Of a stretch of 64,000 nucleotides of DNA, positions 1 to 64,000 are shown piece after piece. Position 1 is the first letter of the stretch; each line of letters opens with the position of its first letter. The notes under the pieces were generated by a model. That model was given only the letters and a program-made list of their open reading frames with translations. It ran no database searches and was not told where the DNA came from. This stretch comes from the human T2T-CHM13v2.0 reference genome, Homo sapiens. A program made the position numbers and the translations under genes. The stretch lies in assembly GCF_009914755.1 (NCBI RefSeq), contig NC_060936.1; one strand, given 5' to 3'.

Positions 1-75
1 ATGAATAGCAGGAACAGACATGGTCTTGCACTTTGGTCAATGACATAATAAACATAAACAATCAAAGGACCCTGC

Positions 76-232
76 CCAGGTTTAAATTCTTGTCACTGTT
101 ACCCTCGGCACAAAACATAATCTTGTGAGGTCCCACCTCCTCACTTGTAAAACTGGGATAATAATAGCCCCTACATTATGAAGTTGTTATGAGAATTAAA
201 TCAGTTAATGTAGGCAAAGTGCTTACGTAACA
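76..232 (+). mobile_element. MIR SINE fragment
   Basis: MIR core-like 'cctcacttgtaaaactgggataataatag...ttgttatgagaattaaatcagttaat...aaagtgctta'. Confidence 0.7.
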
Positions 233-772
233 TGGTGGTGATGATGATGGCAATGGTGATGATGGTGGTGGTGATGAAAATGGTGATGGTATGATGATGG
301 TGGTGGTGGTGAAGATGGTGGTGATGGTGATGGGTGAAGGTGATGGTGCTGATTATTATGGTGATGGTGATGATGGTGATGGTATGATGATGTGACAGTG
401 ATGGTGATGATGGTGATGATGATGATGGTGCTGATGGTGATGGTGGTATGATGGTGATAGTGAGGGTAATGATGGTGATGATAATAATGGTAGTGATAGT
501 GATGGTGATGGTGGTGATGGTCATGATGATGGTAATGGTGATGATGGTGGTGATAGTGATGGTAATGATCGTGATGGTGATGATGGTGGTGGTGATGGTG
601 ATGATGATGTTGATGATAGCAATGGTGATGATGGTGATGGTGATAATGGTAGTGATAGCGATGGCGGTGGTGGTGATGGTAATGTGATGATGGTGATGGA
701 GATGACGGTGATGGTGATGATGATGGTGGTGATAGTGGTGGTGATGGATGATGATGATGGTGATGGTGATAG
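232..772. repeat. Imperfect (GAT/GGT)n trinucleotide low-complexity tract
   Basis: ~540 bp of interspersed ATG/GTG triplets; source of the His/Thr/Ile/Met-rich ORFs in the track. Confidence 0.95.
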
Positions 773-1093
773 ATAACACATGGTGCCAATCATAGTGCTT
801 CCCACTAGGCAGTCTGATTCCAGAGCCTATGTTCTTAACCATCTTGCTATACTAATTCTCATAAGTGTTAAGTATAATTATTATAATTATTACTGACTAG
901 GAAGAAATGTGGCTGATTCACAGCCTATGTAAAAATGACTTTATGGGTGATGGCTGACAGCAAGTACAACACGAGTCACATAAAGACTATCTGTAATGAG
1001 GTGGTGACACTCCCATGCTACTTTTTGCAGCATGGGTATCACAAGAGGAGAGGCCTAAAGACACACAGAGCAGGACCAGAAGGAAATGACTAG

Positions 1094-1410
1094 GGCCAGG
1101 TGCAATGGCTCATGCCTGTAATCTCAGCTCTTTGGGTGGCTGAGGCAGGTGGATGGCCTGAACTCAGAAGTTTGAGAGCAGCCTGGTCAACATGGTGAAT
1201 CCCCGTCTCTACCAAAAATACAAAAATTAGACGGGCGTGATGGTGGGCACCTGTAATCCCAGCTACTCGGGAGGCTGAGGCAGGAGAATTGCTTGAACCT
1301 GGGAGGCGGAGGTTTCAGTGAGCCGAGATGACACCATTGCACTCCAGCCTGGGCGACAAGAGTGAAACACCCTCTCAAAAATAAATAAATAAATAAATAA
1401 AAATAAAAAA
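1094..1410 (+). mobile_element. Alu (AluS-like), full length
   Basis: Dimeric Alu with (AAAT)n tail; flanking direct repeat AGGAAATGAC at ~1081 and ~1413. Confidence 0.95.
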
Positions 1411-1459
1411 GAAGGAAATGACCAGAAAGACCAAACCATAGCATAAGAAGAATAGCCAA

Positions 1460-1595
1460 GAGCAGGTATGGTGACTTGTGCTTGTAGTCTCAGCAATTTG
1501 GGAGCCTGAGGCAGGAGGATCTCTTAAGCCCAGGAGTTTGAGAACAGTCTGGCAACGTGGTGAGACCCTGTCTCTAAGAAAAATTTAAAAATAAT
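1460..1595 (+). mobile_element. Alu left monomer/FLAM
   Basis: 'gcctgaggcaggaggatctcttaagcccaggagtttgag...gagaccctgtctct' followed by an A-rich tail. Confidence 0.8.
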
Positions 1596-1850
1596 AGCCA
1601 GAGGACCTGGCATGTTTTGCCTGAAGAAAATACTTGGGGGACATGCCAGCCACTTTCTAAGGCCTTAAGCCTGCTACATAGAATCCAAGGCCCAGAAGTA
1701 GGCCAGGTGAAGGTGGGTCCTAGGTAGACAGATCTCAGCTCAATACAGGAAGGACTTTCTGATGTGTTGACCCAAGTTGAAAAGGAAGCATCCTGTCCCA
1801 GAAGCATCTGAGTGCTGGCAGAATCCAGAAGTCTGGGACTCAAACACTGG
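1596..1850 (+). mobile_element. Old L3/CR1-like LINE 3' fragment
   Basis: Motifs 'ctggcatgttttgcctgaagaa' and 'cagatctcagctcaatacaggaaggactttct' resemble CR1/L3 3' ends; highly decayed. Confidence 0.4.
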
Positions 1851-1884
1851 ATAGAGGAGTAGCTATTTTACAGGCTCTAAATAG

Positions 1885-2048
1885 CTCCTCCAAGTGTGGA
1901 ACCAGGACCATCTGATGACCACATGCATCACCCAGGGGCTTGTTAGACACATAGATCCAGAGTCTCCACCCCAGCCACTGACTCTGAATCTGCATTTTCA
2001 CAAGTTTCACAGGTGACCTGTGTGCACATGAATGCTGACAAGCACTGA
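1885..2048. mobile_element. MER5-like hAT DNA transposon remnant
   Basis: 'ctccaagtgtggaaccaggacc...gaatctgcattttcacaagtttcacaggtga...gcacatgaatgctgacaagcactg' is typical of MER5. Confidence 0.65.
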
Positions 2049-3521
2049 TGTGGAGAGCATCTGAGGAATACCCAGGTTCAGGTGGGCTGCTGCTCTGAAA
2101 AGCAAGAGTGGGGAGAAACGCTGGGGCAAGGAAGAGCACGTGGTGCTAGAGTCTGGTCTCTAAGGGGACGGCCCAGCTGTGTGTCCAGCCCAGTTGCTCC
2201 AATTATGTCTGTTTTTTTATCTAGTCGGGCTGAAAAGAGTCAGTCAAATTTGCATAAGGAGGCCTGAGGTAAAGGGGCTTGCGGGCATGGGTACTCATCT
2301 GACACCTCACTAAGCCATCTTGGTAAATCATCTCTAGAATGCCTGTTGTTATTTTGGGAAACACCACAAAGAGGATGATAATTAAAAGTAACACCCTGAG
2401 TGGGAATTTCTACTTCCCTCCAGTGGTTGGCAAGTAAAGCATAGGGAATTTTTTGGTCAGGGAATTTTTTGGTCAGGTAATATTTCTATATATTTTCACA
2501 GGTCACACAACATCAAAGCTTGAGTGTGTTGCAGTTTTTTTCCCTTTCCTCTCCTGGTGCTTTGGGTTTGCAGCTTTATGCTATTGCCATTTTCTTGTCT
2601 TCTTCTTTTTTTTTTTTCTTTCCACTGAGCATTTTCTGATTTTAATTTGACTTGCAATGGGGGAGGGTATTTCTTCTGGATGTTACATTACATCCGAAGC
2701 GTAAAATGGTAAATGAAGCTGCAGGTCATTTTCAGGTGAAAAGACAATTTTATGCTTCATGGTTACGACCATGTAAAGCATTTTCATGGCAGGGTATTTT
2801 TCATCTTAGATCTCCATCGGGATGGCATGCAGGGATTTGCTGTTCAGTAGAAAGTTCACCTTTCAGTTACCCACTGTCTGTCTGCAGCCTCCTAGCCTTG
2901 CTGCTCTCCTGCACAGGTGCAGGGGCATTCCTGTTAGACCCGTTTCCCTCCTGGGACTGCCAGGGCCCTGGTGTTGCCATATTCCCCTGGTTTTCAGGGC
3001 CCCTTGCCATGCATCTTATCCATCCCTCACGACCCTCATTGCCTACCTGCTAGGCCCATTGTCTAGGACCTGAGCCCCTTAGTAACACTCATTGATCTGC
3101 CTTACACACTGTCCTCCTACTCCTCCTCTCTGATAAAACCCCAACTTCGGTTCATCCCACCATCTGCCTTCTCTGCTTCTGACTCCACCCTGCCAAGAGA
3201 GGAGAAAGCCCACGGAAGCACCACCTGAGGCCACCACAGTTTCACGGTCTCAAGCCTTCCCTAGATTCTTGCACTCTCTGACAATTTTAGTTGTCCTAAA
3301 TCAGCTCCTCTCCCCACTCCCCCTGCAAAAAAAAACCTATTACTTGGCCCCACTTCCCTGCATCACAGAGGAGCCTTATCTTTTTCACAGCTTGTTGACA
3401 GCTCTTTCAATATCAGTCCTTTTGTTATCTCCCTGAGGCAGCTTTTAGGATGCTGGGACAGATTCCATGGCCCTGTGCTAAAGCAAATGAACTTGAATCT
3501 CTCAGGTGGGGCCCAGGGTTC

Positions 3522-4360
3522 TTTTTATTTAATTTTATTATTATTTTTTTAGAGACAGGATCTTGCTGTATCAACCAGGCTGGAGTGCAGTGGTGTGATC
3601 ATAGCTCACTGTAGCCCCTAACTCTCTGGGCTCAAGAGATCCTCCTGCCTCAGCCTCCTGAGCAGCTGGTACTACAGGTGCAAGCCGCCATGCCTGGCTA
3701 TTTTATTTTATTTTAGAAACGGAGTCTCGCTCTATTTCTGCATTAAAACTTGAATACTATCTAGGAGGGACCTATCATACAATAAACAGCTCTGGGGTAA
3801 ACACATTTCATAAGGTCCAATGTCATTCATGAGTTTAACTTTTTTACTGTTTTCCAAGTACTTTCTTACCTGTAGACTTACATTTTTTTAATAGGTCTTG
3901 CCATGTCACCCAGGCTGAGTGCAGTGGCACAATCAGAGCTCAAAGTAGCCTTGAACTCCTGGGTTCAAGAAATCCTCAGCCTCAGCCTCATAATTGGCTG
4001 GCACTACAGGTGAATGCCACTGTTTTTATTTTTTATTTTTTTAGTAGTAGAAATGGGGTCTCTCTATATTTCTCAGGTTCTTGAACTCCTGGACTCAATC
4101 AATCCTCCTGCCTTGGCCTCTCAAAGTTCTGGGATTCAAGGCATGAACCACTGTGCTCCGCCACATAAATTTTTTTTTAATTAGCTGGGCATGGTGGGGC
4201 ATGCCTGTGATCCTAGCTACTCAGGAGGCTGTGGTGGGATGACCACTTCAGCACAGGGGGCCAAGACTGCAGTGAACTATAATCATGCCACTGCACTCCA
4301 GCCTGGATAACAGAGTGAGACCCTGTCTCTAAAATATAAAATAATAAATAAAATAATAAA
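3522..4360. mobile_element. Cluster of old Alu (AluJ-like) pieces in both orientations
   Basis: Antisense Alus at ~3522-3735 and ~3885-4162; sense right arm at ~4170-4360. Confidence 0.85.
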
Positions 4361-4512
4361 AAGAGAGTACCTGGTAGGGCAACCATAGACTATCTTATCA
4401 AGATAAGAAAACACCCTCTGTGGGCCAAGGTGATGCAGCCAGCTCACACAGGATTTTACATAGAATTAATTTTATTTATTTTTTATTTATTTATTTATTT
4501 TTTGGGACAGAA

Positions 4513-5380
4513 TGTAGGGAGACCCCATGAAACTATTGCTATGGAATAAAAGATGAAATGTTCCTGATTATTGTAAATACAAAGCTGCATGCTGGATTGT
4601 GTAAAGACAATGCCAGGTTGGACTGCCAGAATGAGCCAACAGCACATGATGTGCTTCGCCCTGCAGAGAGCCTATGAACGAACGTGCAGTCATGGAGGTT
4701 TCATATCACCAAGATTCCTATCCCAGAAAAGCAGATGTTCATAGCTCTGGGAATGGAATGCGACCCTTATGGAGAGCCTATAAACAGATGCATGAGGGGT
4801 GCCTGTTCATATGGATAAGACAGGGATATAAATGCCCTCATTTTGCCATGTCTCTTCTAGACCTCTTTAGGGTTAAGGCATACTCCCTTCTGAGACTTTC
4901 TGGTCTAACCCGTTGTGTAGCTTCACATCCTGTTTCTATGGATTGTTTGTAACCAGCTTTTGCTGCAACTGTTACTGCTGATTAATATCTTGCTAATTAT
5001 AGGTTATGGAAAGACTGTGTTTCTGTTTTAAGGCTCTGTTAGAAATTACTGATGCACACACTATATTGTAAATTCTTACCTCTGTATACTGTACTTCTTC
5101 ATACAGATGTTATGCTGAAGAATTACTTCATCCCTATATGACCATCTCACCTAATAATCAAATGACCCTAAATGCCTTACTAACCTACCCCCACCCTCAC
5201 TAAACTTTATAATAAATGCTGGTATATCCAGTTCATTGGTGGCATCGCAGGACCAGAAGGCGGTGACTGCCCTGGACCCAGCTTTCACTATCTTGTGTGT
5301 GTCTATTATTTCTCGAGCTGCTGATCCTCCTGGGAACAAAGAGAGAGCCCGTTGCAGGCTGCTGGCCAGATCCCACAATA
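4513..5380 (+). mobile_element. 5' LTR (MER11D-like)
   Basis: Starts TGTAGGGAGACCCC, ends CCCACAATA; contains a TATAAA-like motif (~4827) and AATAAA (5211); matches 10909-11796. Confidence 0.9.
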
Positions 5381-5382
5381 TC

Positions 5383-5400
5383 TGGCCTGCAGTGTGGCCT
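5383..5400 (+). promoter_or_regulatory. Degenerate primer-binding site (tRNA-Lys1,2-like)
   Basis: TGGCCTGCAGTGTGGCCT lies 2 nt after the LTR; partial match to Lys1,2 PBS TGGCGCCCAACGTGGGGC. Confidence 0.55.
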
Positions 5401-5541
5401 CTTTTGTTCCGTGGCTCAGTGCACTCTGAGTGCATGTTCATGATGACTAGTCTTCAGTCTCCATGGTAAGGTCTCCGGGTACAAGTTTTCTGACTCTCCC
5501 CTCTTTTTGGGTTTGTTGACCAGTACTGTTCCAGGGTTATT

Positions 5542-6195
5542 ATGGGACAATCACAGTCTAAACACCAGGCTTATCTGTCTTTTATTAAACTTCTTCTTAT
5601 ACTGGGTGGAATCAAGGCAGATTCCAATAACATTATTCTCTTATTTCAAACTATTGAAAAAAAATATTGTCCTTGGTTCCCTGACAAAGGTTCTATGGAC
5701 CTGTTAGACTGGGATAGAGTTGGTGTCACAGTCCACCAACTCACGAGAGATGGTGTTTTACTTCCTATTTCTGTTTGGGCTGACTGTGCTGTTATTCATG
5801 TTGCTTTACTTCCTTTTCGGTCTGGTGATCCCCTTCAACTGCCACAAGTTAATGTGGATGGTGAGCTGCTCCCTTTACCTTGGGTACCTGACCCCCCTAC
5901 TAGTCCTCCTTCTGATGATGAGGAGGAATTCGATCTCTCCATGTTTTCTCCCCAAGAGGAGGAACATGGTGATGATCCCCTCCCTCTGCCTCCTATCTTG
6001 GAACCTGTAAGTGTTAAATCTTCTTCTACTAAGCCATTGCCCCCTCTGCCAGAGGAGGATGTGTGGTATTCATCTGAATGGCCTGATTCTCATTCCTCTC
6101 ATCCCTTTGGACCTCTCCCCTCTTCTAAGCCTACTGTTTCTTTCAATGCTGTGGGACCCCTTCTTTCAGAGGTTTGGATTCCTGCTTCACCCTAG
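5542..6195 (+). pseudogene. gag: ERV gag remnant (matrix plus Pro/acidic region; CA and NC absent)
   Basis: ORF MGQSQSKHQAYLSFIKLLL...CPWFPDKGSMDLLDW, a myristoylated betaretroviral matrix signature. Confidence 0.88.
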
Positions 6196-6252
6196 TCCAC
6201 CTCCCAGTGCCCTCACTCTCCTTCTCTCTTTTCCTCTGCCCCTGCACAATAG

Positions 6253-8760
6253 ATGTATGAGTCACCTGTTTGTGTAGAGCAGTGGCCACTTTCCAAACAC
6301 AAGTTGGAGGCTTTAATTGAAATTGTTAATGATTTACTACAAGCAAACACTATTCAGCCCTCTTTGTCTCCATGGAACTCTCCTGTGTTTGTTGTACAAA
6401 AAAAGTCAGGAAAATGGAGGATGGTAACACACTTAAAAGCTGTTGATGCAGTTATTAAACCTATGGGGGTGTTACAACCCAGTATGCCCTCCCCCTCCGT
6501 GATTCCTAAGGAATGGCCTTTAAGTATCATGACCTTAAGGACTGCTTTTTTCATATTCCTTTAGACAAGTCAGACTGTGAAAAATTTGCTTTCACTATAC
6601 CTTCCATTAGCAATTCAGCTCCTGCAACTAGATATCAATGGAAAGTTTTACCTCAAGGAATGATTAACAGTCCTACTATTTGTCAGTGGTTTGTCAGTAC
6701 TGTGTTACAACCTATCTGACAGACTTTTACAAATAATTACATTCTTCATTATATGGATGATATACTGATTGTTGCTCCCACTAAAGGTGAATTAATTCAA
6801 TGTTTCACCTCTTTAAAATTAGCTTTTGCCAATACAGGATTCCACATTGCTCCTGATAAAATTCAACAAGCCACTCCTTTTCTTTAATTAGGAAAGCAGC
6901 TAGAAGCTCACTCCATTAATCCCCAAAAAGTCCAACTTTGTACTGACAATTTAAACACCTTAAATGATTTTCAAAAATTACTAGGTGACATCAATTATCT
7001 CAGACCAGCCCTAGGCATCTCTACTTATGCATTATCTCATCTATTTGGCACTTTATCAGGAGATACAGATTTAAGCAGTTCTCACTGTCTATCAGAACCA
7101 GCAAAACAAGAGTTGTCTTTTGTAGAATAAAGAGTGAGAGAGGCAAAAGTCTCTTGTATTGACCCAAATTTGCCTTTACAATTTTTAGTTTTTCCTTCCA
7201 TCCACTCTCCCATGGGACTTATAGTACAAAATGATGCTCTAGTTGAATGGGTATTTCTTCCTAATTCATCATCTAAAACTTTTTCAACATATCTTGATCA
7301 AATGGCCACTTTAATTGGGTTAGGATGTCAACGTATCACTAAAATTTCTGGCTTTCATCCAAACATTATTGTGGTCCCTTTGTCAAAAAATGAAGTTAAA
7401 AATACCTTTTCTACATCCTTGTGCTGGCAGACTAATCTGGCTGACTTCATTGGCACTATAGATAATCATTTGCCTAAGTCAAAATTCTTTCAATTTCTAT
7501 GAAATACTTCCTGGATTCTACCAAAACTTACTCGTTCATCACCACTAGAGGCAGCCATTACCATTTTTACTAATGGGTCCAATAATGGAAAGGCAGGGTA
7601 TGTAGGACCAAAAGATAAAGTCATTTCTACTCCATACACTTCTGCTCAAAAAGCCAAGTTGTTTGCTGTTATCTCTGCATTACAGGATTTTGATCAGCCT
7701 CTTAATATTGTCTCGACTCAGCTCAAGTAGTCCATGCCACTAAGGCAATAGAAACAGCTACCATCAAAAACATTGCTGACACTAATCTGTTTTCCTTGTT
7801 CTCTTTGTTACAAAAAAACTGTCAGAAACCGAAACCACACTTTTTTTCATCACTCACATTCGATCTCATACTAATTTGCCTGGACCTTTATCCAGTGATA
7901 ATCACAAAGTTGATACTCTAGTTTCTCTAGCCATTATGGATGCAGAACAATTTCAACAACTCAGTCATACTAATGCCTCAGGTCTTAAACATAAATATTC
8001 TCACAGTTGGAAACAAGCTAAACAAATTGTAAAACACTATTCTCAGTGTCAGGTTCTTGTCTTACCCACACAATCTCCCGGAGTTAATCACTGAGACCTT
8101 TCTCCTAATGCTATTTAGCAAATGGATGTTACTCATGTTCCTTCTTTTGTAAAATTAGCTTATGTGCATGTCACATTTGACACCTTTTCCAATTTCATCT
8201 GGGCTACCTGTCAAACCGGAGAAGCCTCTTCTCATGTTAAAAAACTTATGTTTTCAGGTTTTGCGGTTATGGGAATTCCTAGTGGGCTCAAAACAGACAA
8301 TGGTCCAGCCTATTGCAGTAAAGCTTTTAAAAATTTTCTTGATCAGTGGTATATTAAACATATTACTGGTATTCCTTATAACCCACAAGGACAAGCTATT
8401 ATAGAAAGAAGTAACAGAACTTTAAAATTACAATTACTTAAACAAAAAGAGGGGGATAAGGAGTTGTCTACCCCTCACATACAACTAAACTTGGCATTGC
8501 TCACATTAAATTTTCTTAATATTCCTAAATCTAGTTTTGTTACTGCTGCCAAAAAAAACATTTCTCTGGTAAGCGTCCCACAGTAAACCAAGGAAGGGAA
8601 GTATAGTGGAAAGATGTTCAATCTAATATATGGTCAAAAGTTTCTATTTTAACCTGGGAAAGAGGCTATGCTTGTGTTTCCCCAGGTGCACATCAATCTC
8701 CGTTTGGATTCCTGCTAGACACCTGAAATTGTGTCCTGGAGATGCATGCGACAACGAGAC
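6253..8760 (+). pseudogene. pol: ERV pol (RT-RNaseH-integrase), broken by stops and frameshifts
   Basis: [42 protein letters not shown] (6750-6761); integrase MDVTH...KTDNGPAY...[10 protein letters not shown]. Confidence 0.93.
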
Positions 8761-10922
8761 AGAGAAATTTGCTGAAAAAACACCACAGAAAAAAACAACT
8801 AACACATCCAACTGTCAAAAAAAAAAATAATAACCACGCTAACTCCTTTACAACAGACAATCCAGTCAGCCATCCTGAACAACTCGTCTCCAGAGATCCA
8901 GGTCTGGCTCGACCTCTGCCTCCTCCTGATGACACTGATCCTTCTACCCTCTGTCACTCCACAGACTATTAAAAACTGTACAAATTGGGCCTATATTCCA
9001 TTTCATCCTCTTATTTGAGCCATGACATGGATGGACGCTCCTATCGAAGTTTCTGTTAATGATAGTATTTGGATGCCTGGTTCTGTAGATGATCATTGTC
9101 CTGCCCAACTTTCAGAAGAAGGAACCCCTTTCAATATCATTTTAGGTTTTAGGTATCTACTTTTGTGCCTGGGACCCACTAATGGATGTCTCTCATTAGA
9201 GATTCAAACATGGGTGGTCACACTAGCGTCTGGTCACTCCATCCCTCCTTTGGAACACTTGGTATCAGGGCTCTCATTAAAACCTCTAAGGCAGATCAAA
9301 ATAGGAATTGCTGATTATATTCACACATCCCAATATAAGCTTTTAGGACCTGTGGGTCCCCTCAACTTGTCTTCAAATGCTGACAAATTAATATGGAAGG
9401 ATTGTGTTAGTTCAGAAGGAACTGTGTTATTTAATTGTTCTCACTACACCATTGTTGATTAGGCTCCTAAAAGTCATATTATTAATGATTGCTCTCAAGG
9501 TCACAGAGATTGTCAACATTTTCTCTATGATATTACTTATCAAGAAAGTAGTGGCAACCCTCACCTATTATATCATAGATTTAACTCCTTTTTTCCTCTT
9601 ACGTGGAAAGGGGCAGGGATTGCCCCTCCAAAGCCAAGGCTCTTTGTTCCCCACTTAGGACCTCAACATTCAGAATTATGGAGTTTAACCATAGCTATGA
9701 CTGGTATGAGAGTTTGGGCTGGAGAAAGTGTTATAAGTAAATCCACCTTGTCACCTCAAAAACCAAGACAACAGATTGATTCACACTACTATTTCCACAC
9801 AGCCAAAAATATCACTATGGCAATCATCAAAAGGTCAATTCAAAGATGGGACAGTAAAGATTATGAGGACTTATATCCCCCGGTTGCTAATGTCCCCCCA
9901 CCACCTCTCATACAACCTATTCCCCCCACCCCACATTCACAAAAAAGAGTACCATCCCAAAATATATATACTATCTATATGGAGTCCAACAAAACTATAC
10001 CACTTAAAAGTTGTGTTAAACCACCATATATGTTATTAGTAGGAAAGATGCATATTAGTTCAAAAACCAACATAATTACATGTGTTAATTGTTACTTGTA
10101 TACTTGTATTGACTCATCCTTTAATCAACATCATAGTATTTTAATATTGAGAGCCAGAGAAGGTATTTGGATACCCATAGCCTTACATAGGCCTTGGGAA
10201 TCTTCCCCTTCTACAGATGTTATTAATAATATTCTACAGAAAATTCTTAAAAGGAGTAAACAATTTATTTTTACATTAATTGCAGTAATAATGGGCTTGA
10301 TTGCTGTTACTGTGACTGCTGCTACTGCTGGAGTTGCATTACATCAGTCTATTCAAACTGTTCATTTTGTGGATGAATGGCAAAAAAAAAATCTACTCAG
10401 ATGTGGAATTCTCAGTCAGGTATTGATCAAAAATTGGCCAATCAAATTAATGATCTAAGACAAACTGTTATATGGATGGGAGATAGAATTATGAGTTTAG
10501 AACATAGATCACCAATGCAATGTGATTGGAATACTTCTGATTTTTGTATAACTCTGTTTCAATATAATGAGTCTGTTCACAATTGGGAATCAATAAAACG
10601 TCATTTGCAAGAAAGTGAAGATAACTTAAGTTTAGACATAAGCAAGCTGAAAGAACAGATTTTTGAGGCCTCTCAAGCACACTTAACTGCTTTACCAAGT
10701 GCTGAAGCTTTAGACAGTATCTCTGAGGGGTTATCTAATCTCAACCCCATTCAATGGGTAAAATCATTGGGAGGATCCACTATTGTTAATTTTGTTCTCT
10801 GTATAATTTGTGCTATTGGTTTATTGTTCATGAGTAAAATTGAAAAAAATATTCTTCAATCCAGTCATGATCAGCACCAAGTTATGATTGCTATGGTTCA
10901 TTTAAATCAGAATAAAAGATGA
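8742..10922 (+). pseudogene. env: ERV env (SU-TM), frameshifted
   Basis: HERV-K env motifs TWMDAPIEV, CVKPPYMLLVG, RAREGIWIP, RPWESSPS; furin site decayed to RSKQ (10252-10263); fusion peptide FIFTLIAVIMGLIAV; [18 protein letters not shown]...[11 protein letters not shown]. Confidence 0.92.
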
Positions 10923-11796
10923 AATGCTATAGAATAAAAGATGAAATGTTACAGAATAAATGACGAAATGCTCCTGATTATTGTAAATACAAAGTTGCAT
11001 GCTGGATTGTGTAAAGACAATGCCAGGTTGGACTTCCAGAGTGAGCCAACAGTGCATGATGTGCTTCCTTCTGCAGAGAGCCTATGAACGAACGTGCAGT
11101 CATGGAGGTTTCATATCACCAAGATTCCTATCCCAGAAAAGCAGATGTCCATAACTCTGGGAATGGAATGCGACTCTTGTGGAGAGCCTACAAATGGATG
11201 CATGAGGGGCACCTGTTCATATGGATAAGATAGAGCTATAAATGCCCTCATCTTGCCATGTCTCTTCTAGGCCTCTTTAGGGTTAAGGCATACTCCCTTC
11301 TGATAATTTCTGGTCTAACCAGTTGTCTAGCTTCACGTCCTGTTTCTATGGATTGTTTGTAACCAGCTTTTGCTGCAACTGTTACTGCTGATTAATATCT
11401 TGCTAATGATAGATTACGGAAAGACTGTGTTTCTGTTTTAAGGTTCTGTCAGAAATTACTGATGCACACACTATATTGTAAATTCTTATCTCTGTATATT
11501 GTACTTCTGCATACAGATGTTGTGTTAAAGAATTACTTCATCCACATGTGACCATTTCACCTCATAATCAAACGACCCTAAACCCCTCACTAACCTACCT
11601 CTGCCCTCACTAAACTTCATAATAAATGCTGGTATATCCAGTGCATTGACAGCACCACTGGACAAGAAGGCGGTGACCATCCTGGACCCAGCTTTCACTA
11701 TCTTGTGTTTGTCTACTATTTCTTGACCTGCTGATCCTCCTGGGAACAAAGACAGAGCCCTGTTGCATTGTGGGCTGCTGGCCACATCCCACAATA
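10909..11796 (+). mobile_element. 3' LTR (MER11D-like), 5' end deleted
   Basis: Homologous to the 5' LTR from 'gaataaaagatgaaatg' onward; lacks the TGTAGGGAGACCCC start. Confidence 0.9.
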
Positions 11797-14214
11797 ACAG
11801 AGTTTCTCTTTGTCCCCAGGCTTGAGTGCAGTGACACAATCTCAGCTCACTGCGACCTCCTCCACCTCCAGGGTTCAAGCAATTCTCGTGTCTCAACCTC
11901 CTGAGTAGCTGGGACTACAGGCATGCACCACCACACCCGGCTGATTATTTTGTATTTTAATAGAAATGGGGTTTCACTATGTTGTCCAAGCTGGTCTGGA
12001 ACTCCTGAACTCAGGCAATTCACCAATCTCTGCCTTCCAAAGTGCTGGGATTACAGGCATGAGCCACCACATCCGGCCCTGGATTTTACATAGAATTTAA
12101 AGAGCTCATGATCCCCTTGAAGTTCTTTCATCATCTTCCCATACAAGAAGCCTAGTTAAGAATATCTGAGTTAGAGGTTCTGTACGGTCTTTCAATCAGG
12201 GTGTAAGAAATGGACAGGATCTCAGAGTTCAATGAATATAATCCTTATAAATTCATATCTTACAGATTCAGTCAATGAGGCCCAGAGAGTTTTCATGGCT
12301 GACTCATAGCATAGCTGGTGGAGACCTATATCTTGGTTTTCTGAATCCCAGTTCTCACACAGTGTTGTGTTAATATACTGTGTTTAAAAGAAATGTAAAG
12401 AAGGAGAGAGGACTGTGAAGAGACTGGCTGGGGGCAAAAAAAGCAATAGTTATTCATAGGATGTATAGATTGGCTATTACTCAGCTTCTTTTTTGTGTTC
12501 AGCATAGATTAGTTTTCTAGCTTCAGCTGAAAAAGACCAAGCCTGAAGCTCCCTTCTAGCTCCTTACTTTGGATCTGTGACTAAATCCTGATGGATTATC
12601 TGAGCAAGATCTGTGGAGAGGCAGATAGTGGGGACTGGGCACATCATGAGTTCTAAATGGCTGATGTCATTAAAAAAAGCCATAAGCAAGAAAGAATCTA
12701 CTGTTTCCAAGAAGTGGGGGGAAAAGTTTCCAAGGAGAAAGTATGAGTCTTAAAGAAGGAGGGTAAGGGTTATGTAGCAAAGAAGAGGTTATTGGGTGGT
12801 CCCTGTAGGGTGGGGGTGGGAGAGGGGTGCAGAGCAGGGCAGGGTGTGAGTGAGGCATGCTCAGAGATCACTTTTGTTTTTGTTTTTTGACCAATGAAAT
12901 GTTCAATATTTTTAGTTTAAAAATTGTTAAATTTTACTTTTTTGATCAGTGAAATGAGAGATGGTTTTGGGGATGCCTGGGAGCCATCTAAGAAGTTTAT
13001 TAAGCTGGAAATTATCAAAGTAAGATTTGCATTTTAGATAGATGCTTTCACATGGAAGATAAATCTAAGATTTTTTTTTAAAAAAGTGTTAGAGTGCAGT
13101 TGTCCAGATTATGAATCATTCATTCATTGATCCAACTTTATGAAGCTTATAATATAAGCCAGGCACTGATCTAGACAAGAAAAGATAGTCTAAAGCAGCA
13201 CAGTGACAATGGAGGTGGAGTTATATAACCAATAATACATACTTAGGAGACAGATTTGAGAAATACTTAGGAGTAAAAAATCAGTAGGACCTCATGACTA
13301 ATGAGGGCAGTGGGAAGTAGAATGAAAAGAGTAAGGATATTGACAGATGCTTGAAACGAATATGTCCAATATCTTAGAATTATATAATAAATTTAAAGGA
13401 ATTTTCTGTCAGGAGTCCCAGAAAGATTAAAACCCAAATGCTAATACATAAAGATCAAAACAGCCTTCATTTGCAACATCTTTGAATAAGGAGACTACTT
13501 TGGACTCTGTTATTTCTCCAAGGCAAGAGATACAGACCTGCCCAACAGAAGTAATTATATCATCTACCAAATTGTAGGTTTAACTGAGAGAGGTTGAAAT
13601 AAAAAGTAAAGAAGTCTTGCTGGGCCTCTCTCAACAGCCTCATGGTAAGACATTCCTACCAGAATTCAAATTTTGTCAAAATGGGGTTGCTTTCATGTAA
13701 TTTTGGAATAAGCTTTTAAAAACTGAGAGCAGCAAGAACAGCAAGTGAACACAGATGAGCTGGGGAGCAGAGTGAATTGGGTGAAGTTTATAAGAATAAA
13801 AAAGAAGAGAGGATTTTACTAATGCTACTTTCAAAGGCAAAAGACCTAGTTAAAGTACTTATTTTTGCTTTCTTAATTCCTTATCTACTACTACAAATAA
13901 AGAGCAGCAAAATTAAAAGAAAAAAAAAGCTATGTGCTGTAAATGCCTTTAAAGACACTTCCTTAGTAGTTCACTGTGTTGTATACATCATAATGTGCTG
14001 CTTGGCAGGCTGCCTAGCTCACCTTCTAATCTCACAGCTCTGTGAGATGAAAAGTGAAATGTAATATTTACAATCCTGGGAATGAACTAATCCCTGGAAA
14101 AATAGAAGGATTTGATTTTCTCTTCTGCTCACGTTTAGCTGGCTTAGTACTTAAGCAGGGTACCAGGGATCTGTTTCTACTTGTTGCCACAGAGCAGGGA
14201 AGCTAAATGTGTGA

Positions 14215-15580
<1,366 letters not shown>

Positions 15581-15944
15581 ATTTTCTTTTCTTTTCTTTC
15601 CTTTTTCTTTTTTTTTTAAGTTGGTAAGAAAAATTGCTCGAAGATGCCCTAAACTAACTCCTAACATCCAAACACAGCCTGACAGTGTAGCTGCAAACTT
15701 TACTCTTGATCCATGGGTAAAAGTAGCTCTCGGCTTTGCAGAAGCCTTCTCTTGGTGCCGCCTGCCATGGGACAGAAAAGAAGCACCTGTGAGCAAGAGC
15801 CATGCACTCAATATACCACTGCTGACTCCTAAGTGCCCAGAATTTCATCTAGAGAAGTACCTTTAGAAGTTAGGTGATGAATTCTATTCATTTATTAAAA
15901 TATATATACATATAAAATATTATATATTATATTATATATTTATA

Positions 15945-16873
<929 letters not shown>

Positions 16874-17734
16874 CCCCAATACCCAAAATTGCCAAAAGGA
16901 AGAAGGCAGAAGCAAAACAGGTGCTCACGGCTGCCAGAGATTTGTGGGCCCTGCTTGGAGTAGAGGTCTAAATGCCGGCTCTGCATTGAAGACATGAGGG
17001 AATTTCTTTGTCTTGCTCTTGCTCCGGCTCCCTGTAACTGCATACCATAGTATCTCTTTCCTTTTTGGGTGATAATGCCCCATCCATAATCAGGTTACTA
17101 ACAAAATGGAGGACAGGACTTCACTCCTCCCCAAACGCCTACGGGGAAAGGTCCCCTTTTACTGAGCACCATGGCTACAATTTTAACTGTTACTACAAAA
17201 TAAAAGTTGCTACATTGTCATAATGATGGGTTTTTCCTATTACCTGAAAAATTATTAACCGAGTGTCTGTAGCCAGGGAGAAAAACACCTTTAAAGTTTA
17301 GATATGCATCAGTATTTCCCTCAAGAATAGCACAGGTTAAAGCTTTCATAAAAGGAAAATAAAAATAAGGAGTTGAAAAACATAGAAGTATAAATTAACA
17401 GCCACAAAAAGGGGAAGTTAGAGAGAGACTATGAAAACATCTTTGTCTTGTGGAAAGATACAATCTGAGAAGCAACTCTGCAGGACTTGGCTGAAAGTCA
17501 ACGGGAGGCTGATCATATGAAGTGGTAGAAGCCGCGTAATTTGTCACATCAAGCATCTGTGACAAACCCACATAGAATCCAAGGAATGTAGGTGATCTGA
17601 CAAAAGCCCTCACGTTTAAAATTTGCCCTAAGTTTCCACAAATCCACCAAAAATTTCCCCGCATGGGCCACGTTTTCAGATACAGTTTAGCTATCTGTTC
17701 TTGTGACACTAGTTGCATTTGAAGAGTTCTTGGG

Positions 17735-19242
<1,508 letters not shown>

Positions 19243-19330
19243 GAGAGTTCTCTTTTCTTTGGGTAGGGCAAGGCAAACTGGAATGGATTCACCGGAGAGC
19301 TGTGCGCATGCCCTGGAAAGCATTCTGGTT
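19243..19330 (+). pseudogene. 28S rRNA pseudogene, internal fragment
   Basis: 'gagagttctcttttctttg...ctggaatggattcacc...gccctggaaagc' matches recalled mid-28S GAGAGTTCTCTTTTCTTTGTGAAGGGCAGGGCGCCCTGGAATGGGTTCGCC. Confidence 0.8.
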
Positions 19331-19797
19331 AGACCCATGTGAGACAGGTTAGTTTTATTGTGTGTTCCTCATGTGTTGCTGCCATGGTCATCCTGCTCAG
19401 TAGAAGAGGAACAACAGGTTCAGACATTTGGCCTATGTCCTTGGCTGAGGAGCCAATGGGGTAAAGCTACCATATGTAGGATTATGACTGAACGACTCTA
19501 AGTCAGAATCCCGCCCAGGAGGGATATGGCAGCTCCACGGACCTTTTGTTGGCCTCGGATAGGCGATCCTCGCCGTGCGCCGGGAACCGGGGTCTGGTGC
19601 AGACAGCCCTTCATCCTGGGAAACGCGCTGCTGCCAGAAAGGCGGTCACTCCCTGACCCATCACGTAATGTGTTTGTGGGGAACCTGATGCTAAGCTATT
19701 CGTAGACGCCCTGCTTCTGGGTCAGGGTTTTCTATGGAGCAGAGCAGCTCCCTCCCTGCCATCTATTGAAAATCAGATCTCCACACAAGGGTCTCTC
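19327..19797 (+). pseudogene. 28S rRNA pseudogene, 3'-terminal ~470 nt
   Basis: 'gtgagacaggttagtttt', decayed sarcin-ricin loop 'ctcagtagaagaggaac' (AGTACGAGAGGAAC in rRNA), 'ggattatgactgaacg', and 3' end 'atctattgaaa...acacaaggg'. Confidence 0.95.
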
Positions 19798-20332
19798 CAC
19801 CCGTGTGTGGGGGACCTGGTGATATGGCGTGTCCTTGTGTAATTCAACCTTTGACGTGTACTTTTCTTCCTCCCTCCTGTTGCCCCTGGGGACCTCGTTC
19901 CCTGGCCCGCTCATGCCCACCCGCCCCGGAGCTCCGGAACACACAGCGGGTGTCTCTCGCCAGAGCCCATCAGCGCCCGCTGTGCATTTGGGAGGCGCCC
20001 GTCCCCACCGGCGGGCTTTCCAAGATGCCACGCGGGGGATTGCCGAGGTAGGGGTGGCGCACCTGCTCGTAGTTCCACCTCTCCGATTCCACCTCCTCCC
20101 CACACCCCTCTGGGAACTCCTCCAGGGGCTGGGATCGGATTCATTGAGCCTGTTGAGAATGGCTGAGGCGTGGGTGTCGGAGGGTGTGCCCCTGAGGTTT
20201 CTGTCCCAGTAATGTTCACGCATGCCCGGTGGTGGCCTTTGGGGTCACTGCCCCTCTCCCCGCCCCAGGTGCGCGGGGCTGGGATATGAGCCAGTCACTG
20301 CCTTTGTGCCTTTCCTTCTCTCTCCGCTGCCG

Positions 20333-20343
20333 GGTTCAACCAG
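20333..20343 (+). terminator. Degenerate Sal box (TTF1 site) downstream of 28S
   Basis: GGTTCAACCAG, 9/11 match to GGGTCGACCAG, preceded by a pyrimidine tract ~540 nt after the 28S end. Confidence 0.5.
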
Positions 20344-23300
20344 CGGACAGTGGGGGAACGGCGGGCAGGTCGGTGGAGTTAGATGACAGTAAAGGTGGGC
20401 CGGCTCTGTGTGATAAGATTCCAACTGGGTCCGACCGCTTCCGTCCGCTGGCGCCGGGTCCCCCAGACGTCTGCGGCGAGCGTTGGAACTGACCATCAAC
20501 CTGGGATTTCTAAGGAATAACAGATAACTCTGGTCAGCAGCACTACCACTTTTGTCCACTAGATGTCGCTCCTTCACTACGTTGTTTCTTCCTCTCCAAT
20601 TGTTTCCACAGTATTTTCAGTTGCTCTTCATTTTGTTTTTATTTTTCCTTTTACTTTTCTTACTCCTCTTTCTACACACTGAAGTTGCTGTTGTTTTACG
20701 TTTACTTCCTTTTTTTTTTTGAGAAAAGTTGGCGTGTGAGAATGCGATCTCGGCTCATCGCAGCCTGGACCTTCCTGGGCTCCGTCAGGTGATCTTGCCA
20801 TCTCAGTCTTCCAAGTGGCTGAGACTGCAGGAATAGCTTGATTCTGGGATGTCGAAGCTGCAGTGAGCCATGATCACGCCACTGCCCTCCAGCCTGAGTG
20901 ACAGAGAAAGACCCTGTTTCAGAAAGTAAGAGAGACAGGTTAAAGAAATAACTCCTTGAAATTACTACAATTAATTGTGATCTAAATTACTTGTTATATT
21001 TTTCACTCCCACTAGTTTATTATTATTGTTGTTGTTATTATTTATTTGTATTATTGTTTGTTATAATTGTTATTGTTTTTATTATTTAGTTATTTAGAGA
21101 TGGAGTCTTGGTCTATCACCCAGACTGCAGTGCAGTGGCACGACCTTGGCTCACTGTAGCCTCATATTCCCGGGTTCAAGTTCGAGACCAACCTGGGCAA
21201 TATGGCATAACAACCGTGTCTACTAAAATCTATCACTGATACTCCCAGGGCCGTTGGATATGGCAGGTGCAAGTTCGGAGGCTGAGGCAGGCGGTTCGCT
21301 AAAGTTTGGGAGTTCGAGATGAGCCTGGGCAACAGGCTGCAGTGCATTTGCCTGACCAAGGCCCACCACAGCCTCTACCTCCCCAGCCCAAATGATGCTC
21401 CCACCTCAGGCTCCAAAGGAGCTGAAACTACAGGCGCCTGCCATCACGCCCGGCTAACTTTTTAATTTTTTCTTTTTGAAAGTAGAGACGTGGTCTCACT
21501 GTGTTGCCAGGGCTGGTCTCAAACTGCTGGGCTCAAGTGATTCTTCCACCTCAACCTCCCAAAGTGTTGGGATTATAGGTGTGAACCATGATGCGCTTCC
21601 CTCTTTTTCATTTCCTTTATTTTTCCTTTTTTCTTCCTCTTTCTTTCTTTTTCTTTCTTTCTTTTCTTTTTCTTTCTTCTCTCTCTCTTTTTCTTCCTCC
21701 CTTCTATCATTTCTCATTCTCTTTTTCTGTTTCTCTTTCTATTTTCTTCGTTATCTTTCTTCCCTTTACATCTCTGTCTCTTTTTCTTTACATTTTTTTT
21801 TAATCTTTTTTGCTGTCTGTCTTTTCTCAATTCGTTTCCTCCCATCCCTCCAACTGTCTGTCTTCGTGTGGATTCTGGAAGAGTCTCCTCATTCTGTATC
21901 CCCTGTGTATCACAAGCCTCTGAGACTTTTGCTTTGTTCTTTTCTCCTTGTTGCATAAAAGGCATTCACTCTTCTTTTATTTTGGTACTCTGTGGACGGT
22001 CGAGGGCTGGAAAGAAAAAAAACGGACCATGAATTTAATTGGTTTCACAAGAGACATGGGAGACCAAAGAACACACGATGAGTACTTTGCTAAATATCCT
22101 GTTTATTCTCCCAACCAGGCTCATAAAAGTACAGATGCATCCGGTGGGTTGAGAGATCTCTGTGTAGTCGTGACCCTGCAATTATACTTGACAGGAGCGG
22201 TGATGACAGACGGGTGGCACAGAAACCTGCCCTTCTTTGGTACCAATTGAGCATGGTGACAACATATTCAAAATGGCCCATGTCTCAACTTGATGGTCCT
22301 GTTTTTCTGCTCTGTTCTTTAGGAATGAGTGGAGCCTTCCCGTGCTCCGCCATTTCCTTGCATTTTTCTTTTTACATACATTCATTCACTTATTTATTTA
22401 TTAATTTATTTTAAATAGAGTCTCATTCTGTAGCCCAGGCTGTGGCGTGGTATCGGCTGGCTGCAATCTCTGCCTCCCTGGTTCCAGCGATTCTCCTGCC
22501 TCAGCCTCCCAAGTAGCTGGGATTACAGGCGTATGCCACCCTACTCAGCTAACTTTTGTTTTTTTAGTAGAGACAGAGTTTCACCATGTTGCCCAGGCTG
22601 GTGTTGAACTCCTGACCTTCAGGGATCTGTCTGCCCCAGCCCCCCAAAGTGCTGGGATAACAGGCGTGAGTCACTGCACCCGGCCTAAATTGCAATTTTT
22701 CAAAATAAATGTGTTTTTTGTTGTTGTTGTTGTTGTTGTTTAATAAATAGAGCATCACCTAGTAACCACTGTTATTGAAAGTCGAGGTGGCACTGAGGGA
22801 GGCCTGTCCAACTTCACAGAGCCTGGGACAACCACTTTCTCTATTTCCCCTCTGGAGGCCCCTCCCTCTCTCCTTCGCTGCCTAGGGAACCTCCATCCTG
22901 TCAGGGACCCTGTTGTTCTTTTATCCTCCTGTGTAAATGGTGTCTCGTTCAGTTGCCGAGGCGGTGGCATTGTCTCAGCTGGCTGCACTCTCTGCCTCCC
23001 TGGTTCAAGCAATTCTGCTGCCTCAGCCTCCCTATCAGCAGAAATTACCGGCACGTGCCACCCTATCTAGCTAACTTTTGTCTTTTTTAGTAGAGACAAG
23101 GCTTCACCATGTTGGCCAGGCTGATCTCCCAATCCTGATTTCGTGATCTTCCAGCCTCGGCCTCCCGAAGTGCTGGGATGACAGTCATGAGCCACTGTGC
23201 CAGGCCACCATCATTGGTTTTAACTGGGAATTCTAGATTTGAAGCACACATCATTCTATGCCACAGAATGACTTCTTTATCCTGCTGACTCAAGAAGCTG

Positions 23301-25481
23301 GGCCCCTTGTGATTCATTTCAAACCAAGAGTCACCTCATGTTTGGAAAACAGATCTGCTCCCAAGTTCAGTGGAGAGATGTGGCATGTAGGACAAGGGAC
23401 TGTTCCTTCTGATTTAGTCTCCACGGTGGGGTTTAGGGCTGGAGCTCAGTGCAGATTGTTGACTCCCTATACCTTGGGTTCCATTGTCCCCACCCTGGAA
23501 CATGGGCCTTTGCAGATCCCGGCCCTTCCTGGCCCTTAAGGCACTGTCAGAAACACCATCACGAGCTTGGATACCCCGAATGACTGTGGCTCACTCCTCT
23601 CTGGAAACATTTGAAATCTGTCCTCTACGCGTGGCCACCTAAAACCACAGGAGTGTGGGATACTTGGCCGCCATCCACCTCACTGCTTTCGGGAGAGAAT
23701 GCTGAAAGTCTCTTGCTGACTCTCTTGACTCGAGTTCTTCAAGGGCATGTGGTCAGGACATAGTGAGACCAGATGTATTAAGTCAGGCTGGGTGTGGTGG
23801 CTTACACCTGCAACCCCAACACTTTGGGAGGCCAAGGCGGTAGGATCGCTTGAGCCTGGGAGCTCAAGACCAGCCTTGGACAACACGGCCAAAACCTGAG
23901 GTGCATGCCTGTGGTCTCAGCTACTCAGGAGGCTAAAGTGGGAGAATCACCTAACCCTGGGGTGGTTGAGGCTGCAGTGAGCCGTGATGGTGTCACTGCA
24001 CTCCAGCCTGGGTGACAGACAGAGTGATACCCTGTAGCAAACAGACAGACAGACAAGAGCTATATTATGTCCTTCTCAGGGTAGGAAGCAAAAGTAACAG
24101 AATATGGTATTTAAGATTTTTTTAAATTTTAAATTTCAATCTATTTATTTATTAATTTTGACTCCATATTATGAAACCAGCTAATTTTTGTATTTTTGTA
24201 GAGACGAGGCTTCACCATGTTGCCAAGTATGGTCTTGATTGCCTGGGATCAAGGAATCCACCCGCCCTCAGGCTCCCAATGTTCGAGAATTAAAGGCGTG
24301 AGCCACTGCTCCTGACAGCATTGTTTTTTGTTTGTTTGTTTGTTTGTTTCTTTTTTTAATCTCTTGTCTTTCCAGGAGTTTCACGGCAGAGTGTTTGGCT
24401 GGCTTGTTTAAATTCATTCTAAATAGGAACTGAGGATATCAGCTTCTGGCCTCATGGACTCAGAGCTGATGAGTCCCAAAAACTCATAAAGTTTAAAATA
24501 AATAATTTTGTTGTACAGAAATACACGGATGCACCCAAAACACAGAAACAATTCTTTTAAAAGTTGTCTTAGTCCTGGTGGGTGTGCCAGTGATTCTTTT
24601 AGGTTTGGAGCTTGACTGAGAGAATTTCCAGTCGGTCTCTGGATGGAAGTTCCAGATGATCCGATGGGTGGGGACTTAGACTGTGTCCCCCCAGGGGCCC
24701 TGGTCTATTAGTTGTGGGGACTGCCTGGGAGAGCGTGGTGACCCACTGTACTGTGGGAGCCTCTACCCTTCCCCTCCCTTCTCCCCCTCCGGGTGATGCC
24801 AATTCATTCCAGGCTGAAACTCTCATTGGCAGACTTTGGGCATCACCTAGTGGCCACTGTTACTCTGAAAACTGAGGCCTCAAGGAAGAAGAAAGCTCAT
24901 GGTGCCTGTACACAGCCCAGGGCAACTGTGTCGTCTCCACTTCTCCTGCCGCCACCTCCAAGTTTCTCCCTCCCTTGTTTCCTAGGGAATCACCACCCTG
25001 ATGACTGGGTCTGATTCTTCTTTGATCAGTTAAAAAAATAAATAAATATGCCGGGAGTGGTGGCTCACACCTGTAATCCCAGCACTTTGGGAGGCAGAGG
25101 CGGGCAGATCACGAGGTCAGGAGTTCAAGTCCAGCCTGGCCAGTATGGTGAAAACGTATCTCTACTAAACATACAAAAAACTAGCCATGCATGGTGGTGC
25201 ACACCTGTAATCCCAGCTACTCAGGAGGCTGAGGCAGGAGAATTGCTTGAACCCAGTAGGTTAAGGTTGCAGTGAGCCAAGATAGTACCACTGCACTCCA
25301 ACCTGGGCAACAGAGTGAGACTCAGTCTCAAAAAAAAAAAAAAAAAGGGGGGGGGGGGAAGAGGCCAGGCGTAGTGGCTCACACCTGTAATCCTAGCACT
25401 TATGGAGGCTGATGTGGGCAAATCACCTGAGGTTGGGATTTCGAGACCAGCCTGACCAACACGGAGAAACTGTCTCTACTA

Positions 25482-25808
<327 letters not shown>

Positions 25809-25870
25809 TTACAGGTGTGAGCCACTGCACCCAGCTATGTGTACTTTCTATGTGTACTTTCTTTTTTTAA

Positions 25871-26032
<162 letters not shown>

Positions 26033-26136
26033 TGACTAATTTTTGTATTTTTAGTAGAGACAGGGTTTCGCTGTGGTCGCCAGGCTGGTCTCAAACTCCT
26101 GACCTCAAGTGATCCACCCGTCTCAGCCTCTCAAAG

Positions 26137-26721
26137 TGTGAGAAAGAATTTCTGGGTGCTAGATGAGTTGGTCTCTCCTTTGTGAGACACCCATGAGGAG
26201 TCATGGGCGGCCTCTGAGGAGAAAAGTCTCCTTATTGCCTTCATGTCTTTATGCCCTGAGAGCATAACAGCTCAGAGGCATTCCACAGGTTGTTAAGGGA
26301 GATACCACACTCCCTTGAAGCAGTGGAATATAATCGAACATGTTGGCTCCTCCTGAAATCCACTCCCATCCATTTCAGTCCCGATAAGTTAAATATCTTA
26401 AGTAGTTTAGACACACACCTTTGCTCAAGGAAATTCACAAAAACCGCCACTCCTACACATCTTATTGCATGACTCACGAGTTCTCTTTCACTGATTAATC
26501 CTTTTCCTCATCCCTTTCTACCCCTCCCATCTGCCCTAAGAACAAACAGCTTGTAAGCCAATGAATTCAGTGGAGCCCGAGAGCTCTGGGCCGTGAGCAA
26601 GCCTCCGATGCTCCTGTCCCCTGGACCCGCCACTTTAACACTTATTTTGTCTCTTTCCAACTCCTTTGTCTCTGCCGGACTCGGGGTACCCACTGGCTGG
26701 TGCAAGGCTGGTTTCCCCACA
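26137..26721 (+). mobile_element. Solo HERV-K LTR (LTR14B-like) inserted in an antisense Alu
   Basis: TG...CA ends, ~585 bp, TSD CAAAG (26132-26136/26722-26726) interrupting Alu 'caaagtgctg'. Family from recall. Confidence 0.75.
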
Positions 26722-27486
26722 CAAAGTGCTGAGGTTACACGCATGAGCCACTGCGCCCAGCTATGTGTAATTTCATAACTCAGCTCATTTCTTGACTGGG
26801 TACCATGGGCATTTGGGCCACTTTCTCATGGAACTTACTTGTGCTTCAGGATCTGTTCAGACCCAATCAGGTCCACAGCACTTCCGTGTCATGCTGGAGT
26901 GCTGCTGTGCACACCCACTTATGCCCAGTGTGTGATGAGTGGCTCAGCTCACATGGTAACTTCGTGGCCCCACGGTTGGGCATTTGGTTTCTACTAACAG
27001 CCAGAGGCTAGCTGAGAGAGCCTGTCGCTCAAAAGAAGAATGGTTATCTGCAGATAATGGCAGGGCCTTGCTCCGAAATCCTCAAGACCTCCTCTGTGAT
27101 TTGGAATAGCCTATGTCTCAAATGGATGGTCCTGTTTTTCTGCTCTGGTCTTCAGGAACAAGTGGAACCTTCCCATGCTCTGCCACCTCCTTGCATCTTT
27201 TTATATTCATCTATTCATTTATTCATGTATTTTTTAGAGACGGGGTCTTCCTGTGTCGCTGAGGCTGGAGTGCAGTGGTAGGATCATAGCTGGCTGCAAC
27301 CTTGAACTGCTGGGCTCAAAGCGATCTTCCTCCGCCTCAGCCTCCCAAGTAGCTGGGCCTACAGGCAAGGGTGTGAGCCACAAAACAGCACAACGCCTGG
27401 CTAATTATCTTCATTATTATTATTATTGTTTTCTTGCTTCTTTTCTGAGACAAAGTCTCCCTCTGTCACCTGGGCTGGAGTGTAAT

Positions 27487-27917
<431 letters not shown>

Positions 27918-28056
27918 TGACCAGGCTGGTTTGGAACTCTTGACCTCAGGTGGTCTGCCCACCTTGGCCTCCCAAAGTGCTGGGGTGATGGGTGTGGGCC
28001 ACCACTCCCAGCCACTTCTTTTGTTACTAGAAATGGGCTCTCTCACTATCATAGTA

Positions 28057-28569
28057 TGTTGGAACCTAGCCCCCCCAAATCTGGCCATAAACAGTCCCCA
28101 AAACTGGCCATAAACAAAATCTCTGCAGCATTGTGACATGTATGTAATGGCCCTATTGCCCAAGCTGGAAGGTTGTGGGTTTACGTGAATGAGGGCAATG
28201 AACACCTGGCCCACCCAGGGCAGAAAACCGCTTAAAGGCAATCTTAAGCCACAAACAATAGCATGAGCAATCTGTGTCTTAAGGGCGTGTTCCTGCTGCA
28301 GTTAAGTAGCCCAACCTATTCATTTAATTTGGCCCATCCCTTTGTTTCCCATAAGGGATACTTTTACTTAATTTAATATCTATAGAAACAATGCTAATGA
28401 CTGGTTTGCTGTTAATAAATATGTGGGTAAATCTCTGTTCGGAGCTCTTAGCTCTGAAGGCTGTGAGACCCCTGATTTCCCACTTCATACCTCTATATTT
28501 CTGTGTGTGTGTCTTTAATTCCTGTAGCGCCACTGGGTTAGGGTCTCCCCAGCCGAGCTGGTCTCGGCA
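28057..28569 (+). mobile_element. Solo MER9 LTR (HERV-K9/HML-3)
   Basis: TGTTGG...CTGGTCTCGGCA, repeated 'ctggccataaac', AATAAA; perfect 6-bp TSD ATAGTA (28051-28056/28570-28575). Confidence 0.9.
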
Positions 28570-31500
28570 ATAGTATAAACTCATCTATATCATGGGATAT
28601 GGCACATGCATTTGTACATGCGTACGTGCATGTGTTTCTCCATGTTTTCCCAAGCCAGGGAAAACATGCTTCTTCCTCTGCAGGGGCTCTGGTAGATTAG
28701 TTGTTGGGAGCTCCTCAGAGGGTGCTGGGCTGACACTCTCATCCGTTTTTGAAGTCTAGGTGGCACACAGGATGCTGTGGCCACCCGCCCATGGTAAGGA
28801 GTGAGTGTGGTTTCTCTCTGCACCCCCTGCCCCCACCCCTGCCCTTGGAGGCCCACCCTACCTCTGTCCATCTGTTCTCCCACTCCCTCGTTGCCCAGAA
28901 AACCTCTGGAGATTCTGGCTGCGCCAGATTGTTGATCTTTTTGATCAGCTGGTTCCTTTTCTTTGTGTGTTTGATCCGTGTGGACTCTTCTGCCTCGGTT
29001 TTAAAGATGGCAGCTCCACCCTAGGCCTTTTTGTTAGTGGAGACTTTTCTGATTCTCCCCAGATGTTGTGAAAGCAGGTAAATGTCAAGTGTGTGGGACT
29101 AAATGGCATTTCCTAGAAATAACCAAATGAGTGTGGAGGAAGAAACATGCACTACACACCTTTCAAGGCAGCAATGGCAGCACTATGAATTTGGTGTCAT
29201 TTCTGGAGTCAGATTTTGTCCTGAGTTGCCTTCCTTGTTGCCCCATCCAGGAGGTTCTGGAAGGTTAGAAAACATTCCAGAGTGAACTACTGTGCCACCG
29301 TCCCCTCCCCGTCCTGTTTTGTCCCCTCCCCCTCACCTCAGTATCTCTCCTTCGATTCTGGCAGCTTTGCTCTTCCTCCTTCCCTCCCTAGGGAAACTCA
29401 ACCACCCTAGCTAAGCCACCGTAGTCACTTTTTACCATTATAATATTTTTCTTTCCCTGGCCAGGATATTGGTAAAGTGGAAAGTGTGTCATAGCCCCAC
29501 CCTGGGCCTTACTACTTTTTAGAGGTTTTTTTAATTCATCTTTCTATCTTTCTCCTTTCATCTCTGTCTTCCGAATTTATTTCTCCAGTTCCCTTTCTCT
29601 CTTCCTTCCTTCCTTTTTTCTTTCTTTCTTTTCTTTTTTTCTTTCTTTCTTCCTCTATCCTTTTTCCTTTCTTTCTCTTCTTTCTTTCTCTATCTCTTTC
29701 CATATTTCTCTCTTCCTCCTTCTTTTTACTTTTTCTTTCTTTTTTGATTTTTTTGAGATGGAATCTCACTGTGTTACACAGGCTGGAGTGCAGTGGCTCC
29801 ATCTCAACTCATGGCAACCTCCACCTTCCGGGTTCAAGCTGTTCTTCTGCCTCACCACTGCCCCCCACACCTGACCTGCCTAGGTAACTGAGACTACAGG
29901 TGCATGCCACCATGCCTGGCTAATTTTTGTATTTTTAGTAGAGACAGGGTTTCACCATATTGGCCAGCCTGGTATCGAACACCTGACCTGGTGATCCACC
30001 CACCTCAGCCTCCCACATTGCTGGGATTACAGCCGAGAGCCACTGCACCCACCCATTGTTTCTTTTAAAAATATTTTTCCTTTCAGAAATCGACCTCCTT
30101 CTTCATTTCCTTTATATTTTTTCTTGCAGGACTCGCAATCTTTATTGGTTCAAGTTTTTCAGACAGAATCTAGCTCTGTCACGTGGGCTGCAGTGCATTG
30201 GCCTGACCATGGCTTACCATAGCCTCGACCTTCTGAGTCCAAGAGATGGTCTTATGTCAGCCTTTCGAGGAGCTGTGACTACAGACGCATATCCTCATTC
30301 CATGCTAACTTTTTTCCCCTTTTTTTTTCTTTAAGTAGAGACAGGGTCTTGCTATGTTGCCAGAGCTGATCTCAAACTCCTGGGCTCAGGCTATTCTCCC
30401 ACCTAACCTCGCAAAGTGTTGGGATTATAGATGTGAGTCACCATGCCCTGCCCTCTTTGTTATTTTCTCCTCCTTACCTTTTTATTTCTCTTTCTATCTT
30501 TATTTCTTGTCTTTTCTTTCTTTCTTTCTTCTACTGTCTTTTATTATTTTTCTTTTTTCTTCTTTCTTTTTTCTTTCCTCTCTCTGTTTTTTTCCTCCTG
30601 GCTTTCCTTCATTTCTTTCCTCATTCTTTATCTATTTCATCTTTCTTCTCTCTCTATGTCTCTTTCTTTCTTTCTTTATATTTCTTTCTCTAGATTTTTA
30701 AAATTCTGTCTCTCTCTGTTTCTCATTTCCTTCCTCCCTCCCTCCCTCGCTACTCCCTTCCCTCCCTCCTTCCCTTCCTCCGTCTGTCTCTTTTCTCCAT
30801 TCCCTTTCTCCCTCTCTCCCTCCCTTCCTCTGTCTGTCTTTGTCTGGATTCTAGAAGACTCTCCTCATTCTGTATCTTCCTGTGTCCTAACTGACCAGCA
30901 ACGAAGTCCCGTTTCTTCTTTCTTCTTCCGAGATGCATCTTCAAACTCCCGCGTGCCACAGGTTGTCTTTTGACTCTATAGCAGTCTATGCAGAAACATG
31001 TTTGGGGAACGGTTTCTGTGAACTTGGGGAGGAGGGGCTGCATTTTTGGCCTCAAAAAAACTTCAAATCATGGTTTGGGCTTCCCAGTCATGGGCTGCCC
31101 TGCCATCTGGAGCTCTGGAGTGTCACTTGTGAGTCAGAGCTCAGTCATGCAGGGCTTTGTGGGGGGAGTCTCTTTCCGTGCTTCCGTGCACAAGGGCAGT
31201 GTGGGGCTGCCCCGGCTGGTCGAATAGCATTCCACAACTCCTGAGGCTTGACCTGAGACGCAGGGGCATTGTGCGGGTGGCTGGGGATGCCCTTCCTGGC
31301 CCAGCGGCAGGCCAGTGCAGGTCCTGGCCATCTGAGGCATCTGCTGAATTATTTTCCAAGTCCCTGGTGGAGTCAGGGACCATCCTGCACTGTCCTCTGG
31401 TTACCGAGGAGCGGTCACCGGGCCCAGCCCTAGTCCATCTGCCCTGATCTTTTTTTCCAAGTTCCTGTGCAGAGTCAGAGAGCGGTCCCTGAGCACGCAT

Positions 31501-31672
31501 GTGGTCCGAGAGGTGACACCTGGCCAGGCTTTGGTCCCTCATGTGATCTGGTCATGTGAGGGACTGGCCAAAAATGACTCTGAGTCTCGCTCTGGAGAAA
31601 CGGGCCAGACCCTGCATTGCACAGGTGGCCAGGAGGGTGTCCCTGGCCCTCTGCTGCTCCTGTGTGTGTCCT

Positions 31673-31685
31673 GGGGTTGACCAGA
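31673..31685 (+). terminator. T0 promoter-proximal Sal box (TTF1 site)
   Basis: GGGGTTGACCAGA ~176 nt upstream of the +1 homologue, identical to the recalled human T0. Confidence 0.85.
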
Positions 31686-31689
31686 GGGC

Positions 31690-31866
31690 CCTGGGTGTTC
31701 CGTGTCTGGCTGCCATGGTGGCCTTTTTGGGGATAGATGTCCAGATCGCTCATTTCTGGGCTAGTGGTGTGGTCGGTGACTCGACACCCTGCCCCCAGGC
31801 GAGGTATATCTTTCACTCCGAGTTGGCATTTTGGGCCACCAGGTTGTTGCTGACTCCTTGTCTGGG
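31690..31866 (+). promoter_or_regulatory. RNA polymerase I (45S) promoter relic: UCE plus core, +1 at 31849
   Basis: UCE-like 'tccgtgtctggctgccatggtggcctttttgggga'; core 'gaggtatatctttcactccgagttggcattttgggccaccaggttgtt|gctgac' versus human GAGGTATATCTTTCGCTCCGAGTCGGCATTTTGGGCCGCCGGGTTATT|GCTGAC. Confidence 0.92.
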
Positions 31867-33190
31867 GATTAGATTGGGCCTCTAGATGCATGTGAAGCTC
31901 TAGTATACTGGCAACCCAGCTAACAGGCCCTGCTCCAGCTTGAGCTGATTGCTGGGACCCGTGTGCTTGCTCTCACACATCCTAGTGTCATAACTGTCAG
32001 TGGTGCCCTGGGTCTCTGGGCCTTTGACCCTGGCAGGGAAGGCAGCAGGCAGCTTGGGCTCCCCGACCTGTGTGCTTCCCCACTGCGGGCACAAGAGGTG
32101 GTCAGAACAACCCCACCCTGTTGGCTCTGTGCTGTGCACATCAGGCATTCTCTTCCTTAAATTGTCTGCTGTCCCTATCCTAGAGTGAGGCTGGCTTTGC
32201 TGTTATGCCCATCAGGTTCATCAAGACTGACCCCCACTCAACCACCGCCTCGCTATGGGGCTTTTCATGATATATGTGGTGACATCACGCTCTCCTGGGC
32301 CGGGACTAAGCCAGGAGGAGCAAATAATGGAAATTCATGGTGAATGAAACCGTTCTTCTCGTTCTGCTCGTGAGGCCCCTCGTCTCTCCTCCCTGCCTCC
32401 TGGGAGGCATGGGGCAGGGAATTTGGCATGACCTCGCTGCCCTCACACCTTGTGCCTTGGCTTCTAGAAGATTGATGGAGTCTTCTGACACAGCAGGCAC
32501 CTTTGCTCTGGCTTCCTGTGGTTGTTGCCTTGGGGGTGGACAGGGCACCTCTCCCGGGCCATAGGGGACTGTCCCTACAAAACATTTCTGGGATGCGAAA
32601 GGGTTGGCACCACCTGGGCCTTTGTGGTGATCCAGTAGTGCTCCAGATTGCTACCACGTGCCCGAGACAAAACAGTGGTGGGTTGTGCCAACCCCAAGTG
32701 CCCTCTCCTACAACCAACACTACGGTGTTTGCAAGTGCGTCCTGAAGAGGTCGTTGGGTGGGGCGAGGCGGATGAGTGAGGCAGGCCCCTCCCACTCGAT
32801 AAGAGATGCCGCCTTGTCTGTCAAGTGTATGTCCCATGCTCCACTCTGCCAAGTGCGCACAAGACTTGGGAGCGATTGTGGTAAGATTCTGTGTACCATC
32901 GTGGTGTGTGGGCCTTGGGGAGGCCTTTTGCCCCAGAGAGAAGGGCGGATAAACAGAGGGACTTTGGGGGTGAGTACATGCATGCCAGGCAACGGCCCTG
33001 ATAGAAAGTACTCAAAATTTGCCACAGGCTTTTGGTCGTAAGGCAGACGACTTTCTTCGTCAGGCGGCCATGAGCGAATCTTCAGGCACAACGAGGGGCA
33101 ACTGGCGGGGAAGGAGTGTGACAAAAACTCGGTGAGAAAGCCTTCTTTAGTAATACGAAAGGTGAGCCAATGGGGTACAAAATACCCCAG
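31849..33190 (+). pseudogene. 45S pre-rRNA 5'ETS pseudogene, truncated just after the A0 region
   Basis: CpG-decayed colinear match to 5'ETS; A'/01 motif 'gatatatgtggtgac' at ~+420 (GATCGATGTGGTGAC in human); 'ctcggtgagaaagccttct' at ~33128. No 18S follows. Confidence 0.88.
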
Positions 33191-33272
33191 TCCAAGGTAT
33201 CTGTTTATAATAATGATTCCGTTGATGTGCATAAGCAGAGTTCCCTACTTTTACCATAAATAAGGACAGAAG

Positions 33273-36200
33273 CCGCGGGGGTCGTGGAGTCCCTGGCTTA
33301 CACCCAGGGTGCGTGTCACCCCCACAAGGGGCACCAGAAAGCGGCAAGAAGACCCCCGGGGGAAGAGAACAGGAAGCCAGGCTTTAAAGGGGACTTTGAG
33401 GCAGTCTGGGAAAAAACTTCCCATGGAAAACAGTGCCTACCCAGCTGACCCTGGGCCGGGCTTTGGGAAGTTGTGGAGTTCCTGACTTGCACCCAGGGTG
33501 CGTGTCAAGCCCATAGGGGACACCCCAAAGTGGCAAGAAGGCCTCTGGGGGAAGGGAACAGGACGCCAGTCTTGATAGGGGACGTTGAGGCAGCACGGAA
33601 AAATAAAAAATAAAAAAAGGCGGGCCAGCGTCATCCAACGGATGACAGTGTCTTCCCGGCAGCCCCTGTGTTCGGTCCAGGGGGGTCATGGAGTTTCTGC
33701 CTTGCACCCAGGGGCGTGTCGTGCCCACGGGGGGCATCCCAAAGCGGCACTAAGGCCCCTGAAGGAAGGGAAAAGGATGCCAAGCTTGAAAGAAGATGTT
33801 GAGGCAGCACAGGGAAAAAGCGGTGGGCTGGGATCCTCCCACTGACAGTAGTGCCATCCCAGCAGCCTCTGCGCTGGAACCAAGGGTATCCTGGATCCCT
33901 GGCTTGCACCCAGGGTGCGTTTCTCGCCCACGGGGGGCACCTCAAAGCGGCAAGAAAGCCCCCGAAAGAAGGGGACAGCATGTCAGGCTTGAAGGGGTAT
34001 GTTGAGGCAGCCCGGCGGCAAAAGCGGCGAGGCTGGAGTCCTCCCACGGACGACAGTGCCTTCTCCGCAGCCCCTGTGCCAAGCGCGGAGTGGTCGTGGA
34101 GTACCTTACTGCCACCCAGCGGGCGTGTCTCTCCCATGGGGGGCACCCCGAAGCGGCAAGAAGGCCCCCGGGGGAAGGGAAAAGGACGCAAGGCTTGAAA
34201 GGGGACGTTGAGGCAGTCGGATAAAACTTCCCACCGAATACAGTGCCTTCCCAGCAGCCTCTGCGCCGGGCCCAGAGAAGTCATGGAGTCCCTGGCTTGC
34301 ACCCAGGGTGGGTGTCGCGCCCACGGTGGGCACCCCAAAGCGGCAAGAAGGCCTTTCGGGGAAGGGAACAGGACACCAGGCTTGAAAGGGGATGTTGAGG
34401 CAGTCCAGGGAAAAACTTCCCACGGAGGACAGAGTCTTCCCAGCAGCCTCTGTGCCAGAACCAGGGAAGTCGTGGAGTCCCTGGCTTGCACCCAGGGTGC
34501 GTGTCTAGCCCCCGGGGGTACCTCCAAGCGGCAAGAAGGCCATAGGGGTAAGGAAACAGGACGCTAGGCTTGAAAGAGGGCGTTGAGACAGCATGGGGAA
34601 AAAGGCGGCAGGCCGGGGACGTGTCATGGATGACAGTGCCTTTCCAGCAGCCCCTGCGCCAGGACAGTGGGCGGGGGGGTGGGGGGTGGGTGTCGTGGAT
34701 GGCTTGCACCCAGGGTGCGTGTCTCACCCATGGGTAGCACCCCAAAGCGGCAAGAAGGCCCGCAGGGGAAGGAAACAGGATGCCGGGCTTGTAAGGCGAC
34801 GTTGAGACGCTCCAGGGAAACAGTTCCCAAAGACGACTGTGCCTTCCCAGCAGCCCCTCCACCGCGCCCGGGGAAGTCATCAAGTCCCTGGCTTGCACCC
34901 AGGGTGCGTGTCGCACCCAGTGGGGACATGCCAAAGCGGCAAGTAGGCCTCTGAGAAAACGAAACAGGACGCCAGGCTTGAAAGAGGACGTTGAGGAAGC
35001 ACGGGGAAGAAAAGCAGCAGGCCGGTGTACTCCCATGGACAACAGTGTGTTCCCGGCAGCCCGTGTGCCTGGCCTGGGACGGTCGTGGAGTCCCTGGCTT
35101 GCACCCAGTGTGCGTGTCGCGCCCACGGGGGAACCCCAAAGCAGCAAGAATGCTTTTGGGGGAAGAGAACAGGACGCCAGGCTTGGAAGGGGACGTTGAG
35201 GCAGCACGGGGAAAAAAGCGGCGGGCCGGAGTCATTTCACTGATGACAGTGCCTTCCCGGCAGACCCTGCGCCGGGTTTGGGGTGGTCGTGGAGTCCCTG
35301 GCTTGCACCCAGTGTGCGTTTAGCGCCCACGCGGGCACCCCAAAGAAGGCCTTTAGGGAAGGGAACATGATGCCAGGCTTGAAATGGAACGTTGAGGCAG
35401 CACGGAGAAAAACGCGGGGGGTCGGGGTCCTCCCACCGACGACAGTGCCTTCCTGGCAGTCCCTGCGCCGGGCCCGGGGGAGTCGTGGAGTCCCTGTCTT
35501 GCACACAGGCTTCTCGCCCATGGGGGGCAACCCAAAGCGGAAAGAAGTCCCCAGGTGAAAGGGAACAGGACGCTAGGCTTTAAATGAGATGTTGAGGCTT
35601 CCCGGGGGAAAAGCAGTGGGCCGGGGTCATCCCACGGATGACAATGCCTTCCTGGCAGCCCCTGCACCTGGCCAGGGGGTATCGTGGAGTCCTTCACTTG
35701 CACCCAGGGTGTGTGTCGCGTTTACAGAAGGCACCCCAAAGAAGCAAGAAGGCCTCCGGGGAAAGGGAAAAGGATGCCAGACTTGAAAGGTGATATTCAG
35801 GCAGGAAGGGGTAACAAGAGGTGGGCTGGAGTCCTCCCATGGACAACAGTGTGTTACCGGCAGCCCCTGCGCTGGCCTCAGCGAGGTCGTGGAGTCCCTT
35901 GATTGCACCAAGGGTGGGTGTCACGCCCACGGGGGGCACCGCAAAGCGGCAAGAAGGCTTCTGGGGGAAGAGAGCAGGATGACAGTCTTGAAAGCAGACG
36001 TTGAGGCAGCACGGAGAAAAAAGCGGCAAGCCACATCCTCCCACAGAAGACAGTACCTTTTAGTCAGCCCCTGCACTGGGCCCGGGGGTTTTGTGGAGTC
36101 CCTGGCTTGCACCCATGGTGCATTTCTTGCCCACGGAGGGCACATAAAAGCGGCCAGAAGGCCTTCGAGGGAAGGGAACAGGATGCCAGGCTTGAAAGGG

Positions 36201-39200
36201 GACGTTGAGGCAGCACTGGAAAAAAGCAGTGGGCCAGGATCCTCCCACGGATGACAGTGTTTTCCCGGCAGCCCCTGAGCCAGGCCCTGGAGGGTCGTGG
36301 AGTCTCTGGCTTGCACCAAGGGTGCGTGTGAAGCCCACGGGGGACACCCCAAAGCGGCAAGAAGGCCTCCGGGGATAGGGAACAGGACGCCAGGCTTGAA
36401 ACAGGACGTTGAGGCAGCACAGGGAAAAAAGCGGAAGGCCGGAGTCCCCCCCACGGATGACAGTGCCTTCCAGGCAGCCACTGCGCCATGCCCGGGGGGC
36501 TTGTGCAGTCCCTGACTCCCACCCAGGCTGCGTGTCGCACCCACAGGGGTCACCCTAAAGCGGCAAGAAGGCCCCAGGGGGAAGGGAACAGGACGCCAGG
36601 CTTGAAAGGGGACTTTGAGGTAGTCCGGGGAAAAACTTCCCACGGAGGACAGTGTTTTCCCCGTAGCCCCTGCGCCAGACCCGGGAGAGCCATGCAGCCC
36701 ATGGCTTTCACCCAGGGGGCGTATCGCTCCCATGAGGGACACCCCAAAGCAGCAAGAAGGCCTCCGGGGGAAGGGAACATGACGCCACGATTGAAATGTG
36801 AAGTTGAGGCAGCACGGGGAAAAAAGCAGCAGGCCAGGGTAGTCCCACGGATGACAGTGCCTTCCCGGCAGCCGCTGCGCCTGTCCTGGGAGGGTCGTGG
36901 ATTCTCTGGCTTGCACCCAGGGTGGCATCGCGCCCACTGGAGGCACCCAAAGGGGAAAGAAGGCCCCAGAGGGAAGGGAACAAGACGCCAGGCTTGAAAG
37001 GGGACATTGAGGTAGCACGAGGAAAAAACTGATGGGTTGGTGTCCTCCCACGGATGACAGTCACTTCCCGGCAGCTTCTGCGCCGGAACCAGAGGGGTCG
37101 TGGGTCCCTGGCTTGCACCCAGGGTGCGTGTCTCGCCCACAGGGGGCACCCCAAAGTGGCAAGAAGGCCCCCAAAGGATGGAGACAGCACATCTGGCTTG
37201 AAGGTGGATGTTGAGATAGCCCGGGAAAAAAGCGGTGAAGCTGTGTTCCTCCCATGGACAACAATGCCTTCCCTGCAGCCCCTGCGCCGGGCCCGGGGGA
37301 GTTGTGGAGTCCCTGTCTTATACCAGGGTAGGTTTCTCGCCCATGGCGGGGGCGCATCCCAAAGCGGAAAGAAGGCCCCCGGGGAAGGGGAACAGGACGC
37401 TAGGGTTTAAATGAGATGTTGAGGCTGCCCGGGGGAAAAGCGGCGGGCCAGGGTAGTTCCACGGATGACAGTGCCTTCCTGGCAGCCCCTGCGCCTGGCC
37501 CGGGGGCGGGGGGGGGTGGTCGTGGCGTCCCTGGCTTGCAGGCAGGGTGTGCGTTTCGCCCACAGGGGCTCCCCAAAGGGGAAAGAAGGCACCCGAGGGA
37601 AAGGGACCGCACATCAGGCTTTAAGGGAGAGGTTGAGGCAGCATGGGATAAAAGCGGCGAGGCTGGGGTTCTCCCATGGATGACAGTCCCTTCCCGGCAG
37701 CCCCTGCGCCGGGCACTGGGGTGTCGTGGAGTCCCTGGCTTGCACCTAGGGTGCGCGTGTAGCCCACAGGGAACAACCCAAAGCGGCAAGAAGGCTTCTG
37801 GTGGTAGATAACAGGACGCCAGGCTTGAAAGTAGACGTTGAGGCAGTACTGGGAAAAAAGCGGCGGGCCAGGGTCCTCCTACCGACGACAGTATCTTGTA
37901 GGCAGCCCCTGCACTGTTCCCGGGGGGGTTTGTGGAGGCCCTGGCTTGCACCCAGGGTTTGTGTTGCGCCCACGTGTGGCACCTTTAAGAGGCAAGAAGG
38001 CCCCCGGTGGAAGGGAACAGACGCCAGGCTTGAAAGGGGACGTAGAGGAAGTCCGGAAAAAAAACTTCCCAGAGAGTACAGTGGCTCCCCGACAGGCCCT
38101 GCGCCGGGTCTAGGGAGGTCGTGGAATCCCTGGCTTGCACCTAGGGTGTGTGTCGCGCCCATGGGGGGCACCCCAAAGCGACAAGAAGACGCCGGGGGAA
38201 GGGAACAGGACTCCAGGCTTGAAAGCGGATGTTGAGGCAGCACAGGGAAAAAAGCGGCAGGCCAGGGTCTTCCCACGGATGACAGTGCCTCCCGGCAGCC
38301 CCTGCGCCTGTCCCGGGGGGGTCGTGGAGTCCCTGGCTTGCACCCAGGGTGCGTGTCTCTCCCACGGGGGGCACAACAAACTCGCAAGAAGGCCTTAGGG
38401 GGAAGGGAAGCAGACGCGTCTTGAAAAAAGACGTTGAGGCAGTCTGGGGAAAAACTTCCCAGGAGGCACAGTGCCTTCCCGACAGCCCCTGCGCTGGGCC
38501 CGGTGGGGTCGTGAAGTCGCTGGATTGCACCCAGGGTGCGTGTCGCCCCCACGGCGGGCACCCCAAAGCGTCAAGAATGACCCCACGGGAAGGGGAAAGC
38601 ATGTCGGTCTTAAAGAGGGACGTTGAGGCAGCCCGGAGAAAAAAACAGGGAGGCTGGGGTCCTTCCACCGATGACAGTGCCTTCCCGGCATCCCATGTGC
38701 CATCTCCGGGCGGGTCGTGGAGTCCCTGGCTTTCACCCAGGGTGCGTGTATCTCCCATTGGGCCACCCCAAAGTGGCAAGAAGTCCCCCAGGGGAAGGAA
38801 ACAGGGTGTTAGGCTTAAAAGGGGACATTGAGGCAGCACGGGGAATAAGGCTGTGGGTTGAAGTCCTTCTAACAATGACGCTGCCTTCCTGGCAGCCTCT
38901 ACGCCCTGCCCAATAGGGTTGTGGAGTCGCTTGCTTGCACCCAGGGTGCGTGTCGCACCCCAGGGGGCACCCCAAAGCGCCAAGAAGGCCTCCGGGGGAA
39001 GGGAGTAGAACGCCAGGCGTGAAAGGTGACGTTGAGGCAGCACGAGGGAAAAAGCAGCAGGCAGCGATCGTCACACGGACGACAGTGCCTTCCCGGCAGC
39101 CCCTGCGCCAGACTCGGGGTTGTCGTGGAGTTCCTGACTTGAACCCAGGGTGCGTGTCGCGCCCACGGGGGGACACCCCAAAGCGGCAAGAATGCCCCCT

Positions 39201-42200
39201 GGGAAGGGAACAGGACGCCAGGCTTGAAAGGGGACTTTGAAGCAGTCCAGGAAAAAACTTCCCACGGACCACGGTGCCTTCCCGGCAGCCCCTTTGCCAG
39301 GCCCGAGGGGGTTGTTGTGTCCCAGGCTTGCACCCAGGGTTCCACGGGGGGCACCCCAAAGCGGCAAGTAGGTTCCCAGGGGAAGGGGACAGCACGTCAG
39401 GCTTGGAGGGGGACGTTGAGGCAGCCCCGGGAATAAAGAGGGGATGCTGGGGTCCTGCCACGGATAACACTGTCTTCCCGACAGCATCTGTGGTGGGCCT
39501 GGGAGCGTCATGGAGTCCTTGGCTTGCACCCAAGGTGCGTGTCTCGCCCTCGGGGGGCACCACAAAGCGGCAAGAAGGCCACCGGGGGAAGGGTATGGGA
39601 CGCCAGGGTTGAAAGGGATAGTTGAGGCAGTCCGGGGAAAAACGTGGCAGGCTGGGGTCGTCCCATGGACGACAGTGCCTTCCCAGCAGCCCCTGCGTCA
39701 GGCCCGGGGTGGTCGTGGAGTCCCTGGCTTGCACCGAGGGTGCGGGTCGCACCCATGGGGGCACCCCAAAGTGGCAAGAAGGCCGCCGGGCGAACGCCAC
39801 AGAAGGCCAGGCTTTAATGGGGATGCTGAGGCAGCACAGAGAGAAAAGCGGCTAGTCGGGTTCCTCCTACGGATGACAGTGCCTTCCTGGCAGTCCCTGC
39901 GCTGGGCCCGGGGGGATCGTGGAGTCCCTATCTTGCACCCAGGGTGCGTGTTTCGCCCATGGGAGAGCACCCCAAAGCGGCAAGTAGGCCCCTGGGGGAA
40001 GGGGACAGCACCTCAGACTTGAAGGGGGACTTTGAGGTAGCCCGTGGAAAAAAACGGCGACGCTGAGTTTCTCCCACAAACGACAGTGCCTTCCTGGCAG
40101 CCCCTTCGCTGGGCCAGGGTGGTCCTGGAGTCCGTGGCTTGCACCCAGGGTGCGTGTCTCGCTCACGGGGGCACCCCAAAGCGGCAAGTAGATTCCCGGG
40201 GGGAAGGGAGAGCACGTCAGGCTTGAAGGGGAGGTTGAGGCGGCCCCGGGGTAAAAGTGGTGAAGCTGGGGTCCTCCCACGGATGACACCGCCTTCCTGG
40301 CAGCCTCTGCAGTGGGCCCAGAGGTGTCGTGGAGTCTCTGGCTTGCTCCCAGGTTGTGTGTCTCGCCCACGAGTGGCACCACAAAGCAGCAAGAAGGCCC
40401 CCAGGGGAAGGGTACAGGACTCCAGGGTTGAAAGGTAGAGTTGAGGCAGACCGGTGTCATCCCAAGGACAACAGTGTCTTGTCCGGTAGCCCCTGCATCG
40501 GGCCTGGGGTGGTTGTGGAGTCCCTGGCTTGCACCCGGGGTGCGTGTCGTGCCCACGATGGGCACCGCAATGCGGTAAGAAGTCCCCGAGTGGAAGGGAA
40601 CAGGACGCCGAGCTTGAAAGGGGACGTTGAGGCAGTCCGGGGAAAAAATTTCCACTGAGAACAGTGCCTTCCCGGCAGCCTCTGAGTGGGACCCAGGTGG
40701 ACGGTGGAGCCCCTGGCTTGGACCCAGGGTGCCTGTCTTGCTCACGGGGTGCACGTGAAAGTGGCAACAGGGCCCCCGGGGGAAGGGGACAACATGTCAG
40801 GCTTGAAGAGGGACGTTGGGCCAGCCAGAGGAAAACAGCGGCTAGGCTGTGGTCGTCCCACAGACCACAGTGCCTTCCCGGCAGCCCCTGAGCCTGGCCC
40901 AGGCGGGGGGGTTTGGAGTCCCTGTCTTGCACAGAGTGCGTGTCTCGCCTAAGTGTGCACGCGAAAGCTGCAAGAAGGGCTCCGGGGGAAGGGAACAGGA
41001 TGCCAGGCTTGAAAGGGGACTTTGAGGCAGTCCAGGGAAAAACTTTCCACGGAGGACAGTGACTTCCCGACATCCCCTGCGCCTGGCCCTGGGGGTCTTG
41101 GAGTCCCTGGTTTACACCCAGGGTGCGTGCCTCGCCCACGGGTGGCACCCCAAAGCAGCAAGAAAGCCCCGGGGGGGAAAGAACAGGATGCCAGACTTGA
41201 AAGGGGACGTTGAGGCAGCCCAGGAAAAAAAGGGGCGAGGCTGGGGTCCTTTCACGGATGACAGTGCCTTCCCTACAGCCCCTATGCCAGTCCCGGGAGG
41301 GTCGCGGAGTCCCTGTCTTGCACACAATGTGCGTGTCTCGCCCACGGGGGGCACCCCAAAGTGGCAAGAAGTCCCCCGCGGGAAGGCAACAGGACGCCAG
41401 GCTTGAATGGGGACGTTTAGGTAGCCTGGAGAAAAAAGCAGCGAGGCTGGGGTGATCCCACGAATGACAGTGCCTTACCGGCAGCCCCTTTGCCGGGCAT
41501 GCGGGGGTTGTTGATTCCCTGGCTTGCACCCAGGGTGAGTGTCTTGCCCACGGCGGGCACCACAAAGCAGCAAGAAGGTTCCCGGGGGAAAGGGACAGCA
41601 CGTCAGTCTTGAAGGGGGAAGTTGAGGCAGCCCCGGGGAAAAAAGCGGGGATGCTGGGGTCCTCTCACGGACGACACTGCCTTCCCAGCAGCCTCTGCAG
41701 TGGGCCCGGGAGCGTCCTGGAGTCCCTGTCTTGCACCCCGGGTGCGTGTCTCACCCACGGGGAGCACCACAAAGCGGCAAGAAGGCCACTGGGGGAAGGG
41801 TACAGGACGCCAGGGTTGAAGGGGATAGTGGAGGCAGTCCAAGGAAAAAAGTGGCGGGATGGTGTCGTCCCAAGGATGGCCACCCCTGCGCCGGGCCAGG
41901 GATGGTCGCGGAGTCCCTGGCTTGCACCCAGGTTGTGTGTCTCGCCCACAGGGGGCACCCCAAAGCAGCACGAAGGCCTCCAGGGGAAGGGAACAGGACG
42001 CCAGGCTTGGAAAGTGACGTTGAGGCAGCAGGGGGTAAAAAGTGGCGGGCCGGGCCCTCCCACGGATGACAGTGCCTTCCCGGAAGCCGCTGCGCAGGGC
42101 CCGGCGTGTTTGTGGAGTCTCTGGCTTGCACCCAGAATCGTGCGGCGCCCACGACGGGCACCCCAAAGCGGCAAGATATCCCCCGCTGGAAGGGAACAGG

Positions 42201-42602
42201 ATGCCAGGCTTGAAAGGAGAAGTTGAGCCAGTCCGGGGAAAAAAATCCCATGGAGAACAGTGTCTTCCCGGCAGTCTCTTTGCCGGGTTCGGTCGTGGAG
42301 TCCCTGGCTTGCACCCAGAGTGCGTGTCTTTAAAGCGGGGCATCCTGTTACCATTCTCCGGGGGAATTCTTGCCGCCATGGGGTGCCCCCTGAGGGCGAG
42401 ACACGCACCCTGTGTGCAAGACAGGGACTCCACGACCCCCCCAACCACGAGTCTGCCGCAGGGGCTGCCGGGAAGGCACTGTCCTCCCTGGGAAGTTTTT
42501 CCACAGACTGCCTCAACAACCCCTTTAAAGCCAGGCATCCTGTTCCCATCGCCCAGTGCCCCCGTGGGCGAGACAAGCACCCTGGGTGCAAGTCAGAGAA
42601 TC
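33273..42602 (+). repeat. GC-rich tandem array, ~46 monomers of ~188-218 bp (gamma-satellite GSAT/GSATII-like)
   Basis: Recurring 'ccctggcttgcacccagggtgcgtgtc...gggcaccccaaagcggcaagaag...gcttgaaaggggacgttgaggcag...gacagtgccttcccggcagcccctg'. The tandem structure is certain; the family name is from recall. Confidence 0.85.
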
Positions 42603-43126
42603 CTCGCCTGTGGCCTGGGTCTCTCTTGTCCTTGGGACGGGAGTTTACACGAAGTCGGTGGCAATGGGAATCTGGGTTCACAAGGACGTTTTCCTGGTAG
42701 CTGGCAAAGGCAATGTCCTTCCCTGGAAAAAGCAGCCCATGGGTTCTGGAGGGGGTCTTGGCTGGCGTCTGTGGGACCCTCTACCCCTGCCTGCAACTTC
42801 CCCAGGTTTGGACGTTTGCAGCGGCACCAGATGAGTGAATTGAATTACCTGGGCTTTCCTGGAGCAGGAAGACAACCAGGATGGCAGGGAACCTGTGCCT
42901 GCGCCTTTGGGGTCTGGTCCTGGCCTGCCCCGCCCTGCCTAGAGTTGGGGACCTGGTGGAGCTGCAGCAAGGCGGAAGAGGTGGGATGCTGCTGCCTGGC
43001 GGTGCTGCAGCGGTGGACCCCCACGAGGAGGTCCTGGGGTGCGGTAGGGAAAAGGGGTAGCAGAGTCAGGGGGTGGTTGGGAAGCAGGGCGACAAAAGGG
43101 AGAAAGACGGAGGGAGCGGGAAGCCA

Positions 43127-43245
43127 AAAGCCTACAGCACCCGGTATTCCCAGGCGGTCTCCCTTCCAAGCACTGAACCAGGCCCCACCCTGCTTAGCTT
43201 CACAGACCAGAAGAAATTAGGCATCTTCAGGGCACTGCCATAGAC
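43127..43245 (-). pseudogene. 5S rRNA pseudogene copy 1
   Basis: Reverse complement GTCTATGGC...GAAGCTAAGCAGGGTGGGGCCTGGTT...GGGAGACCGCCTGGGAATACCGGGTGCTGTAGGCTTTT; 5' half diverged. Confidence 0.95.
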
Positions 43246-44002
43246 ACAGGCAGTGATACCTAGCTGACACAAGAACCTGGCTCAGCCATGCCCGCCCGAC
43301 TCCAGGCGTCACTGCCACTCCAGGGCCGCAGGGCTCGGATTGGGATACCCCTGAGCCACTCGCCTGCTGCTGGGCTGCTCTCCCACTCCATGCCGGAGCA
43401 CTGTAGGCTGCCGCGCTGCGCCTTCCGCCGGCCTCCAAGAGCCTCCCGCCATCACAGGCAAGGCCACGCACTGGACCACCGCGGCGCCGCCCTGCTGTTG
43501 AGTGGGGAAGCCAGAGGTTTCCATCCCCTGCCCAGACTTCGGGTTCTCTGGGCAGCCTCCATTCCTCCGACGCTCCAGGGCTTCCCCAGGCTACTGAGCT
43601 CCCAAGCTTCCACCACATCGGACCTGTTCAGGACAGTTTGTGCTCCCAGGCGTCAGGGCCCTGGGCCCACGGTCCTGGGATACCCTCCTGTCCTCCTCCT
43701 TGCCGCAGAGGGATTATTTTTGTTCCCTCGCCGCCCCTCCTGCAAGGCCCCCTCTTGCCTCACCCACCCAGAGCTGCTAGGGCTGCTCAGGGCTGAACCG
43801 CCGGCCTAGCCCCAGGGACCCTTTCTCTCACAACGTCCCTAACAGCGTCGCTTGTCCCGACAAGGACGTGACCCACGGCCAAATGAGTTGGGGGAGCTGC
43901 TTTGCCCCGCGCTGCCACTAGAGCTGGCCGACTGATCCCGGGAGAGAGAGGCTGATGGACAGCCAGACACACCTCACCAGCACCACGAGCAAACCCACCC
44001 CT

Positions 44003-44250
44003 ACACCCACAGACACACATGGGTGCACGCGCGTGGGCACACAGACACACACACACACAGATACACAAAGATACAGATAGACACCTTGAAGGAGAGCAAG
44101 GGAAAGAGGGATGGAGAGATAGAAACTGAGGGAGAGAGACAGCGATAAAGAGAGAGACAGGGAGGAAAGAGAGAGAGAAGGTGACAGAGAGATGGAGGGG
44201 GAAGAAGAGAAACAGAGAGAGGGTGAGAGAGCTAGAGAGCCAGAGCGATA
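44003..44250. repeat. (CA)n and (GA)n microsatellites of the 5S spacer
   Basis: Direct inspection. Confidence 0.9.
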
Positions 44251-45055
44251 GAGCCTGGGAGAGGAAGCGCTCTGCTCTGGTAGACAGGGCTCATTCAAGC
44301 AGGCTGGGGTAGGGTGGAGGGTGATTGAGCCAGGCCAGAACAGGGGGTCAGGGCCCTGTTCTGCAAGAGGACCAACAGAACTCTGAGACGTATTTTTTCA
44401 TAGATTGGTTGGTTGCTTTGGGGGTGCGTTTCATAGGGTCCTCCTTTTGTTGGCTACTCCCTGTCTTCTTGGTGTGGTGGGCCCCGAGATTTGTAGAGTG
44501 CGTCCGTCCGTGTGGTGGGAGCCATGGCATGGAGCGTGCTGACGGGGCCCGAGGCCTGGGTCTCTCTCGTGTCCTCGGGACTGGAGTTTACACGAAGTCG
44601 GTGGCAATAGGAATTGGGGTGCACAGGGACAGATTTCCTCGTGACTGGTGACGGCAGTGTCCTTCCCCTGGGGAAAGCAGCTCATAGGTCCTGGAGCAGT
44701 GGTTTTGGCTGCCGTCTGTGGGACCCTCTGCCCCTGGCCGCCACTTCCCCTGGCTTGAGCTGTTGCATGGAGCCTGATGAGTAAATTGAATTGCCTGGGC
44801 GTCCCGGGAGCGTGAAGACACCGGGCACCTTAGGGAACATGTACCGCCCCCGCCCCGGCTGGAGCTGGGCACCTGGTGGGGCTGCAGCAAGGCGGAAGAT
44901 GTGGGATCCTGTTGCCTGGTGGTGCTGCAGCGGTGGACTCCCACGAGGAGGTCCCAGGCTGCTTCGGGGCTGCAGGTGACGGTAAAAGCGGGAGCAGAAT
45001 TAGGGGAAGGTCGTGAAGCACGGCGACAAAAGGTGGAAAGAGGGAGGGCGAAGCC

Positions 45056-45170
45056 AAACCCTACAGCACCCAGCATTCCCAGGCGGCCTCCCATCCGAGT
45101 ACTAACCAGGACCGACCCTGCTTAACTTCCGAGGTCAGATGAGATCGGGCAGGGTGATATGGCTGTAGGC
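45056..45170 (-). pseudogene. 5S rRNA pseudogene copy 2 (6-nt deletion near +21)
   Basis: Reverse complement GCCTACAGCCATATCACCCT-GCCCGATCTCATCTGACCTCGGAAGTTAAGCAGGGTCGG...GGATGGGAGGCCGCCTGGGAATGCTGGGTGCTGTAGGGTTT. Confidence 0.95.
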
Positions 45171-45190
45171 GCTGGCAGTGGCGCCTGGAT

Positions 45191-45202
45191 GCCGCAAGAG
45201 CC
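45191..45202 (-). promoter_or_regulatory. 5S D-box at -32..-21
   Basis: GGCTCTTGCGGC, one mismatch to mammalian D-box GGCTCTTGGGGC, at exactly the canonical spacing. Confidence 0.8.
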
Positions 45203-45599
45203 CGGCACTGCCACGCCCGCCGGACTCCAGGCATCATCGCCACCCCGGGGCTGCGGGGCTTGGATCCGGGATCCCCGAGCCGGCCGAGCTGCTCTCTCCC
45301 TCTATTCCCCCGAGCACTGCTGGCCACCACTCTGTGCCTTCCTCCTGCCTCCCAGAGCCTCCCTCCGTCGCCGGCTGCCGGGCCACGCGCAGGACCGCCA
45401 TGGTGCCGCCCTGCTGTTGCTCTGGGGCGCCAGAGGCCTCCGTCCCCTGCCCAGGCTTAGGGGTCTACGGGCGATCTCCCTTCTGGCGATGCTCCAGGCC
45501 TTCACCCGGCTCCCGAGCTTCCACAACATCAGGCCCGCTCAGGACGGGTGTGCTCATCCCTTCACTTTTTAACTTTTTGTTGTTTCTATTTATATTTTT

Positions 45600-48500
45600 T
45601 TGTACTATGTCTTGAAACGTTCTTGTAGTTATTACTCTTGATTGGTTTATTATTTAGTCTTCCTACATAGAATGAGTAGTTTACACACCACAGCTATAGT
45701 GTTATAATATTCTGTTTTGTTTTGTATAGTTACTATTATCGCTGACGATTTTTTTACCTTCAGTTGATTATTTATTGCTCATTAATGTCCTTCCTGACTG
45801 AAGTACTCCCTTTAGCATTCCTTGTAGGACAGGTGTGGTATTGAAATCCTTCAGCTTTTGTTTGTCTGGAAAAGTCAGTATTCTTTTTATTTGAAGAACA
45901 TTTTCACTGTATATGCTATCCTAAGGTAAAGGTTCTTTTCCTTTAGTGCTTTAAATATTTATTGCTTCTTTCTCCTGGCCGATAGGGTTTCCAATGTAAA
46001 GTCTGCTGCCAGATGTGTTGGAGCTCCCCTGTATGTTATTTGCTTCTTTTCTTTTACTTTTGTAGAACTTTTCTTTTCTTTGACTTTTTGAAGATTGGTT
46101 ATTGAATGCTTTGAAGTAGTCTTTTTTGGGTTAAATCTGCTTAATGTTCTATAACATTTTTTAGTTGGATTTGGATATCTTTCTCTAGGTTTGGAAAGTT
46201 TTCTGTTATTATCCCTTTAAATAAATTTTTCTACCCCTGTCTCTTTCTCTACATCTTCTTTAAAACCAATAACTCTTAGACCTGTCTTTGTGAGGCTGTT
46301 TTCTAGATCCTGTAGGCATTATTTGTTGTTTTTATTCTTTTTCTTTTGTCTCAAGCCTGTCTTCAAGTTCACTATTTCTTCTGCTTGATCCATTCTGCTA
46401 TTAAATGGCTCTAATGCATTATTCAGCATGCCAATTGCATTTTTCAGCTCCTGAATTTTTGCTTAATTTGTTGTAACTATTTCAATCTCTTTGTTGAGTT
46501 TAGCTGATAAAATTTGGAATTTCTTTACTTTGTTATCTTAAATTTCTGAGTTTTTTTTTTTTTAATACAGCTATTTTGAATTCTGTCTGAAAGATTACAT
46601 ATCTCTTTTTCTCCAGGATTTGTCCCTGGTGCCTTGTTTAGTTCACTTGGTGAGGTCATATTTTCTTGGATGGTGTTGTTAGTAGATGTTCTTCAGTGTC
46701 TGGACATTAAAATTTTGGCATGCAGCATCATATAAGAGGTTAAAAAAAAGAATTTTTTTTTTTTAAAAGGTGAGTATTTATTGTAGTATTCATTGTCTGG
46801 GCTTATTCATAGCCATCTTTCTTGGGAAGGATTTCCACATATTTGAAAAGGCTTGTGTTGTGATCTAAGCCATACCTGCTTTGGGAGGCACCTTATACCC
46901 AATAATTCTGTAATTCTTGCAGACTTATAGAAGTACCACCTTGACAGTCTTGGACAAGATCCAGGAGAATTTTCTGGATTACTAGCCAGAGACCCTTGTT
47001 CTCTAACCTTATTTTCCCTCAAAGATACAGTAGTCTTTCTCTATATTCTAAGCCACCTAAAATTGGGAGTAGAATGACACAAACACCCCTGGCCACCACC
47101 ACTATGACTGCCCTGGATCAGATCTAAAGCTAGCACAGCACTGGGTCTTGCTCAAGTTCTGCCGCATGCACTTTCTGATGACTACCTATGTTCACTCAAG
47201 GCCTTTGGTCTCTACAATTAGCAGGTGGCAAAGCCAGCTACATCTGGGTTCTTTCCTTCAGGGCACCTGACATTCTATTGCATTCCAGCGGAGCTGGCAT
47301 TGAAATCACAAGACACAGTCCTTCCTATTCCTCCTTTCCTTTTCCAAAGGCAGAGTAACTACCAGCACCCCAGGACACAAGGAATACTGCCAGGCTACCA
47401 CCAATGTTCCTTTAAGGCCCAAAGCCTCTTTTCAGGTTGTGATGAATGTTGCCTGGCCTGGGACTTGCCATTTTCAGGCCAGTGGGCTCCCCACTGGCCC
47501 TGGGCAGGTTCATACATGCCAACCAAGAATCAAGTCCTAGAATCAGGGATTCCAAAAGCTTTCTTGGTGCTCTACGCTCCTCTGGCCTTGCTGGTACTTA
47601 AGTGGCAAGACGAAGTCCCCTTTACTTTTCCCTCTGCTTTTCCCAAGCAAAGGGAGTTTTGCCCTTTAGCCACCACAGCTTGTAATGAGCTGAGTCTCAC
47701 CTAAATCTAGTAAGTCTATGAGGCTCACCCAAGGCTCTTGATATAGTACCTGGGTATGGCTGCTTGTTATTCAGGGCCCAAAAGTTGTTAAGTTTGCAGG
47801 TGATAAATGCTGCCAGCACTGGGTTCTTTCCTTTAAGGCAGCAGGTTTCCTTCTGGCCTGGGTGTGTCTAGGAATGTCCAGGAGCCAGAGCCTGGAAAGG
47901 AGGCCTCAGGACTCTGACCAGTGAGCTATCTTGCTGTGGCTGAGCTGGTAGCCAGGATGGAAAACAAAGTCCTCCCTAATCTTTTCCTCCTCTCCTCAAG
48001 CAGAAGGATGGTGTCCCTTTTGGAGCCATGAGCTGTGCAGACTGGTATTAGGGGAGTGATAGTGCCAGAACTCCTTTGGCTGCCCCAGCTGCTGTCTCAG
48101 TATGTTCCATGCCCTCCCTACCCCAGTTTACTGTTCCTGGGCCCAGATCAGCCCTAGGCCTCACCTAAGATTTGCAGTCCTGATGGCCTATGCTGCCTTT
48201 CAAATTTTCTTAGATACACAGAGCGCTGGAGCCCTCAGTTGCCAGGTTTCCAAACGCTCAAGTTCCAACCACTGGAATCTGATTCCCCTCTGGCTAGGGC
48301 TGGTTTAAATGATCCCTCTGTGGATGGGCATTGACTGCATTCGGTCTGGTTTTCCTTTCTGCTCTAACAGGACAGCACAGAGTTCGATGCCTCACAATTG
48401 CTGTGTTCTCCCTCCTGCAGAGCCCAGAGTTGATCTCTGCACCACTCTATCACTGCTGGGGGTGAGGAAATGGTGGAACCGGTGATTCAGGACTGTTTTT

Positions 48501-48680
48501 TCTCTCTTCTCAGTGCCTCTTTCAGTGATATGAAGTTAAAACCAGGTATTTTGAGTACTCACCTGATTTTTGGTTCTTATGAAAGTATTTTCTATGTAGA
48601 TATTAATAGTTGTTCATCTGGTGTCCTTGCAGGATGGAAGATCAGTGGAGCCTTCTTTCTGCCATCTTGCTTTACCCTCA
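45600..48680 (-). mobile_element. Old L1 (L1M1/L1MA-type) 5'UTR plus ORF1 region
   Basis: Antisense L1 ORF1-like text; 5' end 'gccatcttg' (YY1-type AAGATGGC) at ~48661. Confidence 0.8.
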
Positions 48681-48689
48681 CACCCAAGA

Positions 48690-50640
<1,951 letters not shown>

Positions 50641-50923
50641 ATTTTAAATTTTTTTTATTTTAGGTTCAGGGGTACATGTGAAGGTTTGTTACATAGATAA
50701 ACTCGTATCACAGGGGCTTGTTATACAGATTATTTTATAAACCAGGTATTAAGCCTGGTACCCCATAGTTATCTTTTCTGTTGCTCTCCCTCCTCCCACC
50801 CTCCCCCATCAAGTAGACCCCAATGTCTGTTGTTTCCTTCTTTGTGTGCATAAGTTCTCATTATTTCGCTCCCACTTATAAGTGAGAACACATAGTTGCA
50901 TAGTATTCCATGGTGCATATGTG

Positions 50924-51141
50924 TGTTCTGTGTGGGAAATGTGTGAGGAGAGAAGAAAAGAAACACACAATACTTTTAAGGGTAAACAGACTTTATCCCG
51001 AGTATATGGCAATACAGATATAATAAGCAAATCATCTAATAAACCAATGATATAATAAACAAATTGCAATGGGAAGGGGAGAAGGGAAAAGACATGTATA
51101 TAATAAATATACATATATGTTTGTGTGTGTATGTATGATGC

Positions 51142-51185
<44 letters not shown>

Positions 51186-51798
51186 AATACATGTGTATAT
51201 ATATATAGTCACCAGATGATGAAGGATTCATCACCAGATGGGGAAGCAACTACCTGGGCTCCAGAGTTGGCCACTAGTCTGTGCACAGATGAACAGAGGT
51301 CCCATGAAACTTCAGCACGGTCTGGGAAACTAGCTCTTTTTGTAACAAGTTGTTCGACATGAGGCCCAGTCATGAGGGCCCTTCTTGACTGGGCTCAAGG
51401 AATTCAAAATGGTCATCAAAAGCATATCTTCACAAGCCTGTATTTCCAACACTTTGGGAGGCCAAGGCTGGTGCATCACTTGAGGTCAGGGGTTCGAGAC
51501 CAGCCTGGCCAACATGGTAAAACCCCATCTCTATTAAAAATACAAAAATTAGCCCAGCGTGGTGGTGCAATTGTTTTTGCAATTGTCTGTTGTTTTTCAA
51601 TAACTATTTCTCTGAAACAGTGCTGAATGAATGCCTCAAGGGGCTCACACAACTCGTTCCAGGTCTTAGTGACCATTTTTTAAAAATTTATTTTATTATT
51701 ATTATACTTTAAGTTTTAGGGTACATGTGCACAACGTGACCATTGGTTGTGTCCATGTTCAATTGAGTTCAAATTTAATGTTTAACTTTTCCTCCATA
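50924..51798 (-). mobile_element. Solo LTR (LTR18B-like, HERV-S/ERVL class)
   Basis: Reverse complement starts TATGGAGGAAAAGTTAAACATTAAATTTGAACTC and ends AGAACA; TSD ATGTG/ATGTC; internal (TG/TA)n expansion. Confidence 0.7.
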
Positions 51799-52260
51799 AT
51801 GTCTCACATTATCTTTATTCAGTCTGTCATCAATGGGCATTTAGGTTGATTCCATGTCTTTACCACTGTAATAGTGCTGCAATAAACATGTATGTGCTTG
51901 TGTCTTTATGATAGAACAATTTATATACATCTGGGTATATGCCCAGTAATGAGATTGCTGGGTCAAGTGATGGTTCTGCTTTTAGCTCTTTCGAGGAATT
52001 ACCATACTGCTTTCCACAATGGTGGAACCAGTGTACTCTCCAACCAACAGTGTATGTGTTGTCTTTCTCCACAACCTTGCCAGCATCTGTTATTTTTTGA
52101 CTTTTTAATAGTAGACATTCTGACTGGTGCAAGATGGTGTCTCACTGTGCCTTTGATTTGCATTTCTCTAATGATCAGTGATATTGAGCTTTGTATTCTA
52201 TGGTTGTTGGTCACATGTATATATTCTTTTGAAAAGTGTTCATGTCTTTTGCCAACTTTT

Positions 52261-53867
52261 TAAATTGTTTTTTATTTCCATAGGTTTTGGGGCAACAGGT
52301 GGTATTTGGTAACATTAGTAAGTTCTTTATCGGTGATTTGTAAAATTTTGGTACATCCATCACCTCATCAGTATACACTGAACCCAATTTGTAGCCTTTT
52401 ATCCCTCGCCCCCTTTACCCCTTTCCCCGTGAGTCCCCAAAGTCCACTGTGTTATTCTTATGCCTTTGCATCCTTATAGCTTAGCTCCCTAAGTGAGAAT
52501 ATATGATGTTTGGTTTTCCATTCCTGAGTTACTTCACTTAAATTAATAGTCTTCAATCCCATCCAGGTTGCTGCAATTGCTATTAATTCATTTCTTTTTA
52601 TGGCTGAATAGTATTCCATCCTACATATATACCACAGTTTCTTTATCCACTCATTGACTGATGGGCATTTGGATTGGTTCTACATCTTTGCAACTGCAAA
52701 TTGTGCTGCTATAAATACGTGTGTGCAGGTATCTTTTTTGCATAATAACTTCTTTTTTCCTCTGGGTACACAGCCAGTAGTGGGATTGAGGGATCAAATG
52801 GTACTTCTACTTTTAGTTCTTTAAGGAATCTCCACACTGTTTTCCATAGTGATTGTTCTACTTTACGTTCCCACCAGCAGTGTAGAAGTGTTCCCTTTTC
52901 ACCACATTCACACCAACATCTATTATGTTTTTATTTTTTGATTATGACCATTCTTGTGGGAGTAAGGTGGTATCGCATCATGGTTGTAATTTGCATTTCC
53001 CTGATTATTAGTGATGTTGAGCATTTTTTTCATATGTTTTTTGGCTATTTGTATATCTTCTAAGAATTGTGTATGACCATACTGCCAAAAGCAATCTACA
53101 AATTCAATGCAATTGCCATCAAAATACCACTATCATTCTTCACATAACTACAAACAACAATTCTAAAATTCATATGGAACCAAAAAAGAGCCTGCATAGC
53201 CAAAGCAATACTAAGCAAAAAGAACAAATCAGAAGGCATCACATTACCTGATTTCAAACTATATCATAAGACCATAATCACAAAAACAGCATGGTTCTTG
53301 TATAAAAATAGGCACATAGACAAATGGAACATAATAGAGAACCCAGAAATTAATCCAAATATTTACAGCCATCTGATCTTTCACAAAGCAAACAAAAACA
53401 AAGTGGGGAAAGTACACCCTACTCAACAAATCGTGCTGGGATAATTGGCAAGCCACATGTAGGAGATTGAAACTAGATCATCATATCTCATCTTGTACAA
53501 AAATCAACATGAGACAGATCAAGAACTTAAATCTAAGACCTGAAACTATAAAAATTCTAGAAGATGACATCGAAAAAAACCTTCTAGACATTGGCTTAGG
53601 CAAGGATTTCATGACCAAGAACCCAAAAGCAAATGCAAGAAAAACAAAGATAAATAGATGGGATTTAATTAAACTAAAGGCTTTTTCACAACAAAAGGAA
53701 CAGTCAGGAGAGTAAACAGACAATCCATAGAATGGGAGAAAATCTTCACAATCTGTATATCTGACAAAGGACTAATATCCAGAATCTACAACAAGCTCAA
53801 ACAAATTAGCAAGAAAAAAACAAACAATCCCAAAAAAAAGTAGGCGAAGGACATGAATAGACAATTC
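52261..53867 (-). mobile_element. 5'-inverted L1PB-like insertion
   Basis: Antisense 3' part 52261-53074, sense ORF2 part 53073-53867; flanking TTTG(C/G)C(A/C)ACTTTT repeat. Confidence 0.8.
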
Positions 53868-56800
53868 TTTGGCCACTTTTTATTAGGGTTGTTATTCTCT
53901 TGTAAATTTATTTAAGTTCCCTATGTTGAATATTAGACTCAGATACATAGTTTGTAAATATGTTTTCTTATTCTGTAGGTTTTCTCTTCACTCTATCGAT
54001 AATTTCTTTTGCTGAGCAGAAGCTATTAAGTTTAATCAGATCCCACTTGTCAATATTTGCATTTGTTGTAATTGTTTTTGGCAACTTTATCATGAAATCT
54101 TTGCCTATTTTTATGTCCAGGATGGTATTGCCTAGGTTATCTTCCAGGACTTTTATAGTTCTGGGTTTTACATTTAAGTATTTAATCCATCTTGAGTTGA
54201 TTTTTGTATATAGTGTAAGGAAGAAGTCCAGCTTCAATCTTCTGCATATGGCTAGGCAGTTATCCTAGCACCATTTAGCACCATTTAGCACCATTTATTG
54301 AATAGGGAGACTTTTCCTTATTGCTTGTTTTTGCCAGCTTTGTCAAACATTATATAGTTGGAGGTGTGTGGTCTTATTTCTGGGATCTCTACTCTGTTCC
54401 ATTGGTGTGTGTGTCTGTTTTTGTACCAGTACCATGCTGTTTTAGTTACAGTAGTGCTATAGCATGGTTTGAAGTCAGGTAATGTGATGCCTCAAGCTTT
54501 GTTCTTTTTGCTTAGGATTGCCTTGGCTACTTAGATTCTTTCTTGGTTCCATATAAATTTTTAAATAGATTTTCTAGTTTCGTGAAGCATGTCATTTGTA
54601 CTTTAATAGGAATAGCTTTGAGCAGCATGGCCATTTAAATGATATTAGTTCTTTCTGTCCATTAACATGGAATAATTTTTCATTTGTTTGCGTCTTATCT
54701 GACTTCTTTGAGTAGTGTTTTGTAATTTTTTTTTTTTTTTTTTTTTGAGACGGAGTCTAGCTCTGTAATTTTCATTGTAGAGATCTTTCACCTCCCTGGT
54801 TAGCTGTATTCCTAGGTATTTTATTCTTTTTGTGGAAATTGTGAATAAAATTGCCTTTCTGATTTGTCTCTCAGTTTGGCTCTTCTTGGTATATAGGAAT
54901 GCTGGCAAATTTTGTACGTTGATTTTGTATACTGAAACCATGTGGAAGTTGTTTATCAGCTTAAGGAACATTTTGGGTCACAAGTATAGGGTTTAGATAG
55001 AGAATTATGTTGTCTGCAAACAGAGGTAGTTGGACATCTCTTTCTATTTAAATACCCTATATTTCTTTTTTTTTTAATACCCTTTATTTCTTTCTCTTGT
55101 CTGATTGCTCCAGCAAAGATTTCTAATACTACGTTGAATAGGAGTGGTGAGAGAGGGCATCCTTGTCTTGTGTGGGTTTCCAGGAGAATGCTTCCAGATT
55201 TTGCCCATTTAGTATAATGTTGGCTGTGAGTTTGTCATAGGTGGCCTTTATTATTTTGAGGTATGTTCCTTCAATACCTCATTTATTGAGAGTTTTTAAC
55301 ATGAAACATGTTGAATTCTACTGAAAGCCTTTTCAGCATCGATTGAGACAATCATGTGGTTCTTGTCTTTAGTTTTATTTATGTTATGAATCACATTTTA
55401 TTGATTTGCCCATGATGGACCAACCTTCCATTCCAGGGGAGAAGCCTATGTTACTGTGGTGGTGAATTACCCTTTTGATGTGCTGCTGGATTCGGTTTGC
55501 AAGGATTTTGTTGTGGATTATTGAATGGATGTTCATCAAGGATACCGGCCTGAAGCTTTCCTTTTTTGTTGTGTCACTGCCAGGCTTTGTTATCAGGATG
55601 ATGCTGGCCTCGTAGAACAAGTTGGGAAGAAGTCCCTCCTCCACTATTACTTGAAATAGTTTTAGTAGGAATGGTACTAGCTTTTCTTTGTACATCTGTT
55701 AAAATCTTACTGTTAATCTCTCAGGTTCTGGGCTTTTTTTTTCTTGGTTGTTAGGCTGTTTATTACTGATTCAATTTTTGGAGCTCATTATTGGTTTGTT
55801 CAGAGACTGAGTTTCTTCCTGGTTCAGTCTTGAGAGGGTGTATGTGTCCAGGAATTTATTTGTCTCTTCTAGGGCTTCTAGTTTGTGTAGAGTTGTTCGT
55901 AGTAGTTGTTCATAGTAGAGTTGTTCATAGAGTAGTTGTTGATTGTTATTTTTATTTCTGTGGGGTCAGTGGTAACATTACCTTCATCATTTATAATTGT
56001 GTTTACTTGAGTCTTCTCTCTTTTCTTCTTTATTAGTCTAGTGACTATCTTATTAATTTTTTCAAAAAACTTTGATTAAGTGATCATTTGAACAGTTTTT
56101 TATGTCTCAATTTCTTTCAATTCAGCTCTTATTTTAGTTATTTCTTGTCTTCTGCAAACTTTGTGGTTGATTTCTTCTTGCTTTTCTAATTCTTTCAGTT
56201 GTGATGTTAGGTTGTTAATATGAGATCTTTCTAACTTTTTGATGTGGGCATTACTTCTTACACCCTACCCTAACTTTTCTCCTTCTCCTAGAAAACTTGG
56301 AACCATGCTTTCTAAACCAATTCAAACTTTCTCAGTGAATCAACCTGATCTCCCTGAGGCAAAGTTAGCAATTTTCCATTACACATGTTTCTCTTTCTCT
56401 GTAATAATATCTAATGCAACAATTTAAGTGTTTCATTCCCTCCTGGATATGCAGGGAACTCCTTTTGGCTGAGACCAAGACTTAAAACTTTGTTCTTTCA
56501 ATATTAATGAAGATCTATTTAGAAAGTCTCCATTTTTACAGAAAAGATATATAAATACCAATGAAAATAAATATAAAATTATATGACATACAATTATATT
56601 GTGGAAAGATTGAATATATAAGTGAAGTAAGCTCTAAGAAAAAAAAAGATGATATAAAATGATACATAAATGAAAAACCTGGGCTGCTATAGCATAATTT
56701 ATGTACGAGTAAAGTGTGTACATTGTAGAAGTGGCAGGAAAACTGCATACAGAGTGAGACCTGACCAAAAGCTTCAAGAAAGGTCAGATCTCTGTATGGA

Positions 56801-58644
56801 GATTGGTAGGGGAGAAAAGGAGAGTCCAGAAAAATATAAATTGTTTGATCTATATCCTTAAAAGAGATTAAAGTGGACTCAGGAAAACATGGTCCACTTT
56901 AGGAGGAGGACACATGTTCCATGCTGGCCAAACCTCAGAGCATCCCTACCTTCTCCAGGAGGAAAGGGGAGGAAAAGGAGCAGGCAGACAGCAGTATGGC
57001 TAGGTCAGCACAGGGCACCCAGGCCAAGCCAGGTGGGCTCCATTGTACAGGCAGTGAGGAGCCACTGCAGGGTGGGCTTTATTCATTATTTTGTTTTCTT
57101 TAGTAACTAAGACACATGATCAAAGTTGACCTTTTTAAGTATTGCTGCAGCTGAACACAGGATGGATAAAATCGGTGTTTAAAAAATTATGTTGTATAGA
57201 ACACTAGCCCCAGTGAGATGTTAGTGGAACACACAGGCGCACACGCACACACGCACACGCACAAATGCACACACTCACACTGAGCCCAGATTATTCTGGC
57301 CAATGCTGAGGTAAGTAAACTAAAAGAAACATCTTTAGTGCTGGACACCTCAGAACCTGGAATGTGATTATATGACTCATAAAACAGCAAGGTTAAGACA
57401 GAGCATGTGATTTTTTTTTTCCAGAAATGTTGAAACACTTTTGTTTCCTTGGCTTCACTGTCACCTTCTTCCTCCTAGTTCCCCAGCAACCTCTTTGGCT
57501 GCTCCTTCTTGGTTTCCATCTTGACAACCTGCTGCTGCTCACCCATTCTCTATTCATTCCCCATGGATTTCTCAGGTGTGTTTCTATTCCTGCAGATCTT
57601 TCCTTGTTTTTCCTGACGCCTCTCCTTGTCTGACCCTCCCCAGTTCTAAGGCACATATTCCAGCTGTGTGCGATTTGGCATCCTGGGATGCTCCCAGAGT
57701 GTTTTCTGCCATACTCCATCAGGTTTTCTCCCCTAGACTCTGTGAGGGCAGCAGCCTTGTCTCCACTGTGGCTTCAATACTCAGCACATAACACAGAAGC
57801 TGATTCCACATTTCCTGGACCAACTGAGACTAAATTTATGTTCCTCCAGATCTTAAAAAGTTACAATAATAAACATAGCACAGTAGTCAAAAAAAGTCTC
57901 TTCTGTCAGGAGTTCTCCATATATGCACAATAGTTTGAAGTCATTATGAGGCAAAGTTAAACAGAAACTATCACAAAGTTCCCTAAGATAAATTATTTTG
58001 CTTTAATCTTCAATTCCTCATGTGAGATAATCAAGACCATGTGTTATTGTAAATATTTGTAGCTTACAACATAACAACCTGATTTTTATTGTTTGAAATA
58101 ACCAAAATATAAATCAGTTAACTAAAAAATGCACAAATAATCCTTTCAAATAAAATTCTGCCTAAATTTTACATTATTCATATGTTCAAATGATAATGAG
58201 CTCATAGGCTTTTCCAGTACCTCAGTCAAAACATTGTACTGATTCCAGCTATGGGAATAGTATGTGAGAGTTATGTTACAGATGTGGAAAAGGTACATAC
58301 GTGACATTGGCCTTTGCACTACTTTGCCCTTTTGGGTCAGGAAAAAGCTGTTCCCTTAAAATTCTAAAATCTCTTCTGTCAGGTCTGAAGGGTAGGTGGG
58401 AAACACTGTTTTTAAAATTTTAGCCACAGATGTTTTATTCCTTGCTGAAAGCAGTGAATAGATAAAGGCCACCAGAAGAGCCTCTAATGTTGCATCAGAA
58501 GTGTGCCTGAGAGCACTTCCTGAAACACTGCCTTATCTCTGCCTAAAATCACCTTAGGTAGGAAAGTCAAAACTTAGCAGGCTGAGGAAATCCAAGGGGA
58601 TCACTGAGCTCTGAGGCTTATGGGAGAAGAGAGAGAGGTCTAAG

Positions 58645-58952
58645 ACTTTTTGTGTATAAATTTATGGGTTACATGTTTACTCTGTGTCTGGCTTGTTTCA
58701 CTTACAATAATGGCCTCCAGTTCCATCCATGTGTCTCCAGAAGTTATGATTTTATTTTTTATGCCTGAATAGTATTTCATTGTGTATATTTTCTACATTT
58801 TCTTTCTCCAATCATCTGTTGATGGACATTTAGTTTGATTTATATCAGTTCTACTGTGAATAGTGTTGCAACAAACATACAAGTACAGGTATCTTTCTGA
58901 TACATTGATTACTTTTCCTTTTTGTAGATACCCAGTGGTGGAGTTGCTGGAT
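58645..58952 (-). mobile_element. Old L1 3' fragment
   Basis: 'ctggcttgtttcactta...tccagttccatccatg...atacccagtggtggagttgctggatc'. Confidence 0.75.
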
Positions 58953-61329
58953 CAGATAGAGCCAATTGATGATCAGTAATGGTGGCCAATGATCAACTAG
59001 AAACAAAATACTTAGCAGGGCCTGAAAACACCAAAACTCTGAGACAACTGACCTTCAAAAACTTCAACCGCCATGAGTGAAATATCCAAACACATTTATC
59101 CACCATTCAAAGACCCTTTATTGCCTGTCCTCTGTGCATCTCAGAATTCTCTTTTTACCACACTGTCTATATACTGCATTAGCCATTTATATGAAACTCC
59201 AAGGCATCTTATACTACATATTCAACCATGTATCCCTAGTACCTAGCACAGTCCTGGCATATAGTTTGCTACTAAACATTTGCAGAATTAAGTAATTATC
59301 TTGTATCCAGTTTCCAAGTTTTAAGGTGATTTCTCACTAACAATAAAGTATTACAGTTCACAAATAATCTACTTCCTTTTTTACAAATGGGATAGATTTT
59401 AATCTTATCCCCTAATAACATTATTTTCATTTACTTCCAACTAAATATACTGTCCTAAGACAGCAATAAGAAAGAGCGCTAAAGCTGGAGCATGAAGAAT
59501 TGTACATGGTCCACACTGTGGCCTGACGTGCACTGCTCACCTGAGCTTCATCTGTTTGGTATGTCAGGGAAGGTAAACAGGGTGAGAGTGGCCTCAACAG
59601 AGGACCCCAGATCTCTGGCTTCCCCATCTGGCAAGTACACCTCTGTGAATAAAGTCTTCAGAGCCAGATGACAAGAATGGCCCAAGCAGTCCACCAGGGA
59701 AACCTGGACCCAGTGTACATCAATGCAGAGCATCAAGCACAACGTAACAGGTGTACAGTTGCCTGTTCCTGTTCAGAGATAACTGCATCACACACACTGT
59801 AAAATGAAGAAGTGCAGAGAAGCAGATGTAACTGGAGAAGACAGCAGGAGCAAGGAGGGACAACCACGACCTAGGAAAGCACCATGCCAGAGACACCTGG
59901 ACCCCACACTAGGCTCAGTGCCCTTCATACTCTTGGGACCCAGTGCTTACCCTCTCCATCATTTGGCAAACTTGGCATTTTTTGTTGATTAAAATAATGT
60001 TTTTAGTGTTCACCTTTCCTAGGAGACAGGCAGATCCTGTGACACTACAGCTTCTGGCACACAGTAGGTGCATCACAAACATCTGCTGAGTTCACACACT
60101 CTTGCCTTCTCAAACTTTCTTGTCAAGTCTTCAGTGAAAAGGAATTACTAATTGAGCAAGAATTAAACTTCTAGAGACTCTTGGATCCACTGAAGTTTGA
60201 GACAAGGTGAAATTTGTTTACTGCCATATTCCTAGCTCATAGCAAACTGTAGTCATTTAATACATGTTTGTTAAATAAGTGAGTGAATTGATTCATATAT
60301 CTTACTTAGCAATATGTTTTCTGAGTAAAGTTGATAAATGTAATAGTTTACTTCTGGTATAATTTTACTTTACTTATTCAACAAACCTGAAAATTCAACT
60401 AGGTGGCAGGCACACCGCTGTTTAATAAAAAGAGGTATAAGATGCAATTTTTCTACATGAAAGCCACAGTCTAAAAAGTAGAAACATATGAACAAATTGT
60501 AACAATAAATTGGCTAAATTCAAATTAGAGGGGTTTGTTTCTATTTTAAACAGGAAGTGTTAGAAAGTTCTAAAGAGGAAATATTTCAACACACCATCTA
60601 AGCATGAAGCAGAAGCCACTCATAATTGAGTTTGCTACCACCAACCTCAACAGCAAGAATTCCAATCCTGCTGCTACAAATTAAGTGTCACTCTGATTTT
60701 ATTACTGCTATGTAACCCAGTTTTATACTCTCTGGTTGTCACTTAATGTTCCAAAAAAGTATTAAAGAGAAAATATTATTATAGTGATGAGCCCATGCAC
60801 TGCAGCCATCTCAACATTATGCCAATTATAAGGCCTATCATTTAAAAAGAAAACTGTTTGTTTAACTTATTTATCCAAAACTCAGTGTAACATAAACATA
60901 TTTGCCATCAGACTTTGGATTTCTGGGTTAAATAGCATATAAATATGATTAGAGTCTTAAAGTTTACACTTTTCTGGTTCTCTCAAGTTTTTTTTTCAAA
61001 ATAGCATATGCCTTTCTAAACAATTATTAGTATATTTTTTAAATGAACTTTAAAAGGCATATTTTCCAAAAGCAAAATACAGCTCCCATTGGTAAATGAC
61101 AATGTTGAGATACAACAGACAACTTCTCTTGGGAACCATTTAATCAGTGCTCACTTTTACACTCTGTCCAGAAATGTCAATGGCTTTAAAATATAGAAGT
61201 ATATTACACAGCTAAATTTATACTAATTCAGTATTGTGCAATATTTAGTACTTGTTCTAGCTCTCTCTTGCTGAATAGTAAGCCATTCCAAAACTTAAGG
61301 AATTATTTATTAATATTTTTATTGTTATT

Positions 61330-61822
61330 ATTTATTTAGTAATTTTAAATAACATTACTTCTCATGGTTTTGTGGGTTGATAGGCACTACAAAAGTTCTC
61401 TTTTGGAGTCTTCCTTGTAGCTGCTGTTGGTTGGCTGCTGCTGAAGTTACCTGAAAGCTCAACTAAGCTAAAGAGCCTAGACAGGTTACTCAGATGGCTG
61501 GCAGTGCATATTGGCTGCTGTGTGTGATATCCTTCTGACCTCTCCATGTTACCTGGAGTCCTCACAACTTGGTAGTTGCTCCTAAGACACACAGGGAAAT
61601 ACTACAAAACTTCTTATGACCTAGACTTGGAGGTCCTAGAATATGACTTCTGCTGCATCCTATTGGTAAAGCAAGTCATTGCGACCAGCACAGATTCAAG
61701 AAATGGGAGATTCACCTCTACCTGTCAGTGTAAAGAGCAGCATGTGCATGCAGGGAGGAAAAGCATGTGCATGCAGGGAGGAAAGAAATTGAGGGCATCA
61801 TCTTGAAGACTATCTTACCACA
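61330..61822 (-). mobile_element. MLT1-type MaLR LTR remnant
   Basis: 'cttctgctgcatcctattggtaaagcaagtca...cagattcaag...ctatcttaccaca'. Confidence 0.6.
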
Positions 61823-64000
61823 CCATTATTCCAAGTAATGAACATTTTATTTTAGATGGATAGTACTAGCTACTCATGTCTACCCCAGAAACCCAAGCTA
61901 GGCATTGACATATTGAAAAGAATGTCAGTACCATTAAAAAACTCTAGAAAAATCACGTGATGACAGGTTAATTTAGTCTCTCAATTACATCACTATAATT
62001 CCCTTCTTTTAACCCTAAATATGGTAAAACAGAATTGAATTCTACAAAAGTCTTTCATCTGTTTTCCTATGGAATAATTAACAAACCCAATAAATGTTTA
62101 AAGAACATGAAGTTCATTTTATTTTAGATTTATACCTCTTGATTTCAAAGCTTATAGAAATCCAGAGAACTAATCATCATAATCCATAACGCCTGGACCA
62201 GAAGTCATTGTTCTAAGAGTATCCTGTGGGATGCTAAAAATGTATTACTAACTGGGAAATTTAAAACTCTTTTGCTGGTGATTTTAAGAGAGCTGACTAG
62301 CTCATCAGCACAATTCACACAGATTAAGAATGGAGATTACTCTGCTGAGTGGATTCATAATGATCATAAAAATAATTCACAAATGAGAAAAGAGATAGAG
62401 AAGGGGAAACATACTGTCAATCACTAAAATAAAGGGAATATTCAAATGGTCTGATTTTGTATTTTTCAAAACAAAGGCAGCTTATTGTGATAGAATAAGA
62501 ATCCCACTTGTATGTCTTCTTTTGAGAAGTGGCTGTTTATGTCCCTTGTCAATGTTTTAATGGAACGGTTTTCTTAATGTTCAACATCACTAATCATCAG
62601 GGAAATGCAATTCAATGTAAGATACCATCTCATATTATTCAGTATGGCTACTATTAAAAAGTAAAAAAATAACAAATTCTGGTTAGACTTCAGAGAAAAT
62701 AAAATGCTTACACACTGTGGCGAGAATGTAAATTAGTTTAGCCACTGTGAAAAGAAGTTTGGAGATTTTTCACAGAATTTAAAACAGAAGTACCATTAAA
62801 CCAGCAATTCTGTTACCTAGTGTATATTCAAAAGAAAATTAAACTCATCTACACAGTACCTCGCTCCTGCCAGCAGAAGGAACTTTTAGAAGGCAAAACC
62901 AAGAAATATTTGCTTTCCTGGCTTTGAAAGTTCAAAATCAACAAAATATTACATCAAAAAATAGTCAATATACTACCAAATTATTATAAAATAAGCACTT
63001 GTGTTCAATTCTAAAATAAATAAGCAAACCAGAAGGAAGGAAGGGAGGAAGAGAGAGGGAAAAAAAGGAAAGGAAAGCAAACTCAACATTCCATTTTATT
63101 GATATCCTGTATGATACTTTTATTTGAGCCAATTATTGACATGATCAAAACTTCTTCTTAGATTTCCTATTCTGGAATCATTGCTAGGAAAAGACAATTG
63201 TTTAGTTATAATAAATTATGTCCTTTGAGATGCTTGCTCCTAGACACCCCCAACAGCAATATAAAACAGCTTTGGTGTACTCGCCAGGTTGAGAGCGGTA
63301 CAGCTGAAATACTGGATGGCATTTGCAATTTCTGATCTCTGCACTTACTTGTCAAAGCAAAAAATGAAACAAAATCTTTGAAATGACACTGTGAAGCCCA
63401 TTTTTCAGTCAGGGACTATCTCCAAATGGAAACAAGCTGGCTGTACCATTTAACTACAATTTCACTTCTGATTTATATCTAGCCTGCCTGAAAGTTTGGA
63501 ATATTATATGGCACAAGATTGGAATTAAGTATGAGGGAGCTGGATAGTTCAATAAATAGTAAGTGCCGAATCCTCAAAGAAAATAGCTTCTTTAAAAATG
63601 ACTGGCTTTTCTGTTAGACTCATCTTCAGTATTCCTGGAGGCAACTCTACATTTGACATACATGGTGGGAAACACATTTCAACTGTTTATAACCTCATGA
63701 TGTGAAACTTGACTACCTAAACAATGAAAGGAAATTTGACTGGAGTTCTAACATACTAGCATGGCTTGGTGATCCCTACATATTGAAGAGTTTAAGTCAA
63801 GACTATGCGAGTTGTCATTATGGGCATTATTCATCCTAGAGTCCAAGTATTTTCCTTCCAGTTTCATTGATATTTCTTTCTGCTATAATATGTTTCCCAA
63901 ATTTTCATGTAAATAACTTTTTATGACCTCAATTGTGTTTTTTTCTAAATATTTTTTATTATTGTTTTAAATATTGTACAATATATACCTGTTTTGGCAA

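What the first reader, a model, noticed from the sequence alone, without database searches (positions are those of the whole stretch)
19243..45565. Composite relic: 45S rDNA Pol I promoter -> gamma-like satellite <- tandem 5S rDNA
Seen: within 26 kb, a 45S unit boundary (28S, IGS, promoter, 5'ETS on +) is joined to a 9.3 kb GC-rich satellite, which is joined to two 5S repeat units on -. The Pol I and Pol III units therefore converge on the satellite. Known: human 45S (acrocentric NORs) and 5S (1q42) arrays are unlinked, and gamma satellite has been reported to act as an anti-silencing barrier. Both rDNA pieces keep non-transcribed spacer, so they are DNA-level copies, not retrocopies. Inference: this is either a fossil of an ancestral primate locus where 45S and 5S were adjacent, or a pericentromeric sink that captured both arrays near the nucleolus.
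Basis: partly seen in the sequence, partly recalled or inferred. Interest (0 to 1): 0.85.

Follow-up and report, generated by a model that had tools for sequence, protein, structure and literature searches.

The report
Multi-copy pericentromeric rDNA–satellite–5S duplication block
This stretch beside the chromosome 12 centromere is a dead patchwork of copied DNA (a piece from the edge of a ribosomal gene array, a gamma-type satellite and two decayed 5S gene units) that was later copied as one block to other chromosomes, so it is an ordinary pericentromeric duplication and not a fossil of linked ribosomal genes.

Summary
On the + strand there is a 28S 3' end (19329-19803), spacer, a Pol I promoter (pRNA match 31713-31801) and about 1.4 kb of 5'ETS. 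A 9.3 kb GC-rich satellite of about 204 bp period follows (33279-42606). Two 5S units lie on the - strand (genes at 43129-43245 and 45058-45170).

The composite is not unique. Both junctions recur on chr21 and twice on Y, partly on 12p, and the rDNA/satellite junction recurs on chr8. Window-to-chr21 non-CpG divergence is uniform across all components (0.067-0.085), including a left flank copied from chr2:38.70 Mb, so the mosaic spread as one block.

The rDNA piece shares an Alu, a truncated 28S and derived indels with a relic just distal of every active rDNA array. It therefore comes from a NOR-edge-like source, not an internal unit. The 5S units belong to the dispersed 5S-composite monomer family already described by the T2T repeat study.

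Everything is decayed: the 5S genes are 97 and 100 of 119 identical to the active gene, and promoter CpG o/e is 0.35 against 1.01. My reading is a non-functional pericentromeric duplicon mosaic. Ancestral 45S-5S linkage is not supported. Primate orthologues could not be examined.

The parts
1..19061 (+). Left-flank duplicon copied from chr2:38.70 Mb. It is interrupted at 4512-11797 by a later HERV-K-like provirus.
   Evidence: C2:38702665-38720929 (-) matches window 1-19061 in collinear pieces at 80-90%, ending at 19061. Non-CpG K2P is 0.077-0.085. The same flank is present in the chr21, Y, 12p and chr8 copies.
19061..19244 (-). Antisense Alu at the left edge of the rDNA-derived duplicon, shared with the relic at the distal junction (DJ) of the rDNA arrays.
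   Evidence: homology to the DJ relic (L036 from position 736) begins at 19061. The target-site duplication GAGTTCTC flanks this Alu only in the DJ copy.
19329..19803 (+). Truncated 28S rRNA 3' end (pseudogene).
   Evidence: Rfam LSU 112 bits. Raw identity to active 28S is 83.5% over aligned bases. Insertions and deletions are shared with the DJ relic and the paralogues.
19804..22657 (+). Old proximal spacer. It matches the DJ relic but not the start of the modern active IGS. It overlaps exons of lncRNA LOC107984469 (hub table).
   Evidence: L036 2364-4546 matches 20448-22657 at 80%; the active IGS start shows no match beyond simple repeats and Alus.
23263..31110 (+). Distal IGS, collinear with the last ~7.4 kb of the active spacer and padded by Alus and other insertions (for example 28057-28573, absent from chr21).
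   Evidence: L040 2560-8788 matches 23263-31114 in ordered pieces at 67-81%. One search shows the chr21 gap at 28057-28573.
31110..33204 (+). Decayed Pol I promoter (pRNA 31713-31801; TSS equivalent near 31850) and the first ~1.4 kb of 5'ETS.
   Evidence: Rfam pRNA 75.6 bits against 83.7 for the active copy. The promoter alignment has 228 of 312 identical columns. CpG o/e is 0.35 against 1.01 in the active unit.
33205..33278 (.). Short AT-rich filler at the 5'ETS/satellite junction (junction A).
   Evidence: Sequence printed. The same junction is present in the chr21, Y (two copies) and chr8 copies.
33279..42606 (+). Gamma-type GC-rich satellite, about 204-206 bp period, 9.3 kb. The terminal part, about 42327-42606, is inverted.
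   Evidence: TRF. GC 0.625 and CpG o/e 0.53. It is 64-70% identical to the pericentromeric chr8 and chrX arrays. The inverted tail is shown.
42607..45330 (-). Two tandem 5S rDNA units with spacer (pseudogenes RNA5SP358 at 43129-43245 and RNA5SP359 at 45058-45170). Gene spacing is 1929 bp, and the Alu of the active unit is absent.
   Evidence: Rfam. BLAST to the active chr1 unit L031. The genes are 97 of 119 and 100 of 119 identical to the active gene, with 3- and 6-nt deletions.
45331..49400 (.). Continuation of the dispersed 5S-associated duplicon, shared with about 29 pericentromeric, acrocentric and subtelomeric loci.
   Evidence: 81-90% matches on chr 3, 4, 9, 12p, 13, 14, 15, 20, 21, 22 and Y.

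Best explanation
The region is a non-functional pericentromeric mosaic of duplicated segments (duplicons). A gamma-type satellite is flanked on one side by a copy of an ancient distal edge of a nucleolar organiser: Alu, last ~0.5 kb of 28S, a short old spacer, promoter, and the first 1.4 kb of 5'ETS. On the other side it is flanked by two units lifted from an old 5S array. A segment copied from chr2:38.70 Mb adjoins the rDNA piece at an Alu. Once assembled, the mosaic was copied as a block between pericentromeres (12q, 21q, 12p, Y, and the rDNA-satellite part on 8q). Since then every part has decayed at about the same neutral rate. Shown: the anatomy, the paralogous junctions, the uniform divergence and the decay. 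Inferred: the order of assembly, the NOR-edge source and the absolute dates.
For: Junction A (5'ETS/satellite) recurs at C21 (88%, full length), at C24 twice (85-86%) and at C8 (70%), with 38 of 63 candidates scored. Junction B (satellite/5S) recurs full-length at C21 (87%) and C24 twice (83%). That is 3 loci among 39 of 225 candidates scored; the other loci match only the 5S half. The chr21 copy is collinear with window 1-44431. Non-CpG K2P of window against chr21 is 0.083 (chr2-derived flank), 0.080 (28S and proximal spacer), 0.079 (distal IGS), 0.085 (promoter and 5'ETS) and 0.067 (5S). Against Y it is 0.092, 0.111 and 0.095. The flank against its chr2 source is 0.077-0.085. Source of the rDNA piece: the DJ relic and all the pericentromeric copies I aligned share the antisense Alu next to a truncated 28S, and they share indels absent from active 28S. 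An 8-bp target-site duplication brackets that Alu only in the DJ copy. Decay: 5S scores are 53.8 and 77.8 bits against 110.1 for the active gene, both genes carry deletions, and GC and CpG have fallen. In print: dispersed 5S-composite monomers lacking the AluY sit at 49 sites enriched in centromere transition regions (bioRxiv 10.1101/2021.07.12.451456, passages read). Centromere-associated rDNA relics are described in PMC5381670 (passages and section 21 read).
Against: No non-human primate assembly could be searched, so ages and the order of events rest on paralogue distances alone. The genome searches score only the best ~40 candidates, so copy counts are lower bounds and absences are weak. 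The chr8 copy is unevenly diverged (0.108 against 0.182), and its lack of 5S could be a later loss. The relic tree is nearly star-like (internal supports 81-89) and is rooted on a long, compositionally odd outgroup. The direction DJ-like source -> pericentromere rests mainly on one 8-bp target-site duplication. Raw identities of 80-92% fall partly below the formal 90% segmental-duplication threshold. An annotated lncRNA and a RefSeq 'silencer' overlap the relic spacer (hub table), so some transcription or regulatory activity is not excluded.
Confidence: 0.85

Rival explanations
1. Fossil of an ancestral primate locus where a 45S array and a 5S array lay side by side.
For: Both pieces are DNA-level copies with spacer. 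Their non-CpG distances to the active arrays are of the same order: 0.11-0.26 for the 45S parts and 0.165 for the 5S part. The unit A to unit B distance (0.184) is close to the window to DJ-relic distance (0.173).
Against: The blocks occur unlinked. chr8 has the rDNA piece and the satellite but no 5S within 10 kb beyond the array end. The DJ relic has no satellite or 5S within 13 kb. About 29 loci carry the 5S duplicon, and only chr21 and the two Y copies carry the full junction B. The rDNA piece has NOR-edge hallmarks. Only 1.5-2 5S units and a partial 45S unit are present, and each ends at an abrupt junction.
Confidence: 0.03
2. A selected chromatin boundary module: gamma satellite acts as an anti-silencing barrier, kept together with flanking Pol I and Pol III promoter relics.
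For: The same three-part arrangement is retained on 12q, 21q and Y. Satellite CpG o/e (0.53) is higher than in the flanks (0.19-0.26). A barrier role for gamma satellite is reported in the literature as cited by PMC8125562 (passage read). An lncRNA and a silencer are annotated in the relic spacer (hub table).
Against: Divergence of all components equals that of the chr2-derived flank, as expected for neutral decay. Array length varies: 9.3 kb here, about 2.9 kb on chr21, about 6.9 kb on Y and at least 16.8 kb on chr8 (my estimates from the coordinates). Monomers are only ~70% alike. The CTCF consensus gives 1 match in the window against 0.62 expected, and that match is outside the satellite. 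The promoters are decayed.
Confidence: 0.07
3. The rDNA relic marks a former NOR on an ancestor of chromosome 12 (or 8 or 21q), that is, an in situ remnant and not a transposed copy.
For: The piece resembles an array edge. A preprint argues that acrocentric-type satellites in non-acrocentric pericentromeres can be relics of acrocentric ancestry (10.64898/2025.12.22.696095, passages read).
Against: All the copies examined (12q, 21q, Y, 8q, 12p) carry a chr2-derived duplicon abutting the Alu instead of the DJ-side context, so at most one could be in situ. Only one partial unit is present. The relic tree is a near-simultaneous burst.
Confidence: 0.04
4. Assembly artefact joining unrelated repeats.
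For: Pericentromeric repeats are hard to assemble.
Against: The same junctions exist in several diverged copies (8-18% apart) on other chromosomes of the assembly. RefSeq annotates both 5S pseudogenes here (hub table).
Confidence: 0.01

Closest known systems
Pericentromeric segmental-duplication mosaics (two-step model: seeding of duplicons, then block exchange between pericentromeres; model recalled, no paper read here)
   Same: Segments of distinct origin are juxtaposed (chr2:38.70 Mb, NOR edge, 5S array), with Alu or satellite at the borders. Whole blocks with identical junctions sit on non-homologous pericentromeres.
   Different: This block is older and more diverged (raw identity 80-92%) than typical annotated duplications. 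Two of its duplicons come from the two ribosomal gene arrays.
Dispersed 5SRNA_Comp monomers (T2T repeat study, bioRxiv 10.1101/2021.07.12.451456)
   Same: 5S gene plus spacer copies that lack the AluY of the chr1 array and are enriched in centromere transition regions. The window's units and their right-hand continuation match about 29 such loci.
   Different: Here 1.5-2 tandem units abut a gamma satellite. That junction is seen only in the 12q, 21q and Y copies (12p has only the 5S side). The LTR2 reported at the Alu site could not be tested, and the alignments to the active unit are flush at that site.
Centromere-associated degraded rDNA units (Robicheau et al. 2017, PMC5381670)
   Same: A degraded 45S and IGS fragment near a centromere on a chromosome without an rDNA array.
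   Different: This fragment is a paralogue of a highly diverged relic in the distal junction, not of an internal unit. That relic is not described in the parts of the paper I read.
Gamma satellite (GSAT / GSATX / GSATII)
   Same: A GC-rich, roughly 200-220 bp, diverged pericentromeric array of 2-10 kb scale, with homology to the chr8 and X arrays.
   Different: The period here is about 204-206 bp. The subfamily could not be assigned because no repeat library was on hand.

Membership tests
Pericentromeric segmental-duplication mosaic | Juxtaposed segments with different ancestral loci | tested here: met
   chr2:38.70 Mb flank, NOR-edge relic, 5S array units.
Pericentromeric segmental-duplication mosaic | The same junctions in paralogous copies on other chromosomes | tested here: met
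   Junctions A and B on chr21 and on Y (two copies); junction A on chr8.
Pericentromeric segmental-duplication mosaic | At least 90% identity over at least 1 kb (formal definition, recalled) | tested here: inconclusive
   BLAST identities counting gaps are 80-92% depending on segment. Identity over aligned bases is 89-91% for window against chr21.
Gamma satellite | GC-rich tandem monomer of about 220 bp in pericentromeric clusters | tested here: met
   Period 204-206 bp, GC 0.625, 9.3 kb. The period is somewhat shorter than the quoted 220 bp.
Gamma satellite | Sequence homology to the described chr8 and chrX arrays | tested here: met
   64-70% identity to arrays at C8:46.39-46.41 Mb and C23:57.56-57.59 Mb. 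That these are the published arrays is inferred from their position.
Gamma satellite | Subfamily (GSATII) by match to the library consensus | not testable with these tools
   No Repbase or Dfam library available.
5S rDNA unit / 5SRNA_Comp monomer | 5S gene plus spacer homologous to the chr1 array, lacking the AluY | tested here: met
   Rfam. L031 alignments are flush across the Alu site, and gene spacing is 1929 bp against about 2240 bp in the active array.
5S rDNA unit / 5SRNA_Comp monomer | LTR2 at the site of the AluY | not testable with these tools
   No TE library. No insertion is seen at that site in either unit.
Functional 5S rRNA gene | Intact 5S sequence and structure | tested here: not met
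   53.8 and 77.8 bits against 110.1 for the active gene. 97 of 119 and 100 of 119 positions identical, with 3- and 6-nt deletions.
45S rDNA repeat unit | 18S, 5.8S and 28S with ETS/ITS, IGS and promoter | tested here: not met
   Only the 28S 3' end, a shortened IGS, the promoter and 1.4 kb of 5'ETS are present. Rfam finds no SSU or 5.8S.
Linked (L-type) 45S-5S rDNA arrangement | A 5S gene inside the spacer of each tandem 45S unit | tested here: not met
   The 5S units lie beyond a 9.3 kb satellite, downstream of a broken 5'ETS. There is no tandem repetition of the composite.

The most novel reading that the evidence does not exclude
The 45S piece is a molecular fossil of an ancient distal boundary of a nucleolar organiser, and it preserves a short (~10-12 kb) anthropoid-era spacer. 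The gamma-satellite blocks of 8q (where the satellite was first described), 12q, 21q and Y all descend from a single seed array that abutted the broken first unit of that boundary. On this reading, this gamma-satellite lineage began at a NOR edge and was carried to pericentromeres by block duplication.
Probability: 0.3. Interest if true: 0.5.

Novelty: new member of a known kind. Interest (0 to 1): 0.3.

Why it matters
The result turns an apparently striking 45S-satellite-5S 'relic' into a documented case of ordinary pericentromeric duplication, so it should not be read as evidence for ancestral linkage of the two ribosomal gene families. There are two modest by-products. First, several gamma-satellite blocks, including the one on chr8, share one rDNA junction and are therefore paralogous. 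Second, a diverged 28S-and-spacer relic at the distal junction of every human rDNA array has pericentromeric paralogues. Together these preserve an older version of the rDNA spacer that could help reconstruct how the NOR boundary and the IGS evolved.

Tried and rejected
1. I tested whether the satellite derives from rDNA or 5S sequence. BLAST of 33205-42606 against the active 5'ETS, IGS, 28S end and 5S unit that I held gave 0 hits at E<=1e-3.

2. I tested for satellite or 5S beside the DJ relic. None was found in 13 kb.

3. I tested for 5S at the far end of the chr8 array. None was found in 10 kb.

4. A CTCF consensus scan (motif recalled from memory) showed no enrichment: 1 match against 0.62 expected.

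5. I tested for 28S homology upstream of the edge Alu in the DJ. None was found.

I used smaller requests instead, so the paralogues are only partly held. The Y, chr8 and 12p copies were mapped from search coordinates and short loci, not from full alignments.

8. Kim et al. 2009 on gamma satellite was not held. It is known to me only through PMC8125562.

9. Literature searches for this exact composite found no description. Supplements of the T2T repeat preprint (for example Fig. S9 on 5S monomers) were not seen, and they may list this locus.


Full report
**Observation**

The window is human chr12:38,068,001-38,132,000 of T2T-CHM13 (hub note), on the q side of the centromere.

Rfam at gathering thresholds finds exactly four RNA-family matches:
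- the last ~400 nt of LSU rRNA at 19374-19794 (+)
- the rDNA promoter RNA (pRNA) at 31713-31801 (+)
- 5S rRNA at 43129-43245 (-)
- 5S rRNA at 45058-45170 (-)

TRF finds a 204-206 bp tandem array over 33705-42244 with 69-71% matches, in a block of 62-65% GC.

I aligned the window to active units taken from the same assembly: a chr1 5S array unit (L031), chr13, chr14 and chr15 rDNA pieces (L032, L033, L037) and a whole chr15 spacer (L038-L040). This gives the following layout:
- 28S at 19329-19803
- distal spacer at 23263-31114, in ordered pieces
- promoter and 5'ETS at 31110-33204
- 5S-unit homology from 42607 to about 45330

The satellite fills 33279-42606, and its last ~280 bp are inverted. 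The presence of non-transcribed spacer confirms DNA-level copying.

**The locus is not unique**

Searching the window's own assembly with 1 kb across each junction gave these results.
- Junction A (5'ETS/satellite) recurs on chr21 (88% over the full query), twice on Y in mirror orientation (85-86%) and on chr8 (70%) (38 of 63 candidates scored).
- Junction B (satellite/5S) recurs full-length on chr21 (87%) and on both Y copies (83%). On 12p only the 5S side matches (88%). All other loci, including the active chr1 array (78%), match only the 5S half (39 of 225 candidates scored).

The chr21 copy (C21:12413675-12441375, minus strand) is collinear with window 1-44431.

The Y copies cover window 1-2457, 17691-22243, 30665-35229 and 41389-49400. 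Their coordinates are mirror-symmetric, as for palindrome arms (my inference from the coordinates).

A 12p copy (C12:34079239-34114345, minus strand) lies inverted on the other side of the centromere. It appears to lack the promoter and 5'ETS part.

The chr8 copy holds window 17888-22317 and 31316-35136, including junction A. It has no 5S homology in the 10 kb beyond the far end of its satellite.

**Flanks**

Window 1-19061 is a copy of chr2:38,702,665-38,720,929 at 80-90% identity, ending exactly at 19061. A 7.3 kb insertion at 4512-11797 interrupts it.

To the right, 45200-49400 matches about 29 pericentromeric, acrocentric or subtelomeric loci at 81-90%.

This is consistent with the T2T repeat study. 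In the passages I read (bioRxiv 10.1101/2021.07.12.451456), it reports monomers of the '5SRNA_Comp' at 49 locations on 13 chromosomes, enriched in centromere transition regions and lacking the AluY of the chr1 array. In the window the two 5S genes are 1929 bp apart, against about 2240 bp in the active array. The alignments are flush across the Alu site.

**One block, neutral decay**

The table gives non-CpG K2P distances from the window to its paralogues.

| Component | vs chr21 | vs Y | vs chr8 | vs 12p |
|---|---|---|---|---|
| chr2-derived flank | 0.083 | not measured | not measured | not measured |
| 28S plus proximal spacer | 0.080 | 0.092 | 0.108 | not measured |
| distal IGS | 0.079 | not measured | not measured | not measured |
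| promoter and 5'ETS | 0.085 | 0.111 | 0.182 | not measured |
| 5S units | 0.067 | 0.095 | absent | 0.096 |

The flank against its chr2 source is 0.077-0.085, and chr21 against chr2 is 0.087. Seeding from chr2 and the spread of the block were therefore close in time. All components, including plain chr2-derived DNA, have drifted equally, which is what neutrality predicts.

On recalled primate calibrations, about 0.04 per lineage at non-CpG sites suggests roughly 30-45 Myr. I could not check this against other primates.

Distances to the active arrays are larger:

| Comparison | Non-CpG K2P |
|---|---|
| window 28S vs active 28S | 0.113 |
| window distal IGS vs active IGS (two stretches) | 0.150 and 0.260 |
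| window promoter and 5'ETS vs active | 0.227 |
| window 5S units vs active 5S units | 0.165 |
| window 5S unit A vs unit B | 0.184 |

**Source of the rDNA piece**

Window 19061-22657 (Alu, truncated 28S, 2.9 kb of spacer) has no counterpart at the start of the modern spacer. It does match, at 75-80%, a relic lying about 9 kb upstream of the first promoter of every rDNA array (C13, C14, C15, C21, C22). That relic's 28S is itself only 74.7% identical to active 28S, gaps counted. The modern spacer resumes about 3 kb before the first unit.

In a multiple alignment, the DJ relic and the window, chr21, chr8 and Y copies share the antisense Alu directly 5' of the truncated 28S. They also share several insertions and deletions that active 28S lacks. 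The Alu is bracketed by an exact 8-bp direct repeat (GAGTTCTC) only in the DJ copy. Nothing upstream of it there resembles 28S. The pericentromeric copies have the chr2-derived flank in that place instead.

I infer that the family descends from a DJ-like array edge, with its left breakpoint at the Alu tail. The window also keeps spacer homologous to the last 7.4 kb of the modern IGS. The copied structure was therefore edge, short old spacer, and start of the first unit.

A maximum-likelihood tree groups the DJ relic with a chr15:14.81 Mb copy (100/100). It places the five pericentromeric copies in a nearly star-like cluster with chr8 branching first, and supports are only 81-89.

**5S side**

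A tree of an ~800 bp stretch (5S gene plus adjacent spacer) gives three well-supported clades:
- a unit-A clade (12q, 21q, Y, 12p; 100/100)
- a unit-B clade (12q, Y; 100/100)
- a clade of dispersed monomers (4q, 14, 15; 100/99)

All are about equally far from the active array. The two tandem units were already diverged when the block spread.

**Decay**

- 5S: the genes score 53.8 and 77.8 bits against 110.1 for the active gene. They are 97 of 119 and 100 of 119 identical, with 3- and 6-nt deletions.
- Promoter: it is recognisable (228 of 312 identical columns). The promoter and 5'ETS block has fallen from GC 0.76 and CpG o/e 1.01 to 0.57 and 0.35.
- Satellite origin: the satellite has no detectable homology to the active rDNA or 5S sequence I held (0 hits).
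- CTCF: a CTCF consensus is not enriched.

**Interpretation**

This is a pericentromeric duplicon mosaic of the kind long described for human centromere transition regions. Its unusual feature is that two of its duplicons come from the two ribosomal gene families.

Centromere-associated rDNA relics are in print (PMC5381670; passages and section 21 read). So are dispersed 5S monomers and gamma satellite as a pericentromeric family (PMC8125562, passages).

I found no paper describing this composite or the DJ relic's paralogy. Supplements that I could not see may list the locus.

The convergent Pol I and Pol III geometry is real. It joins two dead relics, and I see no evidence that it does anything.

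Ancestral 45S-5S linkage is not supported. The components occur unlinked in paralogues, and each ends at an abrupt duplication junction.

What remains open is cross-species dating, and whether this gamma-satellite lineage started at a NOR edge.

Noticed in passing
window 4512-11797: A 7.3 kb endogenous betaretrovirus-like provirus (Pfam Gag_p10, rve, HERV-K_env_2, GP41 on fragmented ORFs). It is about 91% identical to many dispersed copies. It is absent from the chr21 paralogue, so it inserted after the block was duplicated. Observed only.
   Followed up: partly
L036 (C15:2499501-2509500), positions 736-4546; also C13, C14, C21, C22: Every acrocentric distal junction carries, about 9 kb upstream of the first rDNA promoter, a highly diverged relic made of an Alu, the last ~0.5 kb of 28S (74.7% identical to active 28S, gaps counted) and ~3 kb of old spacer. 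The modern spacer resumes at about L036 6944 (93% identity).
   Followed up: partly
C12:34079239-34114345 (12p) versus the window (12q): A second, inverted copy of the same mosaic lies on the p side of the chr12 centromere, so the two copies bracket the centromere as an inverted pair. The 12p copy seems to lack the promoter and 5'ETS part, and it has ~4.8 kb of unexplained sequence between its short satellite and its 5S unit.
   Followed up: partly
C24:18459724-18501556 (-) and C24:19217488-19259313 (+): The two Y copies give identical scores and have mirror-symmetric coordinates about ~18.86 Mb, as expected for the arms of a Y palindrome (my inference).
   Followed up: no
window 28057-28573 and 20536-23330: A 516 bp dispersed repeat (91-92% identical to many loci) is present here but not in the chr21 copy. 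A 2.8 kb stretch of relic spacer is also missing from chr21.
   Followed up: no
window 33055-33188: This 5'ETS stretch also matches (76-79%) loci on chr2:132.69 Mb, chr20:29.96 and 30.93 Mb, and several acrocentric short arms. These are probably the other degraded rDNA units reported near the vestigial chr2 centromere and on chr20 by Robicheau et al.
   Followed up: no
C12:37998149-38000511, C12:34153652-34156037, C24:19161516-19163280: Further partial copies (78-80%) of the relic spacer segment 22990-25347 lie about 70 kb upstream of the window, on 12p and on Y. They are separate from the main block copies.
   Followed up: no

What the first reader, a model, noticed from the sequence alone, without database searches (positions are those of the whole stretch)
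19798..31848. Compact fossil IGS (~12 kb) with no visible CDC27 pseudogene: a snapshot of an older rDNA spacer?
Seen: 28S end to +1 spans ~12.05 kb, including ~1.3 kb of LTR insertions. IGS-like blocks are in the recalled human order, but no CDC27-like sequence or ORF and no long duplicated CT-rich repeats are visible. Known: the human IGS is ~30 kb and carries a CDC27 retropseudogene reported in apes but not Old World monkeys. Inference: the copy may have left the array before the hominoid IGS expansion and escaped concerted evolution.
Basis: partly seen in the sequence, partly recalled or inferred. Interest (0 to 1): 0.7.

Follow-up and report, generated by a model that had tools for sequence, protein, structure and literature searches.

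The report
Pre-CDC27 rDNA fossil, shortened by deletion
This is a decayed stray piece of ribosomal DNA on human chromosome 12 that still shows the intact, empty landing site of a pseudogene now present in our ribosomal DNA repeats, so it likely left the gene array 30-45 million years ago, while its short length likely comes from later deletions rather than from a short ancestral spacer.

Summary
The feature is real. A 28S tail (ends ~19797), a 12,051-bp spacer, pRNA/core promoter (+1 = 31849) and 1.4 kb of 5'ETS lie collinear with the chr13 rDNA unit (spacer 33,953 bp). Eight other loci (chr12, chr8, chrY) also span the site. The 'compact ancestral spacer' is not supported. Other CDC27-empty relics, and the distal-junction relic that shares this copy's 28S breakpoint, keep about 7 kb that the window lacks, including a module only 52-57% identical to its paralogues and so older than the split. 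Published monkey spacers are 27-29 kb, so there was no hominoid expansion from 12 kb. Divergence and retroelement content suggest exit about 30-45 Mya (inferred). A composite of relics gives at least ~18 kb. In chr12 (twice), chrY and chr21 copies the relic is followed by gamma-like satellite and 5S relics. Known kind (pericentromeric rDNA pseudogene), older stratum; moderate interest.

The parts
19061..19286 (.). Non-rDNA flank (Alu end plus unique stretch) joined to the truncated 28S; the same junction is found in the distal-junction relic just before the chr13 array
   Evidence: local alignment to the chr13 relic; matches also on chr14, 15, 21, 22 from window ~19306 onward
19287..19797 (+). 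Decayed 3' tail of 28S rDNA
   Evidence: Rfam RF02543 19374-19794, 112 bits; alignment from 19287
19798..31848 (+). Fossil intergenic spacer including 3'ETS, 12,051 bp (10,942 bp without the two LTRs and their duplications)
20333..20343 (+). Decayed Sal-box-like terminator (T1 position); the run of R-repeat Sal boxes of the modern unit is absent
   Evidence: motif scan, 2 mismatches: 3 hits in the window spacer, 17 in the modern one
22710..22751 (+). Junction A: homology with the distal-junction relic stops at 22709 and the next block matches ~18.9 kb into the modern spacer; inferred deletion
   Evidence: same junction in chr8 and chrY copies
22752..22923 (+). Ancient spacer module M1 (paralogues at 24840-25023, 28745-28940, 29341-29425)
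   Evidence: nhmmer, module tree
22913..22923 (+). Junction B: 2,778 bp present in the chr12:38.00 Mb relic is absent; short T/G microhomology; inferred deletion
23263..23278 (+). Empty CDC27 retrocopy insertion site: single copy of the 16-bp target that is duplicated around the 3,803-bp insert in modern rDNA
24105..24150 (+). Site lacking the two Alus (about 690 bp; Alu22 and Alu23 by my mapping) of the modern spacer
25050..25335 (+). AluSg-like element orthologous to modern Alu26 and shared with the long-class relics; modern Alu25 upstream is absent
   Evidence: position, flanks and a private substitution; subfamily names from recalled diagnostic positions
25364..25645 (+). AluSp-like element in the tail of the previous Alu, shared with the chr12:34.09 Mb copy, absent from modern rDNA
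26137..26721 (+). Solo LTR (585 bp, 5-bp target duplication), absent from the chr12:34.09 Mb paralogue; LTR14-like, name recalled
   Evidence: 89% match on chrX
28057..28569 (+). Solo LTR (513 bp, 6-bp target duplication); MER9/HML-3-like, name recalled
   Evidence: 92% match on chr11
31674..31848 (+). T0 Sal box, pRNA region and core Pol I promoter, decayed
31849..33249 (+). Truncated 5'ETS (to about +1540 of the modern unit)
33270..42600 (.). GC-rich ~189-206-bp satellite (gamma/GSATII-like; name from recall and PMC2588610 passages)
   Evidence: TRF; monomer profile has no match to the modern rDNA unit
43129..45170 (-). Two 5S pseudogenes in a decayed ~1.9-kb 5S repeat unit

Best explanation
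The stretch is a decayed copy of rDNA (28S tail, spacer, promoter, part of the 5'ETS) with an intact empty site where modern rDNA carries the CDC27 retrocopy; it likely left the array 30-45 million years ago, likely lost about 7 kb of spacer by two deletions, and was then likely spread by pericentromeric segmental duplication. Steps: (1) shown: a unit truncated in 28S is joined to a flank that is also found at the distal edge of the acrocentric arrays; (2) inferred: outside the array it escaped homogenisation, so it missed later array-wide insertions (CDC27P, Alu22/23/25, R-repeat, long-repeat and CT expansions) and decayed at CpG; (3) inferred: deletions A and B occurred once, in the ancestor of the 'short' class; (4) shown: copies with the same architecture lie on chr12p, chr12q, chr8, chr21 and twice on chrY; (5) shown: one LTR is private to this copy. 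It most likely has no function.
For: Empty site with single target copy and both flanks aligned (E 1e-16 and 3.5e-23). 9 of 40 scored matches, the window included, cross the site; 30 start at it and 1 starts later. All 6 of the other 8 that I held as sequence are continuous across it. Tree of 10 rows: short (96/96), long (100/100) and CDC27+ (100/99) groups. Non-CpG K2P: window-modern 0.121; modern to two CDC27-bearing relics 0.049-0.058. Four unique flank blocks (14.5 kb) shared with the chr12p paralogue differ by K2P 0.077-0.085, above the ~6.5% human-macaque figure (recalled). Long-class relics keep the missing blocks at 74-81% identity to modern rDNA. The gap-B module is 52-57% identical to other modules but 89% to its modern orthologue. 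The distal-junction relic shares the 28S breakpoint and keeps a long-repeat piece as diverged from modern rDNA as the window is (non-CpG K2P 0.151). Rooted on its paralogues, module M2 groups short+long against modern (89/83). Published spacer lengths.
Against: The root of short/long/modern is not resolved: Alu-polarised sites give S+L 6, S+M 3, L+M 2 of 496, and the short clade falls to 84/87 without CpG columns. Gap A has no single donor spanning it in my data; it is pieced from two relics. The Alu markers conflict: the window lacks Alu25 (listed in macaque) but shares Alu26 (not found on the same strand in macaque), and that paper's text and S7 Table disagree on Alu22. The age rests on a recalled calibration and recalled repeat names; no monkey or gibbon sequence could be aligned.
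Confidence: 0.75

Rival explanations
1. The deletions happened while the unit was still in a working array: a short-spacer (~11 kb) rDNA variant existed in stem catarrhines and was captured whole.
For: The short architecture is old: it is shared with the chr8 copy at 79-84% identity. Promoter, T0 and a T1-like box are kept in order. The spacer is built of duplicated modules that invite unequal crossover.
Against: The copy begins at a 28S truncation shared with the distal-junction relic, which retains part of the missing sequence, so the loss post-dates that truncation. Mammalian rDNA units stay at ~35-45 kb (PMC11373518 abstract).
Confidence: 0.12
2. The 12 kb is the ancestral primate spacer; everything else was inserted later.
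For: CDC27P, three Alus, R-repeats and CT tracts are indeed later additions; the root is unresolved.
Against: The gap-B module predates the split; long-class and distal-junction relics keep the blocks; monkey spacers are 27-29 kb; MER39B is listed in the spacer of all seven primates in the S2 Fig text (its position could not be read).
Confidence: 0.06
3. The relic left the array only in the stem-ape window, after the Old World monkey split and before CDC27P fixed.
For: It shares Alu26, which PMC6281188 did not find on the same strand in macaque. Pericentromeric sequence may mutate faster than average (general knowledge), inflating the age.
Against: It lacks Alu25, listed as shared with macaque; flank divergence of 0.077-0.085 already post-dates the exit; the distance to modern rDNA is more than twice that of CDC27-bearing relics.
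Confidence: 0.07

Closest known systems
Degraded pericentromeric rDNA units (Robicheau et al. 2017, PMC5381670)
   Same: Displaced DNA-level rDNA copy with coding and spacer parts, near a centromere, decaying
   Different: Their worked examples are on chr20, chr2 and chr21, found genome-wide by megablast; dispersed copies at chr20 and chr2 carry CDC27P in my search. This copy is CDC27-empty and about twice as diverged. Term searches of the main text found no chr12 or cdc27 mention; figures and supplements unseen.
Distal-junction rDNA relic next to the acrocentric arrays (Gonzalez and Sylvester 1997; recalled, seen only as a citation)
   Same: Same 28S truncation and flank; 81-82% identity over the first 3 kb
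   Different: It continues into long-repeat sequence and then joins modern rDNA; it does not reach the CDC27 site or an old promoter
Human rDNA spacer with the ape-specific cdc27 pseudogene (Agrawal and Ganley 2018, PMC6281188)
   Same: Same block order, Sal boxes, promoter, shared old Alus
   Different: Pre-insertion allele; lacks Alu22/23/25, R-repeat run, long-repeat duplication and CT tracts; two large gaps; two solo LTRs
rRNA pseudogenes in pericentromeres of chr16, chr20 and chrY as relics of acrocentric ancestry (bioRxiv 10.64898/2025.12.22.696095, passages)
   Same: Pericentromeric rDNA remnants read as traces of former NOR-bearing chromosomes
   Different: The passages I saw do not describe chr12 or chr8 spacer relics or their age; supplements unseen

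Membership tests
Displaced rDNA pseudogene (orphon) | Coding and spacer parts collinear with the canonical unit | tested here: met
Displaced rDNA pseudogene (orphon) | Outside an array, no intact rRNA genes | tested here: met
   Rfam finds only a 28S tail, pRNA and two 5S in 64 kb
Displaced rDNA pseudogene (orphon) | Loss of homogenisation and CpG decay | tested here: met
   CpG o/e 0.35 vs 1.01, GC 0.56 vs 0.75; 28S tail K2P 0.226
Pre-insertion (empty) retroposon allele | Single target copy, both flanks continuous, filled allele with target duplication and poly(A) | tested here: met
Pre-insertion (empty) retroposon allele | Same state in an outgroup species' rDNA | not testable with these tools
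   primate FASTA and alignment supplements of PMC6281188 cannot be read; the paper reports absence in monkeys
Intact ancestral short spacer | No loss relative to equally old copies | tested here: not met
Intact ancestral short spacer | Basal position among rDNA lineages | tested here: inconclusive
Pericentromeric segmental duplication | Long collinear paralogy that includes unique flanks | tested here: met
   most of the window aligns inverted to chr12:34.065-34.114 Mb at 84-91%
Gamma satellite (GSATII) | Match to the Repbase consensus | not testable with these tools
   period 189-206 bp and GC ~0.62 fit; name otherwise recalled

The most novel reading that the evidence does not exclude
The human genome keeps a datable stack of fossil rDNA spacers from before the ape CDC27 insertion. 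Pieced together they give a stem-catarrhine spacer of only ~18-20 kb, so the 27-31 kb spacers of apes, macaque and marmoset would have been re-inflated independently. The recurring cassette of rDNA promoter/5'ETS, gamma satellite and 5S units would mark the border of a lost nucleolar organiser.
Probability: 0.2. Interest if true: 0.7.

Novelty: new variant of a known kind. Interest (0 to 1): 0.42.

Why it matters
Concerted evolution erases the history of rDNA arrays, so old states are normally seen only in other species. These relics hold the pre-insertion CDC27 site and other empty sites inside the human genome. They let the order of spacer insertions be read directly, and they bear on the open question why mammalian spacers stay long despite turnover (PMC11373518). 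They also tie chr12, chr8, chr21 and chrY pericentromeric duplications to the acrocentric distal junction. The stretch itself is most likely non-functional, and its short length should not be quoted as the ancestral spacer size.

Tried and rejected
CDC27 remnants or ragged loss of the flanks: not found. Gamma satellite derived from the rDNA unit: a profile of 30 monomers had no match to the modern unit at E<=10. Rooting with Alu-polarised sites: inconclusive; the background was 30 Alus picked with a window Alu as query, which biases it. Locating CDC27 gene exons to date the insert: the search returned only 37 array copies. Finding dispersed old-repeat copies of the long-repeat block: the 40 scored hits were all rDNA or rDNA relics. 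Alu27 site: absent from the window but not a clean empty site, so not used. Conserved-element tables: c14, c24 and c32 (62.5, 75.7 and 55.9% identity with marmoset) fall in the gaps by an approximate offset; this is weak because those values also score non-orthologous Alus. Tree rows left out: four CDC27-bearing loci with under 100 bp of flank, a second chr14 dispersed copy identical in flank alignment score, the duplicate modern units, and the chr21, second chrY and distal-junction copies (not held, or lacking the block). Earlier scan findings were not available.

Full report
Observation. Rfam finds a 28S 3' end at 19374-19794, pRNA at 31713-31801 and two 5S pseudogenes. I fetched a full chr13 rDNA unit (28S end and pRNA located). 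The core promoter aligns with +1 at 31849. The window spacer is 12,051 bp and the chr13 spacer 33,953 bp. Shared blocks are in order at about 65-85% identity. The LTRs total 1,098 bp. Pyrimidine-rich tracts are 789 bp against 9,509 bp.

The CDC27 site. PF12895 matches the minus strand of the modern spacer, inside a 3,803-bp insert that starts with a T run and is bounded by two copies of a 16-bp target, 14 of 16 alike. The window has one copy (23263-23278) and aligns to both flanks without a break. The insert has no hit in the window. A genome search with 23196-23790 scored 40 of 247 candidates: 9 cross the site (the window, three more on chr12, chr8 and four on chrY), 30 begin at it and 1 begins later. 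The 6 others that I held as sequence are continuous across it; the 9 loci picked by their CDC27 match showed the right flank only, as they do not extend to the left one, the full chr13 unit gave two separate flank hits, and one locus had no hit.

Three old lineages. The 'short' class (window, chr12:34.09 Mb, chr8:46.41 Mb, chrY 19.23 and 18.48 Mb, chr21:12.42 Mb with a further deletion) has about 10-11 kb between the 3'ETS and the pre-promoter block, 7.8 kb on chr21; the chr12p copy is truncated. The 'long' class (chr12:34.14 and 38.00 Mb, chrY 19.16 and 18.55 Mb) is also CDC27-empty but keeps long-repeat and middle-spacer blocks. A third relic sits at the distal edge of all five acrocentric arrays and shares the window's 28S breakpoint and flank. 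A tree of 10 rows separates short, long and CDC27-bearing groups (96/96, 100/100, 100/99; short falls to 84/87 without CpG columns) but is unrooted.

Why it is short. At 22923 the window jumps over 2,778 bp present in the chr12:38.00 Mb relic. That block holds a copy of an internal module that is 52-57% identical to the other modules but 89% to its modern orthologue, whereas orthologous modules are 81-85% alike between classes. It existed before the classes split, so the window lost it. At 22709-22752 the window leaves the distal-junction relic, which continues into long-repeat sequence as diverged from modern rDNA as the window is. Adding 1,375 + 2,900 + 2,778 bp to the LTR-free window gives 17,995 bp, a lower bound pieced from two relics. 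Against this reading: the root is unresolved (S+L 6, S+M 3, L+M 2 of 496 sites), although module M2 rooted on its paralogues puts modern rDNA outside short+long (89/83). Only a root on the short branch would allow the gaps to be ancestral, and the module age argues against that.

Literature on length. PMC6281188 (passages, section 18, part of section 25, six supplements; its FASTA and alignment files unreadable) gives spacers of 30.6 kb (human), 30.6 (gibbon), 28.8 (macaque) and 26.9 (marmoset), and cdc27P in apes only. PMC11373518 (abstract, passages) reports 35-45 kb units across mammals. A hominoid expansion from 12 kb is thus not supported. Low human-monkey spacer identity (32.7% and 25.4%) leaves room for an ancestor near 18-20 kb.

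Age (inferred). Non-CpG K2P is 0.121 to modern rDNA, against 0.049-0.058 for two CDC27-bearing relics. Unique flanks shared with the chr12p paralogue differ by 0.077-0.085, above the recalled ~6.5% human-macaque value, and that duplication post-dates the exit. The classes share an AluSg-like element with almost no common mutations (1 of 200 sites), so they split soon after it inserted. The window lacks modern Alu22, 23 and 25 (numbering mapped by order and recalled subfamily marks onto). The paper lists Alu25 in macaque but not Alu26, which the window shares, and its text and table disagree on Alu22; these markers conflict. One LTR is absent from the chr12p paralogue. Spacing suggests the other is shared with chrY and chr21 but not chr8 (inferred). 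If it is HML-3 (name recalled), PMC5142424 passages give ~35 Mya. I estimate 30-45 Mya.

Context. The 5'ETS stops near +1540 and runs into a ~200-bp GC-rich satellite, then 5S repeat relics. The same order recurs on chrY (twice), chr21 and chr12p. The satellite shows no homology to rDNA. The predicted lncRNA and the RefSeq silencer (24576-24870) lie in spacer-homologous sequence; I did not test them.

Prior description. PMC5381670 (abstract, sections 21 and 24, term searches) established degraded pericentromeric rDNA units; its main text has no hit for chr12 terms or cdc27, but Fig. 4 and supplements were unseen. bioRxiv 10.64898/2025.12.22.696095 (passages), PMC13041921 (passages) and PMC2588610 (passages) mention other rDNA remnants or chr12 GSATII. 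Nine searches on rDNA and satellite terms (listings only for papers not named above) showed no description of CDC27-empty human relics. The library lacks most subscription papers, including Gonzalez 1993, 1995 and 1997 (recalled or seen as citations only).

Verdict. A real pre-CDC27P rDNA fossil of a known kind and an older stratum; the empty site is shown, the deletions and the age are inferred, and the compact-ancestor idea is unlikely. Interest 0.42.

Noticed in passing
window 1-62841 vs G000:C12:34065226-34114345: Nearly the whole window is an inverted segmental duplication across the chr12 centromere (84-91% identity), with copy-specific insertions.
   Followed up: partly
window 33250-45600; G000:C24:19245146-19255752, C24:18463285-18473892, C21:12413675-12418461, C12:34081503-34089641: The order rDNA 5'ETS, gamma-like satellite, 5S repeat relic recurs in five places; the satellite length differs greatly (about 0.8 kb on chr12p to 9 kb here).
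   Followed up: partly
L011-L012 (G000:C13:5764343-5770545): The distal-junction relic shares its 28S breakpoint with the window and switches abruptly to 98%-identical modern rDNA; a 92% copy of it lies at C15:14.81 Mb.
   Followed up: partly
L024-L025 (G000:C12:34143087-34152243): About 9 kb interrupts the long-class relic at the position of a CT tract; not identified.
   Followed up: no
L025, L028, L010 (after the AluSg-like element): All three long-class relics end in L1 ORF1-like sequence (recalled) at the same point.
   Followed up: no
window 21335-21908 vs 30186-30885; 22275-22365 vs 27110-27200: Internal duplications (66-74% for the first; the second seen by eye) show that the old spacer was built of repeated modules.
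   Followed up: partly
window 25800-28880 and 29115-29520: The relic holds about 2 kb of non-LTR spacer that the modern unit lacks, so modern rDNA has likely lost sequence too.
   Followed up: partly
L030, L031, L032, L036: Dispersed CDC27P copies on chr20, 14 and 22 keep 357-aa open frames, longer than the 129-147 aa of array copies.
   Followed up: no
G000:C7:106315645-106315977 and C8:134627415-134627694: Isolated 66-76% matches to the old 3'ETS and to a pre-promoter block far from centromeres.
   Followed up: no
window 232-770: A (GATGGT/GAT)-type repeat of about 540 bp overlaps a RefSeq silencer.
   Followed up: no
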